Assembly (NCBI GenBank): GCA_017399145.1
Contig: JAFQEG010000011.1
Span: forward strand, 7,306 to 71,305
Source of the DNA: Clostridia bacterium
GTDB lineage: Bacteria > Bacillota > Clostridia > Oscillospirales > CAG-272
Direction of reading: 5' to 3'
Length of the DNA: 64,000 nucleotides
Position numbers and translations under genes: made by a program. A model generated the notes under the pieces. The model was not told where the DNA came from and did not search any database. It saw only the letters and a list, made by a program, of their open reading frames with translations. Positions within the stretch are counted from its first letter, which is position 1; the number at the start of each line of letters is the position of its first letter. Below are positions 1 through 64,000 of this stretch, one piece after another.

Positions 1-567
1 TCTGGTGACCCTGTGCCTAAAAAAACACAGATTTTATCAATTGAAAAGGGGGACGTGTGCAATTTAACAGAATTTAGTATGTGCGCACACAACGGTACCC
101 ATATAGATGCGCCCTATCATTTTATAAATGGTGGTAAGAGTGTTGACAAGCTAAGCCCTGAGTCCTTAGTGGGTCCTTGCTTTGTGGCTATACATTCGGG
201 TGTTGTCAGTGGTGATGATGCAAAAAAGATTATTGAAAAAGCAAGGGCGCTTGATAGCGAGTGTGCAAAAAGGATTTTACTAAAGGGGGATTTAGAGGTT
301 TCTCTTGATGCATCACAGGTATTTGCCAAGGAAGGGATTTTGCTTTTAGGAAATGAGTCTCAAACGGTAGGTCCAAAAAATGCGCCTATGGAGGTGCACC
401 TTGAGCTTTTAGGCAAGGAGATTGTGCTACTTGAGGGAATCCGACTAGGCGAAATAGACGAAGGCAAGTATTTTTTAAATGCTATGCCCTTGAATTTAGG
501 TGGGGCAGATGGTGCGCCCTGTCGTGCAATACTTATAGATTTTGAAGGGGAAGAAAATGACGGATAG
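1..567 (+). CDS. Cyclase family (kynurenine formamidase-like) metal hydrolase, probably 5'-truncated by the window edge
   Basis: HNGTHIDAPYH motif and C-terminal GADGAPCRAIL; frame is open from base 1. Confidence 0.88.
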   Translation, partial: SGDPVPKKTQILSIEKGDVCNLTEFSMCAHNGTHIDAPYHFINGGKSVDKLSPESLVGPCFVAIHSGVVSGDDAKKIIEKARALDSECAKRILLKGDLEVSLDASQVFAKEGILLLGNESQTVGPKNAPMEVHLELLGKEIVLLEGIRLGEIDEGKYFLNAMPLNLGGADGAPCRAILIDFEGEENDG

Positions 568-1183
568 AGAAAAAATACATTCAGGTGAGCTTTATTATCC
601 AAGTGGTGACGAGATAATGAATGAACAGCTTTCCTATGTGAATATGCAATATGATTTTAATATGACAAGACCTACCGAGCTTGACAAAAGAGAAGAAATG
701 CTAAAGAAAATGTTTGCAGAAATAGGAGATGGCTGTTATATTGAGCCACCACTTCACGCAAATTGGGGTGGGCACCACGTTCATTTTGGAAAGGGAGTGT
801 ATGCAAATTTCAATCTTACTCTAGTTGACGACACTCATATTTACGTAGGAGACTATACTCTTTTTGGTCCTAACTGCGTAATTGCAACTGCATCTCATCC
901 CATAGACCCCACACTTCGCCAAGAGGCGTATCAATATAATTTGCCTGTGCATATCGGCAAAAACTGTTGGCTTGGGGCAGGAGTAATCGTTTGCCCCGGT
1001 GTTACAATTGGCGATAACACAATTATCGGCGCAGGTAGTGTTGTAACTAAGGATATCCCCTCAGGCGTGGTTGCCTTCGGCAACCCTTGTCGAGTACATA
1101 GAGAAGTGACCGAGCGTGACAAGGAATACTATTATAAAGATAGAAAAATAGATTACACCAAACTAAAGGGACCGACACATTGA
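557..1183 (+). CDS. Sugar O-acetyltransferase (maltose/galactoside acetyltransferase, hexapeptide repeat)
   Basis: IGDGCYIEPP, PVHIGKNCWLG, GAGSVVTKDIP left-handed beta-helix motifs; ATG at 557 after GAAGGGG. Confidence 0.92.
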   Translation: MTDREKIHSGELYYPSGDEIMNEQLSYVNMQYDFNMTRPTELDKREEMLKKMFAEIGDGCYIEPPLHANWGGHHVHFGKGVYANFNLTLVDDTHIYVGDYTLFGPNCVIATASHPIDPTLRQEAYQYNLPVHIGKNCWLGAGVIVCPGVTIGDNTIIGAGSVVTKDIPSGVVAFGNPCRVHREVTERDKEYYYKDRKIDYTKLKGPTH

Positions 1184-1392
1184 GGTAAAACCAAGACCCA
1201 CAAATAATACACACCACCCAAGCAATATTGTTTATTGCTTCCGTTTGAATAATAAGGTTGAAAAGCAAAGCTTTTCTCCATTTATGTGTGTCTTTATTAG
1301 CGCTTTCTGCCCTCCACGTACAAAGTACGCGTCCACGGGCAGAAATCACAAATTTTTCCTCCCAATCTGTCTAGTCCCGCCAACACATTGAG
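1175..1392. repeat. REP/MITE-like intergenic element with CGTAC-AAA-GTACG core hairpin
   Basis: TTTCTGCCC...GGGCAGAAA stem enclosing CGTACAAAGTACG; ACACATTGAG direct repeat at 1175 and 1383. Confidence 0.45.
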
Positions 1393-1397
1393 ATAAT

Positions 1398-1427
1398 AAA
1401 AAGCAACTCTTTCGAGTTGCTTTTTTT
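1398..1427. terminator. Bidirectional intrinsic terminator
   Basis: AAAAAGCAACTC-TTTC-GAGTTGCTTTTTTT between convergent genes. Confidence 0.85.
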
Positions 1428-1428
1428 G

Positions 1429-2562
1429 TTAGTATGGTAGCCAATCCGTAACCTCATGGCTAAGGATTTCGCCCTCTTGGGTGATTTTATAGGTTAGGTC
1501 GATTTCCTCGGCATCGTCCTGGGGTCCTGGGGTATCCTTTGCACCACTTAGAGAAATGGTGTAGTATTCGCCTGTGCCAAGATAGAGTGCATGCAAGGAC
1601 AAAATATTCTCGGGGGATTTGTCAAGGTAATTTCTGTAATGATATTCTGCAAGGAAGCAAGCGGTTTGTCTGCTTATTGTGGCTAATTCCTCCTCCTCGA
1701 AGTAGTAAAGTGGTTCGACGTCGCCCTCTAAAATCTCGTCCTTATATTCTTTAATGCCTGTGATTTCTGTTTCATTTATATCATAAAAGGCAATGGTGTG
1801 GTATTCCTTTTTTGCACCACGATAGGTACCGTCACACTCATAGCTAATATAGCTTATGTGTGTGTCATTTAGCTTAATTTCTAAATTGGAAATGATTGAA
1901 TAGCCCTTAATACAGGTTGATTTATATAGGTCGTTTTCACTATCGTAGGTAAAGTCGCTTATGCTTAGTCTAAGATTGCCTAGGGCAATAAAGGAAAAGA
2001 TTGATTCCTCGAGATAAGACCCGTTATAACGTCGCCAGCCATCGCCCTCGGGTAGGTAGTAGGACTCGTCGTAGATTGCATCAATTCCCCAAAAATCGTC
2101 ACCCAGTGTACGTATTTCCGTTCTTGTTATGCTACTATTAAAGTCACCATCAAGGCTATTTATTAGCTTAGAGTTATAGGTTGTGCCCTTTTTCGATTTA
2201 TAAAGACTTGCACCAAGAGTAAGGGAGCCATCCTCCTTTATAATAATTAGGTCGTGAAGGGTGGTAAGACTCTCATAGCCACTAATTGATTCAGCAAGTG
2301 CCTTATCTAGCTTTTCAAGCACAGGGTCAAGTGTATCGGGCTGTGGGTCGCTAGGCAATTCGGGAGTGGTATCCTCGACTAAGCCACCTTGAGTTGAGGT
2401 GTCAATTACTTGGCTATTAGTGTTTGTGCCTGTGTCAGTTGAGGTGTCCAGGGTTGTATTTGGAGTTGTGTCCTCGCTACCCATTTCGCTTTGTGGTGGT
2501 GCGACACAGCCACTCAAGATAAGTGCAAATAGCAACAAAAGAATTATACACAGCTTTTTCAT
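1429..2562 (-). CDS. Hypothetical lipoprotein with S/T/P-rich linker
   Basis: MKK + hydrophobic core + LSGC lipobox; low-complexity T/S/D/P segment follows. Confidence 0.75.
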   Translation of the reverse strand: MKKLCIILLLLFALILSGCVAPPQSEMGSEDTTPNTTLDTSTDTGTNTNSQVIDTSTQGGLVEDTTPELPSDPQPDTLDPVLEKLDKALAESISGYESLTTLHDLIIIKEDGSLTLGASLYKSKKGTTYNSKLINSLDGDFNSSITRTEIRTLGDDFWGIDAIYDESYYLPEGDGWRRYNGSYLEESIFSFIALGNLRLSISDFTYDSENDLYKSTCIKGYSIISNLEIKLNDTHISYISYECDGTYRGAKKEYHTIAFYDINETEITGIKEYKDEILEGDVEPLYYFEEEELATISRQTACFLAEYHYRNYLDKSPENILSLHALYLGTGEYYTISLSGAKDTPGPQDDAEEIDLTYKITQEGEILSHEVTDWLPY

Positions 2563-2620
2563 AAAATCACTCCTTTCATAAATAAAGACGGAAAATATAA
2601 AAGGTAGGTTACAGGTTGAG

Positions 2621-2652
2621 AAAAATATGGTCGATTATCGACCATATTTTTT
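2621..2652 (-). terminator. Intrinsic terminator
   Basis: AAAAATATGGTCGA-TTA-TCGACCATATTTTT palindrome at the gene end. Confidence 0.75.
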
Positions 2653-4324
2653 ATTTTGTGCTGATAGATAGGTTAAATTCGCACACTCCTGTGGGTAAAA
2701 TGTAGTCGATTAGGTATGCGTTAAACTTTACCCCGCCTATGTGGGTTTCTGCCTCGTGGATAGAAATATTTGGGATAAGCCCCTCCTTACATTCAAGGGT
2801 TGTGTCCTCGATAATTACCTTATTACCAACAATCCTTGGCTCGATTACGGAAACGAAGCGTTCTGTTATTACGCTTTCTTTAGTTAGAGTAAATTTGTCA
2901 CAAAGTGCGATTTTGTCATCACTTAGTGTAAAGGTGCGCTCAGCCTTTTTAAGATAATCTTGACCGTAGCCGTTTGTAAAGTCCATTGATACAACCGACA
3001 TATTTTCGTTTACGTTTAGGTAAACGTTGTCACGACGGACACCATCTTGACCTACGCCGTCAAAAAATGGAATGTTGTGAGAAAAGGCAGAGGGGTTAAA
3101 GAAGGTATATCTTGCGTTTTCGTGGTAGCCAGTTTTGTATGGTCCTGCACCTAGGTCACAAAGGATTTGGTGATTGTTTCTTGCAAAAATGAAGGAGCCA
3201 ACGTCGTTGTGGTTATGGCTTTCTCCGTTGTTGCCACCCTTTGTTGCAAAGCCATAGTGTGGTGTGCGCTTAACAAAATAAGCAGAGTCCTTCATATGAT
3301 ATGAGGCACTTTCCTCAATTTCGTTAGTTACGTATTCGGGACGGAAATAGAGAATACAACGAAGTAGGAAGTTTAGGTGGGTGTTGTCCTTTGCCATAAT
3401 TGCAAGCTTGATTGGTAGCTTTTCAACGTCTTCGCCGTAAATTGTCCTCAAAGCATGGGGTAGCCATACGGAATAATTTTGTACTCCTGCGCAGTCACTA
3501 AAGGAAACGATAACGTCACGTTGTAGAAACATTTTTTGCATAAAGGTTGCAATTTCCTTTACCTTAGGCACTTCAAACCAGTCAACCTTGCCATTTGTTA
3601 ACTCCTTTTCTAAAAGTGCATAGGTTACAAAAAAGCCAAAGCCGAAGGACCAGTAGCCTGTACCCTCAACGCAAACTCCGTCGTCCTTGTAGGAGTCTAG
3701 GTAAACCTGCATAACGGAGTCAAGGCGACCTCTTTGCTGTAAAAAGATTTCGGGGCATTCGTACATTAAAACACCACCTACACCACCTGCGCAAACTGCT
3801 GCCCAGTTGTTAGGGTGATTTTCCCAGAAATAGGTTCTTGTAAGGAATGGGTCTATGGTCCTGCGCTTTAATTCTGCGCTAATTCTGTCCTTTAGTAGCT
3901 GAGGAAAACGGTCCTCGAAAAGGTTTTTAACCTCGGCTAAGGCAAGGGCTGCGCTTGATGCAAAAATATCTATTAAGCCTATGTCGTAATCCTTAGGGGT
4001 CCTGTCGTAATAGCGATTGAAGTGTCCAAGGGGAGCCCAGGAATATTCCCCAAGATATGCCCAAACAATCTTTAAAAGATTGTCGTAATATTCCTCATTG
4101 TCGGGATAGATTAAGGAAAGCATTGAGGCTGTTTGTAGCTGGTCAAATTGCAATCTCCAAAGCCCGTTATCGTTATTTTCTAAAATTTCCTTAGCAGAGT
4201 GGGGGCGAGGCTCGGTCTTGAAGGCTTTTTCGTAAAGCTCCAAAACCTCCTGTCTGTGCTGAGCATAATCGTTGCTTGCACGCACCTTTTCCCAAAATTT
4301 TTTATCCTTAGCAAAATCTAACAT
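2651..4324 (-). CDS. Heparinase II/III-like (polysaccharide lyase-type) protein, no signal peptide
   Basis: NNWAAVC, EGTGYWSFG and KGGNNGESHNHNDVGSF motifs; HNIP motif. Confidence 0.8.
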   Translation of the reverse strand: MLDFAKDKKFWEKVRASNDYAQHRQEVLELYEKAFKTEPRPHSAKEILENNDNGLWRLQFDQLQTASMLSLIYPDNEEYYDNLLKIVWAYLGEYSWAPLGHFNRYYDRTPKDYDIGLIDIFASSAALALAEVKNLFEDRFPQLLKDRISAELKRRTIDPFLTRTYFWENHPNNWAAVCAGGVGGVLMYECPEIFLQQRGRLDSVMQVYLDSYKDDGVCVEGTGYWSFGFGFFVTYALLEKELTNGKVDWFEVPKVKEIATFMQKMFLQRDVIVSFSDCAGVQNYSVWLPHALRTIYGEDVEKLPIKLAIMAKDNTHLNFLLRCILYFRPEYVTNEIEESASYHMKDSAYFVKRTPHYGFATKGGNNGESHNHNDVGSFIFARNNHQILCDLGAGPYKTGYHENARYTFFNPSAFSHNIPFFDGVGQDGVRRDNVYLNVNENMSVVSMDFTNGYGQDYLKKAERTFTLSDDKIALCDKFTLTKESVITERFVSVIEPRIVGNKVIIEDTTLECKEGLIPNISIHEAETHIGGVKFNAYLIDYILPTGVCEFNLSISTK

Positions 4325-4396
4325 AATTAACCTCTTTGTTGTGTAGCTTGTACCTTAATTTTAGCATAGAGTCAAAGGGTTTGCAACAGAAAAAGG

Positions 4397-4429
4397 AAAA
4401 AGAGGCTTAAAATTTAAGCCTCTTTTTTT
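4397..4429 (-). terminator. Intrinsic terminator after rtcB
   Basis: AAAAAGAGGCTTAAA-A-TTTAAGCCTCTTTTTTT. Confidence 0.8.
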
Positions 4430-4446
4430 GTGTTGCAACAACCCCG

Positions 4447-5658
4447 CTACTTACCAGATGCCTTGAAATTGTATACAGGCTTAATTACCTTTACAATTTC
4501 AACGGAAGGGGTAATTTGCGAAACGATTGCGTCCATATCCTTGTATGCCATAGGGGACTCGTCAAGAGTACCGGGGCAGATACAGGTGGTATAGATGCCT
4601 TCCATTTGCTTTTGGTATTCCTCAAGGGTTAGAGTTTCCTTTGCGGTGCTTCTTTTTAAGAGTCTACCTGCACCGTGAGGGGCAGAGTAGTTCCAATTTT
4701 CGTTGCCCTTACCTAGACAGATAAGCGCACCGTCACGCATATTGATAGGGATTAAAAGCTTTTCACCATTCTTTGCAGATACGGAGCCCTTTCTTAAAAT
4801 CATTGACTCTGTGTCGATATAGTTATGAATGGTAGTAAAGCGCTCTAGCTGAGGTAAGCCTAAAACGTTTATAATGGTGTCGGCAATTGCTTGTCTATTT
4901 AGAGTTGCAAACTGTTGTACAAGCTTCATGTCGTGAATGTACATATCAAAGAGTTCGCCCTCAAGACAGCAAAGCTCCTTGGAAATAGGCTTGTTTGCAT
5001 AGTCCTTTTTCATTTTGTCAATGGTGTCTGCTATTTCGTTTTTGGACTTACCCTGTGCTAGCATATCCTTAGTTACCTTGTCGGCTAAGGATTTAGGGAA
5101 GGTGCGTTGCATTTCGTAGGCTTGGTTGATGTAATATTCAGCAACCTCCTTGCCTAAACGTCTACTACCCGAGTGGATAACTAGGTATTTGCAATCATCC
5201 TCGTCCTTGTCGATTTCAATAAAGTGGTTGCCACCACCAAGAGTGCCTAAGCCGAATAGCGCCTTTTCGCCCTCGATTTTATCGTAGCAATAAAGCTTTG
5301 TTATGTCGATTTTGTCAGTGTATTTGTGGTATGTTTTTCTGTTTGAGTTGCCTGAGGGGATATTTCTTCTTATACAGTCGTCAAGCTTTTTAAAGTCAAT
5401 ATCTACCTTGCCAAGACATACAGTTTCCATGCCACAGCCGATATCAACGCCTACCATTGAGGGCGATACCTTGTCCTTAATTGTCATAGTTGTACCGATG
5501 GTACAGCCCTTGCCTGAGTGTACGTCAGGCATAATTCTAATTTTTGTTTCCTTAAAAGCCTCATCGTTACACACGTTCAAGATTTGCTTGTAAGCATCCT
5601 CGGCTAGCAAATCGGTGTAGCAGATAGCTTGGTTATATTTGCCGTAAACTTCTATCAT
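4447..5658 (-). CDS. rtcB: RtcB family RNA ligase (3'-phosphate/2',3'-cyclic phosphate to 5'-OH)
   Basis: MPDVHSGKG, VGVDIGCGM, GTLGGGNHFIE, HSGSR, HNY, SAPHGAGR, DESPMAYK motifs. Confidence 0.95.
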   Translation of the reverse strand: MIEVYGKYNQAICYTDLLAEDAYKQILNVCNDEAFKETKIRIMPDVHSGKGCTIGTTMTIKDKVSPSMVGVDIGCGMETVCLGKVDIDFKKLDDCIRRNIPSGNSNRKTYHKYTDKIDITKLYCYDKIEGEKALFGLGTLGGGNHFIEIDKDEDDCKYLVIHSGSRRLGKEVAEYYINQAYEMQRTFPKSLADKVTKDMLAQGKSKNEIADTIDKMKKDYANKPISKELCCLEGELFDMYIHDMKLVQQFATLNRQAIADTIINVLGLPQLERFTTIHNYIDTESMILRKGSVSAKNGEKLLIPINMRDGALICLGKGNENWNYSAPHGAGRLLKRSTAKETLTLEEYQKQMEGIYTTCICPGTLDESPMAYKDMDAIVSQITPSVEIVKVIKPVYNFKASGK

Positions 5659-5684
5659 GGTATATCATCTCCTTTTTAATTATA

Positions 5685-5942
5685 CTAGAGGGCGGATTTA
5701 GAGTCATAGAACAAAAGGCGAGGAGGGGAAGCAACATAGTTTTCGATAATTGTTGCGTTTTACGAATCTAAGGTGGAAATTTTTTCAAAATTTCTTTTAT
5801 TGTATTCGCCTTTTTAAGGGCGACTGCTACTCTGCCGTACACTAGTACGCCTACGGAAACCCCCAAAGCTCATTCTTCGCTTCGGGGAACCCCTGGCGAC
5901 GACTACGCATTCACCCTTTCTCTGACCCAAATCTCCCTCTTA
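5685..5942. mobile_element. MITE-like non-autonomous element between slipin and rtcB
   Basis: Imperfect terminal inverted repeats (AGAGGGCGGATTTAGAGTCATAGAA / TTCTCTGACCCAAATCTCCCTCT); internal CGTAC-ACTA-GTACG and a 37-nt hairpin shared with 36366-36402. Confidence 0.5.
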
Positions 5943-6016
5943 ATTCAGTGTGTGAGGGCGGATTTTATTAAATGGCAAAAGGGTAGGCACCTCAAAAGAG
6001 GAGCCCACCTCTTGAA

Positions 6017-7117
6017 TTACGCCTTTGGACCCTTGAGAATGGATACAAGGTCGGTAATTGCGCTTGACCCGCCACTTAGGTTGAGGGTGTCAACCTTTTC
6101 ACAAATACGCTCAAGGTATTCAAGCTCCTTAAGCTTGTAAAGGGTTGCATTCTCGTCCATAAGCTTTGCGGTGTTAAGAAGTGAACGGGTTGAAGCAACC
6201 TCCTCACGTCTTGCAATTACGCTAGCTTGTGCCTTCTTCTCAGCCATAAGAACGGTATTCATAATGGATCTGATTTCGCCTGGGAGGATGATGTCCTTTA
6301 CGCCAGCATCAACGAAGCTAACGGAAAGTGCCTCTTCCTTCTCAACAAGCTTGTCAAATACATACTTTGAGATAGCGTCCTTATTTTCGAGGATCTCGTC
6401 AAGCTTGTACTTGCCAACATAGTCACGCATAGCTAGCTGAGCACAAAGTCTGATTTGCTCCTCGTAGGAATCAACGTCGCTAATTGCCTTTACAACGTCG
6501 CTAACGCGATAGTTGCAAACGAAATTGATGCGAACGTTTACCTTATCCTGAGTAAGGATCTCTTGGCAGGCAATATCCATTCTTTGAAGTCTTGTATCAA
6601 CTGTTCTAGCGAAAACTGATACAGTATTCTTCCAGAAGTAATATGTGCCAGGCTCAAGAACCTTAACAAACTGGTTGTCAAGGTATAGTAGTGCCTTTTG
6701 ATAGGACTCAACAGACACCTTAGTGTAGTAGATCCCAGGGATCTTTGCTATGATTTGAGAAGGAACATCCTCAATCATAGTCTTTGATGTGTCGAAGAGC
6801 ATAAGCTCTTCCTTGGCATCAGTTTTGAAGTAAACGTATCTGCCCTCCTTGAAGAAGCTAGTGCAGATACCATTTACAAAACGCATGCCATAGTGGCCGG
6901 CTGGCACCTCATATACGTTTACACTGTTCTTGATATCCTCATTAGCAAGAAGAGTATCAATTGAGCATCTGGATGATGAAAGTGCAGAATCGATGGGAAC
7001 GATTTCTACCTCTCTTTGTCTCCAAAACTTATATGAGCCAGCGCCAAGTAGCTTTTCAAGCTTACCGTCCTTGAAAAGTAGGCCTCTTTGATTTTCGTTA
7101 ATAACAAACTTTTTCAT
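6017..7117 (-). CDS. Slipin / SPFH (band-7) domain protein with N-terminal beta repeats
   Basis: Repeated [E]xQRGLLFxDGKxxxLLxxGxY units; QEILTQDKV..RINF, KDIILPGEIR, ARREEVASTRSLLNTAKLM SPFH motifs. Confidence 0.9.
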   Translation of the reverse strand: MKKFVINENQRGLLFKDGKLEKLLGAGSYKFWRQREVEIVPIDSALSSSRCSIDTLLANEDIKNSVNVYEVPAGHYGMRFVNGICTSFFKEGRYVYFKTDAKEELMLFDTSKTMIEDVPSQIIAKIPGIYYTKVSVESYQKALLYLDNQFVKVLEPGTYYFWKNTVSVFARTVDTRLQRMDIACQEILTQDKVNVRINFVCNYRVSDVVKAISDVDSYEEQIRLCAQLAMRDYVGKYKLDEILENKDAISKYVFDKLVEKEEALSVSFVDAGVKDIILPGEIRSIMNTVLMAEKKAQASVIARREEVASTRSLLNTAKLMDENATLYKLKELEYLERICEKVDTLNLSGGSSAITDLVSILKGPKA

Positions 7118-7149
7118 TTTTATTTTCTCCTTTATGTAAATTATTTTTG

Positions 7150-7430
7150 TATTTAAACGGCATTTAGCCGATATTAGCGAGCTAGGTCCCTTTATACCGA
7201 GGGCGGTACACTCGCTTAAGCAAGTAAGGGGCTAGGGCGGGGCAACTAGGCTTGGCCTTAGCACGTTACAAGCGGTATCCGCAAGGTAACAGGGCTCTTG
7301 GTATATCCTTAAGCAAGAGGGTAAGCAGAGTGATAGTGCAAACGGGCAACTATCACTCATGACTCAAGCCCTACATTTTATCCTGTCGGCAAGGAGCCTT
7401 AAGATAAATATGTAGGATTTGTAGCTAGCC
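7150..7430 (-). ncRNA. Multi-hairpin structured RNA in the slipin 5' region
   Basis: Minus-strand stems CCTACAT..ATGTAGG, GAGTGATAGT..ACTATCACTC (10 bp perfect), CTCTTG..CAAGAG, GTTAC..GCGG/CCGC..GTAAC; no ORF in the track; GC-richer than other intergenic DNA. Confidence 0.5.
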
Positions 7431-7553
7431 CACTTGAAAAGGCAAAAGGGACTTTGCAAAAATCATGTTCATCATAAAAACTTTTAGGTTTTTTTTAAAG
7501 AATTTACTGTTCTTTACAATTCAACTAATAGTTTGGGGTGCCACCAAGTGTTA

Positions 7554-7628
7554 TGAGAACACCTTCGCGGAATCGAACCGCTAAAACTAGCAAGCTGACA
7601 TACACAGGGGGATTTCCAATATGGCGCT
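7554..7628 (-). ncRNA. tRNA-like RNA (band-7-associated tRNA-like element), not a canonical tRNA
   Basis: T arm GCGG-TTCGATT-CCGC (7567-7581), acceptor-like AGCGCC/GGTGTT pairing, about 75 nt; weak D and anticodon arms, no CCA. Confidence 0.6.
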
Positions 7629-7804
7629 ATGCATAAAGGAACCAGTGCATCTCCGTGACGCTCGGTCGTTTTTTGACTCGTCAGCCAATCACCGGAACTG
7701 CCTTGCTGATATAAGTATATGGCATAAAGTGGTAAAAATCACGGAAAAAAACTTGCGAAGACTAGGTTTTTTAAGATTTTTTCAACTTTTTTGAAAAAAT
7801 TTGC

Positions 7805-7833
7805 AAAAAAAGAGCAGACAAAAAAGTCTGCTC
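7805..7833 (-). terminator. Intrinsic terminator of the WYL operon
   Basis: GAGCAGAC-AAAAAA-GTCTGCTC preceded by an A-tract (U-tract on the minus strand). Confidence 0.7.
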
Positions 7834-7869
7834 AAGGGAAAAAACTATTGCTATTTAATATGTATATAG

Positions 7870-8793
7870 TTAATGAAGGCTTTTGAAAAGCTGACGTTGG
7901 GTCTCTAGCCTTTTTTTAATTTCTGCCACAAAGGACCGAGAGGCAACGGCACGGATAGATGGGCCGAAGGATAAAACTCTTATAACAAGCTCGGTTTCGT
8001 CCTTTTCGTCATATTCAAGCCTGATAATGTATCTGTCATCGCTAACCCTTTCTGCTTGCTTTTTGAAATGGGCAAAGTGAAGCATTACCCTTTCAAGTGC
8101 GTTTCGCTTATCGAATACCTCAAGGACTAGGGTTTTTGTTTTCACCTTAGCAGAGGGATTAACAAACGAGGATGCGTAGCATAATTCACAGCTAGTTATT
8201 GAGGATAGATTAAACATCTGCATTTTTGAGTTGCTACTCCTTGCAATAAGACGGAATTTGTCGTCCTTTTCCGAATATTCAAGCCTTAGGGGGACAACTA
8301 TGGCAGTCATTTGGGTATCCTTCCTTGTGGTGATGGATAGCTTAAGACCGGAGTTTTCCTTAATTGCTTTAAGAATTTTGCGAAATACTGATATGTAAAA
8401 CTGATTTTCGTAGTCGTCGCAATCGTCGTATTTGTCATAAATTTCAATGTCGCTAAGAGAGAAAAGTGGCTCGTAATTCCATAGCTGATATGGAATTTCA
8501 TCAAGGAAAAGCCTTATTCTTTTATCGTCGACTAGGGACCTTAGCCATCTTAATTGAAGGGTGGTTAGGGGAAGAGTGGGCTTATTTTTAAGGGTGGTTG
8601 TTAAATCCTTAGTAATAAAGGGCCAACGGTCCTCCTTAATTGCCTGTGAAATTTCAAGATAGCTATCCTCAAAGGCGTTTTCGGTAATGATTTCTTGAAG
8701 CTGTTTTTTGTCAATCGCTCCATTTTCAAGAATTGCATTTATTATTTTTGTTACTGTGCCATAATATGCACCATAAATTTCGTTGAAAATCAT
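7870..8793 (-). CDS. WYL domain transcriptional regulator (second of pair)
   Basis: VVPLRLEYSEKDDKFRL WYL-like region, C-terminal WCX-like ELVIRVLSFGPSIRAV; overlaps the upstream gene by 4 nt. Confidence 0.85.
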   Translation of the reverse strand: MIFNEIYGAYYGTVTKIINAILENGAIDKKQLQEIITENAFEDSYLEISQAIKEDRWPFITKDLTTTLKNKPTLPLTTLQLRWLRSLVDDKRIRLFLDEIPYQLWNYEPLFSLSDIEIYDKYDDCDDYENQFYISVFRKILKAIKENSGLKLSITTRKDTQMTAIVVPLRLEYSEKDDKFRLIARSSNSKMQMFNLSSITSCELCYASSFVNPSAKVKTKTLVLEVFDKRNALERVMLHFAHFKKQAERVSDDRYIIRLEYDEKDETELVIRVLSFGPSIRAVASRSFVAEIKKRLETQRQLFKSLH

Positions 8794-10028
8794 TGTCCGT
8801 CGCCCTCCTCGTATAGCTTGTAGGTTTTTTCTAGGTCGTCGAAGAATTGCTTTTCAACTGCCTTGTTTTGGAAGCTTATGTCGGTTATACGTGTAATAAA
8901 GGTGCGAATCCAAGGAATGATTTCATGACTATCGTAAATGTAGGCGCAAAATCTTGCGTGATTTTCGTCAATCATTTCCACAATTCCACAACGCTTTTCA
9001 CGGAATAGTCTTCTATAAATATAGTCCTCGTCCTTATCAACAAATACAGTAAATTCCACACACTCGGTAGCCTCTATATTCTTTTTCATAGAAACACCCC
9101 AAATATGGTTGCGCATTTTTTGGAATTGGTCCAAAATTGCACCGAAAAATGGACACACCTCGCCTTGTGTAATACCCTTTATGTAGTCAACTCGCAAGGG
9201 GACCATCTTTTTTAGCATAAGGTCATAAGCCATTAGGTGCATACGTCCGTTTTGGGCACTGGAAAACACCTTGATTGGTACAACCTGCATTTGCTTTACT
9301 TCCTTGCCCTTGCTTTGAGTTTTAACTGTGATTTGTAGCTGTCTTCTTATTGAATCAAGGCACAAAAGTAAAATATCGCTATCAAGAGTCGAGGTGAGAT
9401 AGTGATGCTTAAAGGCAAAGGGGGTGCTTACCTTTTCGTCCCTTTCAAGAATGAAAAAGCCTAAGGCACCTAGGGGAGAAACCTCGGAGAAGAATGAAAT
9501 TGCGTCGTAAAGGTCCTCAAGGCTTGGATCGGTGGACCTTTTATATTTTACAATCTTGCCAGATTTTTCTGCTATAAGCAAGCCTTGATTTACATAATCC
9601 TTTAGCTTTTTTCTAAGAGTAGATTCGTCGAAAAGGTCGATTACACAAATTGTTGTGCTTTCAAGCTGTTTATTTATGCCCTCTAAAATTTCCTTGTGAG
9701 TTAGGGAAATGTCGGGGGAGTGTAGCAAATCAAGTATAAAAAAGTGAAGAATTATGTCGTTGTCTGTAAAGCTTTTAGACTTTAATGAGGCAAACAAGGG
9801 GTTTGATGCTATGTTACGGCTATCTATGGATAGATAAACGCTCTTGCCGTCAAGCGTGCGCGAGGCACTCATATAGTTGCTTAGGTAGCTTTCGATTCTG
9901 TGCTTTTCGTAGTCGTAGGACCTTGCACTTTTGCCTGTATATTCGTCTCTGTGCTTAAAGCCGTATATGTAAAATTCTCTCATATAATCACGAATTTTTT
10001 CGTAATTCTTAATAAGCTCAGATGCCAT
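8790..10028 (-). CDS. WYL domain transcriptional regulator with wHTH (first of pair)
   Basis: FDESTLRKKL HTH region, VVPIKVFSSAQNGRMHLMAY..LRVDYI WYL core, EIIPWIRTF; ATG at 10028 behind GGGGG RBS. Confidence 0.88.
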   Translation of the reverse strand: MASELIKNYEKIRDYMREFYIYGFKHRDEYTGKSARSYDYEKHRIESYLSNYMSASRTLDGKSVYLSIDSRNIASNPLFASLKSKSFTDNDIILHFFILDLLHSPDISLTHKEILEGINKQLESTTICVIDLFDESTLRKKLKDYVNQGLLIAEKSGKIVKYKRSTDPSLEDLYDAISFFSEVSPLGALGFFILERDEKVSTPFAFKHHYLTSTLDSDILLLCLDSIRRQLQITVKTQSKGKEVKQMQVVPIKVFSSAQNGRMHLMAYDLMLKKMVPLRVDYIKGITQGEVCPFFGAILDQFQKMRNHIWGVSMKKNIEATECVEFTVFVDKDEDYIYRRLFREKRCGIVEMIDENHARFCAYIYDSHEIIPWIRTFITRITDISFQNKAVEKQFFDDLEKTYKLYEEGDGQ

Positions 10029-10130
10029 TTTAATATCCCCCCTTCCTTGGTCTTTAAGTATATTATAAGTTATTTTGTCAATAAATTCAAGGCTTGGAAA
10101 AGGGAAATGCTTCAATATTCGACTTTTCTC

Positions 10131-10159
10131 TTGACAATATTACAAAACAAATGTATAAT
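10131..10159 (+). promoter_or_regulatory. Sigma-A promoter of mscL
   Basis: Perfect TTGACA-N17-TATAAT. Confidence 0.85.
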
Positions 10160-10193
10160 TTTTTATGTAAAAATAAATTTAAGGAGAAAAACA

Positions 10194-10808
10194 ATGAAAA
10201 AGTTTTTTGAAGAATTCAAAAAGTTTATAACCCGTGGCAATGTTGTTGACATGGCTGTTGGTGTTATCGTCGGCGGTGCCTTCACAGGTATTGTAAACGG
10301 ACTTAGCAACTACGTTTTAAAGCCAATTATTAACTGGATTTTGGCTTTGATGATTGGTAAGGACGGACTAAGTGGTGCTATTACTATGCTTTCACCAGGA
10401 TACGTTCTTGATGAAAATGGTGTAGCTACTGAGGTTATCGACCTTGCAAGCTCTATTTACATTGACTGGGGTTCATTCATTAGCGCTATTATTAACTTCT
10501 TTATCATCGCATTCGTTCTCTTCGCAATCGTTAAGGTTATTAACGGCTTAAGAGAGGGTGGCGAGGAAGCTAAGAAGGCTAAGGAGGCTAAGCGCGCACT
10601 TAAGGCTGAGTTGAAGGAAAACGGCATCAACAAAAAGGACAAGGAAGCGGTTAATGCATACCTTGCAAAGAAGGAAGAAGAGGCTAAGGCGCAAGCTGAG
10701 GTAGAGGCTAAAGAGGCTGAGGAAAAGGCACGTCTAGAAAGACTTGAAAACCCAACCACCGAGGACCTACTTAAGGACATTCGTGAGCTACTTAAGAGCA
10801 AAAACTAA
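10194..10808 (+). CDS. mscL: Large-conductance mechanosensitive channel with charged C-terminal insertion
   Basis: FFEEFKKFITRGNVVDMAVGVIVGGAF, GSFISAIINFFIIAFVLF, EDLLKDIRELL; AAGGAG RBS before ATG 10194. Confidence 0.93.
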   Translation: MKKFFEEFKKFITRGNVVDMAVGVIVGGAFTGIVNGLSNYVLKPIINWILALMIGKDGLSGAITMLSPGYVLDENGVATEVIDLASSIYIDWGSFISAIINFFIIAFVLFAIVKVINGLREGGEEAKKAKEAKRALKAELKENGINKKDKEAVNAYLAKKEEEAKAQAEVEAKEAEEKARLERLENPTTEDLLKDIRELLKSKN

Positions 10809-10820
10809 TTTATAGCTAAT

Positions 10821-10857
10821 AAAACAGACAAGCACAAGCGTGCTTGTCTGTTTTTTT
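10821..10857. terminator. Bidirectional intrinsic terminator
   Basis: AAAACAGACAAGCAC-AAGC-GTGCTTGTCTGTTTTTTT. Confidence 0.85.
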
Positions 10858-11524
10858 ATGGTGTAACGGGAACTATGCTCAACACAATTTTTTCAACCTC
10901 ACTCCATTTCATATTCGGTATGGTTTGAAGTGAAAAATAATATCCGTCCTGTGTCCAATAAGCAGAGATAATATTGTAATTTTTTGTATAAAGTATCTTA
11001 CAATCACCTATATAAGCGATTTCGTAGCCTGCATGCTCCGTATTTATTGTCGGTGTACCGTTGCCAATTATACTTTGAGTTATAACCATAGAATGACTAT
11101 TCCTTTTCCATACCGTTTGCACAACGGAGTTAAGCCTTGATTGCTTGAAAATTTCGTATCCGTTTTCCTCAAAATAAGAGGGTTGATACTCAATCTCTAT
11201 TTTATCAGGTAAAAGAGAGGGCTCGTCTACCTTAAAAAATACCGAAGAAAAGCTATCGTAAATCTCAACAAAAAAGTCAACAACCGGTGTGCGTATTGCA
11301 GAAATGCTCATTATTAAACAAAGCGTAACAAGTGCAGCCACAAGAATAAGGAAAAATCTCTTTGACTTAAAGAAAGACTTACTCTTTTCCGTATCATTTT
11401 TTATTCTTGCCCTAAAGTCCTCGTCTGCCTTTATAAAGGAATAGTCCAATGCATCAATTTCCTTAATTTCATTAAGGGTGCTTTCAAGCAAGCATTTCTT
11501 TAGTGTATCTGAATAAATACTCAT
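10856..11524 (-). CDS. Membrane-anchored putative anti-sigma factor (DUF4367-like)
   Basis: Single TM (FFLILVAALVTLCLIMSISA), YQPSYFEENGY, C-terminal W..DGYYFSL..EVEKIVLSI; 4-nt overlap with the ECF gene. Confidence 0.7.
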   Translation of the reverse strand: MSIYSDTLKKCLLESTLNEIKEIDALDYSFIKADEDFRARIKNDTEKSKSFFKSKRFFLILVAALVTLCLIMSISAIRTPVVDFFVEIYDSFSSVFFKVDEPSLLPDKIEIEYQPSYFEENGYEIFKQSRLNSVVQTVWKRNSHSMVITQSIIGNGTPTINTEHAGYEIAYIGDCKILYTKNYNIISAYWTQDGYYFSLQTIPNMKWSEVEKIVLSIVPVTP

Positions 11525-12063
11525 ATATCTAAATCCTTAAACCTTTTCTTTAATATTTTTTTGCCTCTTTTTATGCGTGTTTCAACGGTTTTGTGTGGAA
11601 TACACATTATTTTTGAAATTTCCTTGGCGGTCTTGTCGAAAACTAAGTGCAGGGTTAAAACGTCCTTGTATTTTGGCGACAAGCTATCAATAAATGAAAG
11701 TAGCGAGGAATGAATATCGTTTTCAATAACCTGGTTTTCCACGTTGTCCTCTGCTGATATATTAAAAAGTAGGTCAAGGCTAGCGGTCCTTTTCTTGCTT
11801 TTTGATTTGTTTAATTTTGTTGCCCTGTTTCGTATGCAAATAAATAGATAGGATTTCGTTTTGTCAAGGTCTTGGGTGGGAATTGAGCAATCATTTTTTA
11901 TTATTTCCATAAATACGTCGTGGACAACGTCCTGTGCATCAGACTCATTTTTTACGTAGTAATATGCGATTTTTAGCATCCAATCTAAATGCTTTTCATA
12001 TATTTCGCCAAAGATATCCCTTTGGTCGTTTGTTTCAATTAAAGATAAATAAAAAAGTAGCAT
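11521..12063 (-). CDS. ECF RNA polymerase sigma factor
   Basis: DAQDVVHDVF region 2, LSPKYKDVLTL..KEISKIMCIPHKTVETRIKRG region 4. Confidence 0.92.
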   Translation of the reverse strand: MLLFYLSLIETNDQRDIFGEIYEKHLDWMLKIAYYYVKNESDAQDVVHDVFMEIIKNDCSIPTQDLDKTKSYLFICIRNRATKLNKSKSKKRTASLDLLFNISAEDNVENQVIENDIHSSLLSFIDSLSPKYKDVLTLHLVFDKTAKEISKIMCIPHKTVETRIKRGKKILKKRFKDLDI

Positions 12064-12223
12064 TTTTTCGTCCCTTAAGTATTTTTCTTAATTATACAAC
12101 ACAATGCAAGATCCGTCAATATTATGCCAAAATATAAATTTTAAGAAAATTTTCAAAAAAGTGAAGGTTTTTGAAAAGAAAAAGACTTTTTAATTATAGA
12201 TAAGAAAAAAGAAAGGAGGTAAA

Positions 12224-12646
12224 ATGGGTATGAAGGCACGTAATAGAGTAATTTCCTTTGTAATGCTTTGTGTAATGCTGTTTGCTTTGACAATGCAAGT
12301 GTGTGCAGATGCAATTGTGCCACGCTATAACAATGCTGATACCACCAATGAGACCTTTGCAATCGACTCAAACGGTGTTGCGACAGTATGGTATACTTGT
12401 AACGGATATAGCAACAAAACCACTACTATCAAAGTAGAAACACAGCTTCAAAAGAAAACCTGGTGGTGGTATAACAATGTAGATGGTGCTTACTGGAAGG
12501 ACGTAATTGATTATTATTGTTGTGCTGGCGAGCATTCAATACAGCTACCCCAAAGTGGTACATACAAAGCAATTGTAACCTATACCGTATATGGTAGCGG
12601 TGGCGTAGCAGATGTAATTACCAAAGAGCTAGAAGCAAGCTATTAA
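12224..12646 (+). CDS. Small secreted protein (Ig-like)
   Basis: Signal peptide ending VCA, IVPRY motif, SGTYKAIVTYTVYGSGG; AAGGAGG RBS. Confidence 0.7.
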   Translation: MGMKARNRVISFVMLCVMLFALTMQVCADAIVPRYNNADTTNETFAIDSNGVATVWYTCNGYSNKTTTIKVETQLQKKTWWWYNNVDGAYWKDVIDYYCCAGEHSIQLPQSGTYKAIVTYTVYGSGGVADVITKELEASY

Positions 12647-12702
12647 ATTCATTCGCAAATTAATCTATAAACAAAATGGGCAAAAGCCCAAGGAGGAAAA
12701 AT

Positions 12703-13368
12703 ATGAAAGAAAAAACATCAATCTCGTTAAAGTTATTCGCTTTTTTAATGTCGTTTTTAATTCTCGTAGTTTCCTTACCGAGCTATGCCTTTGCTACTTT
12801 AATTCGTGAGAGTAGCAACGAGTCAGAGCAAAGCAATTCCGAAAAAGCCGAGGTAATCGTTTTAGAAGAGGAAAAAAGCCTGAGAGACGAAAATGTAAAA
12901 CACTTTAAGCTGTCAGATGGCTCCACTAAGGCAGTGGTATATTCGCAAGCCGTACATTATCTTGATGAAAATGGTGCTTGGATAGATATTGATAATGCCT
13001 TGACTCTTAATGGAAATGAATATACAACTAATAATAAAACAGAAATAAAGTTTGCAAACAAGTCAGGCTCAAACGGACTTGTTAGCATTAAGGACGGAGA
13101 TTACAAAATTGACTTTACTCCGTTAAATACAAATAAGGTGTCTGTGGTAATCGAAAATCCACAAAAAAATGATAGCAGAAAATTCGAGGACGTATCAGCC
13201 TTAAGCAACCTAATATCTAAGGCTATTTACTCAAACGTTTACGAGGGCATAGACCTTGAATACATACTCATAGGCAACAAAATAAAGGAAAATATAGTAG
13301 TAAATCAAAAAAGCGATAGCTATACATTTTCCTTTGAAATTAAACTAAATAAGCTAAGGCAGAGCTAG
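12703..13368 (+). CDS. N-terminal part (signal peptide + N-domain) of the Rhs/WapA-like toxin, split by a frameshift
   Basis: Signal peptide; SLRDENVKHFKLSDGS, WIDIDNAL, KIKENIVV motifs typical of WapA-like N-termini; reading continues in the -1 frame at about 13356. Confidence 0.75.
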   Translation: MKEKTSISLKLFAFLMSFLILVVSLPSYAFATLIRESSNESEQSNSEKAEVIVLEEEKSLRDENVKHFKLSDGSTKAVVYSQAVHYLDENGAWIDIDNALTLNGNEYTTNNKTEIKFANKSGSNGLVSIKDGDYKIDFTPLNTNKVSVVIENPQKNDSRKFEDVSALSNLISKAIYSNVYEGIDLEYILIGNKIKENIVVNQKSDSYTFSFEIKLNKLRQS

Positions 13369-13436
13369 AAAACAACTCAATAATTCTGTCTGATTACGAT
13401 ACAGGCGCAGAAATATATAAAATTCCTGCTCCATAT

Positions 13437-16400
13437 ATGCAGGATTCAAACGGTGAATATAGCAACGATGTTTCCTATACACTAACTCAAAATAGCAAGT
13501 GGAAGTATACTTTGACCGTTACAGCCAACACCGAATGGATAAACAACGAGGAAAGAGTATTCCCTGTAAGGATTGACCCAACTGTCCAATCGGGAACACC
13601 GGTAATTGATACCTACGTTAGCTTGGAAAATAACGCTAGCAATTTTGCCTCCGGTGCTCTGTTGCTAGGAAATGCCTTTGGATATCCAGATAGCCGTATA
13701 TTTGTTAAGGTTAATTCCTTGCCGACAATTCCTAGCGGTACAGCACTAATAGATGCAAAGCTATCTATGCAAGTAAATGTTTTAGGGTCATTCGATGTAG
13801 GAGTATTTAAGGCAACAGGAAACTGGACCACAGGAGTAACTCATTCCTCGGCTCCTAGCTACATAAATGCTAATTCACCGCTTGATATAGTAACAATATC
13901 TCAAAATGGCAGAACACTTTGGGATATAACAAAGCTATACAAGGAGTGGATGAATGGAGCTACTAACAATGGTGTGTGCTTAAAGGGAATAAATATTGAA
14001 GGTGCATCTTCAGCTATAGGAGCAATAGTTCAAGCTTGTGAATCAACCAACTACTATGTGCCAAACATAGAGGTAACATATGTAAGTATGACAGGATTAG
14101 AGGACTATTATAGCTATTATACAAGCTCGGCTGGAAGCGCAGGAATGGGTTATGTAAACGGATTTACAGGAAATTTATCCCTTGTACACCCTGTGACTAC
14201 AACTGCTGACGAAATAATGCCCTTTGGTCTTGGAATAACATACAATTCCAACTTAGGAACTTGGAAACTAAATATATACGAAAGTATTGAATACCAGGTT
14301 ATAAGTGGATATCAACACTTCAAATGGACAGACGCAGACGGCACAGAGCACTGGTTTGCACCGGTGCTAAAAAGAGATTCGTTGGGCTTATTTGCGCCAT
14401 ACCAATACAACGAAAATGGAGAATTGGAAGAGGTAAGCACACCAACCGAGTTTTACGACCAAGACGGACTTGGCTTGAAGCTTACCTATACCCAAGAGGG
14501 TGTATATACCATAAGTGACGAGAAGGGTAACAGTAAGGTTATTGCAAACGGACTTGTGGTTCAGATATCTGACCAGTTTGGAAATGTAAGAAAAATTGAA
14601 GAGCAGTCGGATGAAAGTATATTTGTTTCCCTGCTACCGAATGGAATGACTAGTCCAATAGTTCAGCTTGAAATAGAGCTAATAACAAATGGATATACGG
14701 TACTAAATAGACAAACACTAGAGAAAGTATACGTATATTATGCAAACGGTGTAATATCGACAATAGAGCACTATCAAAATACGCATAAGTATGCCTCTGC
14801 AACCTACACCTATTCTCAGGGCAAGCTAACAAAGGCTTACGATACAATATCAAATATAGGAATTGAGTACGCCTATACAAATGGTAAGGTTACGCAAGCA
14901 AGACCACTTGTTGAAAAGGAAAACGAAACAATTTACGGAAACGCCGTTGGAATATCATATACCAATTTAGCTTCGTTGTACAGAACAGCAGGCAAGGATA
15001 ATGTACTAAATAATAGTGACGATATCTTTACTAAATATGTATATGATAACAGAGGCAGAGTGGTAACAGCGTATAGCTATGACTTTAATGGCAACATATT
15101 GGGAGCCTCTAATTATGATTACACCGATATGTATGAGCAGGAGGATGTAGGTGCTAAGCAAAACAACAGACTTTCCTCCACAGCAACAACAGGTGCAAAT
15201 GCTATAAATCTGTTGCAAAATCTTGACCTTGAGGATTTATCTGCCTGGGTAAAAAATAACATTGCAAATATATGCACCTATTCTTACCCAGAGGATAAGT
15301 ATGGCTTTACAAACGGAATGGTACATAAGCTAACAACACCTTCCTTTGGAACATATACGCAAGGGGTAAACCTTTCTGCGGGAGTATATACCTTGTCCTT
15401 ATCTGTGTGCAAAAATCTTTTTGATACAGACCATTTTGCACTATGTGTATATGACGGAAGTAACAACATAGTAAAAATGACGGACAACCTATATTTAGGT
15501 GCAGCTAATAACGGAAAATGGTCAAGAGAATCTCTTACCTTTGAAATTACAACTGAAGGCACCTACCACGTTGGTGTAAATATGGGTGTAAATAGTAGCA
15601 GTAGCTACGTTTACATAGACAATGCAATGCTAGAGACAGGCGGTGGAGCAAGTCCCTTTAGCTTTTATGAGGATGGAAGCTTTACAACTGCTAATGTCAC
15701 TGCTTTTGGAACAAACGCAATAAAGGGAAACAATGCTGGAATGATGGGAAGTGCAGGAATTTCTCTCAACTCCAATCTTACAAATCAATCAAGATATAAA
15801 ACCACTCATTTTCTTGACCCAAATAAAGTGGTGCAAACTGTTGCATTTTCCACTTGGGCTAAGGCTACAAATGCAGTGGCAAGCTCTAACTTAAGCAATA
15901 GCCCATCTCGCTTTGGTATAGGAATAACAGTAACATTTCAAAAAAAGGGTAGCACAGAGTCTTCGTATAGTACGTACAAAACAGAAACAATATTCGTGCC
16001 CGCCGAGCCAAGTGCTACCGATTGGCAACACCTTTGCAAGGTAATAACAATAGCACAAGACCAACAGTATTATGAATATGCATATAAACAAATAAAGCTT
16101 GAGGTAAGCCTTGTTTATGATTACAACGTAGGCTCAGCATATTTTGATAATGCTTCTCTCACCTTTGACGGAACCCAGTCCAAGTATGACTATAACCAAA
16201 TGGGCTATATTACCTCGGTACAGGACCAAAACGGAAACGTAACACAATATAGTTATGCCTCTAACCAAGTAGACTTAACATGTGTTACTGACAGTCAAGG
16301 AAGAGTACAAGAGTATGCGTATGGAAGCAATCACGTTGTAAACGCTTCGGGATATTCAGGTAGCTCCTCTACTGATGAATTTTATCACAGAAATGCCTTT

Positions 16401-18953
16401 GGACAGATCGAATGGACAACCGAGGGTACAGATAGCATAAACGACACAATATCTACAACCAGTTATTATTCTGGTATTCTTGATTCAAGCGAGGCGTATT
16501 TCACTAAGCCCAGTGAAATAATGGATTACAATGCAAGGTCAACCTATTACACTTATGACGAATATGGCAGAGTTTTAGGCGTAGCTGATGAAACTCTTGC
16601 AAGCAACGGAGAGTATAATGCAATTAAGTATATATACAATTCCTATGGTGAGCTAATAGGTGCAGTACCTGCAACCTATGATAAGCAAGATAACGTGCTA
16701 ACAGAGGTAACAGGTGGTAAAAGAGTTGATTATGCTTATAACGATAAGCATATTTTATCTGAAATTATATCTCCCTCAACGGAATATAATATGGTGTATA
16801 ACGACTTTAACGCCATATACCAAATACTAATAGGCAATACTGCAATAGCAACCTATGAGTACGTTCAAAATAACGGAAATCTCAAAAAGACAACACTTGC
16901 AAACGGTGCGTATATTGAATATACCTACGACTCTGTTGACAGATTGGTGGGTGTGTGCTATAATGGAATTGAAGAGGCAAGATTTGTTTATTCCTCAAGT
17001 GGAAGCCTATCCTCAATAGTTGATGTAGATAATAGCACAACCTATTCCTACTATTATAGTGGTGCAGGTAAACTAATATCGGAAAGAATGTCAAAAGCAA
17101 ACGGACTAGTATCTCAAAGGAGTTATGAGTATGATGAGCACGACAGACTTTCTAAAAGATGTGTAATTTACTTTGATGCTGAGTACTCAAAAGAACAGAC
17201 AGAAGAGTATTATTACAACACGGACGGAAACGTTGAAAGAATTGTACGAGGCGAAAGAAACGAGTGTGGCTTGGAATATACCTATGATGGCTTGGGCAGA
17301 CTTAGCACACAAGTTAAAAAGGGAAGCGATTTCTTAACAACTCAGTATGAATACGCAAATCTCGATACTCACGTTAGCTCCATAATAACTAAGACGACTA
17401 CAAATGGAGAAAGTACCTCCTATGGCTACGATGATGTAGGAAATATAACGTCTATTACCTTGCCGACAGGTAAAAAAATAACCTATACCTATGATAATAC
17501 AAGCCAGCTTATAAGAGAGGATAACGAGCCACTTGGAGTAAGCTATAAGTATAATTATGACAGTGCAGGCAATCTTACCTCAGTTGAAGAATACGCATAT
17601 ACTGTAAAGAGTACAGCTTTAAGCGGAACTCCAACAAGTACTTATGCTTACACTTACGGCAATAGTAATTGGGGAGATTTGCTAACTAAATACAGAGGAG
17701 TGAGCAACACCTACGACCAATTAGGTAATCCACTTACCTATTACAACGGAACAAGCTATACCTTTACCTGGGACGAGGGAAGACAGCTTGCAAGTGCTAC
17801 ACTTAGTGGCTCAACCTTTACGTATAAGTATAATCAAGACGGAATCCGTGTAGAGAAAATAGCAAACGGAGTAAAGCATACCTATTACTTAAACGGCACT
17901 CAAATAGAAAGAGAAGTTCAGTCTGACACTACTACAGGCGAATTGATAAGAGACCTTCGCTATTACTACGATATAATGGGCATAGTGTCTCATATTGAAA
18001 TTTACGACAGTATAGGCACAAGAACTAAATACACTCTTGAAACTAACATTCAAGGCGACGTTGTAGCTATCTATACCGATGCACTCACAAAGGTTGCAAG
18101 CTATCGCTACGACGCTTGGGGCAAATGCACAGTATTGAATGCTAACGGAACAGAAAACACAAATGCAAGCTTTATCGGTAATATTAACCCATTCAGATAC
18201 AGAGGTTACTATTACGATACAGACACAGGCTTCTATTACCTCAATAGCAGATACTATGATCCACAGGTTAAGAGATTTATCAACGCAGACGATATTTATT
18301 ACTTAGGCGCAAATAATGATTTACAGTCATATAATCTTTATGCATATTGTTCTAACAATCCCGTGATATATGTTGATTATAGCGGACATAGTGGAGTGTT
18401 GGCTGCAGTAGCGTCTTTGGTGTCTAATCCAGCGGTATTGTTAGTAGCAGCTGTCGCCGTTATTGCTTTGTGTGTTATTGCAACTCAACCAAATAAAAAT
18501 ACTGGAATAATGGTAAATCCAAATCCTGATTTAAATTTTTCTCCTGGTACAGTGGATCCATTTCCTAATATTGATAACAATTATCTTGAATCGTATCCTA
18601 ATCAAACTGAAAATACGAGCAATGGTACGATAATTGATCCGATACCTGAAATTGAAAAATCTCCTGTAACAACAACAGAAGCAACAAAACATATACTAAA
18701 TGAATTGCATCTTCCAACGAGTGGAAGAATAAGGTTCATTCCACCCAAACATGGTCAATTGATAGGAAATAAAAAAATCGGTTTTTTAGATAAGTTTGGA
18801 AATAGATGGGTATGGGGTTCCTCAAGAACAAAAGGAGAGCCACATGAGTGGGATGTTCAATTATCTAAAACAGGAAGAGTTCAGTTGGGCTGGCTTTCAA
18901 GAGATGGAAGTCATATTAATGTATCATGGAAAGGACATATTACTCATAAATGA
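13437..18953 (+). CDS. Rhs/YD-repeat polymorphic toxin with DNRLRE-like N-region and Ntox17-like (predicted RNase) tip
   Basis: FPVRIDPT, many YxYD repeats, core NPFRYRGYYYDTDTGFYYLNSRYYDP..NNPVIYVDYSG; tip LPTSGRIRFIPP..DKFGNRW..SRTKG..EWDVQL..HINVS..ITHK. Confidence 0.9.
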   Translation: MQDSNGEYSNDVSYTLTQNSKWKYTLTVTANTEWINNEERVFPVRIDPTVQSGTPVIDTYVSLENNASNFASGALLLGNAFGYPDSRIFVKVNSLPTIPSGTALIDAKLSMQVNVLGSFDVGVFKATGNWTTGVTHSSAPSYINANSPLDIVTISQNGRTLWDITKLYKEWMNGATNNGVCLKGINIEGASSAIGAIVQACESTNYYVPNIEVTYVSMTGLEDYYSYYTSSAGSAGMGYVNGFTGNLSLVHPVTTTADEIMPFGLGITYNSNLGTWKLNIYESIEYQVISGYQHFKWTDADGTEHWFAPVLKRDSLGLFAPYQYNENGELEEVSTPTEFYDQDGLGLKLTYTQEGVYTISDEKGNSKVIANGLVVQISDQFGNVRKIEEQSDESIFVSLLPNGMTSPIVQLEIELITNGYTVLNRQTLEKVYVYYANGVISTIEHYQNTHKYASATYTYSQGKLTKAYDTISNIGIEYAYTNGKVTQARPLVEKENETIYGNAVGISYTNLASLYRTAGKDNVLNNSDDIFTKYVYDNRGRVVTAYSYDFNGNILGASNYDYTDMYEQEDVGAKQNNRLSSTATTGANAINLLQNLDLEDLSAWVKNNIANICTYSYPEDKYGFTNGMVHKLTTPSFGTYTQGVNLSAGVYTLSLSVCKNLFDTDHFALCVYDGSNNIVKMTDNLYLGAANNGKWSRESLTFEITTEGTYHVGVNMGVNSSSSYVYIDNAMLETGGGASPFSFYEDGSFTTANVTAFGTNAIKGNNAGMMGSAGISLNSNLTNQSRYKTTHFLDPNKVVQTVAFSTWAKATNAVASSNLSNSPSRFGIGITVTFQKKGSTESSYSTYKTETIFVPAEPSATDWQHLCKVITIAQDQQYYEYAYKQIKLEVSLVYDYNVGSAYFDNASLTFDGTQSKYDYNQMGYITSVQDQNGNVTQYSYASNQVDLTCVTDSQGRVQEYAYGSNHVVNASGYSGSSSTDEFYHRNAFGQIEWTTEGTDSINDTISTTSYYSGILDSSEAYFTKPSEIMDYNARSTYYTYDEYGRVLGVADETLASNGEYNAIKYIYNSYGELIGAVPATYDKQDNVLTEVTGGKRVDYAYNDKHILSEIISPSTEYNMVYNDFNAIYQILIGNTAIATYEYVQNNGNLKKTTLANGAYIEYTYDSVDRLVGVCYNGIEEARFVYSSSGSLSSIVDVDNSTTYSYYYSGAGKLISERMSKANGLVSQRSYEYDEHDRLSKRCVIYFDAEYSKEQTEEYYYNTDGNVERIVRGERNECGLEYTYDGLGRLSTQVKKGSDFLTTQYEYANLDTHVSSIITKTTTNGESTSYGYDDVGNITSITLPTGKKITYTYDNTSQLIREDNEPLGVSYKYNYDSAGNLTSVEEYAYTVKSTALSGTPTSTYAYTYGNSNWGDLLTKYRGVSNTYDQLGNPLTYYNGTSYTFTWDEGRQLASATLSGSTFTYKYNQDGIRVEKIANGVKHTYYLNGTQIEREVQSDTTTGELIRDLRYYYDIMGIVSHIEIYDSIGTRTKYTLETNIQGDVVAIYTDALTKVASYRYDAWGKCTVLNANGTENTNASFIGNINPFRYRGYYYDTDTGFYYLNSRYYDPQVKRFINADDIYYLGANNDLQSYNLYAYCSNNPVIYVDYSGHSGVLAAVASLVSNPAVLLVAAVAVIALCVIATQPNKNTGIMVNPNPDLNFSPGTVDPFPNIDNNYLESYPNQTENTSNGTIIDPIPEIEKSPVTTTEATKHILNELHLPTSGRIRFIPPKHGQLIGNKKIGFLDKFGNRWVWGSSRTKGEPHEWDVQLSKTGRVQLGWLSRDGSHINVSWKGHITHK

Positions 18954-19339
18954 AAATTAGCGGATTTATTATTCATTATAAATATAATACTGCAAGATTA
19001 ATTAAACGAATTAATAGCGTATGTGATAAATACGAAATAAAGTTGGAGCAGATACAAAAAGAGGATTATAGTTGGAAAATTGATAACTTTCAAAAATCAC
19101 ATATAGATTTTAGTTGTGAAAAAGAAAAAATAGAACGCACTGTTTTATTGAAAATTTTTAATGAAATCATGCTCAAAGAACCATCCGAAATAGAAATAGA
19201 TGAACAATTTTTAAATTTGGAGTATTTTACCACAGCAGAACAATTTGGCTCTACAAAAGATAATGAGCAATTTGGAATATTTTTGACAGAGATTGATAAC
19301 GTGGAGACAGGTGACGGTTCCTCGTCTCCAAATGAATGA
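18950..19339 (+). CDS. Probable cognate immunity protein
   Basis: Small AT-rich ORF overlapping the toxin stop by 4 nt (ATGA). Confidence 0.65.
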   Translation: MKISGFIIHYKYNTARLIKRINSVCDKYEIKLEQIQKEDYSWKIDNFQKSHIDFSCEKEKIERTVLLKIFNEIMLKEPSEIEIDEQFLNLEYFTTAEQFGSTKDNEQFGIFLTEIDNVETGDGSSSPNE

Positions 19340-19617
19340 CATTTAATTAACTCAAAAAAGGGACAAGGGTGCCTTTTGGCACCCAGTGTCTTCACAAAAG
19401 GTATGTCGATAATGGAGACAGGGGACGGTGGCGTGTCTTGACAAAACGTAAGACAGGGGACGGTTCCTCGTCTCCAAAGGATTGACAAATAATTAACTAA
19501 AAAGGGACAAGGGTGCCTTTTGGCACCCAACGTCTCGACAAGCGACGGTGAAGTGAACCCCATTTAGTTTACAAAAAATAAAAAGACAGTGGAGACAGGG
19601 ACACTTCCTTGTCTCCA
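19302..19617. repeat. Cluster of two interleaved REP-like palindromes
   Basis: 4x GGAGACAGGGGACGGTTCCTCGTCTCCA-like (19302, 19413, 19451, 19590) and 2x AATTAACT..AAAAGGGACAAGGGTGCCTTTTGGCACCCA (19345, 19491). Confidence 0.8.
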
Positions 19618-19739
19618 TAATTTTTGTTTGGGATTGGGGCTTTACTTCGCAGGGGTTGAATTTTCACAGGAAGTACACTCTTGAAAATTAAATATTATTA
19701 TGCTATACTGTTTTCAAAGAGTTAGTTCAAAAGGAGCAT

Positions 19740-21911
19740 TTGATGAAAAAAATACTACTTTTATTATTTATATTACTTGCACTTTGTCTTGCTTTGATAT
19801 CCTGTGATTGTGAGCATAGCTTTGCCTCTGCTAACTGTCAAGCACCGAAAACCTGCACAAGCTGTGGGGCGACAGAGGGGGAAATTGGCACACACCTGTG
19901 GGAAAACAGCACGTGCGAGAGCTTAGGAAGTTGCAAAATATGTGGTGTAACCGAGGAAAGGGACCTTGGGCATCAATGGTCGTCTCAGGTTTGCACCTTG
20001 AATAAAATATGTAGAGTGTGCCAAAAGACAGAAAAGGGTCGTGACCATAGCTGGGACACAAAGGAGTGTCTTAAAACTCCAACCTGCCAAGAGTGTGGCG
20101 CTGTTGGAAATGAGATTTCTCACAATTGGATAGAGGCAAGCTGTATTTATCCTAAGCATTGTAGAGGCTGTGGCGAAATATTAGGCGAGGCACTAGGTCA
20201 CGATTGGATTGTAAGCACCTGTAAGGAGCCAAAGGAATGCGGAAGATGTGGTCAGTCAACTACCGAGGATTTGCCTCATCAATGGACATTCATGGGCTGT
20301 GATGCGGAAAGAATTTGCACCGTTTGCGAAAATGGAGAGGGCTTTACATATGGGCATCGTTGGTCAAAGGCAACCTGCACAAGTCCTAGAGAATGTGAAA
20401 ATTGCGATGAATCAAGAGGTAGCGCCCTAGGTCACGATTATGAGCTAGTTTTGAAAATAGAGCCAATATGCGAGGACGGAAAAGAGGTATATTCCTGTAA
20501 AAGATGTAAGGGAAGGACAGCATATAGTGGAGATAAAGCCCAATACGGCTACCATATTTGCAATACAGACGGTCTTTGTATTCAATGTAACAAGCAGTTT
20601 GATTTAGAGGAGATTGTGCTTGACTCTGTCCTTCTTACAAAGGAGCATTCCGTTAATTACTGTGGCTTGTTTAAGAGTGAAAATACCTCTGTAAATATAT
20701 ATAAGCCTATAACCTATGAGGACGTGGGTATGCCTGTTATTGACATAGGTGGTAGCCTACCAACTGCAAAGGGCTATGTAAATACGGTTAACTTTACTTA
20801 TGAGTCCGATGGGCTTAGCTTTGATTGTATAGCTGAGATAAAGGTACAGGGTGCCTCAAGTGCAGGTAAGCCTAAGAAGAACTTTAATATAAAGCTATTT
20901 AAAGAGGACGGAAGTAAAAACAAGGTTAAGCTTGTAGATAGCTGGGGCAAGGAAAACAAATACTGTATGAAGGCTAACTACATTGATTATTCCCAAGCAA
21001 GAAACGTAGTATCGGCTAAAATCTTTGGAGAAATTGTAAGGTCTAGAAATGATGAATTAGCGGATACACCAAATGGTGGCGCAATTGATGGATTTCCAAT
21101 CTTAGTTTACAATAATGGTGTATATCAAGGACTTTATACAATGAATATTCCAAAGGACAAGTGGATGTTTGATATGCACGATAGCGACGAAAAGAATCAA
21201 GCTATATTTATGACTGAAACCTGGAATCAGGCTGTTTCCTTTAGAGAAATTTCAACAAGTGGCTTTGTCCTTGAATACGCATCAAACGAGGATAGCCTAG
21301 TTGATAATAGCACACAATGGGCATACGATAGCATTCGTGACCTAATTGAGTTTGTTTATAAAAACGACGGTGAGGATTTTAAAAACGGTATTCATCAATA
21401 TGCCGACATTGACAAGTGCATTGATTCAATGATATATACCTTCTTTATTTGTGCCGACGATAACACAAGTAAAAACATACTTTGGGTAACTCTTGATGGC
21501 AAGGTGTGGTTTAGTAGCATGTACGATATGGACGGCACCTGGGGTATGAGATGGAACGGAAATATTGAATTCAACGAAAATACTCATCCAATATCTGCCC
21601 TTATTGATGGAAAGGGCTTAGCACCAGAGAGAAACCATTCTAATCTAAATCTTTTGTGGGAAAGAATTTACGTAAACTATTTTGACAGAGTTTGTCAAAG
21701 ATATTACGAGCTAAGACAAGAAATTCTTACCTATGAAAACATCTCCCAAACCTTTGAGGCGTTCTTTGATGCAATTCCTGACGTTGTGCGTGAGGCAGAG
21801 AAGAAAAAGTGGACAGGTGTGCCAACGCAGAATATAAATCATTTGAATCAAATTCTAACCTTTGCAGAAAAAAGACTTGAGGTTATGGACAAAATTTTAC
21901 TTACTGATTAA
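19740..21911 (+). CDS. CotH kinase family lipoprotein with N-terminal Cys/His-rich repeats
   Basis: LISC lipobox; approx. 25-aa H-x-W..C..CxxC repeats; IKVQGASS..PKKNFNIKL, KANYIDYSQARN, YQGLYTM, KN, YDMDGTWG CotH motifs. Confidence 0.85.
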   Translation: MMKKILLLLFILLALCLALISCDCEHSFASANCQAPKTCTSCGATEGEIGTHLWENSTCESLGSCKICGVTEERDLGHQWSSQVCTLNKICRVCQKTEKGRDHSWDTKECLKTPTCQECGAVGNEISHNWIEASCIYPKHCRGCGEILGEALGHDWIVSTCKEPKECGRCGQSTTEDLPHQWTFMGCDAERICTVCENGEGFTYGHRWSKATCTSPRECENCDESRGSALGHDYELVLKIEPICEDGKEVYSCKRCKGRTAYSGDKAQYGYHICNTDGLCIQCNKQFDLEEIVLDSVLLTKEHSVNYCGLFKSENTSVNIYKPITYEDVGMPVIDIGGSLPTAKGYVNTVNFTYESDGLSFDCIAEIKVQGASSAGKPKKNFNIKLFKEDGSKNKVKLVDSWGKENKYCMKANYIDYSQARNVVSAKIFGEIVRSRNDELADTPNGGAIDGFPILVYNNGVYQGLYTMNIPKDKWMFDMHDSDEKNQAIFMTETWNQAVSFREISTSGFVLEYASNEDSLVDNSTQWAYDSIRDLIEFVYKNDGEDFKNGIHQYADIDKCIDSMIYTFFICADDNTSKNILWVTLDGKVWFSSMYDMDGTWGMRWNGNIEFNENTHPISALIDGKGLAPERNHSNLNLLWERIYVNYFDRVCQRYYELRQEILTYENISQTFEAFFDAIPDVVREAEKKKWTGVPTQNINHLNQILTFAEKRLEVMDKILLTD

Positions 21912-21913
21912 AG

Positions 21914-21948
21914 AAAAAAGCAAATCGCTAAAAACGATTTGCTTTTTC
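21914..21948 (+). terminator. Intrinsic terminator
   Basis: AAAAAGCAAATCG..CGATTTGCTTTTT. Confidence 0.8.
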
Positions 21949-21977
21949 TTGACTTGTTGGAATATAAATGATAAAAT
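21949..21977 (+). promoter_or_regulatory. Sigma-A promoter of the first LRR gene
   Basis: TTGACT-N17-TAAAAT with extended -10 TG. Confidence 0.7.
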
Positions 21978-22007
21978 AATAGTAATAACTCTAAGGGGGG
22001 TAAGAAA

Positions 22008-22943
22008 ATGGGAGATACAAGGAATGGTAACCAAAAGGAAAATATAGAAGAACTAATCGACTATTTGATATCAGAGCATAGAGATGAATTTGAGATTGAG
22101 CTTTCAGAAAAGCTAAGGGGATTTGAGGCACAGCTTCGAGGTGAATTTAATCGCAGATTGGAGCTTATTAGGAAGGATCTTTCCGAAACCCTAAAGACAC
22201 GAATTGAGCATATCAATAGAAATAGTCAGGTGATTGACACAAGGTCAGCTGATGCACGACCAGTTGTTGAGTGCGACTATTTAACCTATAAGGAATCAAC
22301 AGCGGGTCTTGTTATAACAGGCTTAAATGAAAAAGATTCAGATAAGGCTGACATTTACATTCCTTCTACTATTAATGGAAAAAAGGTTGTTGAGGTTGGC
22401 GCAGATGCCTTTTCAAAGAATTCTGCCATTGAAAAGGTTGTGATTGAAGACGGAATTGAGAAGGTGGGCGACCGTGCATTTTATGGTTGTGCAAGGTTGA
22501 AGGAAGTGGTTTTCCCCGATAGTGTAACTAAATTAGGCAGAGAGGCTATGTACACCTGTAAGAATCTTGAAAGGGTTAGACTGTCTAAGAAATTAACTGC
22601 TTTGGAATATGGCATTTTGTATCAAACGGCGATAAAAAGCATTGAATTGCCAGAGGGCTTGCGAGAAATTGGCACTCTTGCATTATGTGGCTGTTACAAT
22701 CTAAGACAGGTGAATATTCCTAAGACTGTAACCACCATAAAAATGTACGCATTTCATTATTGCTTTAACAAAAAGGATGCGGTAGGTGAGATTTACATTC
22801 CTGATAGCGTTGAAAAGATGGAAGCAAAAATTTTTGATGGTTGCGTAAATCTAACAATAAATTGTGAGGCTAAGCGCAAGCCTGCCGGTTGGGATTCAGC
22901 TTGGAATCCTATAAATCGTCCTGTTAATTGGGGTGTAAAATAG
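22008..22943 (+). CDS. BspA-type leucine-rich repeat (LRR_5) protein with N-terminal coiled coil
   Basis: IP..V..IG..AF..C repeats; C-cap NCEAKRKPAGWDSAW..VNWG; no signal peptide. Confidence 0.88.
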   Translation: MGDTRNGNQKENIEELIDYLISEHRDEFEIELSEKLRGFEAQLRGEFNRRLELIRKDLSETLKTRIEHINRNSQVIDTRSADARPVVECDYLTYKESTAGLVITGLNEKDSDKADIYIPSTINGKKVVEVGADAFSKNSAIEKVVIEDGIEKVGDRAFYGCARLKEVVFPDSVTKLGREAMYTCKNLERVRLSKKLTALEYGILYQTAIKSIELPEGLREIGTLALCGCYNLRQVNIPKTVTTIKMYAFHYCFNKKDAVGEIYIPDSVEKMEAKIFDGCVNLTINCEAKRKPAGWDSAWNPINRPVNWGVK

Positions 22944-22946
22944 TAC

Positions 22947-23003
22947 AAAAAAGCAGACGAGTGTCTGCTTTTTATTGACTTTGTGCCTTAAGGGTGATAA
23001 AAT
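22947..23003 (+). promoter_or_regulatory. Terminator followed directly by a sigma-A promoter
   Basis: AAAAAAGCAGAC-GAGT-GTCTGCTTTTT then TTGACT(22975)-N17-TAAAAT with TG. Confidence 0.7.
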
Positions 23004-23028
23004 TAAATTATAAGGGGGTGCTTCATTT

Positions 23029-23955
23029 ATGAAAATTGAAAACGGTTGTCTTGTCTTAGAGGGAGAAACGGTTATATCTAGTCAATTTAAGGGCTGTGAG
23101 GATTTGACAGAGGTAGTCGTTTGCGACTACGTAAAGAGAATAGAGGAAAACGCCTTTTCAGGGTGCACAAATTTAAAAAGAGTAGTATTACCAAAGGGGC
23201 TTGAGTACATTGGTGACAACGCCTTTTGCTGTTGCGAAAAAATTGAAGAAATTGAAGTGCCTGACACGGTAAAGTATATCGGAGTGGGAGCCTTTTCAGG
23301 GTGCGAGGAATTGAAATATTTAATCTTGCCACCGTATATTGAAAAAATACCCGATAATCTTTGTAGCTATTGCTTTAATCTTATAGGAATAACTGTTCCA
23401 AATGGGGTTCGTGAAATTGGGAAGAGAGCATTTTCTGCTTGTTGGGAAATGGAAAGGGCAGAATTGCCACAGGGTCTTGAAAAAATAGATGACCAAGCCT
23501 TTTTCGGTTGCAGAGTGTTAAAGGAAATTTCCTTACCTGAATCACTTACAAAAATAGGCGGTGGAGCATTTGAGGACTGTTATGAGCTGAAAAGCATTAA
23601 AATACCGGTGGGTGTTCAGGTGTTAGAGGAAAGTATCTTTGCAGGGTGCTATGAGCTTGGGGTGGTGACTCTTCAAGAGGGCTTAGAGGAAATTGGCAGA
23701 AATGTATTTTCTACTTGTCGAAAGCTCTATGATATTCGCTTGCCAAGGACACTTACGAAAATTGACGATTATGCCTTTGAATATTGTCAGGGGCTAAAGG
23801 AAATTTTTATACCCTCAGGTGTGAAGCATATGGGCTTTTGCGTATTTTGGGAAAGCCACATAGACGTATATTGCGAAGTAGAGGAAGAGCCTAAGGGCTG
23901 GAGCGAGGGCTGGGCTTGCTCTCTTGACACATGTAGATGGGGAAATAAGGAATAG
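23029..23955 (+). CDS. BspA-type LRR_5 protein
   Basis: About 10 LPxxLxxIGxxAFxxC repeats; C-cap VYCEVEEEPKGWSEGW..RWG. Confidence 0.9.
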   Translation: MKIENGCLVLEGETVISSQFKGCEDLTEVVVCDYVKRIEENAFSGCTNLKRVVLPKGLEYIGDNAFCCCEKIEEIEVPDTVKYIGVGAFSGCEELKYLILPPYIEKIPDNLCSYCFNLIGITVPNGVREIGKRAFSACWEMERAELPQGLEKIDDQAFFGCRVLKEISLPESLTKIGGGAFEDCYELKSIKIPVGVQVLEESIFAGCYELGVVTLQEGLEEIGRNVFSTCRKLYDIRLPRTLTKIDDYAFEYCQGLKEIFIPSGVKHMGFCVFWESHIDVYCEVEEEPKGWSEGWACSLDTCRWGNKE

Positions 23956-23956
23956 T

Positions 23957-25459
23957 ATGGAAAAAATAATTATTGATGGCTTTGAATGTACCTACACAGA
24001 AAAAACAGTAGAGGGTGTGTCTGTTTTGTCTATTGTTGACCCTGAGGGCACAAGGGAAAGACTTGATATACCAAGAGAAATAAATGGTAGTTTTGTGGTT
24101 GAAATTAAGGCAGGGGCAATTGCCGGCGGGAAGCTAAAGAAAATATTTATACCAAATACCATTGAGGAAATTGAGGACTATGCATTTTCTAAATGCACAG
24201 ACGTTGAGGAATACATAGTCGAGGAAAATAGTCAGTATTTTGAATGCCTTGATGGGGATTTGTACGAAAAGGATTTAGTCAAGCTAATAAGGGTGGCAAG
24301 GCACAAGGACACAAAGGAATTTTTTGTGCCTTTCGAGGTAGAGGAAATAGGACCCTGTGCATTTTCTAACACTAGCTACGAGCATATTTTTGCAGGGGAG
24401 AGTGTTAAGAAAATAGGCAAGGGTGCATTTTCCTATTGCGAAAGCCTTTCCACCGTTGAAATATGCGACTTAACCGAGGAAATTGGCGAAAAAGCCTTTG
24501 TAGGGTCAAGAAGGCTAAAGAAAATAGGGGTAGGCAAAAACAACCCTTGCTTTATGGACTCTGACGGTGTTTTATATACAAGGGACCAAAGGCAAATTCT
24601 TTGCTTTCCTGCGGGCTTAAAGGAAATAAAATTGCCAACAGCTGTTGAGAAGATAGGTGACTACGCATTTTTCTGTGCCCTTGGACTTAAGAAAATTTCC
24701 TTGCCTAAGAGTGTTAAGCATATAGGAAAAAGTAGCTTTGAGTCCTGCCGAAATCTTTGTGAGATTGAGATAAAGGGAAGAATTGATTACGTAGGCAAAA
24801 GTGCCTTTATTGATTGTAGGAAATTAAAAAAGCTAGAATTTTTAAAGGGCGAAATGGTAATTGAGGAAAAGGCGTTTAAGGATTGCGAGTGCCTTGAGGA
24901 AATTGTCTTGCCCGAGGGCTTGTGCAAAATTAGTGACAGTATGCTTCAGGACTGCCGTGTACTTAATAAGGTTACATTGCCTACAACTCTTGTAGAAATT
25001 GGCGCTTACGCATTAGGTGGTTGTTACAAGCTTGAGTCAATTGACTTGCCTAAGGACTTGATAAAAATTGGCGAGGGTGCCTTTGGCTTTACAGGACTTA
25101 CCGAGGTAACAATTCCTAAGGGAATTAAGGTGATTGAAAAGAGTACCTTTTCTGTATGCCACGCATTAAAGAAGGTTACCTTGCCTAGTGGTATTGAGAA
25201 TATTGATGATGCCGGATTTATTTGTAGTGGACTTGAGGAAATCGAATTGCCAGAGGGACTTTTAAGGATTGGTGGGCTTGCATTTTTTGATTGTGCACAG
25301 CTTAAGTCAGTTAAAATACCTAAGGGAGTGGCTGAAATTAAGAATGGCGCATTCCAAGCCTGTAACAAGGACCTAGTAATTTATTGTAACGAAAAGGAAA
25401 AGCCACAAGAGTGGGGACCACAATGGTGTGGTGATTGTAAAATAGTATTTGAGGAGTAG
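23957..25459 (+). CDS. BspA-type LRR_5 protein
   Basis: LRR_5 repeats with NPCF.DSDGVLY inserts; C-cap IYCNEKEKPQEWGPQW; ATG 23957 after AAGG. Confidence 0.9.
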   Translation: MEKIIIDGFECTYTEKTVEGVSVLSIVDPEGTRERLDIPREINGSFVVEIKAGAIAGGKLKKIFIPNTIEEIEDYAFSKCTDVEEYIVEENSQYFECLDGDLYEKDLVKLIRVARHKDTKEFFVPFEVEEIGPCAFSNTSYEHIFAGESVKKIGKGAFSYCESLSTVEICDLTEEIGEKAFVGSRRLKKIGVGKNNPCFMDSDGVLYTRDQRQILCFPAGLKEIKLPTAVEKIGDYAFFCALGLKKISLPKSVKHIGKSSFESCRNLCEIEIKGRIDYVGKSAFIDCRKLKKLEFLKGEMVIEEKAFKDCECLEEIVLPEGLCKISDSMLQDCRVLNKVTLPTTLVEIGAYALGGCYKLESIDLPKDLIKIGEGAFGFTGLTEVTIPKGIKVIEKSTFSVCHALKKVTLPSGIENIDDAGFICSGLEEIELPEGLLRIGGLAFFDCAQLKSVKIPKGVAEIKNGAFQACNKDLVIYCNEKEKPQEWGPQWCGDCKIVFEE

Positions 25460-25462
25460 AAA

Positions 25463-26182
25463 ATGGATAACGAAAGACTTGAAAAGATTAGTGAGAAAAT
25501 TGATGTGCTTCAAAGGGAATTTGAAGAAAGGCTAGCGGACTTAAGGAATGAGCTTGCATCGGCTCTTAAGGACGAGGAGACAAGGTATCAAGCGCCTATC
25601 GAGGGAACCTCTTGCAAGGGCGAATACGTAATGTCTCTTGAGGACAATATATATGATTTTCGTAAAATATCAAGGGGTGTTGTTATAGCCGGATTTAATA
25701 CTAAATTTGAGGGTGGCGACATTGTGATACCTACAAAAATTGGTGAATATCCAGTAGTTGAGGTACAGGAAGACGCCTTTAAGGGTTGTGACAATATAAC
25801 TGGTGTTAAAATTGCAAATGGTATAACTGTTATAAGAGAAAAATCCTTTGCCTATAGTAACTACATAAAGACCTTGGAAATTCCAGAAACAGTAACAGTA
25901 ATTGAGGATAATGCCTTTGCCGGCTGTAATAGCCTTATAGAGGTTACCTTGCCAGGTAGCATTAAGTCCATTGGAGAAAAGGCATTTTATCACTGTGAAA
26001 GCCTAGCAAGTGTTTATATTCCAAAAAGCGTTGAGAGTATTGGAAAAAATGCGTTCTATATGGATAATGAGCTTAAGGTGTATTGTGAAGCTGAAAGCAA
26101 GCCAGAGGGCTGGGACGAAAATTGGCTCGGCACAGGACTAACTCCAGAAAAGAAGCGCAAAAAAGCAGTTTGGGGAATGTAA
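25463..26182 (+). CDS. BspA-type LRR_5 protein with N-terminal coiled coil
   Basis: N-terminal heptads, IVIPTKIGEYPVVEV N-cap, C-cap VYCEAESKPEGWDENW..VWGM. Confidence 0.88.
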   Translation: MDNERLEKISEKIDVLQREFEERLADLRNELASALKDEETRYQAPIEGTSCKGEYVMSLEDNIYDFRKISRGVVIAGFNTKFEGGDIVIPTKIGEYPVVEVQEDAFKGCDNITGVKIANGITVIREKSFAYSNYIKTLEIPETVTVIEDNAFAGCNSLIEVTLPGSIKSIGEKAFYHCESLASVYIPKSVESIGKNAFYMDNELKVYCEAESKPEGWDENWLGTGLTPEKKRKKAVWGM

Positions 26183-26195
26183 GGGGGAGATTAAA

Positions 26196-26774
26196 ATGAC
26201 ATACGATACTAAGGATAGCGAAGGACTATCAACAAAACAAAACGAGGGTGTGGCTGACATAATTAAAAAAATTGACAAGCTAGAGGGAGAGCTAATTGCC
26301 ATTATTAAAGAAAAAACTGCAACCTTAAAAAAGCAGATTGTGGAAGGTGGCATATCCGTGGCAACAGTTACACTTGATGAGGAAGAGAATATTTTTGATA
26401 TTCTTGAGGTGTCAAAGGGTGTTGTTATCTTAGGATTAATTGATAAGCAAAAGGGAATCAAAAGCCTTGTGATTCCAGAAAAAATAAGAAATAAAAAGGT
26501 GATTAGAATAGAAGACAATGCTTTTGCAGGCAATAGAAGCATAGAAAGAGTTGAATTGCCAGCTTGTCTTGAAGCAATAGGTGAAAAGTCATTTTATGGC
26601 TGTGCACAGTTAAAGCACGTGTTAATACCTAAGAGTGTTTTGCAAATAGGTTGGGCAGCCTTTACCTCGATTTCTAGTGATGCGAGAATTTATTGCGAGA
26701 CAGAAAAAAGACCACAGGGTTGGAAAAGTGATTGGTATGATTGGGCAAGCGAAAGAGTTCGTTGGGGAATGTAA
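26196..26774 (+). CDS. Short BspA-type LRR_5 protein with N-terminal coiled coil
   Basis: LVIPEKIRNKKVIRI N-cap, 2-3 repeats, C-cap IYCETEKRPQGWKSDW..VRWGM. Confidence 0.85.
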   Translation: MTYDTKDSEGLSTKQNEGVADIIKKIDKLEGELIAIIKEKTATLKKQIVEGGISVATVTLDEEENIFDILEVSKGVVILGLIDKQKGIKSLVIPEKIRNKKVIRIEDNAFAGNRSIERVELPACLEAIGEKSFYGCAQLKHVLIPKSVLQIGWAAFTSISSDARIYCETEKRPQGWKSDWYDWASERVRWGM

Positions 26775-26775
26775 T

Positions 26776-26806
26776 AAAAAAAGAAGGCGATTTGCCTTCT
26801 TTTTTT
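26776..26806. terminator. Bidirectional intrinsic terminator
   Basis: AAAAAAAGAAGGC-GATTT-GCCTTCTTTTTTT. Confidence 0.85.
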
Positions 26807-27797
26807 ATTGGTTATTTAAAAATTCTGTAAGGATTCGGTTTATTTCCTCAAGGGTGGTGGCAGAATTGATTTGTGCACGGGCACTTGCGGAGCCGACAGC
26901 ACCCTTTAGGTACCAAGCGATTTGCTTACGAGCTTCGCATATTGCAATTCTTTCACCCTTTTCCTCAACCATTAAGGAAACCTGTGCAAGGGCAACCTTA
27001 ACTCTTTGTTGAATTGTTGGGGGAGTGTAGCTTTTTCCACTTAAGAGACACTTTATTTCCTCAAAAATAAAGGGGTTACCCATAGCGCCACGACCTACCA
27101 TTACACTATCTGCCCCCGTTTGGTTTATCATATCTATTGCGTCCTTGCCACAAAAGATATCGCCATTTCCAATAACGGGGATTGAAACTGCGTCCTTAAC
27201 TGCCTTTATGTAGGACCAATCTGCGCTTGGCTCGTACATTTGCGCTTTTGTCCTTCCGTGGACTGCAATTGCAGAGGCACCACAGCCCTCGGCTATTTTG
27301 GCAATTTCAACACAGTTGATTTTATCCTTGTCCCAGCCTGCACGGATTTTTACTGTAACAGGCAAGGCAGAGCTTTTAACACAGGCGGTTATTATTTCCT
27401 TAACTAGCTGTGGGTTATTCATTAAGGCACTTCCGTCGCCGGCAGAAACGATTTTCTTCACGGGACAGCCCATATTTATATCAATATAAGAGGGAAGTGG
27501 CTCTAAAAAGCCACGAGGAGTGTCGATATTTTCCGGATTGTAAAGACCTCTTGACAAAAGGTAGGCGCTTTGCGCCATAGAGCTTGGCTCGTGACCAAAG
27601 ATTTGTATGCCATAGGGCACGTCGTCCTCTTTTGTGTATATAAGAGTTGCAGTTTTCTTGTCGTTAAACTCCATAGCACGGGCACTTACCATTTCCGAAA
27701 CCGTAAGGTCGGCACCATAGTGCCTTGCTATTTTCCTAAAGGGGTAATCCGTAACTCCTGCCATAGGAGCCAAAATTATTTTGTTTTTAAAGTCCAT
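26805..27797 (-). CDS. dusB: tRNA-dihydrouridine synthase B
   Basis: LAPMAGVTD, IDINMGCP, PVTVKIRAGW, VHGRT, GNGDI, VMVGRGAMGNP. Confidence 0.95.
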   Translation of the reverse strand: MDFKNKIILAPMAGVTDYPFRKIARHYGADLTVSEMVSARAMEFNDKKTATLIYTKEDDVPYGIQIFGHEPSSMAQSAYLLSRGLYNPENIDTPRGFLEPLPSYIDINMGCPVKKIVSAGDGSALMNNPQLVKEIITACVKSSALPVTVKIRAGWDKDKINCVEIAKIAEGCGASAIAVHGRTKAQMYEPSADWSYIKAVKDAVSIPVIGNGDIFCGKDAIDMINQTGADSVMVGRGAMGNPFIFEEIKCLLSGKSYTPPTIQQRVKVALAQVSLMVEEKGERIAICEARKQIAWYLKGAVGSASARAQINSATTLEEINRILTEFLNNQ

Positions 27798-27876
27798 TTT
27801 TGACTCCTTTCGGTGTTGATTTTTTCACTGTAATGTGGTACAATATTAGTAGCAAATATAGAAAGGGGAAAGTGCT

Positions 27877-28479
27877 ATGTTAGAAAACAAGCTCGGAATA
27901 ACAAGCTCGGCTGAATTAGCTATTGAAGAAGAGAAAATAAGCAAAAGAAAAGCTAAGCTTATGTTTGAAAATGGATACCTAGACAGCCTTGAGGCAGGTA
28001 CCTTTTCCTCTCTTGCAAAAATCCACAAATATCTTTTTGAGGACGTTTATGAATTTGCAGGGAAAATTCGTACAGTAAACATAGCTAAGGGTAACTTTAG
28101 ATTTGCCCCCCTTATGTATTTACAGGTGTCGCTTGATAATATCGATAAGATGCCACAGGACAGCTTCGAGCAAATAGTTGAAAAATATGTGGAAATGAAT
28201 ATTGCCCATCCATTCCGTGAGGGGAATGGCAGAAGCACAAGAATTTGGCTTGATTTGATGCTTAAAAAATCAATTGGAAAGGTTGTAGATTGGAGCAAAA
28301 TTGACAAAGAGGATTATCTTTTGGCAATGGAGCGCAGTCCCATTCGAGATATTGAAATTAAGCACGTTTTGAAAAATGCCCTCGTTGATGACACGGGCAA
28401 CAGAGATGTGTATATGAAGGGTATTGATACAAGCTATTATTATGAGGGCTATACCTCATATAAAACCGAAGACGTATAA
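27877..28479 (+). CDS. Class III Fic-domain AMPylase (NmFic-like)
   Basis: HPFREGNGRSTR active site and C-terminal autoinhibitory SYYYEG motif. Confidence 0.92.
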   Translation: MLENKLGITSSAELAIEEEKISKRKAKLMFENGYLDSLEAGTFSSLAKIHKYLFEDVYEFAGKIRTVNIAKGNFRFAPLMYLQVSLDNIDKMPQDSFEQIVEKYVEMNIAHPFREGNGRSTRIWLDLMLKKSIGKVVDWSKIDKEDYLLAMERSPIRDIEIKHVLKNALVDDTGNRDVYMKGIDTSYYYEGYTSYKTEDV

Positions 28480-28683
28480 AGCGGTTAGTTTTGCTTTTAT
28501 ACCGATTTGTATTCATCGTAAAATAAAGCCTTCCCCTTGAGGGCACCCTTTAGGGCGTGCCTTGTGCAGAAAGGGGGACCACTTCAACTTAACAATAAAC
28601 AATAGCAAGCCTTGTAAAGTGGTGGATGAGGTGTAGTATAAAGCAGTTAGTTTTGCTTTTGTACCGATTTGTATTCGTCGTAA
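28474..28683. repeat. 48-bp direct repeat (3 mismatches) flanking a REP-like insert
   Basis: GTATAAAGC(G/A)GTTAGTTTTGCTTTT(A/G)TACCGATTTGTATTC(A/G)TCGTAA at 28474-28521 and 28636-28683; middle GCCTTCCCCTTGAGGG..GGATGAGGTG. Confidence 0.85.
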
Positions 28684-28823
28684 TATTTGTAGTACGGGCA
28701 GGTTTGGTTTTTGTTTGTTATGTAGTGAAGATATTCGTCCTCGTCTAGGTTTATTTTGCAGTAGTATTCTTCAAATTCCTCGTCGTAGTCGTAATATTCA
28801 CAGGATTCACAGATGTTTGGCAT
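28647..28823 (-). CDS. Small Cys-rich protein (DUF6472-like)
   Basis: CESCEYYDYDEE..YYC..NLDEDE..CPYY..YDEYK.VQKQN; GAAAGG RBS. Confidence 0.8.
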   Translation of the reverse strand: MPNICESCEYYDYDEEFEEYYCKINLDEDEYLHYITNKNQTCPYYKYYDEYKSVQKQN

Positions 28824-28862
28824 TTTATATCCTTTCAAAAAGAGGTGCAAGCACCTCTTTTT

Positions 28863-30302
28863 TTATTGATTTACTGTATAGGTTGTGCCCTCACGGGTGT
28901 CCTTAATGGTAACGCCCATTTCGGTTAGCTGAGCTCTTATTTCGTCGGCACGGGCAAAGTTTTTCTCCTTCTTTGCGTTTGCTCTTTCCTCGATAAGTGC
29001 TTCAATTTTTGATTTTAACTCAGGGTCAATATCAGCCTGTGGGTTTTCTGCTTCCTTTGGGGCTTGTTGCGAAAATGCCTTTGCACCCTCAACAAGATTT
29101 AATGAAAGCACGTAGTCGATTTGATTAATTGCCTCAAGCTTAGATTTGTCGCTTACCTTAGCCTTTAGTATGTTATAAATGGTAGTTATACCTAGGGCAG
29201 TATTAAGGTCGGAGCCTACAACCTGGATAAATTGCTTTTTGGATTCCTCAACGAAGGCTGTATCAATCTCGCCCTCGTCCTTCAAGGATGCGATTCTGCG
29301 AAGTAGCTTTTCATAGGTTGCTTGAGCTTGGTCAAGGGCAGGGTATGAAAATACAAGTGGCTTTCTATAATGGGATTGCAAGCAGAAAAATCTGTATGCA
29401 ATTGGGTTATAGCCCTTAGACTCAATCAAGGAAACGGTCAAGAAGTCGCCCTTTGACTTACTCATTTTACCTGTTTCGTCGTTTAGGTGATGTACGTGGA
29501 ACCAGTAGTTACACCATTTTTCGCCTGTGTAAGCCTCGCTTTGCGCGATTTCGTTTGTATGGTGTGGGAAAATGTTATCAACACCACCGCAGTGAATATC
29601 AAGCTTTGTGCCTAGGTGCTTCATACAAATAGCAGAGCACTCAATATGCCAACCAGGGTAGCCAACTCCCCATGGGCTATTCCATTTTAACTCTTGGTCG
29701 TCGAACTTTGATTTTGTAAACCAAAGAACAAAGTCACTCTTATTCTTTTTGCTTGTGTCCTCGGTAACGTCATCACGGACACCAACCATTAGCTCCTCTG
29801 GATTGTGGCCTGTTAGTGCGTAATAGTTTTCAACACGTGAGGTGTCAAAATAAACGTTGCCGTCGGCAATATAAGCATAGTCCTTGTCAAGTAAGCCCTG
29901 CACCATTTCGATAAAGCTATCAATACAATGGGTAGCAGGCTCAACAATGTCGGGGTACTTTATGTTTAGCTTTCTGCAATCGCTAAAGAATGCGTCCTTA
30001 TAAAACTCGGCAATTTCCAAAACTGTCTTTTTCTCACGCTTTGCGCCCTTAAGCATTTTGTCCTCGCCAGTGTCGCCATCACTTGATAGGTGACCTACGT
30101 CGGTAATATTCATTACACGGGTAACGTCGTAGCCATAGAAGCGAAGAAATTTTTCAAGCACGTCCTCCATAATGTATGAGCGAAGGTTGCCTATGTGGGC
30201 AAAGTGGTAAACGGTAGGACCACAGGTGTACATTTTTACCTTGCCTTCTTCGTTTGGTACAAATTCGTCAACCTTTTTTGTAAGTGTGTTATATATTTTC
30301 AT
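28863..30302 (-). CDS. cysS: Cysteine--tRNA ligase
   Basis: MYTCGPTVY, HIGN, GYPGWHIECS, DIHCGGVD, FPHHTNE, KMSKS. Confidence 0.97.
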   Translation of the reverse strand: MKIYNTLTKKVDEFVPNEEGKVKMYTCGPTVYHFAHIGNLRSYIMEDVLEKFLRFYGYDVTRVMNITDVGHLSSDGDTGEDKMLKGAKREKKTVLEIAEFYKDAFFSDCRKLNIKYPDIVEPATHCIDSFIEMVQGLLDKDYAYIADGNVYFDTSRVENYYALTGHNPEELMVGVRDDVTEDTSKKNKSDFVLWFTKSKFDDQELKWNSPWGVGYPGWHIECSAICMKHLGTKLDIHCGGVDNIFPHHTNEIAQSEAYTGEKWCNYWFHVHHLNDETGKMSKSKGDFLTVSLIESKGYNPIAYRFFCLQSHYRKPLVFSYPALDQAQATYEKLLRRIASLKDEGEIDTAFVEESKKQFIQVVGSDLNTALGITTIYNILKAKVSDKSKLEAINQIDYVLSLNLVEGAKAFSQQAPKEAENPQADIDPELKSKIEALIEERANAKKEKNFARADEIRAQLTEMGVTIKDTREGTTYTVNQ

Positions 30303-31101
30303 GATTAAAACCTCTGTAATTGATAAAGATAAATATTAACTCGCCAACTGTGATTACAGCCGAGAGAATAAAAACGTAAAGTGGAATACTAACTCCTGCC
30401 ACAAGAAGTGACATTAAATTAAAGGCTAGGTGGAATAGCATGCTTGCAAGAAGGGACCCGGTCCTGAAGTAAATTATACACATTACGGCGCCACAAATTG
30501 TTGCATAGATAAGGCCTATCATTCCGTTGTGCATTAAGCCAAATACTAGGCTACTAAGGATAACTGCCAGCCACGAGGGCATTATCTCTCGCAATTTCTT
30601 TGCAATAAGACCTCTAAAAAGAATTTCCTCGCAAATAGGGGCAACTATACAAACGGCTATTGTCTCAATTGCCCTGTTGCCAATACCAAAGGTGGAATTT
30701 TCCTCAAAGGAGGTAAACCAAGAGCTTGGTGCAAAAAGCTGAAGTAGCATTAAAACAAGATTGATAACAAACATAAAGCTTGCACCGAAAAGTAGCATAT
30801 TATAGCAAAGGGACACACGACAAGGACCTAATTTAACTCGGTCTAGCATGGACACTCCCTTGTGTCTGTACAAAAGACCCATAACCACAACAAAGATAGC
30901 GCCACTTAAGCCACTAACTGCCGTTGCGTAGGGCATAAATAAATCTAAAATCTTTTCCGTTGAAAAGCCGGGGTTAGCAATCGAAAGAGAGGAAACAACA
31001 AACGAGGTAACAATAGTAGTTATTCCGTACCAAATACCGAAATAAACAACGCACTTCAATATTCCTAGCAAAAAGCTACGAATTGTTACATTTTTCTTCA
31101 T
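30289..31101 (-). CDS. CPBP family intramembrane metalloprotease (CAAX/Abi-like)
   Basis: APICEEILFRG, FGLMH, HLAFN motifs; multiple TM helices. Confidence 0.9.
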   Translation of the reverse strand: MKKNVTIRSFLLGILKCVVYFGIWYGITTIVTSFVVSSLSIANPGFSTEKILDLFMPYATAVSGLSGAIFVVVMGLLYRHKGVSMLDRVKLGPCRVSLCYNMLLFGASFMFVINLVLMLLQLFAPSSWFTSFEENSTFGIGNRAIETIAVCIVAPICEEILFRGLIAKKLREIMPSWLAVILSSLVFGLMHNGMIGLIYATICGAVMCIIYFRTGSLLASMLFHLAFNLMSLLVAGVSIPLYVFILSAVITVGELIFIFINYRGFNHENI

Positions 31102-31181
31102 ATTTTCCTCCTTCTTGATATCTTAATTAAATATATTATAAATACTCTAATAAAAAAAGTCAATAAATTTATAAAAAAATA

Positions 31182-31210
31182 TTGCAATTTGGAAAAATGC
31201 GTGTTATAAT
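31182..31210 (+). promoter_or_regulatory. Sigma-A promoter of the rimP-nusA-infB operon
   Basis: TTGCAA-N17-TATAAT with extended -10 TG. Confidence 0.8.
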
Positions 31211-31228
31211 ACAGGTGCATACAAGGGC

Positions 31229-31255
31229 GAGAGAGTGGTTTTCACTCTCTCTTTT
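31229..31255 (+). promoter_or_regulatory. rimP leader hairpin / attenuator
   Basis: GAGAGAGTG-GTTTT-CACTCTCTC-TTTT between promoter and rimP, matching the GAGTG..CACTC leader known upstream of rimP. Confidence 0.7.
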
Positions 31256-31289
31256 ATATGTCAAAAGCGATATAAAAGGAGTGATTTAC

Positions 31290-31751
31290 ATTAAGTCGGC
31301 TAAAAACATTGTAGGCATTGTTTATCCTATTGTTGAGGAGGTTGCATCCTCCCTTGGCTACTCCGTCTGGGACGTGGAATACGTAAAAGAGGGCACTGAG
31401 TGGTTTTTAAGGATTACAATTGATTCAGATGAGGGCATTGGCATTGAGGATTGCGAGAAAATGTCACGTGCAATTGACCCTGTCCTTGACGAAAAGGACC
31501 CTATCGAGGGTTTTTATAGGCTTGAGGTTTCCTCACCCGGACTTGAGAGGGACATAAGGACTGATAAGCATCTTGAGTGGAGTGTTGGTCAGGTTATTGA
31601 GGTTAAGCTTTATGCACCTATTGATGGCTGTAAGCTTGCAAGAGGCACTCTTTATAGCTTTGACTCGGAAAAAATCGTCCTAAAGGACGAGAGTGAAATA
31701 GTTATTCCAAGAAAAAATATTGGAAAAATGAATATCTATTTCGAATTTTAA
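31290..31751 (+). CDS. rimP: Ribosome maturation factor RimP (start uncertain; probably ATT)
   Basis: VEYVKEG..LRITID..GIGIEDCEKMSR..LEVSSPGLER; first gene of the nusA operon. Confidence 0.92.
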   Translation: MKSAKNIVGIVYPIVEEVASSLGYSVWDVEYVKEGTEWFLRITIDSDEGIGIEDCEKMSRAIDPVLDEKDPIEGFYRLEVSSPGLERDIRTDKHLEWSVGQVIEVKLYAPIDGCKLARGTLYSFDSEKIVLKDESEIVIPRKNIGKMNIYFEF

Positions 31752-31788
31752 ATTGTTTATTAAATAAGAAGATAAAAAGGAGACTAAA

Positions 31789-32853
31789 ATGAATAAGGAG
31801 TTTTTTGAGGCACTTAATCTTTTAGAAAAGGAACGTCATATTCCTAAGGCTTACATGATTGAAAAGGTTGAGGCTGCCTTGGCAACAGCTTGTAGAAGAG
31901 AGCTTGGTACTACTAACATTACAGTAGTTATCGACCCTGAGAAGGAAGACGTAAAGGTTTACCGTAAGTACAAAATCGTTGCAGAGGTTGAGGACCCAGC
32001 AACAGAAATTACTAAGGAGCAAATTGAAGAGCTTGAGGCAAAGCAAAAGGCCCTTGGTATTAAGCACAAGGTTCGCTCACGTCGTCGCTCAATCGGTAGT
32101 GACTATGAGTACGAGCTTCACACAAAGGAATTTAGAAGACTTAGCGCACAAAGTGCTAAGCAGGTAATCATTCAAGGTATTCGTGAGGCTGAAAGAAGCT
32201 ATCAGGTTAAGGAATACGAGGATAAGAAGGGCGAAATGCTATCTTGTATCGTTACTAAGGTTGAGGATTCAACAGGTAACGTTGTAGTTGACACAGGTAT
32301 TTCACAGGCTGTTTTGCTAAAGAGTGAGCAAATCCCTGGCGAGGTGCTAAAGGTTGACGATAGAATTAAGGTGTTTGCAACACAGGTAAATTCAGAGGCG
32401 AAGGGTCCTTTGGTTAGCTTGACACGTGTTCATCCATCACTTGTTAAAAGACTTTTTGAGGCTGAGGTGCCTGAAATTGTTGATGGTACAATCACAGTAA
32501 GAGCTATTTCTCGCGAGGCAGGCTCAAGAACAAAGATTTCAGTTCAATCAAGAGACCCTGAGGTTGATGCAGTTGGCTCTTGCATTGGTAACAGAGGCTC
32601 AAGAATTTCTATTGTAGTAGACGAATTAAAGGGCGAAAAGATTGACGTTATTCCATATAGCGATGATATTTGCGAATACGTTAAGAGCGCACTTTCGCCT
32701 GCTACTGTTAAGAGTGTTGAGCTACTTGGAGACAGACAAACAAGAGCTATTGTAGCGCCTGACCAGCTTTCACTTGCTATCGGTAAGATGGGTCAAAACG
32801 TTCGTCTTGCTGCTAAGCTTACAGGCTGTAAGATAGATATTAAGAGCGAGTAA
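31789..32853 (+). CDS. nusA: Transcription termination/antitermination factor NusA
   Basis: AQSAKQVIIQGIREAER, REAGSRTKI, LSLAIGKMGQNVRLAAKLTG. Confidence 0.96.
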   Translation: MNKEFFEALNLLEKERHIPKAYMIEKVEAALATACRRELGTTNITVVIDPEKEDVKVYRKYKIVAEVEDPATEITKEQIEELEAKQKALGIKHKVRSRRRSIGSDYEYELHTKEFRRLSAQSAKQVIIQGIREAERSYQVKEYEDKKGEMLSCIVTKVEDSTGNVVVDTGISQAVLLKSEQIPGEVLKVDDRIKVFATQVNSEAKGPLVSLTRVHPSLVKRLFEAEVPEIVDGTITVRAISREAGSRTKISVQSRDPEVDAVGSCIGNRGSRISIVVDELKGEKIDVIPYSDDICEYVKSALSPATVKSVELLGDRQTRAIVAPDQLSLAIGKMGQNVRLAAKLTGCKIDIKSE

Positions 32854-32896
32854 TCGCTTGCCAATTCAAGGCTTTGCCTTGAAAAAGGGGGATAAG

Positions 32897-33172
32897 ATGG
32901 AAAATAAGGTTAAGAAGGTTCCCATGCGCAAATGCTTAGGCTGTATGAATTCCTTTCCTAAAAAGGAGCTTGTTCGTGTGGTTAGAACACCAGAGGGACA
33001 GGTTGTGCTTGATAAAACAGGCAAGCAAAACGGAAGAGGTGCATATATTTGCAAATGCAAGGAATGTCTTAAGAAGGCTATAAAATCAAAGAGAATAGGC
33101 CGTAGCTTAGAGGTTGAAATTCCCACCGAGCTAGAAGAGGCACTTCAAAGGGAGCTTGAGGAAATTGACTGA
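32897..33172 (+). CDS. ylxR: YlxR/RnpM family RNA-binding protein
   Basis: PMRKCLGC..KKELVRVVR..GRGAYIC; operon position. Confidence 0.92.
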   Translation: MENKVKKVPMRKCLGCMNSFPKKELVRVVRTPEGQVVLDKTGKQNGRGAYICKCKECLKKAIKSKRIGRSLEVEIPTELEEALQRELEEID

Positions 33173-33476
33173 TAAATTCTTATTTATGCTAGGACTTGCA
33201 AGAAAGGCAGGGTCCGTTATAATTGGCACTGAGCTAGTGACTAAGAATCTCGCTAGCGGGAAAATTAAGCTGGTTATATATACACAAAATTCTTCTGCTA
33301 ATACTGAAAAAAAGGTTACCGACAAGTGTAGGTTTTACGGTGTAGAGTGTGTTAAGATAGCTCACGATTCAGACACCATAAGCCACGCAGTTGGAAAAAG
33401 TGGAAGCGTGTGTGTGCTAGGCATAACTAACGAAAGCTTTTCTACACAGCTTAAATCCCTTATACTTAACATTTAA
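33156..33476 (+). CDS. L7Ae/YlxQ family ribosome-associated protein
   Basis: LGLARKAG..IG, SANTEKK, ISHAVGK; between ylxR and infB. Confidence 0.9.
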   Translation: MRKLTDKFLFMLGLARKAGSVIIGTELVTKNLASGKIKLVIYTQNSSANTEKKVTDKCRFYGVECVKIAHDSDTISHAVGKSGSVCVLGITNESFSTQLKSLILNI

Positions 33477-33494
33477 AGAAACGAGGTATAGTAT

Positions 33495-36272
33495 ATGGCA
33501 CGTATTAAAGACTTTGCAAAGGACTTAGGTCTTGATATAAAGGATGCTCTTGCTCTTATCGAAAAATATGGACTTGGACAAAAGCAACAGGCTGGAAATA
33601 TTGAGGACGAGGAAATCGGAATATTTCTTAGCAAATACACATTTGAGAATCAAGCAACAGGCTTGATGGAAAAGTATCTTCTAGGTGAGCTTACTATTGG
33701 TGGCAAGAAAAAGGCGATCAAGAAGGAAGAGCCAAAGCCAGAGGTTAAGGTTGAGCCTAAGGCTGAAAAGAAGGAAGAAAAGAAGCCTGAGCCAAAGGTT
33801 GAAAAGAAGGAAGAGCCTAAGGCCGAGGTTAAGGCTGAGCCAAAGCCAGAAAAGAAGGAAGAGCCTAAGGCTGAGGTTAAGGCTGAAAAGAAGGAAGAGC
33901 CAAAGCCAGAGGTTAAGGTTGAAAAGAAGGAAGAGCCTAAGGTTGAGGTTAAGGTTGAAATTAAGGCTGAAAAGAAGCCTGAGCCTAAATTTGACAATAA
34001 GTTCGAGAAAAAGCCTGAAAGACAGGACAATCAAAGACAAGGTGGAAATCAACAATTCCCACAAAAGAATGGCTTTGAAAAGAAATTTGACAACAATAAC
34101 AAATTCGACAATAAGAGAAACGACGGCAAATTCGAAAACAAGTTCGAAAAGAAGTTTGACAACAATAACAAATTCGACAATAAAAAGAATAACAATAATT
34201 TCGGCTTCGGCAAGGACGAGGGCGAAAAGAAAACCTACAACGTTATGCCTAAGACTAAAAAGCCTGAAAGCAACGTTGTTGAGATTAAGACAAAGACAGG
34301 CGCAACTCGTCTAGTTGATACTCGTTCATCTAACGTAAATCTTTCTAAGTATGACGAAAAGTTTGATGCTTACGAGGAAGAGAATGAAAGACTAAAGGGT
34401 GGCAGTGGCAACCGTCAAAAGCTAAAGAAGCAAAACAACAAGGATAACTTCGGTACAAAGAAGGAAAAAGAGCGTCTAGCTATGGAAAAGCTTAAGAGAG
34501 AGGCTTTTGAAAAGGCTAAGAATACTCAGCTTTCTGTAACAGTGCCTGATGAAATTACCGTTGGCGAGCTTGCTACAAAATTTAAGGTTAACTCTGGTGA
34601 GATTATCAAGAAGCTTATGCTTATGGGCGTTATGGCATCTGTTAACCAAACAGTTGACTACGATACTGCTTACCTAATCGGTGACGAGCTTGGTATTAAG
34701 GTTTCTAAAGAGGTTGTAGTTACAATTGAGGAAAAGCTATTCGAGGAAATCGAGGACGCACCAGAATCACTTAAGGAAAGAGCTCCTGTTGTTTGCGTTA
34801 TGGGTCACGTTGACCATGGTAAAACCTCACTTCTTGATGCAATTAGACATACTCACGTTACAACCGGTGAGGCTGGTGGTATTACTCAGCATATCGGTGC
34901 TTACAGAGTAAATATTAATGGTAAGGACATTACCTTCCTTGATACCCCAGGTCACGAGGCATTTACTGCTATGCGTCTTCGTGGTGCTATGGCAACTGAT
35001 ATTGCTATTATCGTTGTTGCAGCAGATGACGGAATTATGCCTCAAACAGTTGAGGCTATCAACCATGCTAAGGCTGCAGGCGTTGATATCGTTGTTGCTA
35101 TCAATAAGATGGATAAGCCAACTGCAAATCCTGAGAATATTAAGCAGGAATTGACAAAGTACGACCTTGTTCCCGAGGAATGGGGTGGCGATATTATGTG
35201 TATTCCTGTATCTGCACACACAAAGATGGGTATTGATGACCTTCTTGAAAGTGTATTGCTTATTGCCGAGGTTAAGGAGCTTAAGGCAAATCCAAATAGA
35301 CTTGCTAAGGGTATTGTTATCGAGGCTAAGCTTGATAAGGGAAGAGGACCTGTTGCTACAATCCTTGTTCAAAATGGTACACTTAAGTCCGGTGACGTTG
35401 TTATTGCAGGTACTGCAGTAGGTCACGTAAGAGCGATGACTGACCACAATGGTAAGTCACTTAAGCTTGCTGGTCCATCTGTACCTGTTGAAATTACCGG
35501 TCTTTCCGAGGTTCCACAGGCAGGTGACGAGTTCAATGCCGTTAAGGACGAAAAGATGGCAAGAGAATTGGCTGAGCAAAGAAAGGCTAAGGCTAAGGAA
35601 GAGGTATTCAAGGCTAATGCTAAGGTTAACCTTGACGACCTATTTGCTCAAATTAGCGATGGTGCTAAGGAAATTAGCATAATCGTTAAGGCAGACGTGG
35701 GTGGAAGTGCAGAGGCTGTTAAGGCTTCGCTTGTTAAGCTTTCTAACCCTGAGGTTAAGGTTAGCGTAATCCATACTGCCGTTGGTGGTATTACCGAGGG
35801 TGACGTTATGCTTGCAGCAGCATCAAATGCTATTATTGTTGGTTTTAACGTACGTCCTGACAAGAGCGCTATCGACTCTGCCGAAAGACAAGGCGTTGAT
35901 ATTAGAACTCATAGAATTATCTATGAAATTATAGAAGAAATTGAAGCTGCCATGAAGGGTATGCTAGCACCTACCTATAAGGAGGTAATCAATGGTCACG
36001 CAGAGGTGCGTCAAACTATTAGAGTACCAGGTGTGGGCACAATCGCAGGTAGCTACGTACAAGACGGTAAGATTACAAGAACATCCCTAATAAGAATCAT
36101 TCGTGACGGTGTGGTAATTGCAGAAGACAAGATTTCTTCATTGAAGAGATTCAAGGACGATGCAAAGGAAGTAGCAAGCGGTTACGAGTGTGGCGTTGGC
36201 TTAGATAAGTTTAATGACATTAAGGAAGGGGATATACTAGAAGCTTACGAAATGCAAGAGGTTGCGAGATAA
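33495..36272 (+). CDS. infB: Translation initiation factor IF-2
   Basis: [44 protein letters not shown]. Confidence 0.98.
33720..34200 (+). repeat. Coding tandem repeats in the IF-2 N-terminus (KKEEPK[P/A]EVK[V/A]E; [15 protein letters not shown])
   Basis: Repeated AAGAAGGAAGAGCC..GAGGTTAAGG units and duplicated TTTGACAACAATAACAAATTCGACAATAA. Confidence 0.85.
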
Positions 36273-36440
36273 CGCAATAAACTTCGAAATGTGTCGTTGC
36301 TCCGCACCCACAACCTCGACGTACGCAAAGTACGTCATCATCTGTCAGCTCCGGTGCGCCGTGGGAGGGGTTCCCCGAAAGCTCAACGAGGTTTTGGGGG
36401 TTCACGAGAATTTCTTGATTCTTGTTCATCTCGCCGTTAG
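36264..36440. repeat. REP/MITE-like element directly after infB
   Basis: GCGAGATAAC..GTTCATCTCGC inverted ends, ACGTAC-GCAAA-GTACGT hairpin, GGGGTTCCCCGAAAGC..TTTTGGGGGTT shared with 5858-5894. Confidence 0.5.
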
Positions 36441-36445
36441 GTAAT

Positions 36446-36480
36446 AAAAAAGCTCGACTTTTAACGAGGTCGAGCTTTTT
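36446..36480 (+). terminator. Intrinsic terminator of the infB operon
   Basis: AAAAAGCTCGACTT..GAGGTCGAGCTTTTT. Confidence 0.8.
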
Positions 36481-36526
36481 ATATCTGCGACGGAATAAGT
36501 GCGATTTGTCATAAAGAGCCGTAACG

Positions 36527-36566
36527 AAAATGGTCAAGGACCTCTTGAGTCCTTGACCATTTTTTT
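36527..36566 (-). terminator. Intrinsic terminator of the xylAB-LRR transcript
   Basis: AAAATGGTCAAGGAC..GTCCTTGACCATTTTTTT. Confidence 0.8.
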
Positions 36567-36574
36567 ATTGTTAA

Positions 36575-38302
36575 TTATACCAAAGATGGTGTAAAGAAAA
36601 TTGCAGAATCGCTAGATGATTGGTTATGCAAATAGAGTATATTGCCGTCAACTATTAGGTAAGCACAGCAATAAAGCTGAATGTTTGGGAATGCGGTAAG
36701 TCCCGTGACTTTCATTTCAAAGATATCGAAATCCTTGTCTGAAAAATCAACGGTTGCTACCTTACTAAGGAATTTGCCGTTTTCTTTGTCGTAAAGAGTG
36801 CCCTCGAATTTACCCGCGGTGCTCTCGTCGGTTGAGTCAACCTTTTCAACTGCTGCAAGTAAGCCAAAGCTGATTTTACCGAAAAGCTCCTCGTATTCAT
36901 CAATTAAGTCCTTGGTTACAACGAAGGATTGCATAATGCTTCCGTTATAGCTTGATGCTGAGAAGCCACGGAAGCTAAACAGTGGAGCAAGTGTGGAAAC
37001 GGGAACCTGCTTTCCACATTGTTCTCTTGTGCAAAGCTGACCGAGCGAGCAGGTGCTTACAAATTTATCCCCAACAAAGGTAGGAACGATTTCTTCTGTA
37101 AAATCATGACCGTCGTAAAGTGTTTCACAGTAAGGACAGTTGTAAACGAGTAAGCATTTTCCGCTAAAGGTTTTACCTGCAGGCACGGTGCCGTTTGTCT
37201 TGTATGCTACGTATTCATCATAGGTACAAGGGGTTGCAGTTGAAAAATAACCATTGTCAGTTGTTGTTGAAGCAAAGTTGACAAGGTCTTGGTAATTATC
37301 GCCGGCATAGAAAAGTACACCGGAGCCTGAGCCGTTTAGCTTAAGCATAGAAAGATAAAAAACTCCATTTCCCATAGAGGTTATGTTGGACATGGAAATA
37401 GATGATAGCTTGGAACAATTGTTAAACATTTTGTTTCCAATGACCGAGCAACGAATACGCACGGATTCGAGAGATTTGCAATTCTCAAAAACCTGTGAAT
37501 CGATAGACGTAACGCTTGCAGGAATATCAACAGATGTTAATCCGGCTTGGTAAAATACGAATTGTGCGAGAGTTGTCAAGGTTTCAGGAAGCGTAATTGA
37601 TTTAAGGGAAGAGCAGTTTTTAAATGCTCTTAATCCTAAGGTTACAAGTCTATCTCCACCTGTGAACGAGGAAAGGGATGTGCAACCATCAAAACAGCTT
37701 TCCTCAATTGTAGTTAAGTAGTTTGAATATCTAACCGATACAAGAGCTGTGCAATTTTGAAATGCTTTTGTAGAACTAAATTCGGTTAATGAGTCGGGGA
37801 GAATTATTTCTTCTATCGACGTATTTTGATAAAACGAATAATCACCGATTGTAGTAACACCTTGTGGAATCTTTACGTAAACGGTCTTGTCAATGCCATC
37901 TGTTACTTTGAAGTTTCTGTCCTCCATTGAGGTAAAGCCAACAGGGACTTCGAGTTTGTAAACGCTACTGTAATCGTAGGAAATGCCTGTTGCAGATTTC
38001 AAAGCAGTAAAATCAAGCTCTGATCTCTTTGAGGAAAAAACCGTATCTGTACATTTTAAAATGTAGTAGGCAGGATAGGTTGTGTAAATGGTTGTGGTTT
38101 CTTGAGTATCGGGGTCGGTAACCGTATGCTTTAGCATAACGCGAGAGGTTGTGTCGAAGGTAACGGTGCCGTCGGTTGTGGTTTTAGGAGAAAATCCTAA
38201 ATCCTGAGTTTCTGTCCACTCTAAAACCTCTGCGCTTGCAGTAATTGCAAACGCACAAAGAAAGCAAGAGAGAACGAGTGTGAAAAGTAAAAGCTTTTTC
38301 AT
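36575..38302 (-). CDS. Secreted BspA-type LRR_5 protein
   Basis: Signal peptide ending ASA; central LRR_5 repeats; Cys/His motif and beta-rich C-terminal domain; AAGGAG RBS before ATG 38302. Confidence 0.85.
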   Translation of the reverse strand: MKKLLLFTLVLSCFLCAFAITASAEVLEWTETQDLGFSPKTTTDGTVTFDTTSRVMLKHTVTDPDTQETTTIYTTYPAYYILKCTDTVFSSKRSELDFTALKSATGISYDYSSVYKLEVPVGFTSMEDRNFKVTDGIDKTVYVKIPQGVTTIGDYSFYQNTSIEEIILPDSLTEFSSTKAFQNCTALVSVRYSNYLTTIEESCFDGCTSLSSFTGGDRLVTLGLRAFKNCSSLKSITLPETLTTLAQFVFYQAGLTSVDIPASVTSIDSQVFENCKSLESVRIRCSVIGNKMFNNCSKLSSISMSNITSMGNGVFYLSMLKLNGSGSGVLFYAGDNYQDLVNFASTTTDNGYFSTATPCTYDEYVAYKTNGTVPAGKTFSGKCLLVYNCPYCETLYDGHDFTEEIVPTFVGDKFVSTCSLGQLCTREQCGKQVPVSTLAPLFSFRGFSASSYNGSIMQSFVVTKDLIDEYEELFGKISFGLLAAVEKVDSTDESTAGKFEGTLYDKENGKFLSKVATVDFSDKDFDIFEMKVTGLTAFPNIQLYCCAYLIVDGNILYLHNQSSSDSAIFFTPSLV

Positions 38303-38319
38303 TTTATTCTCCTTTTTCA

Positions 38320-39792
38320 TTAAAATTGCTTATATACGTTTTTGAGAGAGGGGTAAAGCTTTTTCCAAAGCTGATATTTTTGCTCGTATTTTTGGGTGAG
38401 GGCTTGGTCGGGGGCTGTTTCGTCCTTTATTTTAATTAGCTTTTGTGTGGCTTCCTCTACGGTATTATATTCGCCACAGCCTACCATTGCAAGGATTGCA
38501 CCACCGTAGGAGGGACCCTCCTCAATTTCTGTGCGAAGCACAGGAATACCAAGAACATTTGCCAAGATTTTGCGCCAAAGCGGACTCTTTGCGCCACCAC
38601 CACAGGCGGTGGTTTTTTCTATTTTGATGCCTGCCTCCTTAGCAATTTCTACGCAATCACGAAGGGCAAAGGCAACACCCTCTAAAACGGAAAGTGTCAT
38701 TTGACATCTTTTTGTATTTGGTCGCATTCCTATAAATGCACCACGGGCATCGGTATCGTTATGGGGACTTCTTTCACCCATTAGGTAAGGCAAGAATAAA
38801 ACCTCGTTTTCGCCAAGGTAAGCATCGCACTCTGATTCCTCTTTCCTAAAATCGGTTGTGCCGAGAACATCCTCAACCCACCACTTATTACAGGATGCAG
38901 CAGAGAGAATACAGCCCATTAGGTGATATTTGCCGTTTGAGTGGCAGAAGCTATGAAGTGCATTTGAGGAATCAACAAAGAAGTTATCTTGAGATACAAA
39001 AACAGTACCACTTGTGCCAAGGGAAATATTACAGCTACCATTATTTACAGTGCCTGTACCAACGGCAGCGCCGGCATTATCACCTGCGCCTATTACGATT
39101 GCTACGTCCTTGTCAAGACCTAGCTTTTTGGCAAGGTCGGTCTTGAGTGTGCCGATTTTCTCGCTTGATTCGTAAAGTGAGGGTAGCATTTTTTCTGTAA
39201 CTCCACAGATTTTTAGCATTTCCTTATTCCAGCATCTGTTTTCAACGTCTAAAAGTAGCATACCTGAAGCATCGGAAAAATCCGTTGCAAAGGACCCACT
39301 TAGCATATATGCAAGGTAGTCCTTAGGTAGCATAATTTTTTCGATTTTCTCAAAGATTTCAGGCTCGTTTTCCTTAACCCATAAAATTTTTGGTGCAGTA
39401 AAGCCTGCAAAGGCAATATTTGCCGTATATTCGGATAGCTTTTCCTTGCCGATTACTGTGTTTAGGTATTCGGTTTCCTTAAATGTACGACCGTCATTCC
39501 AAAGAATAGCAGGACGCAAAACCTTATCGTTTTTGTCAAGAATTACAAGTCCGTGCATTTGTCCACCAAAGGAAATACCACGAACTCTTGATTTATCGGT
39601 GTCCTCTAGCAATTCAACCATGCCATCAAGAGTAGAAGTGTACCAATCCTCTGGGGATTGCTCGCTCCAACCACTTAGCGGGTAGACAACGGGGTATGAG
39701 CGAGCCACTGATTTTAATATTTTACCATCGGCACTAACTAGTGATAGCTTAACTGATGAGGTGCCTAGGTCTATTCCTATATAAGTATTCAT
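38320..39792 (-). CDS. xylB: Xylulokinase
   Basis: YIGIDLGTSSVK, GQMHGLV, PAILWNDGRT, GAGDNA, FLPYLMGERSPH; next to xylA. Confidence 0.96.
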   Translation of the reverse strand: MNTYIGIDLGTSSVKLSLVSADGKILKSVARSYPVVYPLSGWSEQSPEDWYTSTLDGMVELLEDTDKSRVRGISFGGQMHGLVILDKNDKVLRPAILWNDGRTFKETEYLNTVIGKEKLSEYTANIAFAGFTAPKILWVKENEPEIFEKIEKIMLPKDYLAYMLSGSFATDFSDASGMLLLDVENRCWNKEMLKICGVTEKMLPSLYESSEKIGTLKTDLAKKLGLDKDVAIVIGAGDNAGAAVGTGTVNNGSCNISLGTSGTVFVSQDNFFVDSSNALHSFCHSNGKYHLMGCILSAASCNKWWVEDVLGTTDFRKEESECDAYLGENEVLFLPYLMGERSPHNDTDARGAFIGMRPNTKRCQMTLSVLEGVAFALRDCVEIAKEAGIKIEKTTACGGGAKSPLWRKILANVLGIPVLRTEIEEGPSYGGAILAMVGCGEYNTVEEATQKLIKIKDETAPDQALTQKYEQKYQLWKKLYPSLKNVYKQF

Positions 39793-39801
39793 TTTTATAC
39801 C

Positions 39802-41118
39802 TTAATTGAAAAGAATTTGATTGATAACGCCCTCTAGGTATTCTTGCTTACCACTACCTGGAAGTGAAGCCTTACCAAGACCCTCTGCGTAAGCTGAGAT
39901 TTCCTCAAGCGTTGCATTACCTGAAAGAATCTTCTTGCCGATTTCGGTATTGTAGTAGCTTGAATATCTTTGCGCCTTAAACTCGTCAATGCGTCCGTCC
40001 TCGATAAGCTCGCAAGCCTTCAAAAGACCGAGAGCAAAGGTATCCATACCAAGAATAAAGCCGATAAACATATCCTCATAGGTATATGATGGACGTCTAT
40101 TCTTTGCGTCGAAGTTGAAGCCACCAGTCAAGCCACCTGCCTTTAGTACCTCGTACATACACATAGTAGCAGAGTAAACGTCAAATGGGAATTCGTCTGT
40201 GTCCCAGCCTAGTAGGTAGTCGCCTTGGTTTGCGTCAATTGAGCCAAGCATACCATTGATTGCGCTAATTCGAAGGTCGTGCTCAAAGGTATGACCTGCA
40301 AGGGTTGCGTGGTTAGCCTCAATATTCATCTTAAAGTCCTTATCAAGACCGTGTGCCTTCAAAAAGCCTATTGCAGTTGCTGCATCGAAGTCGTATTGAT
40401 GCTTCATTGGCTCCTTTGGCTTTGGCTCGATATAGAAGTCACCTGTAAAGCCTATTTTTCTGCCATACTCAACTGCCATCTTCATTAGGCGAGCAATATT
40501 GTCCTGCTCAAATTTAACGTCGGTGTTTATAAGAGTTTCATAGCCCTCACGACCACCCCAGAATACGTAGCCACGACCACCGAGCTTAACTGTTAGGTCA
40601 AGTGCCTTCTTAACCTGTGCGCAAGCAAAGGCAAAAACCTCGGCGCTATTGGAGCTACCTGCACCGTTACAGAAGCGAGGATTTGAGAACATATTAGCTG
40701 TGCCCCAAAGACACTTAATGCCTGTACCCTTCATCTTTTCAAGAATGTAGTCGGTGATTTCGTCAAGACGTCTGTTAGTTTCGTTAATATCCTCTGCCTC
40801 GGGAACGATATCAACATCGTGGAAGCAGAAATACTTAATGCCTAGCTTTTGCATAAACTCAAAGCCTGCATCTACCTTAGCTCTTGCGTGCTCCATTGTG
40901 CCGTACTCACAGCCGAAGGATTTGTTAGCAACGCCACGACCAAACATATCTGTGCCCTCTGCACAAAGATTGTGCCACCAAGCCATAGCAAAGGGAAGAT
41001 GCTCGGACATTTTCTTGCCCATAACTACGCGCTCAGGGTCGTAATACTTAAAGGCAAGTGGGTTTTTGCTCTTAGGACCCTCGTATTTGATTTGTGGAAT
41101 TGATTCGAAAATTGACAT
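39802..41118 (-). CDS. xylA: Xylose isomerase (class II)
   Basis: [56 protein letters not shown]. Confidence 0.97.
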
Positions 41119-41197
41119 AATAAATCTCCTTAAAAAATATTTTTCTATTATAATCTTAATATATATAGGTTGCAATTTCTATTCATTAGTGATATAA

Positions 41198-41220
41198 TTA
41201 TAATCATAAATTAAGATTTT
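41198..41220 (-). promoter_or_regulatory. Candidate AraC operator, copy 1 (faces xylA)
   Basis: TTATAATCATAAATTAAGATTTT is the exact reverse complement of 41995-42017. Confidence 0.6.
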
Positions 41221-41230
41221 GAGGTGCAAA

Positions 41231-41995
41231 ATGGTAATATATGAAGAATTTAGGTCTTACTTAAATTATGAAACCTTTGAGCGAGATGACGAAAATATAA
41301 CCTTCGACCTTCATTTGCATAATAGCTTTGAGATATTTTACGTAATGGAGGGGGAGGTAATAGTTACTATTGAGGGGTGCGATTATTCGGTTTTGAAGGG
41401 ACAGGCTATAATGATTTTACCTAACAGAATTCACTCCTACAAAACTCCTGATAAATCAAAAAGTCGTGTTCACATCTTTGCAAATAACTATATAAGCTCC
41501 TTTTATCACAAGGTAAAGGACAAAACACCGAAAAATCCGGTTTTTGATTTGGATTTTTCTGTTTTAGAGGAGCTTCACGCAGAGGGGGCAGACAAGTATC
41601 TTTTGAAGTCGATTTATTACAAAATCGCACATATTTTTAACAAAAGCACCGCCTTTGTTGAAAGAAAAAGCAAAAGCGCCGACAACTACGTTAGGATTCT
41701 TACATATATATCAAAGCATTATCAAGAGCCGATTACGGCAATTGACATGGCAAAAGAATTAGGCTACGACCACAGATACGTAACGTCTCTTATCAAAAAG
41801 GGATTGAAAACCACCTTTAGATCATTGTTGAATGAGCATAGAATTTCCTTGGCTCAGCATCTTTTGACAACGGAAAACAAAAGCATTTCCCAAATTGCAT
41901 ATGAGTGTGGGTACGAAAGCCTTTGCTCATTTAATAGGAATTTTAAGGAAATAACAGGCATAACGCCTAAGGAATTTAGACAAGACAGAAGTTAA
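41231..41995 (+). CDS. AraC family transcriptional regulator (cupin + HTH)
   Basis: LHLHNSFE cupin, ISQIAYECGYESLCSFNRNFKEITGITPKEFR. Confidence 0.93.
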   Translation: MVIYEEFRSYLNYETFERDDENITFDLHLHNSFEIFYVMEGEVIVTIEGCDYSVLKGQAIMILPNRIHSYKTPDKSKSRVHIFANNYISSFYHKVKDKTPKNPVFDLDFSVLEELHAEGADKYLLKSIYYKIAHIFNKSTAFVERKSKSADNYVRILTYISKHYQEPITAIDMAKELGYDHRYVTSLIKKGLKTTFRSLLNEHRISLAQHLLTTENKSISQIAYECGYESLCSFNRNFKEITGITPKEFRQDRS

Positions 41996-42017
41996 AAATC
42001 TTAATTTATGATTATAA
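41995..42017 (+). promoter_or_regulatory. Candidate AraC operator, copy 2 (faces GH31)
   Basis: AAAATCTTAATTTATGATTATAA, a perfect 23-bp inverted copy of 41198-41220. Confidence 0.6.
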
Positions 42018-42084
42018 ATTTATGATTGTTGAATTGCTTTAGGTATGATTATGGTTTAACATAGGAATAGATAGGGGGATTTTT

Positions 42085-44070
42085 ATGCTTAAGATAGATA
42101 ACAACGGACTTATTAGATTTTTTGATGGCGAGCTTGTAAGAATTGAGCCTTGGGGCAAAAACTCCTTACGTGTAAGGGCAACACCTATTGGCAGGCTTGA
42201 CAATGAAGCAAGAGCCTTGCTTGACATAAACGAGGAAAAGGCAGAGATTGAAATTCTTGAAGATTGTGCCACTATTAAAAACGGAAACGCAAGGGCAGAA
42301 ATAGACAAAAACGGAAAAATTACCTTCTACAATCAAAGGGGAGAAAAATTGCTTGAGGAAGCATTAAGGCTAAACCCATTAAAGACTCCTGCAAGATTTT
42401 TTAAGGGTAACCATTTGGGAAAATATCAGCTTACTATGACCTTTGAGTCAAATCCAGAGGAAAAAATATTTGGAATGGGTCAGTATCAGCAAGAGCTTTT
42501 AAACCTAAAGGGTGCTGTTTTGGAGCTAGCACACAGAAATTCGCAGGCTAGCGTGCCCTTTTATTTATCTAGCCTTGGCTATGGCTTTCTTTGGAATTTG
42601 CCAGCTATTGGCGAGGCTATTTTTGGCACTAACCTGACAAAATTTAAGGCAGAGTCAACTGACGTATTAGACTACTTAATAATAGTAGAGGACACTCCTG
42701 CAAAAATAGTTGAGAGGTATATGGAGGCAGTAGGTAAGCCACCTAAAATGCCTGAGTACGCACTAGGGCTTTGGCAATCTAAGTTGCGTTATAGCACTCA
42801 AGAGGAGCTAATGAGCGTTGCAAGGAAATATAAGGAGCTTGGTATTCCACTTTCCGTTATAGTTTGCGACTTTTTCCATTGGCCTCATCAAGGGGATTAT
42901 CGCTTTGACTATGATTATTTCCCAGACCCCCTTGCTATGACTAAGGAGCTTGCACAAATGGGCACAGAGCTTATGGTGTCCGTTTGGCCTACCGTTGAAA
43001 AGGGTGGCGAAAGCTACGAGGAAATGCTTGAGGGTGGTATGCTTATTAAGAATGACAGAGGCTCATTTATGCAAATGGATTGCGTACAGCCGGCTGTATT
43101 CTATGATGCGACTAACCCAGATGCAAGACAATACGTTTGGAATAAGATAAAGAAAAATTATTACGATAAGGGTATTCGCCTTTTCTGGCTTGATGAGGCT
43201 GAGCCTGAATATATGACCTATGATTTTGACAATCATAGATACTACAAGGGCCATTGTGCCGAGGTGGGAAATGTTTACCCCGTTGATTATCTAAAGGGCT
43301 TTTATGAGGGACTTATAGAGGCAGGGGAAAAGGAGCCTATTTGTCTTATTCGTTGTGCTTGGGCAGGTAGCGCAAAATATGGTGCTCTTGTTTGGAGTGG
43401 CGATATTATGCCAACCTTTGAGGCGTTAAGATGTCAAATTAGAGCCGGGCTTAATATGGCAATTGCTGGCATTCCTTGGTGGACTACCGATATTGGAGGC
43501 TTTGACGAGGGTGATCCTGACGACGAGGACTATCGTGAGCTTGTTGTAAGATGGTTTGAGTATGCAACCTTCTTGCCTGTCCTTCGTATGCACGGCTATC
43601 GTGCGCCATATATTCCTGCAAGGGAAGGAGCAACGGGTGCCGGTCAATGCTTTAGTGGTGGAGATAACGAGCTTTGGTCCTATGGCGAGGACAATTTCCA
43701 AATAATGAAGGACTACGTTTTCCTAAGAGAAAGACTAAGACCTTATCTAAAGGAAATTATGGATGTAGCCCACAAGCAGGGTACACCACCTACAAGGCCA
43801 CTATTTTATGATTTTCCAACCGACTTAAAATGTTGGGAAATTGAGGACCAATTTATGCTTGGTAACGACCTTTTAGTTTGTCCTGTATGCTATTTAGGAA
43901 AGCGACAAAGAGAGGTGTATTTACCAAGTGGAAGCTCTTGGATTGATGCATTCTCTGGCGAGGAAATTCAAGGGGGAGTGTCTATAATTGTTGATGCACC
44001 TATTGAGAAAATACCTGTATTTATAAGAAAGGGTAGCGAGCTTACTACTGAGCTATTTAAGGGAGAGTAA
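42085..44070 (+). CDS. GH31 glycoside hydrolase (alpha-xylosidase-like)
   Basis: GLWQSKLRY, FWLDEAEP nucleophile region, WSGDI, WTTDIGGF, LRMHG, DQFMLG. Confidence 0.92.
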   Translation: MLKIDNNGLIRFFDGELVRIEPWGKNSLRVRATPIGRLDNEARALLDINEEKAEIEILEDCATIKNGNARAEIDKNGKITFYNQRGEKLLEEALRLNPLKTPARFFKGNHLGKYQLTMTFESNPEEKIFGMGQYQQELLNLKGAVLELAHRNSQASVPFYLSSLGYGFLWNLPAIGEAIFGTNLTKFKAESTDVLDYLIIVEDTPAKIVERYMEAVGKPPKMPEYALGLWQSKLRYSTQEELMSVARKYKELGIPLSVIVCDFFHWPHQGDYRFDYDYFPDPLAMTKELAQMGTELMVSVWPTVEKGGESYEEMLEGGMLIKNDRGSFMQMDCVQPAVFYDATNPDARQYVWNKIKKNYYDKGIRLFWLDEAEPEYMTYDFDNHRYYKGHCAEVGNVYPVDYLKGFYEGLIEAGEKEPICLIRCAWAGSAKYGALVWSGDIMPTFEALRCQIRAGLNMAIAGIPWWTTDIGGFDEGDPDDEDYRELVVRWFEYATFLPVLRMHGYRAPYIPAREGATGAGQCFSGGDNELWSYGEDNFQIMKDYVFLRERLRPYLKEIMDVAHKQGTPPTRPLFYDFPTDLKCWEIEDQFMLGNDLLVCPVCYLGKRQREVYLPSGSSWIDAFSGEEIQGGVSIIVDAPIEKIPVFIRKGSELTTELFKGE

Positions 44071-44071
44071 T

Positions 44072-46180
44072 ATGGCAAATGTAAGAGAAAAATACAAAAA
44101 GGAATTTGAGGACCGTGCAAGGGCGCTAGTGTCACAAATGACTCTTGAGGAAAAGGTTTCTCAAATGATAAACAAGACGCCTGAGATTGAGCATCTAGGC
44201 ATTAAGGAATACGACTGGTGGAACGAGGCACTACACGGAGTTGCAAGGGCTGGAGTGGCTACTGTGTTTCCACAGGCTATTGCCCTTGGTGCTACCTTTG
44301 ATACAACTCTTGTTGAAAGAATTGCTGACGTAATTTCAACCGAGGCAAGAGCAAAATACAATGCCTCACAAAGAGTTAAGGACTATAAGGGCTACAAGGG
44401 ACTTACCTTCTGGTCTCCTAACGTAAATATTTTCCGCGACCCTCGTTGGGGCAGAGGTCACGAAACCTATGGAGAGGACCCATATTTGACCGCAAGAGTT
44501 GGCGTTGCATTTATAAACGGATTACAGGGCTACGACGAGAAATATCTAAAATCTGCCGGCTGTGCTAAGCACTTTGCAGTACACTCTGGTCCTGAGGGCA
44601 TAAGAAGTAGCTTTAATGCTAAGGTTGGTCAAAGGGATTTGTGGGAAACCTATTTGCCTGCCTTTGAGGCTTGTGTTAAGGAAGCACAGGTTGAGGGCGT
44701 TATGGGTGCTTACAACAGAACAAACGACGAGCCCTGTTGTGGAAGTCCGACGCTCTTAAAGGGTATTTTAAGAGATAAGTGGGGCTTTGACGGTTACGTT
44801 ACCTCTGACTGTGGAGCTATTGCGTATTTTCACGATTATCACAAGGTGACAAATGAGCCTGTTGAATCGGTTAAGCTTGCAGTTGAAAACACCTGTGATT
44901 TAAACTGTGGCTGTATGTATCAGCATGCTGTCAATGCAGTAAAGAGCGGATTGCTTGACGAAAAATACGTTGACGAGTGTCTTGTTAGATTATTTACAAC
45001 CAGAATGAAGTTAGGCGAGTTTGACGAAAGCACTCCTTGGGACAATATTCCTTACTCAGTTGTTGCTTGTCCCGAGCACAGGGCTTTAGCACTTGAAAGC
45101 GCAAAAAAGAGCATTGTGCTTTTGAAAAATAATGGTGCTTTGCCTCTTGATAAGAAAAAAATTAAGTCTATTGGTGTAATTGGACCTAATGCAAACAACC
45201 GAGTTGCACTTCAGGGTAACTATCACGGTACTGCCACAAGATACGTAACTGTCCTTGAGGGAATACAGGATTTTTGCGAAAAAGAGGGGATACGTGTCTA
45301 TTTTTCAGACGGCTGTGACCTTATAAGACCTAGCGTTGAGTGGTACGAAAACGACCGACTTGACGAGGTAAGAGAGATTTGTCGTGAATGTGACGTTGTA
45401 ATTGGTGTTTTTGGCCTTGACGAAACACTAGAGGGCGAGGAAATGGCTGGTGGTCTTGGTATGCAGGGCGACAAGCCGGATTTAAAATTCCCTGGTATTC
45501 AAAACCAAATAATGAAGGAAATTTCAAGCAATGCAAAGAAGTCAATTCTTGTGTCGCTAACAGGTAGCGCTATGGATTTAAGTCAGCAGGACAAGGATTA
45601 CGATGCTATAATTCAGGGCTGGTATCCCGGCGAAAAGGGTGGTGAGGCAATCGCTAAGGCTATTTTTGGCGAATACTCCTTTGAGGGTAAGCTACCTATT
45701 ACCTTCTATAAAAGCACTGAGGACGTGCCTAATTTTCTCGATTACTCTATGAAGGGTCGTACATATAGATATATTGAAACCGAGCCACTTTACCCCTTTG
45801 GCTATGGCCTTTCCTATAACGACTACGTGGTTGAAGCTAAGCTAGAGGGCAATATGGAAAATGGCTTTGAAATTGATGCAACTGTTGAAAATAAGGGTGC
45901 TTATGACGGTAGCGAGGTTGTACAGGTGTACATCAAAGCATTAAGAGAAAATGCACCTAATTTTAGCTTAAAGGCCTTTGAAAGAGTAGAATTGAAGGCG
46001 AGGGAGAAAAAAGCTGTTAAGATACGTCTTAACTCTGAGGCTTTTGCCTTGTACAATGAGGCGGGCAAGTTAGAATTAACTAAGGGAGTATATGAGGTTT
46101 ACGTAGGAAACAGACAACCCGACTCTCGCACTAGTCAGCTTTTGCCAACGGAAATTAAGAAATTCACTATTGAAATCTAA
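44072..46180 (+). CDS. GH3 beta-xylosidase/beta-glucosidase
   Basis: WWNEALHG, RDPRWGRGHETYGEDP, KHF, GYVTSDC, PLYPFGYGLSY. Confidence 0.93.
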   Translation: MANVREKYKKEFEDRARALVSQMTLEEKVSQMINKTPEIEHLGIKEYDWWNEALHGVARAGVATVFPQAIALGATFDTTLVERIADVISTEARAKYNASQRVKDYKGYKGLTFWSPNVNIFRDPRWGRGHETYGEDPYLTARVGVAFINGLQGYDEKYLKSAGCAKHFAVHSGPEGIRSSFNAKVGQRDLWETYLPAFEACVKEAQVEGVMGAYNRTNDEPCCGSPTLLKGILRDKWGFDGYVTSDCGAIAYFHDYHKVTNEPVESVKLAVENTCDLNCGCMYQHAVNAVKSGLLDEKYVDECLVRLFTTRMKLGEFDESTPWDNIPYSVVACPEHRALALESAKKSIVLLKNNGALPLDKKKIKSIGVIGPNANNRVALQGNYHGTATRYVTVLEGIQDFCEKEGIRVYFSDGCDLIRPSVEWYENDRLDEVREICRECDVVIGVFGLDETLEGEEMAGGLGMQGDKPDLKFPGIQNQIMKEISSNAKKSILVSLTGSAMDLSQQDKDYDAIIQGWYPGEKGGEAIAKAIFGEYSFEGKLPITFYKSTEDVPNFLDYSMKGRTYRYIETEPLYPFGYGLSYNDYVVEAKLEGNMENGFEIDATVENKGAYDGSEVVQVYIKALRENAPNFSLKAFERVELKAREKKAVKIRLNSEAFALYNEAGKLELTKGVYEVYVGNRQPDSRTSQLLPTEIKKFTIEI

Positions 46181-46185
46181 AAAGT

Positions 46186-46220
46186 AAAAAGGAAAATTCC
46201 AAAACGGAATTTTCCTTTTT
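46186..46220 (+). terminator. Intrinsic terminator
   Basis: AAAAAGGAAAATTCC-AAAAC-GGAATTTTCCTTTTT. Confidence 0.85.
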
Positions 46221-46231
46221 CTTTAACTGAA

Positions 46232-46816
46232 TTAACGGAGTATTTCCAATCAATCAACAGCTCCCGGGGTTTGTACACACAGGTCAAAATATACCATTTA
46301 CGAACATAAAAGTTAAGCTAAAACGAACTGGCGACCCGTGCGGGAATTGACACCGGAGTTTGTACACACAGGTCAAAATATACCATTTACGAACATAAAA
46401 GTTAAGCTAAAACGAACTGGCGAGCTGTGCGGAAATTAGTCCCGGGGTTTGTACACACAGGTCAAAATATACCATTTACGAACATAAAGGTTAAGCTAAA
46501 ATGAACTGGTGATCCGTGTGGGAATTGACACCGGAGTTTGTACAAAGGGTAGCTTAACGGAGTATTTCCAATCAATCAACAGCTCCCGGGGTTTGTACAC
46601 ACATGTCAAAATATACCATTTGCGAACATAAAGGTTAAGCTAAAAATGAACTGGTGAGCCGTGTGGGAATTAGTCCCGGGGTTTGTACACACATGTCAAA
46701 ATATACCATTTGCGAACATAAAAGTTAAGCTAAAACGAACTGGCGACCCGTGCGGAAATTGACATCGGGGTTTGTACACACAGGTCGCTTAGCGGAGTGT
46801 TTCCAATCAAGCAAGC
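46232..46816. repeat. Composite tandem array: five full 89-90 bp A units, two partial A units and three approx. 30-bp B units (B-A-A-A-a-B-A-A-a-B)
   Basis: A units start 46264, 46353, 46442, 46586, 46676 (partials 46531, 46765); B = TTAACGGAGTATTTCCAATCAA at 46232, 46554 and a variant at 46789. Confidence 0.92.
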
Positions 46817-46831
46817 ATTCGAAATGTAAGC

Positions 46832-46868
46832 AAAAAAGAAGCCCATGGCTTTTTGCCAAGGGCTTCTT
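46832..46868 (-). terminator. Intrinsic terminator of the XRE gene
   Basis: AAAAAAGAAGCCC-ATGGCTTTTTGCCAA-GGGCTTCTT. Confidence 0.75.
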
Positions 46869-47088
46869 ATTTGTAACGCTCAGGATTACTTGTTTCGCCT
46901 AGAAGGTAATCAATGCTAGTGTTGTAAAACCTAGCAAGCTTAATTAGAATGTCGGTTGGAATGTCGTTTTCGCCAGTTTCATACTTGGAGTAGCCTGTTT
47001 GGGACATACCAAGCATTTTTGCGATTTGTGTTTGGGTAAGGTCCTTGTCTTCGCGTAAATCACGGATACGCTTATACATAAAAAACAT
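46867..47088 (-). CDS. XRE/Cro-C1 HTH transcriptional regulator
   Basis: RIRDLREDKDLTQTQIA..SQTGYSKYETGENDIP..SIDYLLG. Confidence 0.92.
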   Translation of the reverse strand: MFFMYKRIRDLREDKDLTQTQIAKMLGMSQTGYSKYETGENDIPTDILIKLARFYNTSIDYLLGETSNPERYK

Positions 47089-47327
47089 CCTTTCTAAATT
47101 TTATAAGGCTTTAGACTTGCGAAAAATCTAAGTACAACTCTATTGTACAATATGAAATTATGCGTTTTTTGTTTTTAACCTAAAAAATCCTAAGCTTTTT
47201 TGAAATTTCGCATAACGTGTTGATTAAATCAACATAAAATGGCAAAGATGAGCTGCGGTGGGGGACGAGTGGGCAAAAAACCGTAAAATTTCCCCAAAAA
47301 GACCCTTCATAATGATGTTCTAACCCT

Positions 47328-47356
47328 ATTATAGCACCTACGGTGGAATTTTGCAA
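47328..47356 (-). promoter_or_regulatory. Sigma-A promoter on the minus strand, about 240 nt upstream of the XRE gene
   Basis: TTGCAA-N17-TATAAT with extended -10 TG on the minus strand. Confidence 0.6.
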
Positions 47357-47408
47357 GCAAAACAAGACAGAGTGTAGAATTAAAGACTATTTTATAGTAT
47401 GTAAAAGA

Positions 47409-47437
47409 TTGACATAAAATAAACCTTGTGATAAAAT
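47409..47437 (+). promoter_or_regulatory. Sigma-A promoter of the GH92 gene
   Basis: TTGACA-N17-TAAAAT with TG. Confidence 0.75.
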
Positions 47438-47499
47438 AGATATGAAAAACGTGTAAATTTAAGACACAGGGTAAAGAAAAATAGGATTAAGGTGAGAAT

Positions 47500-49524
47500 A
47501 TGGAATATTTAAGCTACGTCAATACAAAAATGGGGACAAATAACAATCAACGATTTTCAACGGGAAACGCACTTCCTTTGTGTCAGCTACCCTTTGGTAT
47601 GGTGTCCTTTTGCCCTCAAACGGAAAGGCAAGAGGATAAAAAGGGTTGGTTTTATAATCCTAATTTGCCATTTATGGAGGGAATTAGGCTTACTCATCAG
47701 CCTAGCCCCTGGATTGGGGACTATGCAACGATTTTGTTTATGCCTCAATGCGACGTAATAGGAAACACCCCAGGGAGTGTCTGGTCAAGCTTTTTGGAAA
47801 ATGAGTGTGTTTTAAGACCTGATTATATCAAGGTAAGGCTACTAAGACCTAAATGCACCCTTGAGGTAGTGCCTAGTCAAAGATGTGGTGTATTTAAGCT
47901 AGATTTTGAAAGAGATATGACCCCTTATTTTTCTATGCTTACCACTGAGGGAAAAATAGAGGTGGTTGGCAATAATTATGGTCACGACGTTGTTACTATT
48001 CAACTAGAGGGCACAGGGCAAGCCGACGCACCCGGCTTTAAGGGGTATTTAGTAGTTAGGTGTAAGGACTTTGATTCAAGCAAGCTAACAGTCGTTGAAA
48101 AAGAGGGCAAAAAAGCAATTCACATTCCACTATTTAAGAAAAATGTTGAGGTACGTGTAGGACTTTCCTATTTAAGCTTCGATCAAGCCCTTTTAAATAT
48201 GGAAAGGGAAATTGACAAAAAATCACTTGAGGAATTGAAAAAAGAGGCTAGTGAGGCTTGGGAGGAAAAGTTATCAAGAATAAAAATAGAGGCAGACGAA
48301 AATACCTTAAAAACCTTTTATTCTTGCATGTATCGTGTATTCCTATTTCCACACAAGGCATACGAAATTGACGAAAGTGGCCGTCCTGCCCACTATGCGC
48401 CTAAGCAAATGACTAAGAAGATGGGTGTTAGATACACGGGTAGTGGCTTTTGGGATACATATAGGACTCAATTTCCATTGCTTTCTATGATTGCCAAGGA
48501 AGAGTATAAGGAAATATTAAAGGGCTTTATAGTAGATTACAGGGACGGTGGCTGGTTGCCTAGATGGAGTGCAATGGGTGAGGTTGGCTGTATGCCTAGC
48601 ACACTTATCGAGCCGATTATTGCCGATGGCGCTATTAAGGGCCTTTTAGATGATGAGGATTTATACGACGGATTTTTAGGTATGGCTAAAAACGTTTTGG
48701 AAAGGTCCTTAGAGCCTATTTATGGCAGACGAGGAATGGACGATTTTGTAAAATACGGATACGTCCCCTCGGATTTATACAGAGAAAGCGTTAATTTGAC
48801 TGTTGATTTCTCTTATGGTGATTATTGTGTCGGCACGGTGGCAGGCATTATTCTTAATAAGTATGCACAGCTAAACGAGGATAGTGACCAAAGAGATAAA
48901 ATCAATATGAATGCCTTGCTTCTTGCAAGAGATTTGAATAAGGAATGCCTAAGGAGGGCGACCTCATACAGAAGGCTATATGACGAGAAAAGTGGCTTTA
49001 TTGTGCCTAGGGATAGCGAGGGCAACTTTAAAGTGGACTTCGATCCCTATGAGTGGAGTGGCGATTATACGGAAAGCTGTGCTTGGCAGGGACTGTTTTC
49101 CCCGGTCCACGACCTTGAGGGCTTAGCTAAGCTAATGGGTGGCGAGGACAAGCTTCTTAAAAGGCTTGACGACCTAGTTAATGCAGAGGCAGACTTTAGA
49201 GTAAGCGGATATGGTGGGGAAATTCACGAAATGACGGAGTTGGCAAGGGGACAGCTAGGACAGGTTGCAATATCTAATCAGCCAAGCTTTCACATTCCAT
49301 TTATCTATGCTTACTTTAAGCAAGCTGTAAAAACAAGACAATTAGTAAAGGATATTACTAAAAGAATGTTTTCCTGGGATAAGGGCTTCCCAGGGGACGA
49401 GGACAACGGTAGCATGGCATCCTGGTACGTGCTTGCTAGCATAGGAAGATACCCAATTTGCCCAGGCAAGGATAAGCTTGTTAAGTACAAGCCACTTGTA
49501 AAAATTATCGAGATTAAGGAATAA
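47500..49524 (+). CDS. GH92 alpha-mannosidase
   Basis: PFGMVSFCPQT, LTHQPSPWIGDY, FWDTYRT, ISNQPSFHIP, PGDEDNGSMASWYV. Confidence 0.92.
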   Translation: MEYLSYVNTKMGTNNNQRFSTGNALPLCQLPFGMVSFCPQTERQEDKKGWFYNPNLPFMEGIRLTHQPSPWIGDYATILFMPQCDVIGNTPGSVWSSFLENECVLRPDYIKVRLLRPKCTLEVVPSQRCGVFKLDFERDMTPYFSMLTTEGKIEVVGNNYGHDVVTIQLEGTGQADAPGFKGYLVVRCKDFDSSKLTVVEKEGKKAIHIPLFKKNVEVRVGLSYLSFDQALLNMEREIDKKSLEELKKEASEAWEEKLSRIKIEADENTLKTFYSCMYRVFLFPHKAYEIDESGRPAHYAPKQMTKKMGVRYTGSGFWDTYRTQFPLLSMIAKEEYKEILKGFIVDYRDGGWLPRWSAMGEVGCMPSTLIEPIIADGAIKGLLDDEDLYDGFLGMAKNVLERSLEPIYGRRGMDDFVKYGYVPSDLYRESVNLTVDFSYGDYCVGTVAGIILNKYAQLNEDSDQRDKINMNALLLARDLNKECLRRATSYRRLYDEKSGFIVPRDSEGNFKVDFDPYEWSGDYTESCAWQGLFSPVHDLEGLAKLMGGEDKLLKRLDDLVNAEADFRVSGYGGEIHEMTELARGQLGQVAISNQPSFHIPFIYAYFKQAVKTRQLVKDITKRMFSWDKGFPGDEDNGSMASWYVLASIGRYPICPGKDKLVKYKPLVKIIEIKE

Positions 49525-49531
49525 CAGGTAT

Positions 49532-49577
49532 AAAGAGATAACAAATCGGTTCGTTTCCGAAATGTTATCTCTTTTTT
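49532..49577 (+). terminator. Intrinsic terminator
   Basis: AAGAGATAACA..TGTTATCTCTTTTTT. Confidence 0.8.
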
Positions 49578-49694
49578 CTATGGTGAAAACTGGGGCAAAA
49601 AACTGAAACTGTCGAAAAAAACAGGGACTGTTACATTTGGCTTGGCAAAAAAGTTCCAAATTCGTGAACATTTGAAAAAATAGCTAAAACAATG

Positions 49695-49723
49695 TAGACA
49701 ACCCAAAATTTCTGTGATAAAAT
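49695..49723 (+). promoter_or_regulatory. Candidate sigma-A promoter of the FtsK/WXG operon
   Basis: TAGACA-N17-TAAAAT with extended -10 TG, about 230 nt upstream of the first ATG. Confidence 0.55.
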
Positions 49724-49954
49724 TAAGCTGTGCTAATATAATATGCAAAAAAGACGCATTGAAAAATGGGCTGAATAATCGGCTAGAATGGAAAAAATCA
49801 AGAAAATAGCAAGTTGCAGAAAAACGAACTTTTGTCACCCTGTTGTTCGAAAATTATGAATATTCACCCCGAAAGACGGTCCAAAAGGATGGTTCAGTCA
49901 CCAGTGGGGAAATAAAAACAGAGTGAAAATAACTAGCGAAGGAGGCATTTAGGA

Positions 49955-52900
49955 ATGGATATAAAAACCTTTATCAAGGACGCAAACGAAGAATATGTCA
50001 AAATGAAAAGTGACCTTGAGGTTGAAAGAAAGACCCTTTCCGAGGCACTCAAGAAGGCAGAGGACGCTCTAAACAATGAAAGAGAGCGCTTTAGGGCTGA
50101 GGAAAAGGAGCTTCTTAGCGTTTTAGATGCTACCAAAAAGGAAAGAATCGGCGAGATTGAAAGAATTGCTACCGAAAAAATGGATATTCTTAAAGCCGAA
50201 AAGGATAAGATAATAAATAGCGAGGCCTCTCGTAGGCAAAACGTTGAAAATGCCTACAAGGATAGATTTGAGGGACTTGAATCTGAGCATAATGAAAGAC
50301 TAGAGGAGCTTAAGAGAAGATACGAAACTCGCAAAAATCTCGCTAAGCGAGAGTACGAGGAATTAAGACAGGACCTAGAAAGCTCATCGGCTGTGCACGG
50401 GGATATGGACGCTATGCTTGCAAGTCAGCAAAATCGTGACCTGCTAGAGAAAATCGATGAGATTGAGGACAGAAACGTTTTGCTTCGTGCATCTATCAAG
50501 GAGGAGCTTGAAAGCTATAGCGAAAAGCTAACTGAGTATTTAAATCTTAAGGATTTCACCTTTGAGCCACCCTCGAAAAAGGACCTTTTAGAAAGAGCAA
50601 ATAGGTATTACGAAAGCTTAGATGAGCTAAACGTATACAAGGCTAAGCTTCAAAAATCTCAGGGCTGTGATGCCCTTGTTGAGTACAACAAGGCAACCCT
50701 TGAGGAGGCGAAGAAGGAATTTGAAAAGAGCCTTCAGGAAATCGACGAATGGTATTTGCAGGAGCTTGAGGGCGAAAATCGCAAATACACAAAGGAAAAG
50801 AATATCCTAGAAAATCAAAAGAACAATTCTGATGTTGAAAAGCCTGAAATTGCCGAAAGAATCGCTCAAATTGACAAGGAGCTAAAGGAAATTGAGGAAT
50901 CTCTAATTGCTGAAAGTGGCAAGATTATGGAGGACTTGTCAAAAAGCGAGGGCGCTAAGACCAGAATGTTTAACATGATTAAGGCAGAGGAGCTAAGAGT
51001 ACAGGAGGAAGGACTTCAAAAGGCTAAGGAAAGGCTTGATGAGTTTGTTAAGAGTCAAGATAAAAGGCTTGAGGACCTACTAAACAGAATCAAGAAGGAT
51101 TTACAAGAGATAATTGGTAGTGGCAAAGACTTTTCCGTAGGTCAAATAAGAGACGGAAGGGTACGGACCGCCTTGCCGAAGTCAATTGCAATAGGTAGAT
51201 GTGGCACAACTCTTGCACAATGTGAGCTTGTGGAAAGGCTTTACGGTAAGAGTGGGTTAGAAATACCTGCTACCGTAAGCGTTGACGTTTTAGGTGGCGA
51301 GGCATTAATCTTTACCTCGGACAACGAGGAATATCTTGACAGAATTATGGGTGGTATTACTCTTAAATTCTTAGAGGAATTTCCCAAGGAAAGCCTAGGG
51401 GTTAGAATTATTTCCTCTGAAAGAGAAATATTTAACTCAATTGCTAGTGGAATAGCAGAGAATGAAAAATCAACAATTATCAATAAGGACCCACACCCAG
51501 CCCTTACCTTTGCTGATGCAGAGTCAAACAGAATTGCATCTAAGCTAGGCGGGGAGATAAAAAATGCCTTCGACCTTTACGAAAAAGAAAAGGGCAGAGT
51601 CATCACTCTTGTTGTTATTCGTGATGGCATTGAGGAAATCCTAGGGGATAAGGAAATGCTAGCGATTCTTAGAAAGCTTCTTTCTGAAAGAGGAAGAAAT
51701 TCCGGAATTAGATTTATAATTGCTTGCAAGAATACCGAGGAATTAAAGGACCTTTACGAGAGTGGACTTTCTATTTCTATTAAGGGCGAGGACGTGCTTT
51801 ATGGCGAGGAAAAAATTGACATTTGCACTATTCCAAATCAAGATATATCATTCTTTATAAAGGGTGTTTTTTCCGATATAGCATCTCTTAACGAGGGCTT
51901 TGCAGGTGGCGATATTCCTCTTGCTAGCTATTGTGCTAGCCTTGACGAGTTAGACAAGACAGAAAAGGAAGCTAAAAAAAACCAAGTCAATAAAGCCTTT
52001 TCAATAGATGGAAGAATTACCTATGAGGATTTGGGCTTTAACAGTCCTTTTGAGGAAATGGGCGAGGAGTTTGACTTGCCTATTGGCGCAACAGAAAATG
52101 GAATTGCCACAATTAGCTTTGATTGCGGAAATAAGGGTGGACAGAATACAGGTGGACTAGTTGTTGGTGCAACTGCTACCGGAAAATCCTCCCTTCTTAA
52201 TAGTCTTGTTGTAGAGGGCTGTAAGAAATATTCCCCTAAGGACCTTGAATTGTGGCTTTTGGACTTTAAAAAAGAGGGCGCAGTAAACGGATATGTCGAC
52301 TCAAAAATCCCTCATATTAAGGTGCTTAAGCAGGGTGCTAACGAGGACGATATTTATTATATCCTAAGCAACCTATGTGTGGAAATTGAGAGGAGAAGGG
52401 ACCTCTTTGAAGCAACAGGGGCAGGGATAAGACAAGAGAAATTTAAAAACGTATTTGAATATAATGAATTTGTAAGGAAAAATGATGGCTACGGCGACAC
52501 TCTACCTAGAATTGTATTGATTGTCGATGAGGTGCAGGAGCTGTTTCAAAATAAGGAAAACAGCCTAATTGCAGAAATTATGACAATGCTAGCGACAATT
52601 ACGGTAAGAGGTCGATGTATGGGTATCCATACGGTTATGATTGGAAACGGGATATGTCCCGATGATTTTGCTTTTAGAAATGCTTACATTAATCACATTA
52701 AGTGTAAGGTAAGCTTTAGAATGAGTGAGGGTGCATTGAGAGAAGCACAGCTAGGCAAGGAATTTGAGGAAATTAGTCAAGAAATTTCCACCTTACAGCC
52801 TGGTCAAATGTACGTTTCGCTTGGAAACAACATAGTTAAAGCAAAGACTCCTTATGTTAATAGTCAGTGCCTTGAGGAATATCTTGAAGAGATACGCAAG

Positions 52901-53743
52901 AATTTTAAGAATGTAGAAAATAGCAAGAATGACTACTCGTGGTTTATGAAAAATCCAATTTATTCACAAGAGGGCACCTCCCTTGTGATTGGAGAATGCT
53001 TTTACACAGGTAAGCCTGTATATGCAACCTTCAATGATAAAAGGTCGTCACTGGCTGTATTAAGTAAAAATGAGGACGTTCAGTCCCGTATTCTTTCCTC
53101 TATTTTAATAGGGGTAAGTGAGGTAAAGGGGGCAAGGGCGCTTTGCTGTAATGGTGCTAGCATATACGAGGCACTATTTCATAAAACTATAAAGGAAAGG
53201 GCAGGACTAAGCGTAAGAGGCTACGAGAAAACTGATTTTGCCGAGATGATTAAGGACGCATATAGCGAGCTTGTAAGCAGACAAAACAGTAATCAGAAAA
53301 ATGATGCACCTTTATTTGTAATAATCAATGGCTTATCAAGGCTTACTCAATTAGACGGAAGAATATCTAATAACGAGGGACCTAGATTTGCCTCATCCTC
53401 AATCGATAATATTCTTGGAAATAAAATGGGCTTTGTTGTTAGTCAACCACAGGACCATAATATTAGTGTAAGACAGGCTTGTCAGGACTTGATTACACAG
53501 GGCACAGAGGTTGGTATTTACGTTGTTATCTCTGCGGATAGCATAGAAAATTGCACTGAGCTTGTTTCAAAATGTCAGGACGTGGTTGCTACAAATGATA
53601 TTTTAGAGGATTTTGACCTTGAGGGCTGTGGACTTGGCAGACTTGTGCCATTTCTTTCAAAAATAGAAAAGGATGAACACGAAAGCGTGATTTTTACACG
53701 TGGCAATAGCATCGACAAAATAAAACCTATCATCTTTGGATAA
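49955..53743 (+). CDS. FtsK/SpoIIIE (EssC/EccC-like) ATPase with long N-terminal coiled coil, no TM segment
   Basis: About 380-aa K/E-rich coiled coil; central Walker A GATATGKS, KYSPKDLELWLLDFKK, Walker B LIVDEVQELF, RGRCMGIH; flanking degenerate FtsK-like domains. Confidence 0.85.
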   Translation: MDIKTFIKDANEEYVKMKSDLEVERKTLSEALKKAEDALNNERERFRAEEKELLSVLDATKKERIGEIERIATEKMDILKAEKDKIINSEASRRQNVENAYKDRFEGLESEHNERLEELKRRYETRKNLAKREYEELRQDLESSSAVHGDMDAMLASQQNRDLLEKIDEIEDRNVLLRASIKEELESYSEKLTEYLNLKDFTFEPPSKKDLLERANRYYESLDELNVYKAKLQKSQGCDALVEYNKATLEEAKKEFEKSLQEIDEWYLQELEGENRKYTKEKNILENQKNNSDVEKPEIAERIAQIDKELKEIEESLIAESGKIMEDLSKSEGAKTRMFNMIKAEELRVQEEGLQKAKERLDEFVKSQDKRLEDLLNRIKKDLQEIIGSGKDFSVGQIRDGRVRTALPKSIAIGRCGTTLAQCELVERLYGKSGLEIPATVSVDVLGGEALIFTSDNEEYLDRIMGGITLKFLEEFPKESLGVRIISSEREIFNSIASGIAENEKSTIINKDPHPALTFADAESNRIASKLGGEIKNAFDLYEKEKGRVITLVVIRDGIEEILGDKEMLAILRKLLSERGRNSGIRFIIACKNTEELKDLYESGLSISIKGEDVLYGEEKIDICTIPNQDISFFIKGVFSDIASLNEGFAGGDIPLASYCASLDELDKTEKEAKKNQVNKAFSIDGRITYEDLGFNSPFEEMGEEFDLPIGATENGIATISFDCGNKGGQNTGGLVVGATATGKSSLLNSLVVEGCKKYSPKDLELWLLDFKKEGAVNGYVDSKIPHIKVLKQGANEDDIYYILSNLCVEIERRRDLFEATGAGIRQEKFKNVFEYNEFVRKNDGYGDTLPRIVLIVDEVQELFQNKENSLIAEIMTMLATITVRGRCMGIHTVMIGNGICPDDFAFRNAYINHIKCKVSFRMSEGALREAQLGKEFEEISQEISTLQPGQMYVSLGNNIVKAKTPYVNSQCLEEYLEEIRKNFKNVENSKNDYSWFMKNPIYSQEGTSLVIGECFYTGKPVYATFNDKRSSLAVLSKNEDVQSRILSSILIGVSEVKGARALCCNGASIYEALFHKTIKERAGLSVRGYEKTDFAEMIKDAYSELVSRQNSNQKNDAPLFVIINGLSRLTQLDGRISNNEGPRFASSSIDNILGNKMGFVVSQPQDHNISVRQACQDLITQGTEVGIYVVISADSIENCTELVSKCQDVVATNDILEDFDLEGCGLGRLVPFLSKIEKDEHESVIFTRGNSIDKIKPIIFG

Positions 53744-53777
53744 TCGTTAGATTTAAAAGGGATTGGTATGATAATTA

Positions 53778-54722
53778 ATGGAAAACAATAATTTTAATAT
53801 GAATAACAATGATTTAAAGGACTTGGGCTTTTTTGACTTTGTGCCAAAGGGTAAGAATCAGTATACATCAATACCCTTCGGCTTTAAGGAAAATGGAATT
53901 GTAGCCCTTGACCTAGATGAATGGAAAAATGGTGGAATGCTTACGTTAGCAGAGGACATAGATGAGATAGAAGCATTGCAAGAGGCTATTCTGTTAATGG
54001 GCTGTATGAAGTATTCACCAGATGACCTAAGGGTTATGGCTATTAGTAAAAATAGCTCCCTTGCAAGTAATTTGAAGAAATGGGACCTTCCTCACACTAT
54101 AAGCACTATTTGTGTTGGGAATTACTATGACTTTGCAATGGCGCTTGAAAATCTTTTGAATTTTATTAAAAGACGAGACCAAAAGCTACAAATACTAGGA
54201 AAAATAAATAACATTCAGGTGGAAAATATCTTTGAGTTTAATAAAATCGCATTAGAAGACTCAAAAAATTCAATAGCGCCAATGGAAAGAGTAATGGTCT
54301 TTATTGACGACATATACGACATTATTGATACCGCTAGCAAAGAAAGTGATAAAGACGAAATTATGGAAAGGCTAGCCCAGGTTATAATAAGCGGTAAGGA
54401 TGTAGGCGTTTACCTAGTGGCAGGCGCAACACCTAGGGCACAGCTAGACTATAAAATAACTAAGTCGGTTGCCCCTTATGTAAGTACTCTTGGCACCTTT
54501 AGGTTGGAAAATGGACTTGAGGCAGAGTTAAGCCTAGGTGGGGACCTTGAGGGTCACACAGAGGATATAGAGGGATTAGCCAAGGGTCAGCTTTTTTTGG
54601 TGGCTAGCTGTGAAAACGGTAAGAAAAAAAGCCTAGTTAAATTAGCAAAATATGACACCTTGCAAAGAGAGGAATACGTAAGCGCAATAAAGGACAATTA
54701 CTTCTTCTTTCAAAATAATTAA
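53778..54722 (+). CDS. Stand-alone degenerate FtsK-type domain (pseudo-ATPase)
   Basis: IPFG..LDL, KYSPDDLRV, NIFEFN, RVMVFIDDI, GKDVGVYLV, LAKGQ parallel the active domain; no GxxGxGK[S/T]. Confidence 0.75.
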   Translation: MENNNFNMNNNDLKDLGFFDFVPKGKNQYTSIPFGFKENGIVALDLDEWKNGGMLTLAEDIDEIEALQEAILLMGCMKYSPDDLRVMAISKNSSLASNLKKWDLPHTISTICVGNYYDFAMALENLLNFIKRRDQKLQILGKINNIQVENIFEFNKIALEDSKNSIAPMERVMVFIDDIYDIIDTASKESDKDEIMERLAQVIISGKDVGVYLVAGATPRAQLDYKITKSVAPYVSTLGTFRLENGLEAELSLGGDLEGHTEDIEGLAKGQLFLVASCENGKKKSLVKLAKYDTLQREEYVSAIKDNYFFFQNN

Positions 54723-54727
54723 GGGGG

Positions 54728-55717
54728 ATGGGTATGAGCTTTTTTAGTAGAAAAAGAGAAAAATCACAACTCGACGCTAAAAGACTTGAGGGTGTAGGCA
54801 CAAACGAAATAAATCGTGATGGATACTGTCCGCTAGTGTGCAAAATACCGGTTGGTCTTTGCGAAAACGAGATTTACAATTTGGACTTTAGTAGCGAAAG
54901 AGACGCTTGTGCGTCTTATATGATAACAGGAAACAGGGATTCAATAAAGGGACTATTAGACGCAATAATTATAAATGGATCCTTGAAATATACACCAGGT
55001 GAGGTTTCCTTTAGGCTTTATGATACAGAGTCTTATGGAATGCTAGACCCATATGAAAATGCAAGACTTCCACATATCACAAGAATAGGGTCACATATAG
55101 GCGAAAACGAGGCTGTTCACGAGCTATTTAGACTAGCTGACGTAATAAAAAAGCGTGGCGAGCTTTTTAAGTCTCTTGGTGAAAAATGTGGGGTAGAAAT
55201 CAATAATATTTGTGAATATAATTCCTATGCTAAGACCCAAGAAAAGGGCACCTTCAAGCATAAGAAGAGAATTATAGCTGTACTTAACGGAATTAGAAAA
55301 ATTTTAAATTCTCCTCAAGCAGACGAAAGATATGTAAAGCAGGTATGCTATCTTGTTGAGAATATAGCAAAAAGAGGGTCAGCCCTAGGTGTGCATTTGA
55401 TTTTGACAAGCACAGCCTTTTCGAATAGCGAGATTGACAAGCTACTACAAAGCACCTTTGTACAAAGGGCACAGGGAAGAGTGGTCCTTGCGCAAGAAAA
55501 GAGTGAGGCTAAAAGGTTAGACTTTGGTAAGGCCTTTGCTAAGAGAATAAAGGAAATAGCAAGGTTAGGTAAGGGACAAGGCCTTGTGACAGTTGACGGA
55601 AAACGGGTAAGCCTTGTTGATATAGCAACCCTTACACCACTAGAGGAATATATTGAAATGGTAAGCGACTCTGTCTTCTTCTATGAAGAAAAAACCGAGA
55701 AGCTAAGTAAAAAATAG
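54728..55717 (+). CDS. Stand-alone degenerate FtsK-type domain (pseudo-ATPase)
   Basis: IPVG..LDF, KYTPGEVSFRLYD, LPHI, NICEYN, RGSALGVHLIL, LGKGQ; Walker A and B both lost (ITGNRDS; VLNG). Confidence 0.75.
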   Translation: MGMSFFSRKREKSQLDAKRLEGVGTNEINRDGYCPLVCKIPVGLCENEIYNLDFSSERDACASYMITGNRDSIKGLLDAIIINGSLKYTPGEVSFRLYDTESYGMLDPYENARLPHITRIGSHIGENEAVHELFRLADVIKKRGELFKSLGEKCGVEINNICEYNSYAKTQEKGTFKHKKRIIAVLNGIRKILNSPQADERYVKQVCYLVENIAKRGSALGVHLILTSTAFSNSEIDKLLQSTFVQRAQGRVVLAQEKSEAKRLDFGKAFAKRIKEIARLGKGQGLVTVDGKRVSLVDIATLTPLEEYIEMVSDSVFFYEEKTEKLSKK

Positions 55718-55727
55718 GGAAAAGAAA

Positions 55728-55973
55728 ATGACTAAGAATGGCAAGCAAGAGGCGATAGCCTTGATAAACGCACTGAGGACCTGCAAGGATTCGGCAGATG
55801 ACGGAATAAAGAGTGCTTATTACAAAAGCGAGGATTTGCTTTGGGAGGATAAGCAACGTGCTGTTTTTGATAGAAATATTGAGCAGGTAATTAGTATTGC
55901 GATAAATGGAATAAACCTACTTGACAGATATGCCAATGAAATGGAATTGATGGTTAAGGAGGGTGACAAATGA
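55728..55973 (+). CDS. WXG100-like small helical protein (central WxD)
   Basis: 81 aa, helix-turn-helix pattern with central LWEDKQRAVF. Confidence 0.6.
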   Translation: MTKNGKQEAIALINALRTCKDSADDGIKSAYYKSEDLLWEDKQRAVFDRNIEQVISIAINGINLLDRYANEMELMVKEGDK

Positions 55974-56251
55974 GCGAGGCTGATAGAATAGATATGGACG
56001 TGTCAGTTGAGGATTTGGCTTCTGTAAGAGAGCACATAAGCCTTTGCTCAAGAGCATTTTCCACAGCTACTCAAAAAATAGAGGAATATTCAAAAAACGG
56101 AAACGAAAAATATAGCATGTCCAAGGACACTAACGAAAAATCAATGGAGATTTTAGGTGCTACTGCAATGGGAATAAACGGCTTAGCTATACATTTAAGC
56201 AAGCTTGAGGATTACGTTAAGGAATACTTAAGCTGTAAGTATGAGGGGTAG
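55970..56251 (+). CDS. WXG100-like small helical protein (no Trp motif)
   Basis: 93 aa; IDMDVSVEDL N-terminus and C-terminal LEDYVKEYL resemble EsxB-like partners; translationally coupled. Confidence 0.5.
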   Translation: MSEADRIDMDVSVEDLASVREHISLCSRAFSTATQKIEEYSKNGNEKYSMSKDTNEKSMEILGATAMGINGLAIHLSKLEDYVKEYLSCKYEG

Positions 56252-56255
56252 GTGC

Positions 56256-56537
56256 ATGACCTTGAAGAAAATGAAGAAAACCTCCTTAGAGCTTCAATTA
56301 ATTGAGGCAAGCGAAGCCTTTGAAGCACTAAAGCAAGCCTATTCCACAGACTCCTGGAGTGATTCGGTTAAGGAATCCTATGGAAGATTGCTTGACCAAC
56401 AAGAGATAGTGCTTGAAAAATTAAACGACTATACCGAGGCTAAAAGAGATCTTGTGCAGGACGTAGACCTAGAGGATGTTGACAAGCTAATCCAGTTAGC
56501 AAAGGGCGTTTGCGATCAGGCAGGTGACATTAAATGA
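56256..56537 (+). CDS. WXG100-like small helical protein (central WxD)
   Basis: About 93 aa helical protein with DSWSDSVKESY. Confidence 0.55.
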   Translation: MTLKKMKKTSLELQLIEASEAFEALKQAYSTDSWSDSVKESYGRLLDQQEIVLEKLNDYTEAKRDLVQDVDLEDVDKLIQLAKGVCDQAGDIK

Positions 56538-57721
56538 GTAAAAGAAATAATCGTGCCTGTGTTAGCCTAGTTGCAATAGGAAGATTTTACAGTATGCTTT
56601 TAGCCTACAAGAGTGCCCTTGAGGGGGTCCTTCGTGAGGTAGGCGTAAGGGAAGAATACCTAGGTCAAATAGAAAAGGACAAAAAAGCACTAGAAAAAGC
56701 AAAAAATGAATGCGAGTCTAAGATAAACACCTTAGTATCCCTAAGGGCAAGACAGACAAATAGAGAAAAAATAGCAGAATACGACCAGCACATAGCAAGA
56801 ATAAAGGGCGTATCTGGATATATTGATGGTCAGCTTGACCATATTGAAAAAAAGCTACAAAGCTATAATTTACTTGAGAAAAAATCAAGAAATGTAATCG
56901 ATGATGCCTTATCTAAGGTAACCGAGGCAGAAAAAGCATTAAAAAATGCAATAGCGGTAATAAATAGCTACATAACCGAAAGCACGGGCGAAATAAGGCT
57001 TGATTCAATTCCAAGCTTTAAGACAGTACCCTTTGGGGCTGAAAGGGTTGTACCATTTCAGCTATACGATATGCCCCAAATTGTACCGCCTAAGCCCATT
57101 CTTCCAATTGATGACTTTGGTGTTGAATACTATTTTGGGTCCTGTGACTCTCACTTCGGTGATGAGAAAAGGCTTATTAAAAGGCAGGGCAAGGCATACG
57201 AAAATTATCACGGCACCTGTGGACCTACAACCGTTGCTAATATGCTAAGGCTACTTCAAGGAAGAGAGGCAACGGAAAAAGAGGTTTTGGACCTAGCTAT
57301 AAGCATTAATGCTTGTAGACGACCAAGAGATGGTGCAACCGGTGGTGGAACAACAAGCCTTGATATAATAAGAATTTTAGAGTGCTATGGACTAAGGGCT
57401 GCCTGCATAAGAGACGTAAGCCTTGAGGAAATAGACGAATGCTTAAAGAGAAATGGTGCATTAATGATAGCAATACACTCTAGCCACATAAAGGAAAATG
57501 CTAGCATTAATGAAAATCCAGGACCAAAAATTTATACAAATCACTGGGTTTGTGTCCTAGGAGTAAGACGTAGCAAGAGGGACGAGCGAGTAGTTGGACT
57601 CTATCTTTGCGACACAGGTGGACACAATCCAAAGAAAAGCGTTATTTACGTTAGTAGGACTTACTTTGAAATGATGAAGCAAGCCCTAGTTGACTTGTAC
57701 GCAGTTACTGCATTTAAATAA
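56534..57721 (+). CDS. Coiled-coil (LXG-like) protein with C-terminal papain-fold C39-like peptidase; putative effector
   Basis: N-terminal helical bundle about 150 aa; RQG..GTCGPTTVANML (Q, C), NHWVCVLG (H), LYLCDTG (D). Confidence 0.72.
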   Translation: MSKRNNRACVSLVAIGRFYSMLLAYKSALEGVLREVGVREEYLGQIEKDKKALEKAKNECESKINTLVSLRARQTNREKIAEYDQHIARIKGVSGYIDGQLDHIEKKLQSYNLLEKKSRNVIDDALSKVTEAEKALKNAIAVINSYITESTGEIRLDSIPSFKTVPFGAERVVPFQLYDMPQIVPPKPILPIDDFGVEYYFGSCDSHFGDEKRLIKRQGKAYENYHGTCGPTTVANMLRLLQGREATEKEVLDLAISINACRRPRDGATGGGTTSLDIIRILECYGLRAACIRDVSLEEIDECLKRNGALMIAIHSSHIKENASINENPGPKIYTNHWVCVLGVRRSKRDERVVGLYLCDTGGHNPKKSVIYVSRTYFEMMKQALVDLYAVTAFK

Positions 57722-57732
57722 GGGGGGAGAGT

Positions 57733-58176
57733 ATGAGAAGCTATGATTTGGCAAAGCTAGCCATAACCCTATTATCAAATGACGAGTCCTTATCCTTGCC
57801 CTTTCTAAAGAAGAAGGGAGACGGATTAACTCTAGGCTTCTTCACCTTTGGAGAAAAGCTTTATATGGAGGACGGGGCTATTCGTTTAGATAGAGAAATA
57901 TTGTACGTAAACGAAATTTGGGCAATAGACCCAATACTCACATCTGTAAAAAAGACAGAGTGTATAGGGCTTAAGGGCGTGCCCTGCTGGTATAACCCCT
58001 TAGGACAGTGCACAAAAGAGGAATACGAGGACGTTTACTTCGAGTATTGCAAATCAATTGATGAGGTCTTAGAGGGACAGGATAGTGTTGAAAAATACAA
58101 GGACCTTGCAAAAAGAGTTGTGCCTAAACAGCTAATAACTGCATACAAAAGCTGTGGTGCACAATTCCTAGAATAG
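57733..58176 (+). CDS. Hypothetical protein, candidate immunity/partner of the peptidase
   Basis: 147-aa ORF directly downstream of the effector with GGGGGGAG RBS. Confidence 0.5.
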   Translation: MRSYDLAKLAITLLSNDESLSLPFLKKKGDGLTLGFFTFGEKLYMEDGAIRLDREILYVNEIWAIDPILTSVKKTECIGLKGVPCWYNPLGQCTKEEYEDVYFEYCKSIDEVLEGQDSVEKYKDLAKRVVPKQLITAYKSCGAQFLE

Positions 58177-58186
58177 AGGTGATATA

Positions 58187-58858
58187 GTGGATAAGAATAA
58201 AAATGCAGAGGAAAATTTAAAATCACTCTCTTACTTTATGCAGGAAAGAGAAGGTCGCCTTTTTGATGAAATCAAGGAGGAGGCTGTATTTTATAGCAAT
58301 AGAGAAGATGGCGCACGAAAGGAATGCGCAGAGGAAATTGAAAAATTACGAAAAGCAACCGAGGACGAAAGAGAAAGGCTAAATCAAGCTAAGGAAAAGG
58401 CTATCGTTTTAAAACGGATAGCTACTGAAAAGAGGATTAACTCAAAGGGGTTATTTTCTGGACCGGTGCCTAGTCCTGAGTGTGTTGAGGTGGTGGAAAA
58501 AATGTCTTTCATAGCTGGTGAAATTTCCACTCAAGAGGCAAAAAATGCACTTGAGGCTATTTGCAAATATACAAAATCGGCAATGGAAAGAAAAATGGAC
58601 CAAGAGACCCTTGACGAAATTGTTAAGCAGGCAGATAACCTTATTGCTATATGCGAGAAGGATAGCGTAGAAAAGGCGCTTGAATACAAGATAAATCAAC
58701 GTCAGGCGGAAAGAGACCAAAGGCTAAAGCAATACGGGGACAACGTAAGGTCCACTATTGATATAGAGGTTACCCACTACATTGGTAATTTAAGACTAGA
58801 GCTTTTAGGCGAAAAATACGCATTCGGCGAGCCACCTAGAGTGCGCTCGACTAAATAA
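58187..58858 (+). CDS. Hypothetical coiled-coil protein
   Basis: GTG start after GAGGTG; E/K/R-rich helices; no TM. Confidence 0.6.
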   Translation: MDKNKNAEENLKSLSYFMQEREGRLFDEIKEEAVFYSNREDGARKECAEEIEKLRKATEDERERLNQAKEKAIVLKRIATEKRINSKGLFSGPVPSPECVEVVEKMSFIAGEISTQEAKNALEAICKYTKSAMERKMDQETLDEIVKQADNLIAICEKDSVEKALEYKINQRQAERDQRLKQYGDNVRSTIDIEVTHYIGNLRLELLGEKYAFGEPPRVRSTK

Positions 58859-58876
58859 TATGGAAGGGGAAAGCAA

Positions 58877-60211
58877 ATGGAATACAACGAATACGAAAAC
58901 AATCAATTAGAAAACGAGCCGGAAGAGGATAAGGGAATCAACCCACAGGCAAACTCAAATATTAACTACGTGCTAAGGAATTTTGAGGAGGTTGAGGAAA
59001 GCTACGAAAAGGCAAAAAGAGTTCTCACTAAGGAAATGGTTGCTCTTTGGGAAATGATAGCCTATGAAAGAAAACAGGCTGACTTGTACAGAAACAAGGT
59101 GCAGGCAGAGGATGTTATGGGCGTTATTCTTCCATTCTTGTCAGACATTGTAAATGACGTTGAGGATGCAACCGACTTAGACGAGGCAAAGCGAATTGTG
59201 GGAATTTATCTAAGGTCAATGAAAACTCACCTTATGAATATAGGTGTTGAGCTTAAGATGCACACAGAAAACGACGTGCTAGACCCAACCGAAAGAGTTG
59301 GTGGATCCTGTAAGAAGACGGGAGACAAGAGTCTTGACGGTAAAATTGCAAGAACCTCACAAATAGGCTGTGTAATTCACAACGAGGTGCCAACAGAAAT
59401 TCAAGAAAACGTTATTGTATATACATACGACCCAGAGCTTGACAAGGAGTTGCCACCGGATGAGCCACCGGTTGAAGAGGTGCCCGAGGAAAAGTCACCT
59501 GTGATTGACGAATCGGTTGAGGACACACCCGTTGAGGACGCACCAACAGACGAGGAATCTGTTGAGGATATACCCGGTATAAAGCTGTATGAAAACGAGA
59601 TTCAGTTTGTTAACCCAGTAGAGGATAAACCAGTTGAAGACGTACCGGTAGACGATACACCAGTTGAGGACGAACCAGTAGACGATACTCCAGTTGAGGA
59701 CACACCAGTAGACGATACACCAATTGAGGACGAACCAGTTGACGATACTCCGGTTGAGGACGAACCAGTTGACGATACTCCAGCTGAGGATGAACCAGTT
59801 GACGATACTCCAGCTGAGGGTGAACCAGTAGACGATACACCAATTGAAGACGTACCAGTTGAGGACGAACCAGTTAAAGACGACGAGCCAGTCATTAGGG
59901 CAACAGTTGACGAAAACGGAAGATATTTGCTTTGCGAATGCTTTAGAATTATAAGTAACAAGCTAAAGCCCTATACAAGGACTACTTCGTTTAAGCTAAA
60001 TCAAGGATATCCATATTCCTTCAAGGCTAATTCTGTAATTTCTATGTACGTAGGAGACCTTTGTATTGTATCCGAGTACAAAACAGAAAACGAGGAAAGA
60101 CAGCTAAGGGCTTGTGTTGATGAAATGGATGGACAGCTTGTCTTTCTCATAAGAGAGGGCAGAAAAGGCGGAAACGGCGAAATTATTGCACAATTTAAAA
60201 TTATTATATAG
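58877..60211 (+). CDS. GrpE-like protein with long acidic Pro repeat and C-terminal domain
   Basis: Coiled coil, then ILPFLSDI..LMNIGVE..DVLDPTE..TGDKSLDGKIARTSQIG..ENVIVY GrpE-type head; adjacent to Hsp70. Confidence 0.65.
   Translation: MEYNEYENNQLENEPEEDKGINPQANSNINYVLRNFEEVEESYEKAKRVLTKEMVALWEMIAYERKQADLYRNKVQAEDVMGVILPFLSDIVNDVEDATDLDEAKRIVGIYLRSMKTHLMNIGVELKMHTENDVLDPTERVGGSCKKTGDKSLDGKIARTSQIGCVIHNEVPTEIQENVIVYTYDPELDKELPPDEPPVEEVPEEKSPVIDESVEDTPVEDAPTDEESVEDIPGIKLYENEIQFVNPVEDKPVEDVPVDDTPVEDEPVDDTPVEDTPVDDTPIEDEPVDDTPVEDEPVDDTPAEDEPVDDTPAEGEPVDDTPIEDVPVEDEPVKDDEPVIRATVDENGRYLLCECFRIISNKLKPYTRTTSFKLNQGYPYSFKANSVISMYVGDLCIVSEYKTENEERQLRACVDEMDGQLVFLIREGRKGGNGEIIAQFKIII
59620..59890 (+). 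repeat. 15/30-nt coding tandem repeat (DDTP[VIA]-EDEPV)
   Basis: About 18 pentapeptide units, e.g. GACGATAC(A/T)CCAGTTGAGGACGAACCAGT. Confidence 0.9.
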
Positions 60212-60239
60212 GATTTGTTAAAAACGGAGGAAAATTAAA

Positions 60240-61796
60240 ATGATTATCGGAATAGACTTTGGAACTTGCTTTTCATCAATAGCGATTATGAACGGATTAA
60301 TTCCTGTTACCAACTTTGGTACAACAGGTGATGCAAGAGGAATACCTACACTATTCATGTTCTCTAAGGCACTTAATACAGAGCTTTATGGCACAGACTG
60401 CGAAATCGGTGAGGCGGTTGTTAATAGTAAAGAGGTTGTTCGATATATGAAGAAGATTGTAAGACAAAATCCTAACAATCTTAATGCAACAATCAGGACA
60501 AATGGTAAGGACTACACAATTAAAGAGATATTAAAGAAGTATCTTGCATTCCTTTTGGCTAAGGCTAAGGACAACGCAAGAAGAATTGGTGAAATCTCTA
60601 ACCTTGATTTTGAAAGAATTGCAATTACTGCCCCTGTTGGTATCGCTGAGGGTCAAATGACTGCAACAGACTACAACCAATTGCTAGTTGACACAGTAGT
60701 TGAAATTACAGGCGTTAGCAAGGATAAGGTAAGCATTATTCAAGAGCCAGTTGGCGCAGCTATGGCATACCTTTACAGTGACGATTTAAGAAGAATTTAC
60801 TCAAAGAAGCAAACCATTATGGTATTCGACCTAGGTGGTGGTACACTTGACGTAACTATTCTCGAGCATGACCCATACCTAAAGGAATACTCAATTAAGG
60901 ACAAGGACGGCGACCTTCAGCTAGGTGGTAACGATTGGGACCAAGCGCTAGCAGGTCTAGTTATGAAGAAGTCCGGTGCCACAGGTGACATTCTTGACCC
61001 AGAGGAAAAGAGCAAGTTTATATCTAAGGTTGTACGTCTAAAGGAAGACCTAACACCAAATGTAGCTGGTGAAATTTTCTTCAAGAAGGAAGGAAAAAGC
61101 TACTTTGCTGACGTAACAAGAGCGGAATTTGAATCAGCATCTAAGCCACTACTTGACAATGCGGTTAAGGTTGTAAAAAGAGTGCTTGGTAGATACAAGG
61201 GCACAATTGACAAGATTGTACTTGTTGGTGGTGCTTCCAATATGCCACAGATTGAAGCAAGACTAAAGAGCGAATTTGCTAACATTGTAAATGGCGAGGA
61301 AAATATCTTTAGATTTGACCCATCTAAGGCAATTTCAAAGGGTGCTGCAGTTTATGCAATGAAGCTTGAGGAGGACGACGGCGACAACAGGGCAAAGCCA
61401 AAGGATATTCTATCTCACACCTATGGCGTTGACTCACACAAGGACGGTGTTCATATGATTTACAACATTCTTTACAAGGGTGAATCAAAGCCAGCCTCAG
61501 CCACAGCAGCTACAACCTTTATGCCAAGAGAGGATAGCCAAACAAAGGCTGCATTTACAGTTTACGAGTCCGATGCAATTCGCACAGGAGACGATTCTAA
61601 CTCTAACTGGGTTAGCCTATCAGCAGGCAACTCAAATGGTATTAGAGTTACCGTTGACGTACCACAGGAATACCTAGGTAGAGCAACAAAGTTTGAAATT
61701 ACCCCTGAGCTTAGCATTGATGAAAACGAAATTCTTACTATCAACGTAAGAGACAGCAAGGGCAAAATCATCGGTACAGAAAAGAAACAGCTTTAA
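60240..61796 (+). CDS. Hsp70 family protein (non-canonical, lacks the C-terminal helical lid)
   Basis: IGIDFGT, EPVGAA, VFDLGGGTLDV, LGGNDWD, LVGGASNMP, AISKGAA; only 518 aa. Confidence 0.92.
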   Translation: MIIGIDFGTCFSSIAIMNGLIPVTNFGTTGDARGIPTLFMFSKALNTELYGTDCEIGEAVVNSKEVVRYMKKIVRQNPNNLNATIRTNGKDYTIKEILKKYLAFLLAKAKDNARRIGEISNLDFERIAITAPVGIAEGQMTATDYNQLLVDTVVEITGVSKDKVSIIQEPVGAAMAYLYSDDLRRIYSKKQTIMVFDLGGGTLDVTILEHDPYLKEYSIKDKDGDLQLGGNDWDQALAGLVMKKSGATGDILDPEEKSKFISKVVRLKEDLTPNVAGEIFFKKEGKSYFADVTRAEFESASKPLLDNAVKVVKRVLGRYKGTIDKIVLVGGASNMPQIEARLKSEFANIVNGEENIFRFDPSKAISKGAAVYAMKLEEDDGDNRAKPKDILSHTYGVDSHKDGVHMIYNILYKGESKPASATAATTFMPREDSQTKAAFTVYESDAIRTGDDSNSNWVSLSAGNSNGIRVTVDVPQEYLGRATKFEITPELSIDENEILTINVRDSKGKIIGTEKKQL

Positions 61797-61804
61797 TAAG
61801 AAAA

Positions 61805-61830
61805 AGAGAGTGCATTTTGCACTCTCGTTT
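61805..61830 (+). terminator. Probable weak terminator or processing hairpin
   Basis: GAGAGTGCA-TTT-TGCACTCTC-GTTTC with a poor U-tract. Confidence 0.55.
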
Positions 61831-61892
61831 CTGTCAATATGCGTAAAACACTGGGAGAAGTGTTTGATTTTGTCATTTTAAGGAGAAAACAA

Positions 61893-62459
61893 ATGAGCGT
61901 TGTTGTTGCAATAAAAAAGGACGGAGTCGTTTATATGGGTGCCGACACCCAAACGACTAGTGGAATACAAAGACGAAATTACCTAAAGGAAAGCAATCTT
62001 AAAATAGCCACCTTCGACAATGGAATGATTATTGGCCACGTGGGGGCGGTTTCCAGAAAAAGTATTCTTTTTCACTCTAAAAATATAATTCCTAAGCTAA
62101 AAATACCAAAAGAGGGCTTGACAAAAAAGGTTATTTACGAGCAACTAATACCTATGCTTCGTGACCAAGACGTGTTTTTCGACAAGGAGGAGGCAGAGGT
62201 GGACGCAAGCATGCTTATAGGCTATGGGGATAAGCTGTTTCGCGTAAGAAATGAGAGTGTTACTGAAATTAATGAGTATAGCTGCATAGGGTCTGGTGTC
62301 GATTTTGCTTGGGCTGTGATGGAAATTTATCACGAAAGGCTCGACCCTGTGTCGCTTTTAGATAAGGCAATGAGGGCATCCGCCAACAAAATTTCCTCGG
62401 TAAGTGGGCCATTTGTGTTTGTAAATACCAAGGACAGAAAAATTGAGGTGAGAGAATGA
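61893..62459 (+). CDS. Proteasome beta/HslV-like Ntn hydrolase (Ser1 nucleophile candidate)
   Basis: M-SVVVAIKKDGVVYMGADTQTT, NLKI, IIGHVG, CIGSGVDFA, SVSGPF; AGGAG RBS before ATG 61893. Confidence 0.8.
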   Translation: MSVVVAIKKDGVVYMGADTQTTSGIQRRNYLKESNLKIATFDNGMIIGHVGAVSRKSILFHSKNIIPKLKIPKEGLTKKVIYEQLIPMLRDQDVFFDKEEAEVDASMLIGYGDKLFRVRNESVTEINEYSCIGSGVDFAWAVMEIYHERLDPVSLLDKAMRASANKISSVSGPFVFVNTKDRKIEVRE

Positions 62460-63040
62460 TTGCGATTAAGGAAAATGGCGTAATTTATTTAGCTTATTCG
62501 CCTGTAAGTATGTATTGCTGGGGCTACTCTGACGAAAAAACACTCTTAGAGGAGGAAAACCTTTTTACCTTCGTAGCTGATGAGGAAAGAGGTGTAATTG
62601 CCGGCGTATCTCGTTATATGCCAAGGGCGGACGCAATAAGATACAATCTTAAGGGATGCTTTAATCTTGATGTTTATATGATGGGTGCTTGCTTAGAGGT
62701 CCAAAAGAAAATCGACGAGATTTTTGAGAAAAAGGGCTTTTATAACGGGGAGAAGCAACGAGAAAAGAATGAAAAAACTAAGATTTTTATAGCCCAAGAG
62801 GACAGAGGCTTTATATATAATCCCGTTGACAAGGACTGGATTGCCCTAGACGATGGAATAAATGCATGTATATCAAATGATATCTTTGAAAGTGCTTATG
62901 ATGCTTGCTATGAAATTGAGGATATTTACGAAAAAATAAAGCAAATTTTTCGCTTGTTTGGAAGGCAAGTTGACGAGATAGTCTTTCCTGTGGTGGCCCT
63001 TGACACAAAAACTAAAAAGCATAGGGTTATATGGGGGTAA
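62456..63040 (+). CDS. Divergent proteasome-beta-like paralog (probably non-catalytic)
   Basis: MIAIKENGVIYLAY, ENL, KIFIAQEDRGF, FPVVALDTK parallel the first paralog; lacks Thr/Ser1 and GSG. Confidence 0.55.
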   Translation: MIAIKENGVIYLAYSPVSMYCWGYSDEKTLLEEENLFTFVADEERGVIAGVSRYMPRADAIRYNLKGCFNLDVYMMGACLEVQKKIDEIFEKKGFYNGEKQREKNEKTKIFIAQEDRGFIYNPVDKDWIALDDGINACISNDIFESAYDACYEIEDIYEKIKQIFRLFGRQVDEIVFPVVALDTKTKKHRVIWG

Positions 63041-63043
63041 GAG

Positions 63044-63586
63044 ATGATTATAGCATTTAAGAAAAATGATATTGTATATCTTGGATACGACCAATACATA
63101 AAATTTGAAGAGGCAGGCCATACCCTTAATGCAAAGGAAAACTCTAAGGTTATCAAAAAATATAATGATGCGCTAGCTGGTGCTAGCGGACCTCTTGCAC
63201 TTAACAATTTTATGAGAACTGCAAATTGGCTTGTTGTAGAGGACGAAAAGCTTGAATACGACCAGCTTTTTGTCAATTTACTTGTTAGCTTTAGGGACAG
63301 ACGTGACCTTGTGGCTGATTCTAGAATTATAATTGCCTACAAGGATAAGCTATTCTTATTCCGTGAGGGCATGGACCTTTTTGAATTGGACGATTTTTGC
63401 GCCTGTGGTACAGGTGAGCAATACGCAATCGGCTATTTGTATATGAATTTTGACAAGGAAAACGACCCGGAAAAGCTAATGAAGGACACCTTTGCATACG
63501 TAAGAAAAAGAGTAACCAACATAGGCAAGGATATTGTACTTGTTAACACGAGGGACCTTGAGTTTGTGGAGGTGAAAAAATGCTAA
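63044..63586 (+). CDS. Proteasome-beta/HslV-like paralog lacking the N-terminal nucleophile
   Basis: MIIAFKKNDIVYLGYDQ, ENSKV, LAGASG, IIIAYKDKLF, ACGTGEQYAIG, IVLVNTRD. Confidence 0.7.
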   Translation: MIIAFKKNDIVYLGYDQYIKFEEAGHTLNAKENSKVIKKYNDALAGASGPLALNNFMRTANWLVVEDEKLEYDQLFVNLLVSFRDRRDLVADSRIIIAYKDKLFLFREGMDLFELDDFCACGTGEQYAIGYLYMNFDKENDPEKLMKDTFAYVRKRVTNIGKDIVLVNTRDLEFVEVKKC

Positions 63587-64000
63587 TAGTAAGAGAAAAG
63601 GGAATAGTTTATTTAGTAGAAAGTCTAGGGGAAAACGTAAGCGACAAGGACCTTAAGCTTTCTTATCGTGACCTTATGAATCCACGCAATTGCTCACTTT
63701 TTAAATTTAGACTATCTAAGGTGATAGGTGGTATATCTACAAATGAATCAAGCTTGGGTCACCCATACAAAACCATATACGACCTAAGAGGCGAGCTAAC
63801 AGCCCAAAAAATTGTAAACGAGATACTTCCCGTAATTCAAGAAACAACGGACTTAATTGGTTGGAACCCCGAGGACCACGAGGGGGCAAAGCACCCCTAT
63901 GATAACTTTATTTTGGCAAGGGGCGATGTGGTGTTTAGAATACATAGGTCTGGGGCAGTTATTGAAATTGAGTCCGATTGTGAGGCAACAGGCACCGATT
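63580..64000 (+). CDS. Fourth proteasome-beta-like paralog, 3'-truncated by the window edge (absent from the ORF track)
   Basis: Manual translation MLIVREKGIVYLVES..LTAQKIVNEILP..FILARGDVVFRI..VIEIE, open to base 64000 and overlapping the previous stop. Confidence 0.6.
   Translation, partial: MLIVREKGIVYLVESLGENVSDKDLKLSYRDLMNPRNCSLFKFRLSKVIGGISTNESSLGHPYKTIYDLRGELTAQKIVNEILPVIQETTDLIGWNPEDHEGAKHPYDNFILARGDVVFRIHRSGAVIEIESDCEATGTD

What the first reader, a model, noticed from the sequence alone, without database searches (positions are those of the whole stretch)
49955..64000. Candidate new system: membrane-less type VII-like FtsK/WXG machine coupled to Hsp70-GrpE and a proteasome-like array
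Seen: 15 co-oriented, mostly tightly spaced genes. In order they encode a coiled-coil FtsK ATPase, two FtsK pseudo-ATPases, three WXG100-like proteins, a coiled-coil papain-fold peptidase plus a small partner, a coiled-coil protein, a GrpE-like protein, an Hsp70 and at least four Ntn/proteasome-beta-like genes. I see no TM helix or signal peptide in any of them. Established: T7SS needs a membrane-anchored EssC/EccC and membrane components (EsaA/EssA/EssB or EccB/D/E), none of which is here. Inference: this is a cytoplasmic ATP-driven protein-handling or conflict system in which an FtsK ring engages WXG-tagged substrates, aided by a dedicated chaperone pair and possibly a self-compartmentalising protease. 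Alternatively it is a T7SS variant whose membrane parts lie elsewhere.
Basis: partly seen in the sequence, partly recalled or inferred. Interest (0 to 1): 0.92.

Follow-up and report, generated by a model that had tools for sequence, protein, structure and literature searches.

The report
Membrane-less FtsK island with Hsp70 and proteasome-like genes
A rare 15-gene island in an uncultured gut Clostridia bacterium joins an already noted membrane-less type-VII-like ATPase and effector module to its own Hsp70/GrpE-like chaperone pair and four proteasome-like genes, a combination I did not find described, whose function is still unknown.

Summary
The 15 co-oriented genes are real (window 49955 to 64161; the last gene ends 161 nt past the window). 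Confirmed:
- a coiled-coil, TM-less EccC/EssC-type FtsK ATPase
- two Walker-A-less FtsK paralogs
- a coiled-coil C39-like papain peptidase with a conserved small partner
- a lidless Hsp70
- a GrpE-like protein
- four proteasome-beta/HslV/BPH-like paralogs, of which only the first keeps the N-terminal Ser and catalytic motifs

The "WXG100-like" call is only weakly supported.

The membrane-less FtsK/WXG/coiled-coil-effector core is not new. Bell 2024 describes it in passages I read and cites Anantharaman 2012, which was not held. It recurs without Hsp70 or Ntn genes in 12 other loci of the same genus.

The new part is the coupling to a dedicated Hsp70/GrpE-like pair and a heteromeric proteasome-like array. 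The complete set occurs in only 3 of 50 species of the genus, at one syntenic site. It was not found in samples of 400 genomes each of family, order and class.

One independent link exists: a conserved family of proteins that fuse this GrpE-like domain to the same kind of FtsK ATPase.

Best reading (0.45): a modular, cytoplasmic, ATP-driven protein-remodelling conflict system. Rivals: unrecognised secretion (0.25) and mere juxtaposition (0.25). This is a new variant of a known kind.

The parts
49695..49742 (+). two overlapping promoter-like sites in the 430-nt gap upstream of g1
   Evidence: consensus scan only (L001 1-48); not evidence of function
49955..53743 (+). g1: N-terminal coiled coil of about 400 aa plus a T7SS-type (EccC/EssC-like) FtsK ATPase; one active P-loop domain flanked by two motif-less regions; no TM
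   Evidence: Pfam FtsK 1.7e-16 at 734-897. NCBIfam EccCa 1.6e-22, below cut-off. PDB EccC/YukB. Walker A at 738, Walker B at 854, max KD19 1.32.
53778..54722 (+). g2: FtsK-domain paralog without Walker A (pseudo-ATPase)
   Evidence: Pfam 9.5e-4. 25% identity to the g1-type ATPase domain. No Walker A.
54728..55717 (+). g3: FtsK-domain paralog without Walker A or B
   Evidence: Pfam 5.5e-3.. Retained in L002 at 65% identity.
55728..55973 (+). g4: 81-aa protein with a central W-E-D; weakly WXG100-like
   Evidence: hhalign vs 5 WXG100 proteins: probability 12%, E 0.0024, W on W. No Pfam hit.
55970..56251 (+). g5: 93-aa protein, no W motif, family unknown
   Evidence: No hit in Pfam, NCBIfam or hhalign.
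56241..56537 (+). g6: 98-aa (or 93-aa from M6) protein with a central W-S-D, family unknown
   Evidence: No hit. Motif W-x-D-x5-[FY] read.
56534..57721 (+). g7: coiled-coil N-terminal half plus a C-terminal papain-like (C39-like) peptidase; predicted effector
   Evidence: Peptidase_C39_2 9.4e-5, 23.4 bits. SMC-like coiled-coil hits at 33-158. Homologs in L104 at 4.9e-27, with Pfam above cut-off.
57733..58176 (+). g8: 147-aa partner of g7; candidate inhibitor or immunity protein
   Evidence: No family. A g8-like ORF (E 2.8e-6) again directly follows a g7-like effector in L104. A remnant is left in L002, where g4-g7 are missing.
58187..58858 (+). g9: 223-aa helical protein, family unknown; kept next to g10 in all three species
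   Evidence: 60% and 41% identity.
58877..60211 (+). g10: GrpE-like N-domain (about 30-190), acidic 5-aa repeat linker, C-terminal domain of about 105 aa of unknown family
   Evidence: 15-nt tandem repeat. Variant lengths of 404-464 aa.
60240..61796 (+). g11: lidless Hsp70 (NBD plus SBD-beta); the nucleotide-binding motifs appear intact by my own reading of the sequence
   Evidence: Pfam HSP70 5.9e-33. DnaK/BiP in PDB, residues 2-451. Sequence.
61806..61826 (+). 9-bp-stem hairpin between Hsp70 and the Ntn array, with a weak T tract
   Evidence: L001 12112-12132.
61893..62459 (+). g12: proteasome-beta/HslV/BPH-like Ntn hydrolase, probably active (Met-Ser start, GADTQ, K, GSG). The ORF can also start at 61839, but 20 of 22 aligned relatives start at the Met read here as M19.
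   Evidence: A1 alignment. BPH 1e-12, HslV 7.5e-11. NCBIfam HslV 1.6e-4.
62456..63040 (+). g13: inactive paralog (starts MIA; no GADTQ or GSG)
   Evidence: hhalign to A1 99.1%, E 6e-19.
63044..63586 (+). g14: inactive paralog (starts MII)
   Evidence: hhalign to A1 99.8%. Pfam Proteasome 0.0028.
63580..64000 (+). g15: inactive paralog (starts MLI); continues to window coordinate 64161
   Evidence: The GH39-like gene starts 3 nt after its stop.

Best explanation
The island is a modular, wholly cytoplasmic conflict-type system built from three units.

UNIT A (g1-g8) is the membrane-less relative of the type VII ATPase already noted in print. It holds a coiled-coil EssC-like hexameric motor, two dead ATPase paralogs, three small helical W-x-D proteins, a coiled-coil-tethered C39-like peptidase effector (g7) and its small partner (g8).

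UNIT B (g9-g11) is a dedicated lidless Hsp70 with its own GrpE-like exchange factor.

UNIT C (g12-g15) is a proteasome-like protease made of one active and three inactive paralogs.

PROPOSED WORKING (inferred, not shown). The effector is kept harmless by g8 and the small helical proteins. On a trigger such as an invading element or proteotoxic stress, the FtsK motor and the Hsp70, brought together through the GrpE-like protein, pull the complex apart. The proteasome-like particle degrades the released inhibitor or the captured foreign protein. The peptidase is then free to act inside the cell.

SHOWN: the domain identities, the lack of membrane segments, the modularity, and the FtsK/GrpE-like link. 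INFERRED: the trigger, the substrates, and the direction of flow.
For: 1. No membrane parts.
- No segment reaches KD19 1.6 in the 15 proteins, or in the FtsK proteins of L002, L003 and C43.
- EssB/YukC, YukD, EssA and the EsaA N-terminus were not found in the genome.
- Pfam WXG100 was found in only 3 of 101 genomes of the family.
- No TM protein family is shared among 16 TM-less FtsK loci.

2. FtsK and the GrpE-like protein work together.
- P0077 (657 aa) is a GrpE-like domain fused to an FtsK ATPase that matches g1 residues 673-980 at 3.2e-42.
- Two full-length homologs have 53-54% identity over 100% of the query.
- FtsK, g9, g10 and Hsp70 stay adjacent in all 3 species, although FtsK has diverged to 44% identity while Hsp70 stays at 80%.

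3. The literature places both unit types inside intracellular defence operons.
- TM-less coiled-coil EssC with WXG100 and a coiled-coil nuclease lies inside Type III-A CoCoNuT operons, which also carry Hsp70-like domains (PMC11090510, passages).
- HSP70 plus GrpE occur in GTPase-centric conflict systems (PMC7159879, passages).
- A genus-mate has VWA-VWA-PP2C-kinase followed by a GrpE-like gene and three Hsp70-like genes.

4. The distribution is patchy and accessory.
- Hsp70 type: 3 of 50 genomes in the genus, and 1 of 401 (the own genome only) in the order sample.
- GrpE-like type: 1 of 400 in the class sample, 3 of 401 in the family sample, and 1 of 3 and 1 of 16 in two other genera.

5. Relatives of the Ntn gene sit directly after an AAA ATPase in L019 and L026. 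This fits a chaperone-fed protease.

6. Complex prediction, g4+g5+g6 with g7(1-200): verdict 'weak support'.
- Score 0.60, best control 0.01.
- The mark was reached by 51 of 78 solved complexes and 2 of 108 mismatched pairs.
- At 0.60 or under it was reached by only 5 of those 78, and by all 4 mismatches that passed (of 180).
- The runs agree in at least 42% of contacts, and the partner's pLDDT is at least 62.
Against: - The full set is confined to one clade at one syntenic site, so its co-occurrence counts as a single evolutionary event.
- Units A, B and C each occur alone elsewhere. None of 12 other TM-less or ambiguous FtsK loci of the genus has g9-g15 relatives. L101 and L102 have the GrpE-like/Hsp70 pair without FtsK or Ntn genes. 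None of 42 metagenome Ntn loci, 10 of them 12 kb or longer, has Hsp70, FtsK, g9 or g10.
- L003 has lost the Ntn array. L002 and L003 have lost g4-g7. Either the parts are dispensable or the loci are decaying.
- Arrays of effector-plus-partner cassettes, as in L103 and L104, are the hallmark of secreted polymorphic toxins rather than of intracellular defence.
- No PADLOC system matches; the only hit is mad8 at 4.7e-9 on the ATPase.
- No structure could be predicted, so folds rest on sequence profiles.
- The genome is 76% complete.
Confidence: 0.45

Rival explanations
1. It is a type-VII-like export system for polymorphic peptidase toxins. The membrane conduit is unrecognised or encoded elsewhere. 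The W-x-D proteins and the g7 N-terminal helices form the export signal, and g8 is the immunity protein. Hsp70/GrpE-like strips immunity proteins or keeps substrates export-competent. The proteasome-like particle clears what is left behind.
For: - The ATPase belongs to the EccC/EssC branch.
- Three small helical proteins precede an effector that has a helical N-terminal half and is followed by a small partner. This layout matches EsaD with its three small partner proteins (PMC10653861, listing and abstract only).
- Genus-mates carry two successive C39-like effector/partner cassettes.
- An orphan g8 remnant remains in L002.
- According to Bell 2024, Anantharaman 2012 called the WXG100/FtsK operon a stand-alone secretion system.
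- The genome is only 76% complete.
- Complex prediction gave weak support: score 0.60, best control 0.01. 51 of 78 solved complexes and 2 of 108 mismatched pairs reached the mark. At 0.60 or under, only 5 of those 78 did, as did all 4 passing mismatches (of 180). Runs agree in at least 42% of contacts, and partner pLDDT is at least 62.
Against: - No TM segment in this or any of the 10 clearly TM-less FtsK proteins of the genus.
- No EssA, EssB, EsaA or YukD.
- No TM family conserved beside these loci.
- No signal peptide or TM segment in any island protein by hydropathy.
- Bell 2024 themselves say a different mechanism appears likely because the TM domains are missing.
Confidence: 0.25
2. It is a chance or hotspot juxtaposition of two or three independent accessory modules: FtsK/W-x-D/peptidase, Hsp70/GrpE-like and the Ntn array. 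They were inserted between glycoside hydrolase genes and share no mechanism.
For: - Each module is found alone elsewhere.
- The same genome has a second FtsK/WXG-like/coiled-coil locus beside an integrase, without Hsp70 or Ntn genes.
- Modules are lost independently in L002 and L003.
- A hairpin separates Hsp70 from the Ntn array.
- The island is followed after 3 nt by a GH39-like gene that genus-mates have without the island. Tight spacing here therefore does not prove shared function.
Against: - The GrpE-like::FtsK fusion family links two of the modules directly.
- FtsK stays beside g9-g11 in all three species despite deep divergence and the loss of other genes.
- All 15 genes are co-oriented, with overlaps or gaps of at most 43 nt and no strong terminator inside.
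Confidence: 0.25

Closest known systems
[quoted passage not shown]
   Same: - An FtsK ATPase of the EssC type with a long N-terminal coiled coil in place of FHA and TM segments.
- Only one central active P-loop.
- Small WXG-type helical proteins, one of them without the motif.
- An effector fused to a coiled coil and followed by a small protein.
- An Hsp70-like domain in the same operons.
(PMC11090510, passages; own data.)
   Different: - Here there are no McrB/McrC, HEPN, VWA or TerY-P genes.
- The effector is a C39-like peptidase, not a D-ExK nuclease.
- There are two extra dead ATPase genes.
- The Hsp70 is a separate protein. Its nucleotide-binding motifs look intact by my own reading of the sequence, whereas CnuD is described as degenerate. 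It has its own GrpE-like partner.
- Four proteasome-like genes are attached.
T7SSb (EssC, EsaA, EssA, EssB, YukD) with LXG or EsaD toxins and small helical partner proteins
   Same: - ATPase family.
- Three small helical genes before a toxin with a helical N-terminal part.
- A small partner gene after the toxin.
- Cassette turnover between strains.
(PMC10653861, abstract only.)
   Different: - No TM or FHA part in the ATPase.
- None of the four membrane or accessory families was found.
- Pfam WXG100 and LXG do not match g4-g7.
- The motif is W-x-D rather than W-x-G.
HSP70 plus GrpE modules of GTPase-centric and TerY-P-type conflict systems (Kaur 2020; locus L086 here)
   Same: Extra, non-housekeeping Hsp70 and GrpE-like genes in patchy accessory operons (PMC7159879, passages). 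The housekeeping GrpE lies elsewhere in this genome.
   Different: - No GAP1-N2 GTPase, DnaJ/FNIII, kinase, phosphatase or VWA gene in this island.
- The partner here is an FtsK ATPase and a proteasome-like array.
HslV, BPH and the 'Firmicute cluster' proteasome homologs (Fuchs 2021)
   Same: Fold family and catalytic layout, with Ser or Thr at position 1 after Met removal (PMC8665760, passages).
   Different: - Four tandem paralogs, only one of them with catalytic residues. The active-plus-inactive pairing recurs in short metagenome contigs L020, L022 and L023.
- They lie next to an Hsp70 here, and next to AAA ATPases in L019 and L026. Fuchs 2021 reported no informative genomic context.
- Which FC cluster they belong to was not tested.

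Membership tests
T7SSb secretion system | EssC with N-terminal FHA domains and two TM helices | tested here: not met
   g1 has a coiled coil of about 400 aa instead. Max KD19 is 1.32, and there is no FHA hit in Pfam.
T7SSb secretion system | membrane and accessory components EssA, EssB/YukC, EsaA and YukD in the locus or genome | tested here: not met
   PF10661, PF10140, TIGR03929 and PF08817 gave 0 matches at E<=0.01 in the own genome. The B. subtilis control was positive. The genome is 76% complete, so absence is not proven.
T7SSb secretion system | WXG100 substrate proteins | tested here: inconclusive
   No Pfam or NCBIfam hit for g4-g6. g4 hhalign 12%, E 0.0024. Size, position and a central W-x-D fit.
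TM-less coiled-coil EssC/WXG100/coiled-coil-effector module (Bell 2024) | EssC-type ATPase with a long N-terminal coiled coil and no TM | tested here: met
   (ZorA coiled-coil tail hit at 183-385).
TM-less coiled-coil EssC/WXG100/coiled-coil-effector module (Bell 2024) | three ATPase domains, only the central one active | tested here: inconclusive
   There is one Walker A/B pair at 738/854. The flanking regions 400-690 and 1000-1262 give only insignificant traces against a D2 model (independent E-values 0.03-0.5). No structure prediction was possible.
TM-less coiled-coil EssC/WXG100/coiled-coil-effector module (Bell 2024) | effector fused to a coiled coil, followed by a small protein | tested here: met
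   g7 has a coiled coil at 33-158 plus Peptidase_C39_2. g8 follows, and the pair is conserved in L104. The effector class differs: a peptidase, not a nuclease.
Hsp70/DnaK | actin-like NBD followed by SBD-beta | tested here: met
   PF00012 5.9e-33 over 2-449. DnaK/BiP chains align to residue 451. The helical lid is missing (518 aa in all).
GrpE | match to the GrpE family model | tested here: inconclusive
   Pfam GrpE does not reach g10 at E<=0.01. hhalign gives 79%, E 1.5e-5 over residues 78-167. 14 of 53 HMMER relatives of the domain carry PF01025. In the atlas, 27 of 30 nearest clusters are GrpE, at score 0.93.
Proteasome beta / HslV / BPH (Ntn hydrolases) | family profile match | tested here: met
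   The A1 profile hits BPH 5ovu at 1e-12 and HslV 1m4y at 7.5e-11. g13/g15 and g14 align to A1 at 99.1% and 99.8%.
Proteasome beta / HslV / BPH (Ntn hydrolases) | N-terminal Thr or Ser nucleophile with the Asp and Lys partners | tested here: met
   Met for g12 only: Met-Ser start and conserved D36, K55 and G-S-G in A1. Not met for g13, g14 and g15, which start MIA, MII and MLI.
Peptidase C39-like (papain fold) | Pfam PF13529 at or above 24 bits, with the Cys and His | tested here: inconclusive
   g7 scores 23.4 bits. Homologs in L104 score 25.5 and 34 bits. A Cys and a His are present, 108 residues apart. That these two are the catalytic pair is my assignment, not a tool result.
Known anti-phage defence systems (PADLOC 2.0) | match of the components to one system | tested here: not met
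   Only single-domain hits among the 10 proteins scanned (g4, g5, g6, g13 and g15 were not scanned): mad8 4.7e-9 on g1, coiled-coil or repeat-driven hits on g7 and g10, and PDC-M61B 2e-5 on g11.

The most novel reading that the evidence does not exclude
A bacterial cytoplasmic degradation pathway of a new design. A type-VII-family FtsK hexamer and a dedicated lidless Hsp70, coupled through a GrpE-like adaptor, would recognise proteins marked by small W-x-D helical hairpins. They would feed these into a heteromeric proteasome-like particle built from one active and three inactive paralogs. This would be a prokaryotic parallel to tag-unfoldase-proteasome systems, assembled from secretion-system and chaperone parts.
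Probability: 0.1. Interest if true: 0.9.

Novelty: new variant of a known kind. Interest (0 to 1): 0.6.

Why it matters
- Membrane-less EssC-like ATPases with WXG-type proteins have been noted twice in comparative-genomics papers. The passages I read treat them only by sequence analysis. Nobody knows whether they secrete or act inside the cell.
- This island, and the GrpE-like::FtsK fusion family found from it, point to Hsp70-type chaperoning as a working partner of that motor. This is a concrete, testable handle.
- It also gives the first suggestive genomic contexts for one group of the orphan proteasome homologs: tandem active-plus-inactive paralogs next to an Hsp70 or an AAA ATPase. Fuchs 2021 reported no informative context for such homologs.
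- The limits are plain. The complete set is seen in three uncultured gut species only, and no function is shown.

Tried and rejected
CLOSED OR UNAVAILABLE TOOLS
The contigs of P0077/P0090/P0091 and of the 50 distant GrpE-like relatives could therefore not be seen.
- Anantharaman 2012 (PMC4104200) is not held. I know it only through what Bell 2024 and PMC4978471 say of it.
- Supplements were not opened. Bell 2024's Supplementary file 1 may list loci like this one.

SEARCHES THAT FOUND NOTHING USEFUL
- PDB by sequence: g10 gave nothing at E<=10. g7 gave only chance hits.
- Protein atlas for g6: no usable hit.
- Plasmids: g11 hits only ordinary DnaK at 24-27% identity. g1 hits four unrelated FtsK proteins. 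g12 hits a lone gene on three Bacillus records of about 200 kb, with replication and nucleotide-metabolism genes around it.
- Viral contigs: no relative of the fusion family or of the GrpE-like family.
- Lone Ntn hits in four other genomes of the class showed no other island gene.
- L004 (a gammaproteobacterial Hsp70-like protein, 28% identity) has no FtsK nearby by tblastn. It was not pursued.
- L087 (G406, a weak GrpE hit) had no island relatives.

TESTS WITHOUT A RESULT
- Empty-site test: three genus-mates have the GH39-like gene at 64-68% identity but no GH92 or GH3 within about 12 kb. No clean empty site could be shown.
- The C-terminal domains of g10, of the fusion family and of the wider GrpE-like family show no detectable relation (hhalign 0.4-1.8%).
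- The L101 coiled-coil protein and its neighbour of about 200 aa show no similarity to the g1 N-terminus or to g9.
- No tRNA, no Rfam family and no flanking direct repeats mark the island ends.

EXPRESSION
- One metatranscriptomic run (X1) holds 12 short contigs at 90-99% likeness on the island. 14 of 30 bins have any depth.
- The listed pieces cross the g7/g8, g12/g13 and g14/g15 boundaries. One reaches across the end of g3 into the first 32 nt of g4.
- An RNA library can hold DNA, and contigs show neither transcripts nor levels. This is no more than a hint that a related strain's island is present and perhaps expressed.
- Uncovered parts say nothing.

Full report
WHAT IS THERE

The window is contig C7:7306-71305 of a 1.83-Mb genome in 44 contigs, 76% complete.

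From 49955, 15 plus-strand ORFs follow one another with overlaps or gaps of at most 43 nt. The last runs to window coordinate 64161, seen only after fetching the rest of the contig (L001).

The flanks:
- Upstream lie AraC, GH31, GH3 and GH92 genes, then a 430-nt gap.
- Downstream, 3 nt after the last stop, lies a GH39-like gene, then BspA-type LRR genes.
- A strong terminator-like hairpin comes only after the GH39-like gene. A weaker 9-bp hairpin lies between the Hsp70 gene and the next gene.
- No tRNA, Rfam family or flanking direct repeat marks the borders.

THE PROTEINS

g1 (1262 aa)
- One FtsK/SpoIIIE domain (Pfam 1.7e-16).
- Its nearest named relatives are EccCa, EccCb and EssC (NCBIfam, all far below full-length cut-offs), and solved EccC and YukB chains.
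- One Walker A (738) and one Walker B (854).
- The first 400 residues or so are coiled-coil-like (ZorA-tail hit).
- The flanking 290 and 260 residues give no significant domain signal.

g2 and g3
- Single FtsK-domain paralogs without Walker A.

g4, g5, g6 (81, 93 and 98 aa)
- No family hit.
- g4 and g6 carry a central W-x-D followed five residues later by F or Y. The same pattern occurs in small proteins of the second FtsK locus of this genome and of genus-mates.
- Only g4 aligns, weakly, to real WXG100 proteins taken from two genomes of the same family: probability 12%, E 0.0024, W on W.

g7 and g8
- g7 has a coiled-coil N-terminal half. Its C-terminal Peptidase_C39_2 match is just under threshold (23.4 vs 24 bits).
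- Its homologs in genome G831 pass threshold at 25.5 and 34 bits.
- g8 (147 aa) has no family. A g8-like ORF again follows a g7-like effector in G831.

g9
- A 223-aa helical protein of no known family.

g10
- An N-terminal domain that I accept as GrpE-like on four converging but individually moderate lines:
  1. hhalign to 23 housekeeping GrpE proteins of relatives: 79%, E 1.5e-5, with the helix-bundle and beta-domain motifs in register.
  2. A HMMER profile search of 1.84 billion representatives gave 53 relatives.
  3. 14 of those 53 carry Pfam GrpE.
  4. In the protein-language-model atlas, 27 of the 30 nearest clusters are GrpE.
- Pfam itself does not reach g10. The housekeeping GrpE lies on another contig.
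- The rest of g10 is an acidic 5-residue repeat whose copy number varies between near-identical variants of 404-464 aa, followed by a domain of about 105 aa of unknown family.

g11
- An Hsp70 with NBD and SBD-beta but no lid.

g12-g15
- The g12 family has only 29 clusters in 5.8 billion proteins, and many of them carry PF00227.
- Its profile hits BPH at 1e-12 and HslV at 7.5e-11.
- The alignment shows a Met-Ser start in 21 of the 22 aligned members (Met-Thr in one). It also shows conserved Asp, Lys and Gly-Ser-Gly. The true g12 start is therefore probably 61893.
- g13/g15 and g14 are homologs (hhalign 99.1% and 99.8%) but lack the nucleophile and these motifs.

No protein has a 19-residue window above Kyte-Doolittle 1.6.

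WHO ELSE HAS IT

Close relatives
- The Hsp70 found two close relatives among GTDB species genomes, both 'Clostridia bacterium' MAGs.
- In the genus, 3 of 50 species have this Hsp70 type.
- All three carry it at the same place, directly before the GH39-like gene.
- L002 keeps FtsK, g3, g9, g10, Hsp70 and the four Ntn genes. It lacks g4-g7 and keeps only a remnant of g8.
- L003 keeps only FtsK, a short g9, g10 and Hsp70, with a 37-residue remnant of g15.

Identity to the window's proteins, L002 / L003:

| Protein | L002 | L003 |
|---|---|---|
| Hsp70 | 91% | 80% |
| FtsK | 68% | 44% |
| g10 | 67% | 45% |
| g9 | 60% | 41% |
| Ntn genes | 53-67% | (lost) |
| GH39 flank | 84% | 94% |

Wider samples
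- Hsp70 type: only the own genome of 401 in the order sample.
- g10 N-domain: only the own genome of 400 in the class sample.
- Wider GrpE-like profile: 3 of 401 in the family sample.
- g12: 5 of 399 in the class sample. The four foreign hits were lone genes.

Two further hits in other genera
- They show the GrpE-like/Hsp70 pair (35% and 42% identity) without FtsK or Ntn genes.
- In one it sits with a 411-aa coiled-coil protein and a protein of about 200 aa. In the other it sits with a second Hsp70.
- The pair is sporadic there too: 1 of 3 and 1 of 16 genomes.

From the Ntn side
- A metagenome scan gave 42 loci. None has Hsp70, FtsK, g9 or g10 relatives; 10 of the 42 are 12 kb or longer.
- Five short contigs show tandem Ntn paralogs. 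In three of them (L020, L022, L023) the partner is of the inactive g13 kind.
- Two loci have an AAA ATPase directly upstream, and two have a protein kinase downstream.

From the FtsK side
- 18 of 50 genus genomes match the g1 ATPase domain.
- Of 19 further loci fetched, 7 are ordinary TM-bearing FtsK, 10 are TM-less and 2 are ambiguous.
- None of those 12 has g9-g15 relatives within about 8-9 kb.
- Two of them (G790, G831) repeat the g1-g8 plan: a coiled-coil FtsK, a short FtsK-domain protein, three small W-x-D proteins, a C39-like effector, a g8-like protein, then a second effector/partner pair.
- The window's own genome has a second such locus on contig C43 beside an integrase gene.

THE ONE INDEPENDENT LINK

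Among the 53 relatives of the GrpE-like domain, one (P0077, 657 aa) continues into an FtsK ATPase.
- The ATPase has an intact Walker A and matches g1 residues 673-980 at 3.2e-42.
- Two further clusters have the same full-length architecture at 53-54% identity.
- A conserved fusion of exactly these two domain types is the strongest evidence that the chaperone unit and the FtsK unit work together. Their neighbourhoods could not be fetched.

WHAT IS KNOWN

- Bell et al. 2024 (PMC11090510; I read the passages found for FtsK, WXG100, Hsp70 and Anantharaman) describe EssC homologs with an N-terminal coiled coil in place of FHA and TM parts and only the central ATPase active. [quoted passage not shown]
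- They cite Anantharaman 2012 for the same operon as a mobile, stand-alone unit, and they state that a mechanism other than classical secretion appears likely.
- Kaur 2020 (PMC7159879, passages) report HSP70 plus GrpE in GTPase-centric conflict systems.
- A genus-mate here carries VWA-VWA-PP2C-kinase followed by a GrpE-like gene and three Hsp70-like genes.
- Fuchs 2021 (PMC8665760, passages) describe many new proteasome homologs, including five Firmicute clusters, and say that no genomic context suggested a function.
- Three full-text searches combining FtsK or EssC, WXG100, Hsp70, GrpE and defence or anti-phage terms returned no paper on this combination. A separate search on proteasome homologs (HslV, Anbu, BPH) returned five papers, and the one I read reports no such context. 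This holds for the held library only.

READING

The claim of a new membrane-less machine is not, because that core is already described.

What appears new is its union with a dedicated lidless Hsp70, a GrpE-like adaptor and a one-active-plus-three-inactive proteasome-like set.

I favour a cytoplasmic, modular conflict system at 0.45, for three reasons:
- The lack of membrane parts is consistent across 10 clearly TM-less loci.
- Both unit types sit in intracellular defence operons elsewhere.
- The fusion ties the ATPase to the chaperone.

The effector/partner cassettes and their turnover keep a secretion reading alive at 0.25. The independent occurrence of every unit keeps simple juxtaposition alive at 0.25.

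The complex prediction for g4-g6 with the g7 N-terminal half gave only 'weak support', and fits both of the first two readings:
- Score 0.60, best control 0.01.
- 51 of 78 solved complexes and 2 of 108 mismatched pairs reach the mark.
- At 0.60 or under, only 5 of those 78 do, as do all 4 mismatches that passed (of 180).
- The runs agree in at least 42% of contacts, and the partner's pLDDT is at least 62.

Noticed in passing
own genome contig C43, locus L016 4048-13437 (minus strand): A second membrane-less FtsK locus in the same genome. In order: an integrase, a 1050-aa FtsK with Walker A and no TM, four small helical proteins (one with Pfam WXG100 at 2.6e-5, two with W-x-D), a 459-aa coiled-coil protein and a 211-aa protein. 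It has no Hsp70 or Ntn genes.
   Followed up: partly
proteins P0077, P0090, P0091 (metagenomic; contigs not retrievable): A conserved family of 657-671 aa that fuses a GrpE-like domain to a T7SS-type FtsK ATPase with an intact Walker A, plus an unknown domain of about 120 aa. None of my literature searches targeted this architecture.
   Followed up: partly
L086 (G791:C54) 2031-16553, minus strand: A genus-mate carries VWA, VWA, PP2C phosphatase and Ser/Thr kinase genes (a TerY-P-like triad), followed by a 544-aa GrpE-like protein and three Hsp70-like paralogs.
   Followed up: partly
metagenome loci L019, L026, L029; L017, L020, L022, L023, L033: Relatives of the g12 proteasome-like gene sit directly after an AAA ATPase (L019, L026) and before a protein kinase (L026, L029). 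Five short contigs carry tandem Ntn paralogs, three of them with a g13-like inactive partner. This may give a genomic context to orphan proteasome homologs.
   Followed up: partly
window 59453-59914 (L001 9759-10220), inside g10: A 15-nt tandem repeat encodes an acidic five-residue repeat. Near-identical variants of the protein in the database are 404 to 464 aa long, so the linker length is polymorphic.
   Followed up: no
L107-L110 and L119 (genus-mates): Another kind of TM-less FtsK-like gene (about 1040 aa) is embedded in long arrays of proteins with an N-terminal zinc ribbon and BspA-type leucine-rich repeats. BspA-LRR genes also follow the island here (L001 16033-17962).
   Followed up: no
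window 61806-61826: A perfect 9-bp-stem hairpin with a 3-nt loop lies between the Hsp70 stop and the Ntn array. It could be an attenuator, a processing site or an RNA-stability element.
   Followed up: no
L001 14467-14470 (window 64161-64164): The GH39-like gene starts 3 nt after the last island gene and has the only strong terminator behind it. Genus-mates without the island keep this gene, so it may be read through from the island.
   Followed up: partly
L015 (Bacillus paralicheniformis plasmid pBP1, 172946-173527): A lone g12-like gene (25% identity) lies on Bacillus records of about 200 kb, among replication and nucleotide-metabolism genes (ThyX, helicase, toprim, DnaN). This looks like a phage-plasmid-type setting.
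   Followed up: no
L004 9992-12082 (gammaproteobacterial MAG): A 696-aa Hsp70-like protein (28% identity to g11 over the NBD) is preceded by two small ORFs in an unrelated context.
   Followed up: no

Follow-up and report, generated by a model that had tools for sequence, protein, structure and literature searches.

Three consecutive open reading frames lie on the + strand of the window (64,000 nucleotides of a Clostridia bacterium contig) at 49955-53743 (1262 aa), 53778-54722 (314 aa) and 54728-55717 (329 aa). They encode a three-domain ATPase, here called the motor, and two free single-domain proteins, p314 and p329. The intergenic gaps are 34 bp (motor/p314) and 5 bp (p314/p329), and a purine-rich stretch is found ahead of the starts. 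Neighbors at the locus include glycoside hydrolase, C39 peptidase, Hsp70 and HslV-like genes. A hairpin after the Hsp70 gene likely closes an 11-gene operon. A promoter scan was at chance level (39 vs 32 ± 6). The features are listed below, with genomes denoted by G numbers.

49955..53743, + strand: motor, 1262 aa, FtsK/EssC-like ATPase with no membrane segment; a predicted coiled coil precedes three domains, of which D1 and D3 are inactive and D2 is active
49955..51109, + strand: motor N-terminus, predicted coiled coil of ~385 aa, from composition only
51167..51889, + strand: motor D1, degenerate FtsK-fold domain without Walker A
52022..52909, + strand: motor D2, ATPase intact by motifs (Walker A 52166-52189, Walker B D858-E859, R887)
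52967..53740, + strand: motor D3, degenerate FtsK-fold domain, nearest to EssC D2 (95%)
53778..54722, + strand: p314, free D2-type pseudo-ATPase without Walker A; Walker B-like DD/DE retained, pocket segments variable, C-terminal helix highly conserved
54728..55717, + strand: p329, free pseudo-ATPase of the D2 type; Walker B gone, the G and K of Walker A present in a collapsed loop, basic pocket segments and C-terminal tail conserved
55728..55973, + strand: 81-aa helical protein with weak likeness to WXG100 (E 0.005 to a Pfam WXG100 protein of G024); the hairpin position is occupied by W-E-D
55970..56251, + strand: 93-aa helical protein, WXG100-like; score reached by 4/300 shuffles
56256..56537, + strand: 93-aa helical protein, WXG100-like; longest ORF starts at 56241, score reached by 1/300 shuffles
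56534..57721, + strand: 395-aa predicted effector, helical N-terminus followed by a papain peptidase of C39-like type in which the C, H and D residues are present
57733..58176, + strand: 147-aa putative immunity protein, a role suggested by position (next after the C39 gene, also in G022)
58187..58858, + strand: p223, 223-aa helical protein, whole or shortened in all three orthologous loci
58877..60211, + strand: 444-aa protein with a conserved, faintly GrpE-like N-terminal part, an acidic Pro-rich repeat and a C-terminal domain
60240..61796, + strand: 518-aa Hsp70-family protein, cassette-specific, 80-91% identical in G033 and G062
61806..61826, no strand assigned: terminator-like hairpin after the Hsp70 gene, by consensus match only; T-run better on the minus strand

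The score of the 81-aa protein against the family profile is weak, being reached by 34/300 shuffles. None of the three small proteins contains W-x-G or matches Pfam WXG100; in related cassettes 8 of 42 scanned proteins match WXG100 at E<0.05, two of them over the cut-off. The C39 match of the 395-aa protein (E 9e-5) is just below the cut-off, which relatives exceed. Searches of Pfam, NCBIfam and the ESM Atlas gave no match to p223 (best 0.76). The 444-aa protein does not match Pfam GrpE, and its hhalign E of 0.037 to the genome's own GrpE is a faint lead.

The motor and its relatives

Motor residues 390-1262 were modeled with AlphaFold2 (pLDDT 77). The model aligned with EccC (4nh0) over 686 residues across its three ATPase domains and with D2+D3 structures over 475-486 residues. 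D2 contains GATATGKS at residues 738-745, the sole GxxxxGK[ST] in the motor, p314 and p329, and LIVDE (D858-E859), confirming the original prediction of one intact domain between two degenerate ones. D2 is closest to EssC/EccC ATPase1 (EssC D1, hhalign 99.9%, E 6.5e-35), and the best profile match of D3 is EssC D2. The D1/D3 register is weak, as the profile comparison gave EssC D2, not D0, as the best match of D1 also. Identification of D1 with EssC D0/DUF fits its position but was rejected on the profile comparison (9.5% to D0 vs 94% to EssC D2).

A coiled coil had been proposed to replace the FHA and membrane segments of EssC, and sequence features agree with this. The motor has no FHA match and a hydropathy maximum of 1.32, and no membrane helix was found in the 14 locus proteins scanned (top 19-residue hydropathy 1.45). 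The coil is predicted from its composition (60% EKRQLA, 2.9% P+G), and this region is the most conserved part of the motor (75% identity and dN/dS 0.11 vs G033). The cassette resembles T7SSb EssC/YukB and T7SSc-j, in the parts of Garrett et al. 2024 (PMC11217815) that describe them, in its FtsK-type motor, WXG100-like proteins and effector plus immunity layout. It differs from T7SSb in lacking FHA domains and membrane helices and in NCBIfam scores far below cut-off (49 bits for the motor against TIGR03928, cut-off 778); the motor does not show the canonical EssC set of FHA domains, two membrane helices and D0-D3.

The motor instead belongs to the three-domain "mobile T7SS" ATPases, as a membrane-less representative. 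Such an architecture, with three FtsK-fold domains of which the middle alone is active, has already been published (Zhang 2012; Bell 2024); what is new is the pair of free genes. A passage of Zhang 2012 (PMC3482391, Table 1, note 6) describes three-domain ATPases with an active middle domain, small WXG100-like neighbors and a patchy spread. The lineages it lists are Gram-negative, whereas the present cassette is from Clostridia, and the passage mentions no free extra domains and no Hsp70 or GrpE-like partner. In the Type III-A CoCoNuT EssC-like ATPase, as covered in parts of Bell et al. 2024 (PMC11090510), an N-terminal coiled coil likewise replaces the FHA domains and membrane helices and D2 alone is active. 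Both loci further have an enzyme fused to a coiled coil, with a small gene following, and WXG100 genes, which in the window are WXG100-like. The CoCoNuT effector is a D-ExK nuclease, whereas that of the window is a C39 peptidase. The supplement rows consulted give ATPase domains 1-3 of one protein only, to which the window adds two free pseudo-ATPases and a separate Hsp70. None of the CoCoNuT Type III-A neighbors (VWA genes, McrBC core, coiled-coil D-ExK nuclease) was seen beside the window locus.

The free domains p314 and p329

The p329 model (pLDDT 86) matched EccC/FtsK at E 2.6e-12. p314 was assigned by sequence, with a phmmer match to D2 at E 5e-24 and a score of 87 bits against the family D2 profile, and had no match among PDB sequences at E ≤ 1. 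The FtsK fold first ascribed to both proteins is predicted from a model for p329 and from sequence for p314. p314 and p329 match D2 at E 5e-24 and 2e-23, respectively, vs E>0.01 for D1 and D3, and are 21-25% identical to D2. The motifs quoted in the original prediction are present in both (KYSPDDL/KYTPGEV, NIFEFN/NICEYN and GKDVGVYL/GSALGVHL). Its statement that both have lost Walker A is exact for p314 only. In p329, positions 1 and 7 of Walker A are still G and K in 6/6 sequences, and it is Walker B that has been lost; p314 has the reverse pattern, with Walker A lost and a Walker B-like motif retained. The arginine following the conserved glycine is absent in both proteins. The R887 equivalent is K in three of four distinct p314 sequences and S in the fourth, and is S, T or A in p329.

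Both free domains fall in a starred clade of the D2 domains of the motor family, which includes the D2 of the window (97 in the 37-row tree; 98, with 68 rows, in the 145-row FastTree). By their sequences, p314 and p329 descend from the D2 type of the motor family, that is, from the active middle domain and not from the degenerate ones. A direct sister relationship to the D2 of the window was set aside, because the adjacency in the 37-row tree (support 80) is not resolved in the 145-row FastTree, which groups them loosely with other long branches. A complex prediction of D2-D3 (685-1262) with p329 had a score of 0.01 and a mark of 0.32 and gives no reading either way.

The dN/dS of p329 is 0.22 (CI 0.16-0.31), compared with 0.19 for D2, and the changed codons listed for p314 in run X13 are 6/6 synonymous. 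Orthologs are essentially full length (p314 at 52-96% identity, p329 at 54-99%), and both genes have their own start codons and encode a complete domain. Neither gene is decaying. Because p329 is predicted to adopt the FtsK fold and neither gene decays, the proposal that they are functional pseudo-ATPase partners is supported; they are nevertheless dispensable, as described below. A 22-base "joint" skipping 53793-56077 in run X16 was too short to count.

Segments equivalent to the signal pocket of EccC were placed via residue offsets from EccCb1 numbering, not by superposition, and conservation was calculated from sets of 4-5 sequences. On this basis the segments are conserved in p329 (0.78 vs mean 0.56) and to some extent in D2 (0.65 vs 0.53), and are variable in p314 (0.43 vs 0.54), which may reflect relaxed constraint. 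Conservation of the C-terminal helix is 0.73 in p329, 0.90 in p314 and 0.45 in D2. The pattern leans toward different roles for p314 and p329.

In ESX-1 the motor has its cargo read by a soluble FtsK-fold polypeptide that is separate from it, which offers a model of how the free domains might work. According to the portions of PMC6954902 on EccCa1/EccCb1, EccCb1 is the product of a gene split, comprises ATPases 2 and 3, binds ATP and is required, and the hypervariable pocket of its ATPase3 binds the EsxB tail. By contrast, the motor of the window is whole, retaining D2 and D3, and the free proteins are optional, single extra copies of the catalytic, ATPase1-like D2 type. Extra membrane-less ATPases beside cargo genes are also described, in the sections concerned, for the second essC of Listeria (PMC10327511) and for Enterococcus faecalis EssC2 (10.1101/2020.05.11.077669), both of which occur alongside a complete membrane T7SSb. 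Those of Listeria are truncated pseudogenes with several domains that begin mid-domain without a start codon (PMC10327511). p314 and p329 show none of the features of truncated essC (no start, a mid-domain beginning, closeness to the resident gene).

Distribution of cassettes and free domains

Cassettes were found in 12/50 genus genomes, a patchy and loss-prone spread. Free domains occur in only 4 of the 16 genus cassettes, and the trees indicate that they arose at least twice in the genus, so they are best regarded as optional accessories. The AU test rejects one common origin for the free domains (p 0.00015; quick tree, group named after the tree was viewed, long branches). Most of the cassettes lacking free domains whose flanks are visible still carry small helical genes. 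Because 12/16 cassettes have no free domain and mostly retain such genes, the motor must be able to read cargo without one.

In G033 the three small genes, the C39 gene and p314 (leaving a 19-codon remnant) have been lost and the immunity gene is frameshifted; p329 is intact. Co-loss of p314 and cargo was seen in this one lineage. G062 retains the Hsp70 and motor genes and lacks both free domains. The motor, p223, GrpE-like and Hsp70 genes persist without WXG100-like genes in G033 and G062. The free genes are inherited with the cassette and sometimes deleted; no exchanged alleles were seen that would show them to be swappable, as first proposed. A close match to the cassette Hsp70 is present in 3/50 genus genomes, the same three that bear the ATPase subtype of the motor, and Walker-dead free domains were found only in this subtype.

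In G022 and G032 a free domain is located among WXG100-like genes, with no close Hsp70 match. These domains and four free proteins from a wider search retain Walker A, so dead adaptors are not a general rule. Among 144 new top matches of the wider search, 79 are membrane-less 900-1400-aa proteins with one Walker A. Outside the genus no free Walker-dead domain was detected in 400 order genomes (E ≤ 1e-20) or in 398 scored class genomes (E ≤ 1e-12), at these strict thresholds and with a small number of candidates scored in each genome. None of four short-frame matches proved to be a cassette-linked free domain; they are a broken three-domain gene, a membrane-bearing ATPase, a SpoIIIE-like fragment at a contig end and an isolated ORF. 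A metagenome scan gave one locus, which is unrelated.

Models for the role of the free domains

Our preferred, tentative reading is that p314 and p329 form an optional extra tier that docks on the predicted hexameric motor and reads or holds cargo, binding being predicted. D2 would be the sole tier hydrolysing ATP. The motor appears to have equivalents of EssC ATPase1 and ATPase2 and no clear counterpart of ATPase3, which in EccC binds the WXG100 signal. The free domains may attach via their conserved C-terminal helices. p329, with its invariant basic pocket region, would bind an unchanging partner, either the motor or the chaperone module, and p314, with its variable pocket region, would recognize the WXG100-like/C39 cargo encoded at its own locus. 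Folding or loading of cargo or motor may fall to the dedicated Hsp70 and the GrpE-like protein. This reading draws on the D2 origin of the free domains, the selection on them, the register of D2 and D3 with EssC, the EccCb1 precedent, the conservation pattern, the losses in G033 and the position of the G022 and G032 free domains among WXG100-like genes. Against it, ancestry from a ring-forming catalytic type would suit membership of a ring no less than a distal tier. Further points against it are the 12/16 cassettes lacking free domains, the free domains that retain Walker A, the offset-based placement of the pocket in small sequence sets, the conservation of D2 itself in the pocket region, the possible relaxed constraint in p314, the co-loss in one lineage, the small proteins' lack of W-x-G and of a Pfam WXG100 match, and the weak D1/D3 register.

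Alternatively, the free D2 copies might join the D2 ring and damp ATP hydrolysis until a trigger displaces them. Their derivation from the catalytic D2 type, the missing P-loop or Walker B and the replacement of R887, the trans arginine, in both proteins are consistent with such a brake, as is the dominant-negative Walker-dead EssC of S. aureus reported in a part of PMC9436818. We nevertheless consider it unlikely: with 21-25% identity to D2 the copies may have lost compatible ring interfaces, conservation is highest in the C-terminal helix and, for p329, in the pocket region, a simple brake would not need two copies degenerate in different ways, and free domains elsewhere retain Walker A. Rather doubtful too is an intracellular conflict system without secretion, in which the dead copies would be decoys or sensors for phage or competitor proteins targeting the motor, with the Hsp70 and GrpE-like protein as a switch and the C39 protein as effector. 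No operon protein has a membrane helix, the EssB (YukC) and EsaB (YukD) families have no match in G000 (the genome of the window, 76% complete), and the spread of the cassette and the survival of the motor and chaperone-like genes and p223 after loss of the WXG100-like genes point the same way. Relatives of the motor ATPase extend CoCoNuT defense operons, in the parts of PMC11090510 cited above, and inactive FtsK domains and Hsp70/GrpE are known in other NTP-dependent conflict systems from the relevant part of PMC7159879. However, invader-facing decoys should diversify, whereas p329 is as constrained as D2, and the WXG100-like, peptidase and immunity layout fits export.

The free domains could instead serve the Hsp70, GrpE-like protein and p223, for example as motor assembly factors, unrelated to cargo choice. 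The restriction of Walker-dead free domains to the Hsp70-bearing subtype and the persistence of p329 beside Hsp70 in G033 after cargo loss argue for such a role, but G062 has Hsp70 and motor and neither free domain, and in G022 and G032 free domains occur without a close Hsp70 match, making it improbable. Decaying duplicates or silent recombination cassettes, comparable with the truncated second essC of Listeria, would account for the deletion of p314 in G033 and the absence of both free genes from G062. This explanation is largely refuted, and very improbable, given the low dN/dS of p329, the essentially full-length orthologs with their own starts and complete domains, a divergence from D2 far too great for recombination, and the mid-domain, startless beginnings of the Listeria copies.

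The cassette is all soluble with no membrane component, and cargo might be handled inside the cell as readily as leave it. A more specific version of the docking-tier reading, which we regard as speculative and of low probability, is a cytoplasmic T7SS-derived machine with its own Hsp70/GrpE-like pair and a cargo tier built from dead D2 copies, p329 being the constant dock and p314 the variable reader.

ATPases of the three-domain, WXG100-linked kind are widespread, and the literature searched yielded no experimental test of this group. They pose the question of how a type VII-like motor functions without a membrane part. The cassette is soluble, compact and naturally modular, with relatives that have zero, one or two free domains, with or without cargo. 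It is therefore a convenient system for probing the function of non-catalytic FtsK domains and possible export by the machine. If the more specific reading, with p329 as dock and p314 as reader, is true, gain and loss of free subunits would be a general way to re-aim a motor without altering the motor itself.

Domain composition of the motor and the free domains

The three open reading frames of the original prediction (1262, 314 and 329 aa) were found as described, and the genes are continuous, with no large gaps, from 49955 to 61796.

Features of the cassette and related loci
49955-53743, + strand: motor, 1262-aa FtsK/EssC-like ATPase (predicted coiled coil, domains D1, D2 and D3)
53778-54722, + strand: p314, free single-domain pseudo-ATPase
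54728-55717, + strand: p329, free single-domain pseudo-ATPase
58187-58858, + strand: p223, 223-aa helical protein
49955-61796, operon order: motor, p314, p329, three small helical genes, coiled-coil + C39 peptidase gene, 147-aa gene, p223, GrpE-like gene, Hsp70, then hairpin
L025:6048-14377 (contig C43, same genome), second cassette: 1050-aa motor, four WXG100-like genes, 459-aa helical protein, Listeria-Bacteroides repeat protein; no free domain
61839-63586, on past the window into L032:4886-5467: four tandem HslV/proteasome-beta-like genes, two by weak TIGR03692 and Pfam matches, the rest by mutual similarity

The design of the motor is already published. The relevant passages of Zhang et al. 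(2012) describe solo WXG proteins accompanied by a YueA-like ATPase in which the middle one of three HerA/FtsK domains is alone active, and regard these sets as mobile T7SS versions (PMC3482391). Those of Bell et al. (2024) describe a like ATPase in which a long N-terminal coiled coil replaces the FHA and membrane helices, with two WXG100 genes and one coiled-coil nuclease as neighbors, and credit stand-alone copies to Anantharaman et al. (2012) (PMC11090510). The three-domain family is large: 79 of 144 new proteins among the best 150 matches were membrane-less, 900-1400 aa long and had a single Walker A. Other matches (P0020-P0031) are 2300-3100 aa long; they contain 6-9 FtsK domains in tandem, and Walker A is present in nearly all of these. 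In genome G262, a 1471-aa variant in which the first inactive domain is duplicated (L057:8803-17935) adjoins WXG100-like genes and a gene that by eye resembles ubiquitin E2; the matches listed include about ten proteins of this D1-D1-D2-D3 type.

Pfam FtsK_SpoIIIE matched the motor at residues 734-897 (E = 2e-16) and, below cut-off, p314 and p329 (E = 1e-3 and 6e-3); all three proteins matched NCBIfam EccC/EssC models far below cut-off. The AlphaFold2 model of motor residues 390-1262 (pLDDT 77, 17-row alignment) has three α/β domains. It aligned with EccC (4nh0) over 686 residues (Z 25) with an rmsd of 21, which reflects domain placement, and with D2+D3 structures over 475-486 residues. D2 is nearest to EssC ATPase1 and D3 to EssC D2. 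No hydrophobic window >1.45 was detected in the 14 locus proteins scanned.

The FtsK fold predicted for p329 was borne out by its model (pLDDT 86, 13-row alignment), which matched EccC 4nh0 and FtsK at E 3-4e-12; that of p314 is assigned from sequence. In all-against-all phmmer searches p314 and p329 matched D2 (E = 5e-24 and 2e-23) and each other (3e-20), with no match to D1 or D3. Trees placed both within one supported clade of the family's D2 domains, including that of the window, and picked out no exact sister. The proposed loss of Walker A holds for p314, which has none, but not for p329, which keeps the G and K in 6/6 sequences; there the sixth glycine is substituted and the helix begins early in the model. 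p314 retains hhhhD[DE], whereas the Walker B position of p329 is NG or ID. Arginine 887 of D2, which follows a conserved glycine and which from the EccC/FtsK literature we take to be a trans finger, is replaced by K in 3/4 p314 sequences, otherwise S, and by S, T or A in p329.

Free domains from two genus genomes (G022 and G032) keep Walker A and group with another D2 clade (support 99 in both trees). A single clade for all free domains was rejected (p 0.00015; quick tree with long branches, the group named after the tree was seen). Walker A is also present in four other single-domain D2 proteins among the matches listed (P0034, P0057, P0079 and P0097), some of which may be fragments.

Conservation of the cassette

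Decay of the two free domains, one of the outcomes that would have undone the prediction, was not observed. Near-full-length homologs of p329 (5 among 2824 candidates; 302-328 aa; 99, 78, 65, 54 and 54% identical by global alignment) and p314 (3 among 1367; 298-314 aa; 96, 71 and 52%) were found, and a wider search gave a further p314 relative (P0038, 234 aa). Against G033, a genus relative, dN/dS was 0.22 for p329 (CI 0.16-0.31), 0.19 for D2, 0.11 for the coiled coil and 0.09 for Hsp70, at a dS of ~1.1, close to saturation. In metagenome run X13, changed codons were synonymous in 6/6 cases for p314 and 8/13 for p329 (40/66 differences listed). Animal gut metagenomes contain the stretch at least partly: it is present in 20 rows, drawn from 10 studies, with half or more of it in 13 rows, and two rows may be its source.

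Among 50 genus genomes, 12 carry 16 intact cassettes of the motor family, with a free domain alongside in four of the 16; the count includes the second cassette tabulated, from the window's genome. Orthologous loci occupy the same chromosomal site in G033 and G062. G033 retains the motor, p329, p223, GrpE-like gene and Hsp70, with only the last 19 codons of p314, a frameshifted 147-aa gene, and the small genes and peptidase lost; G062 has the motor, a shortened p223, the GrpE-like gene and Hsp70, and nothing else. A close Hsp70 was found in these two and the window's genome alone (3/50). G022 and G032, without it, share the arrangement of a motor followed by a free domain, small genes and then a C39 protein. 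Neither EssB nor YukD families were found in the window's genome (76% complete).

The GrpE-like protein has an acidic, Pro-rich repeat of PVED/DTPVED type (59400-59900), whose length differs between orthologs (444, 384 and 349 aa). Most HslV-like genes lack the catalytic N-terminal threonine at their start; they are conserved in G033 (dN/dS 0.09-0.24) and absent from the equivalent G062 site. At L027, L028, L029, L046 and L051, in several genus genomes, 5-9 zinc-ribbon and BspA leucine-rich-repeat genes lie between the motor and WXG100-like genes; these arrays vary by genome and resemble a diversifying sensor array. A motor adjoins a kinase-like gene and a helical/C39 protein at L058:2823-8800 (G299), and lies near TerY-like VWA, phosphatase and kinase genes at L049, all labeled by eye, recalling the TerY-P link in Bell et al. 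(PMC11090510).

Possible roles of the free domains

The relevant section on EccC places the WXG100 tail in a hypervariable ATPase3 pocket between β4 and α2; in ATPases 1 and 2 the equivalent pocket holds the inter-domain linker, causing inhibition (PMC6954902). With segments mapped by offset in 4-5 sequences per set, and columns not independent, pocket conservation was strong in p329 (0.78 versus a mean of 0.56), mild in D2 (0.65 versus 0.53) and low in p314 (0.43 versus 0.54). The C-terminal helix scored 0.73 in p329, 0.90 in p314 and 0.45 (not conserved) in D2.

Pocket and tail conservation, the pattern of losses in G033 and the seeming absence of an ATPase3 equivalent lead us tentatively to favor an add-on tier, at somewhat under even odds, in which p329 would be a constant dock and p314 would read cargo, their tails serving as putative attachment points. 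Against this, most cassettes have no free domains, free domains elsewhere are catalytically intact, and the model offers no route out of the cell. A brake on the ring is improbable, and equally so a decoy or sensor in intracellular defense; a chaperone-linked role in assembly is less probable still.

In searches of an open-access library and the Bell supplement, no account emerged of free pseudo-ATPases as partners in this family, nor of an Hsp70 dedicated to it; such neighborhoods could be listed in sources beyond these, among them Anantharaman et al. (2012), the Zhang et al. (2012) supplements and most subscription papers. The window cassette is a genuine and conserved variant, restricted to its lineage, of a known, untested system.
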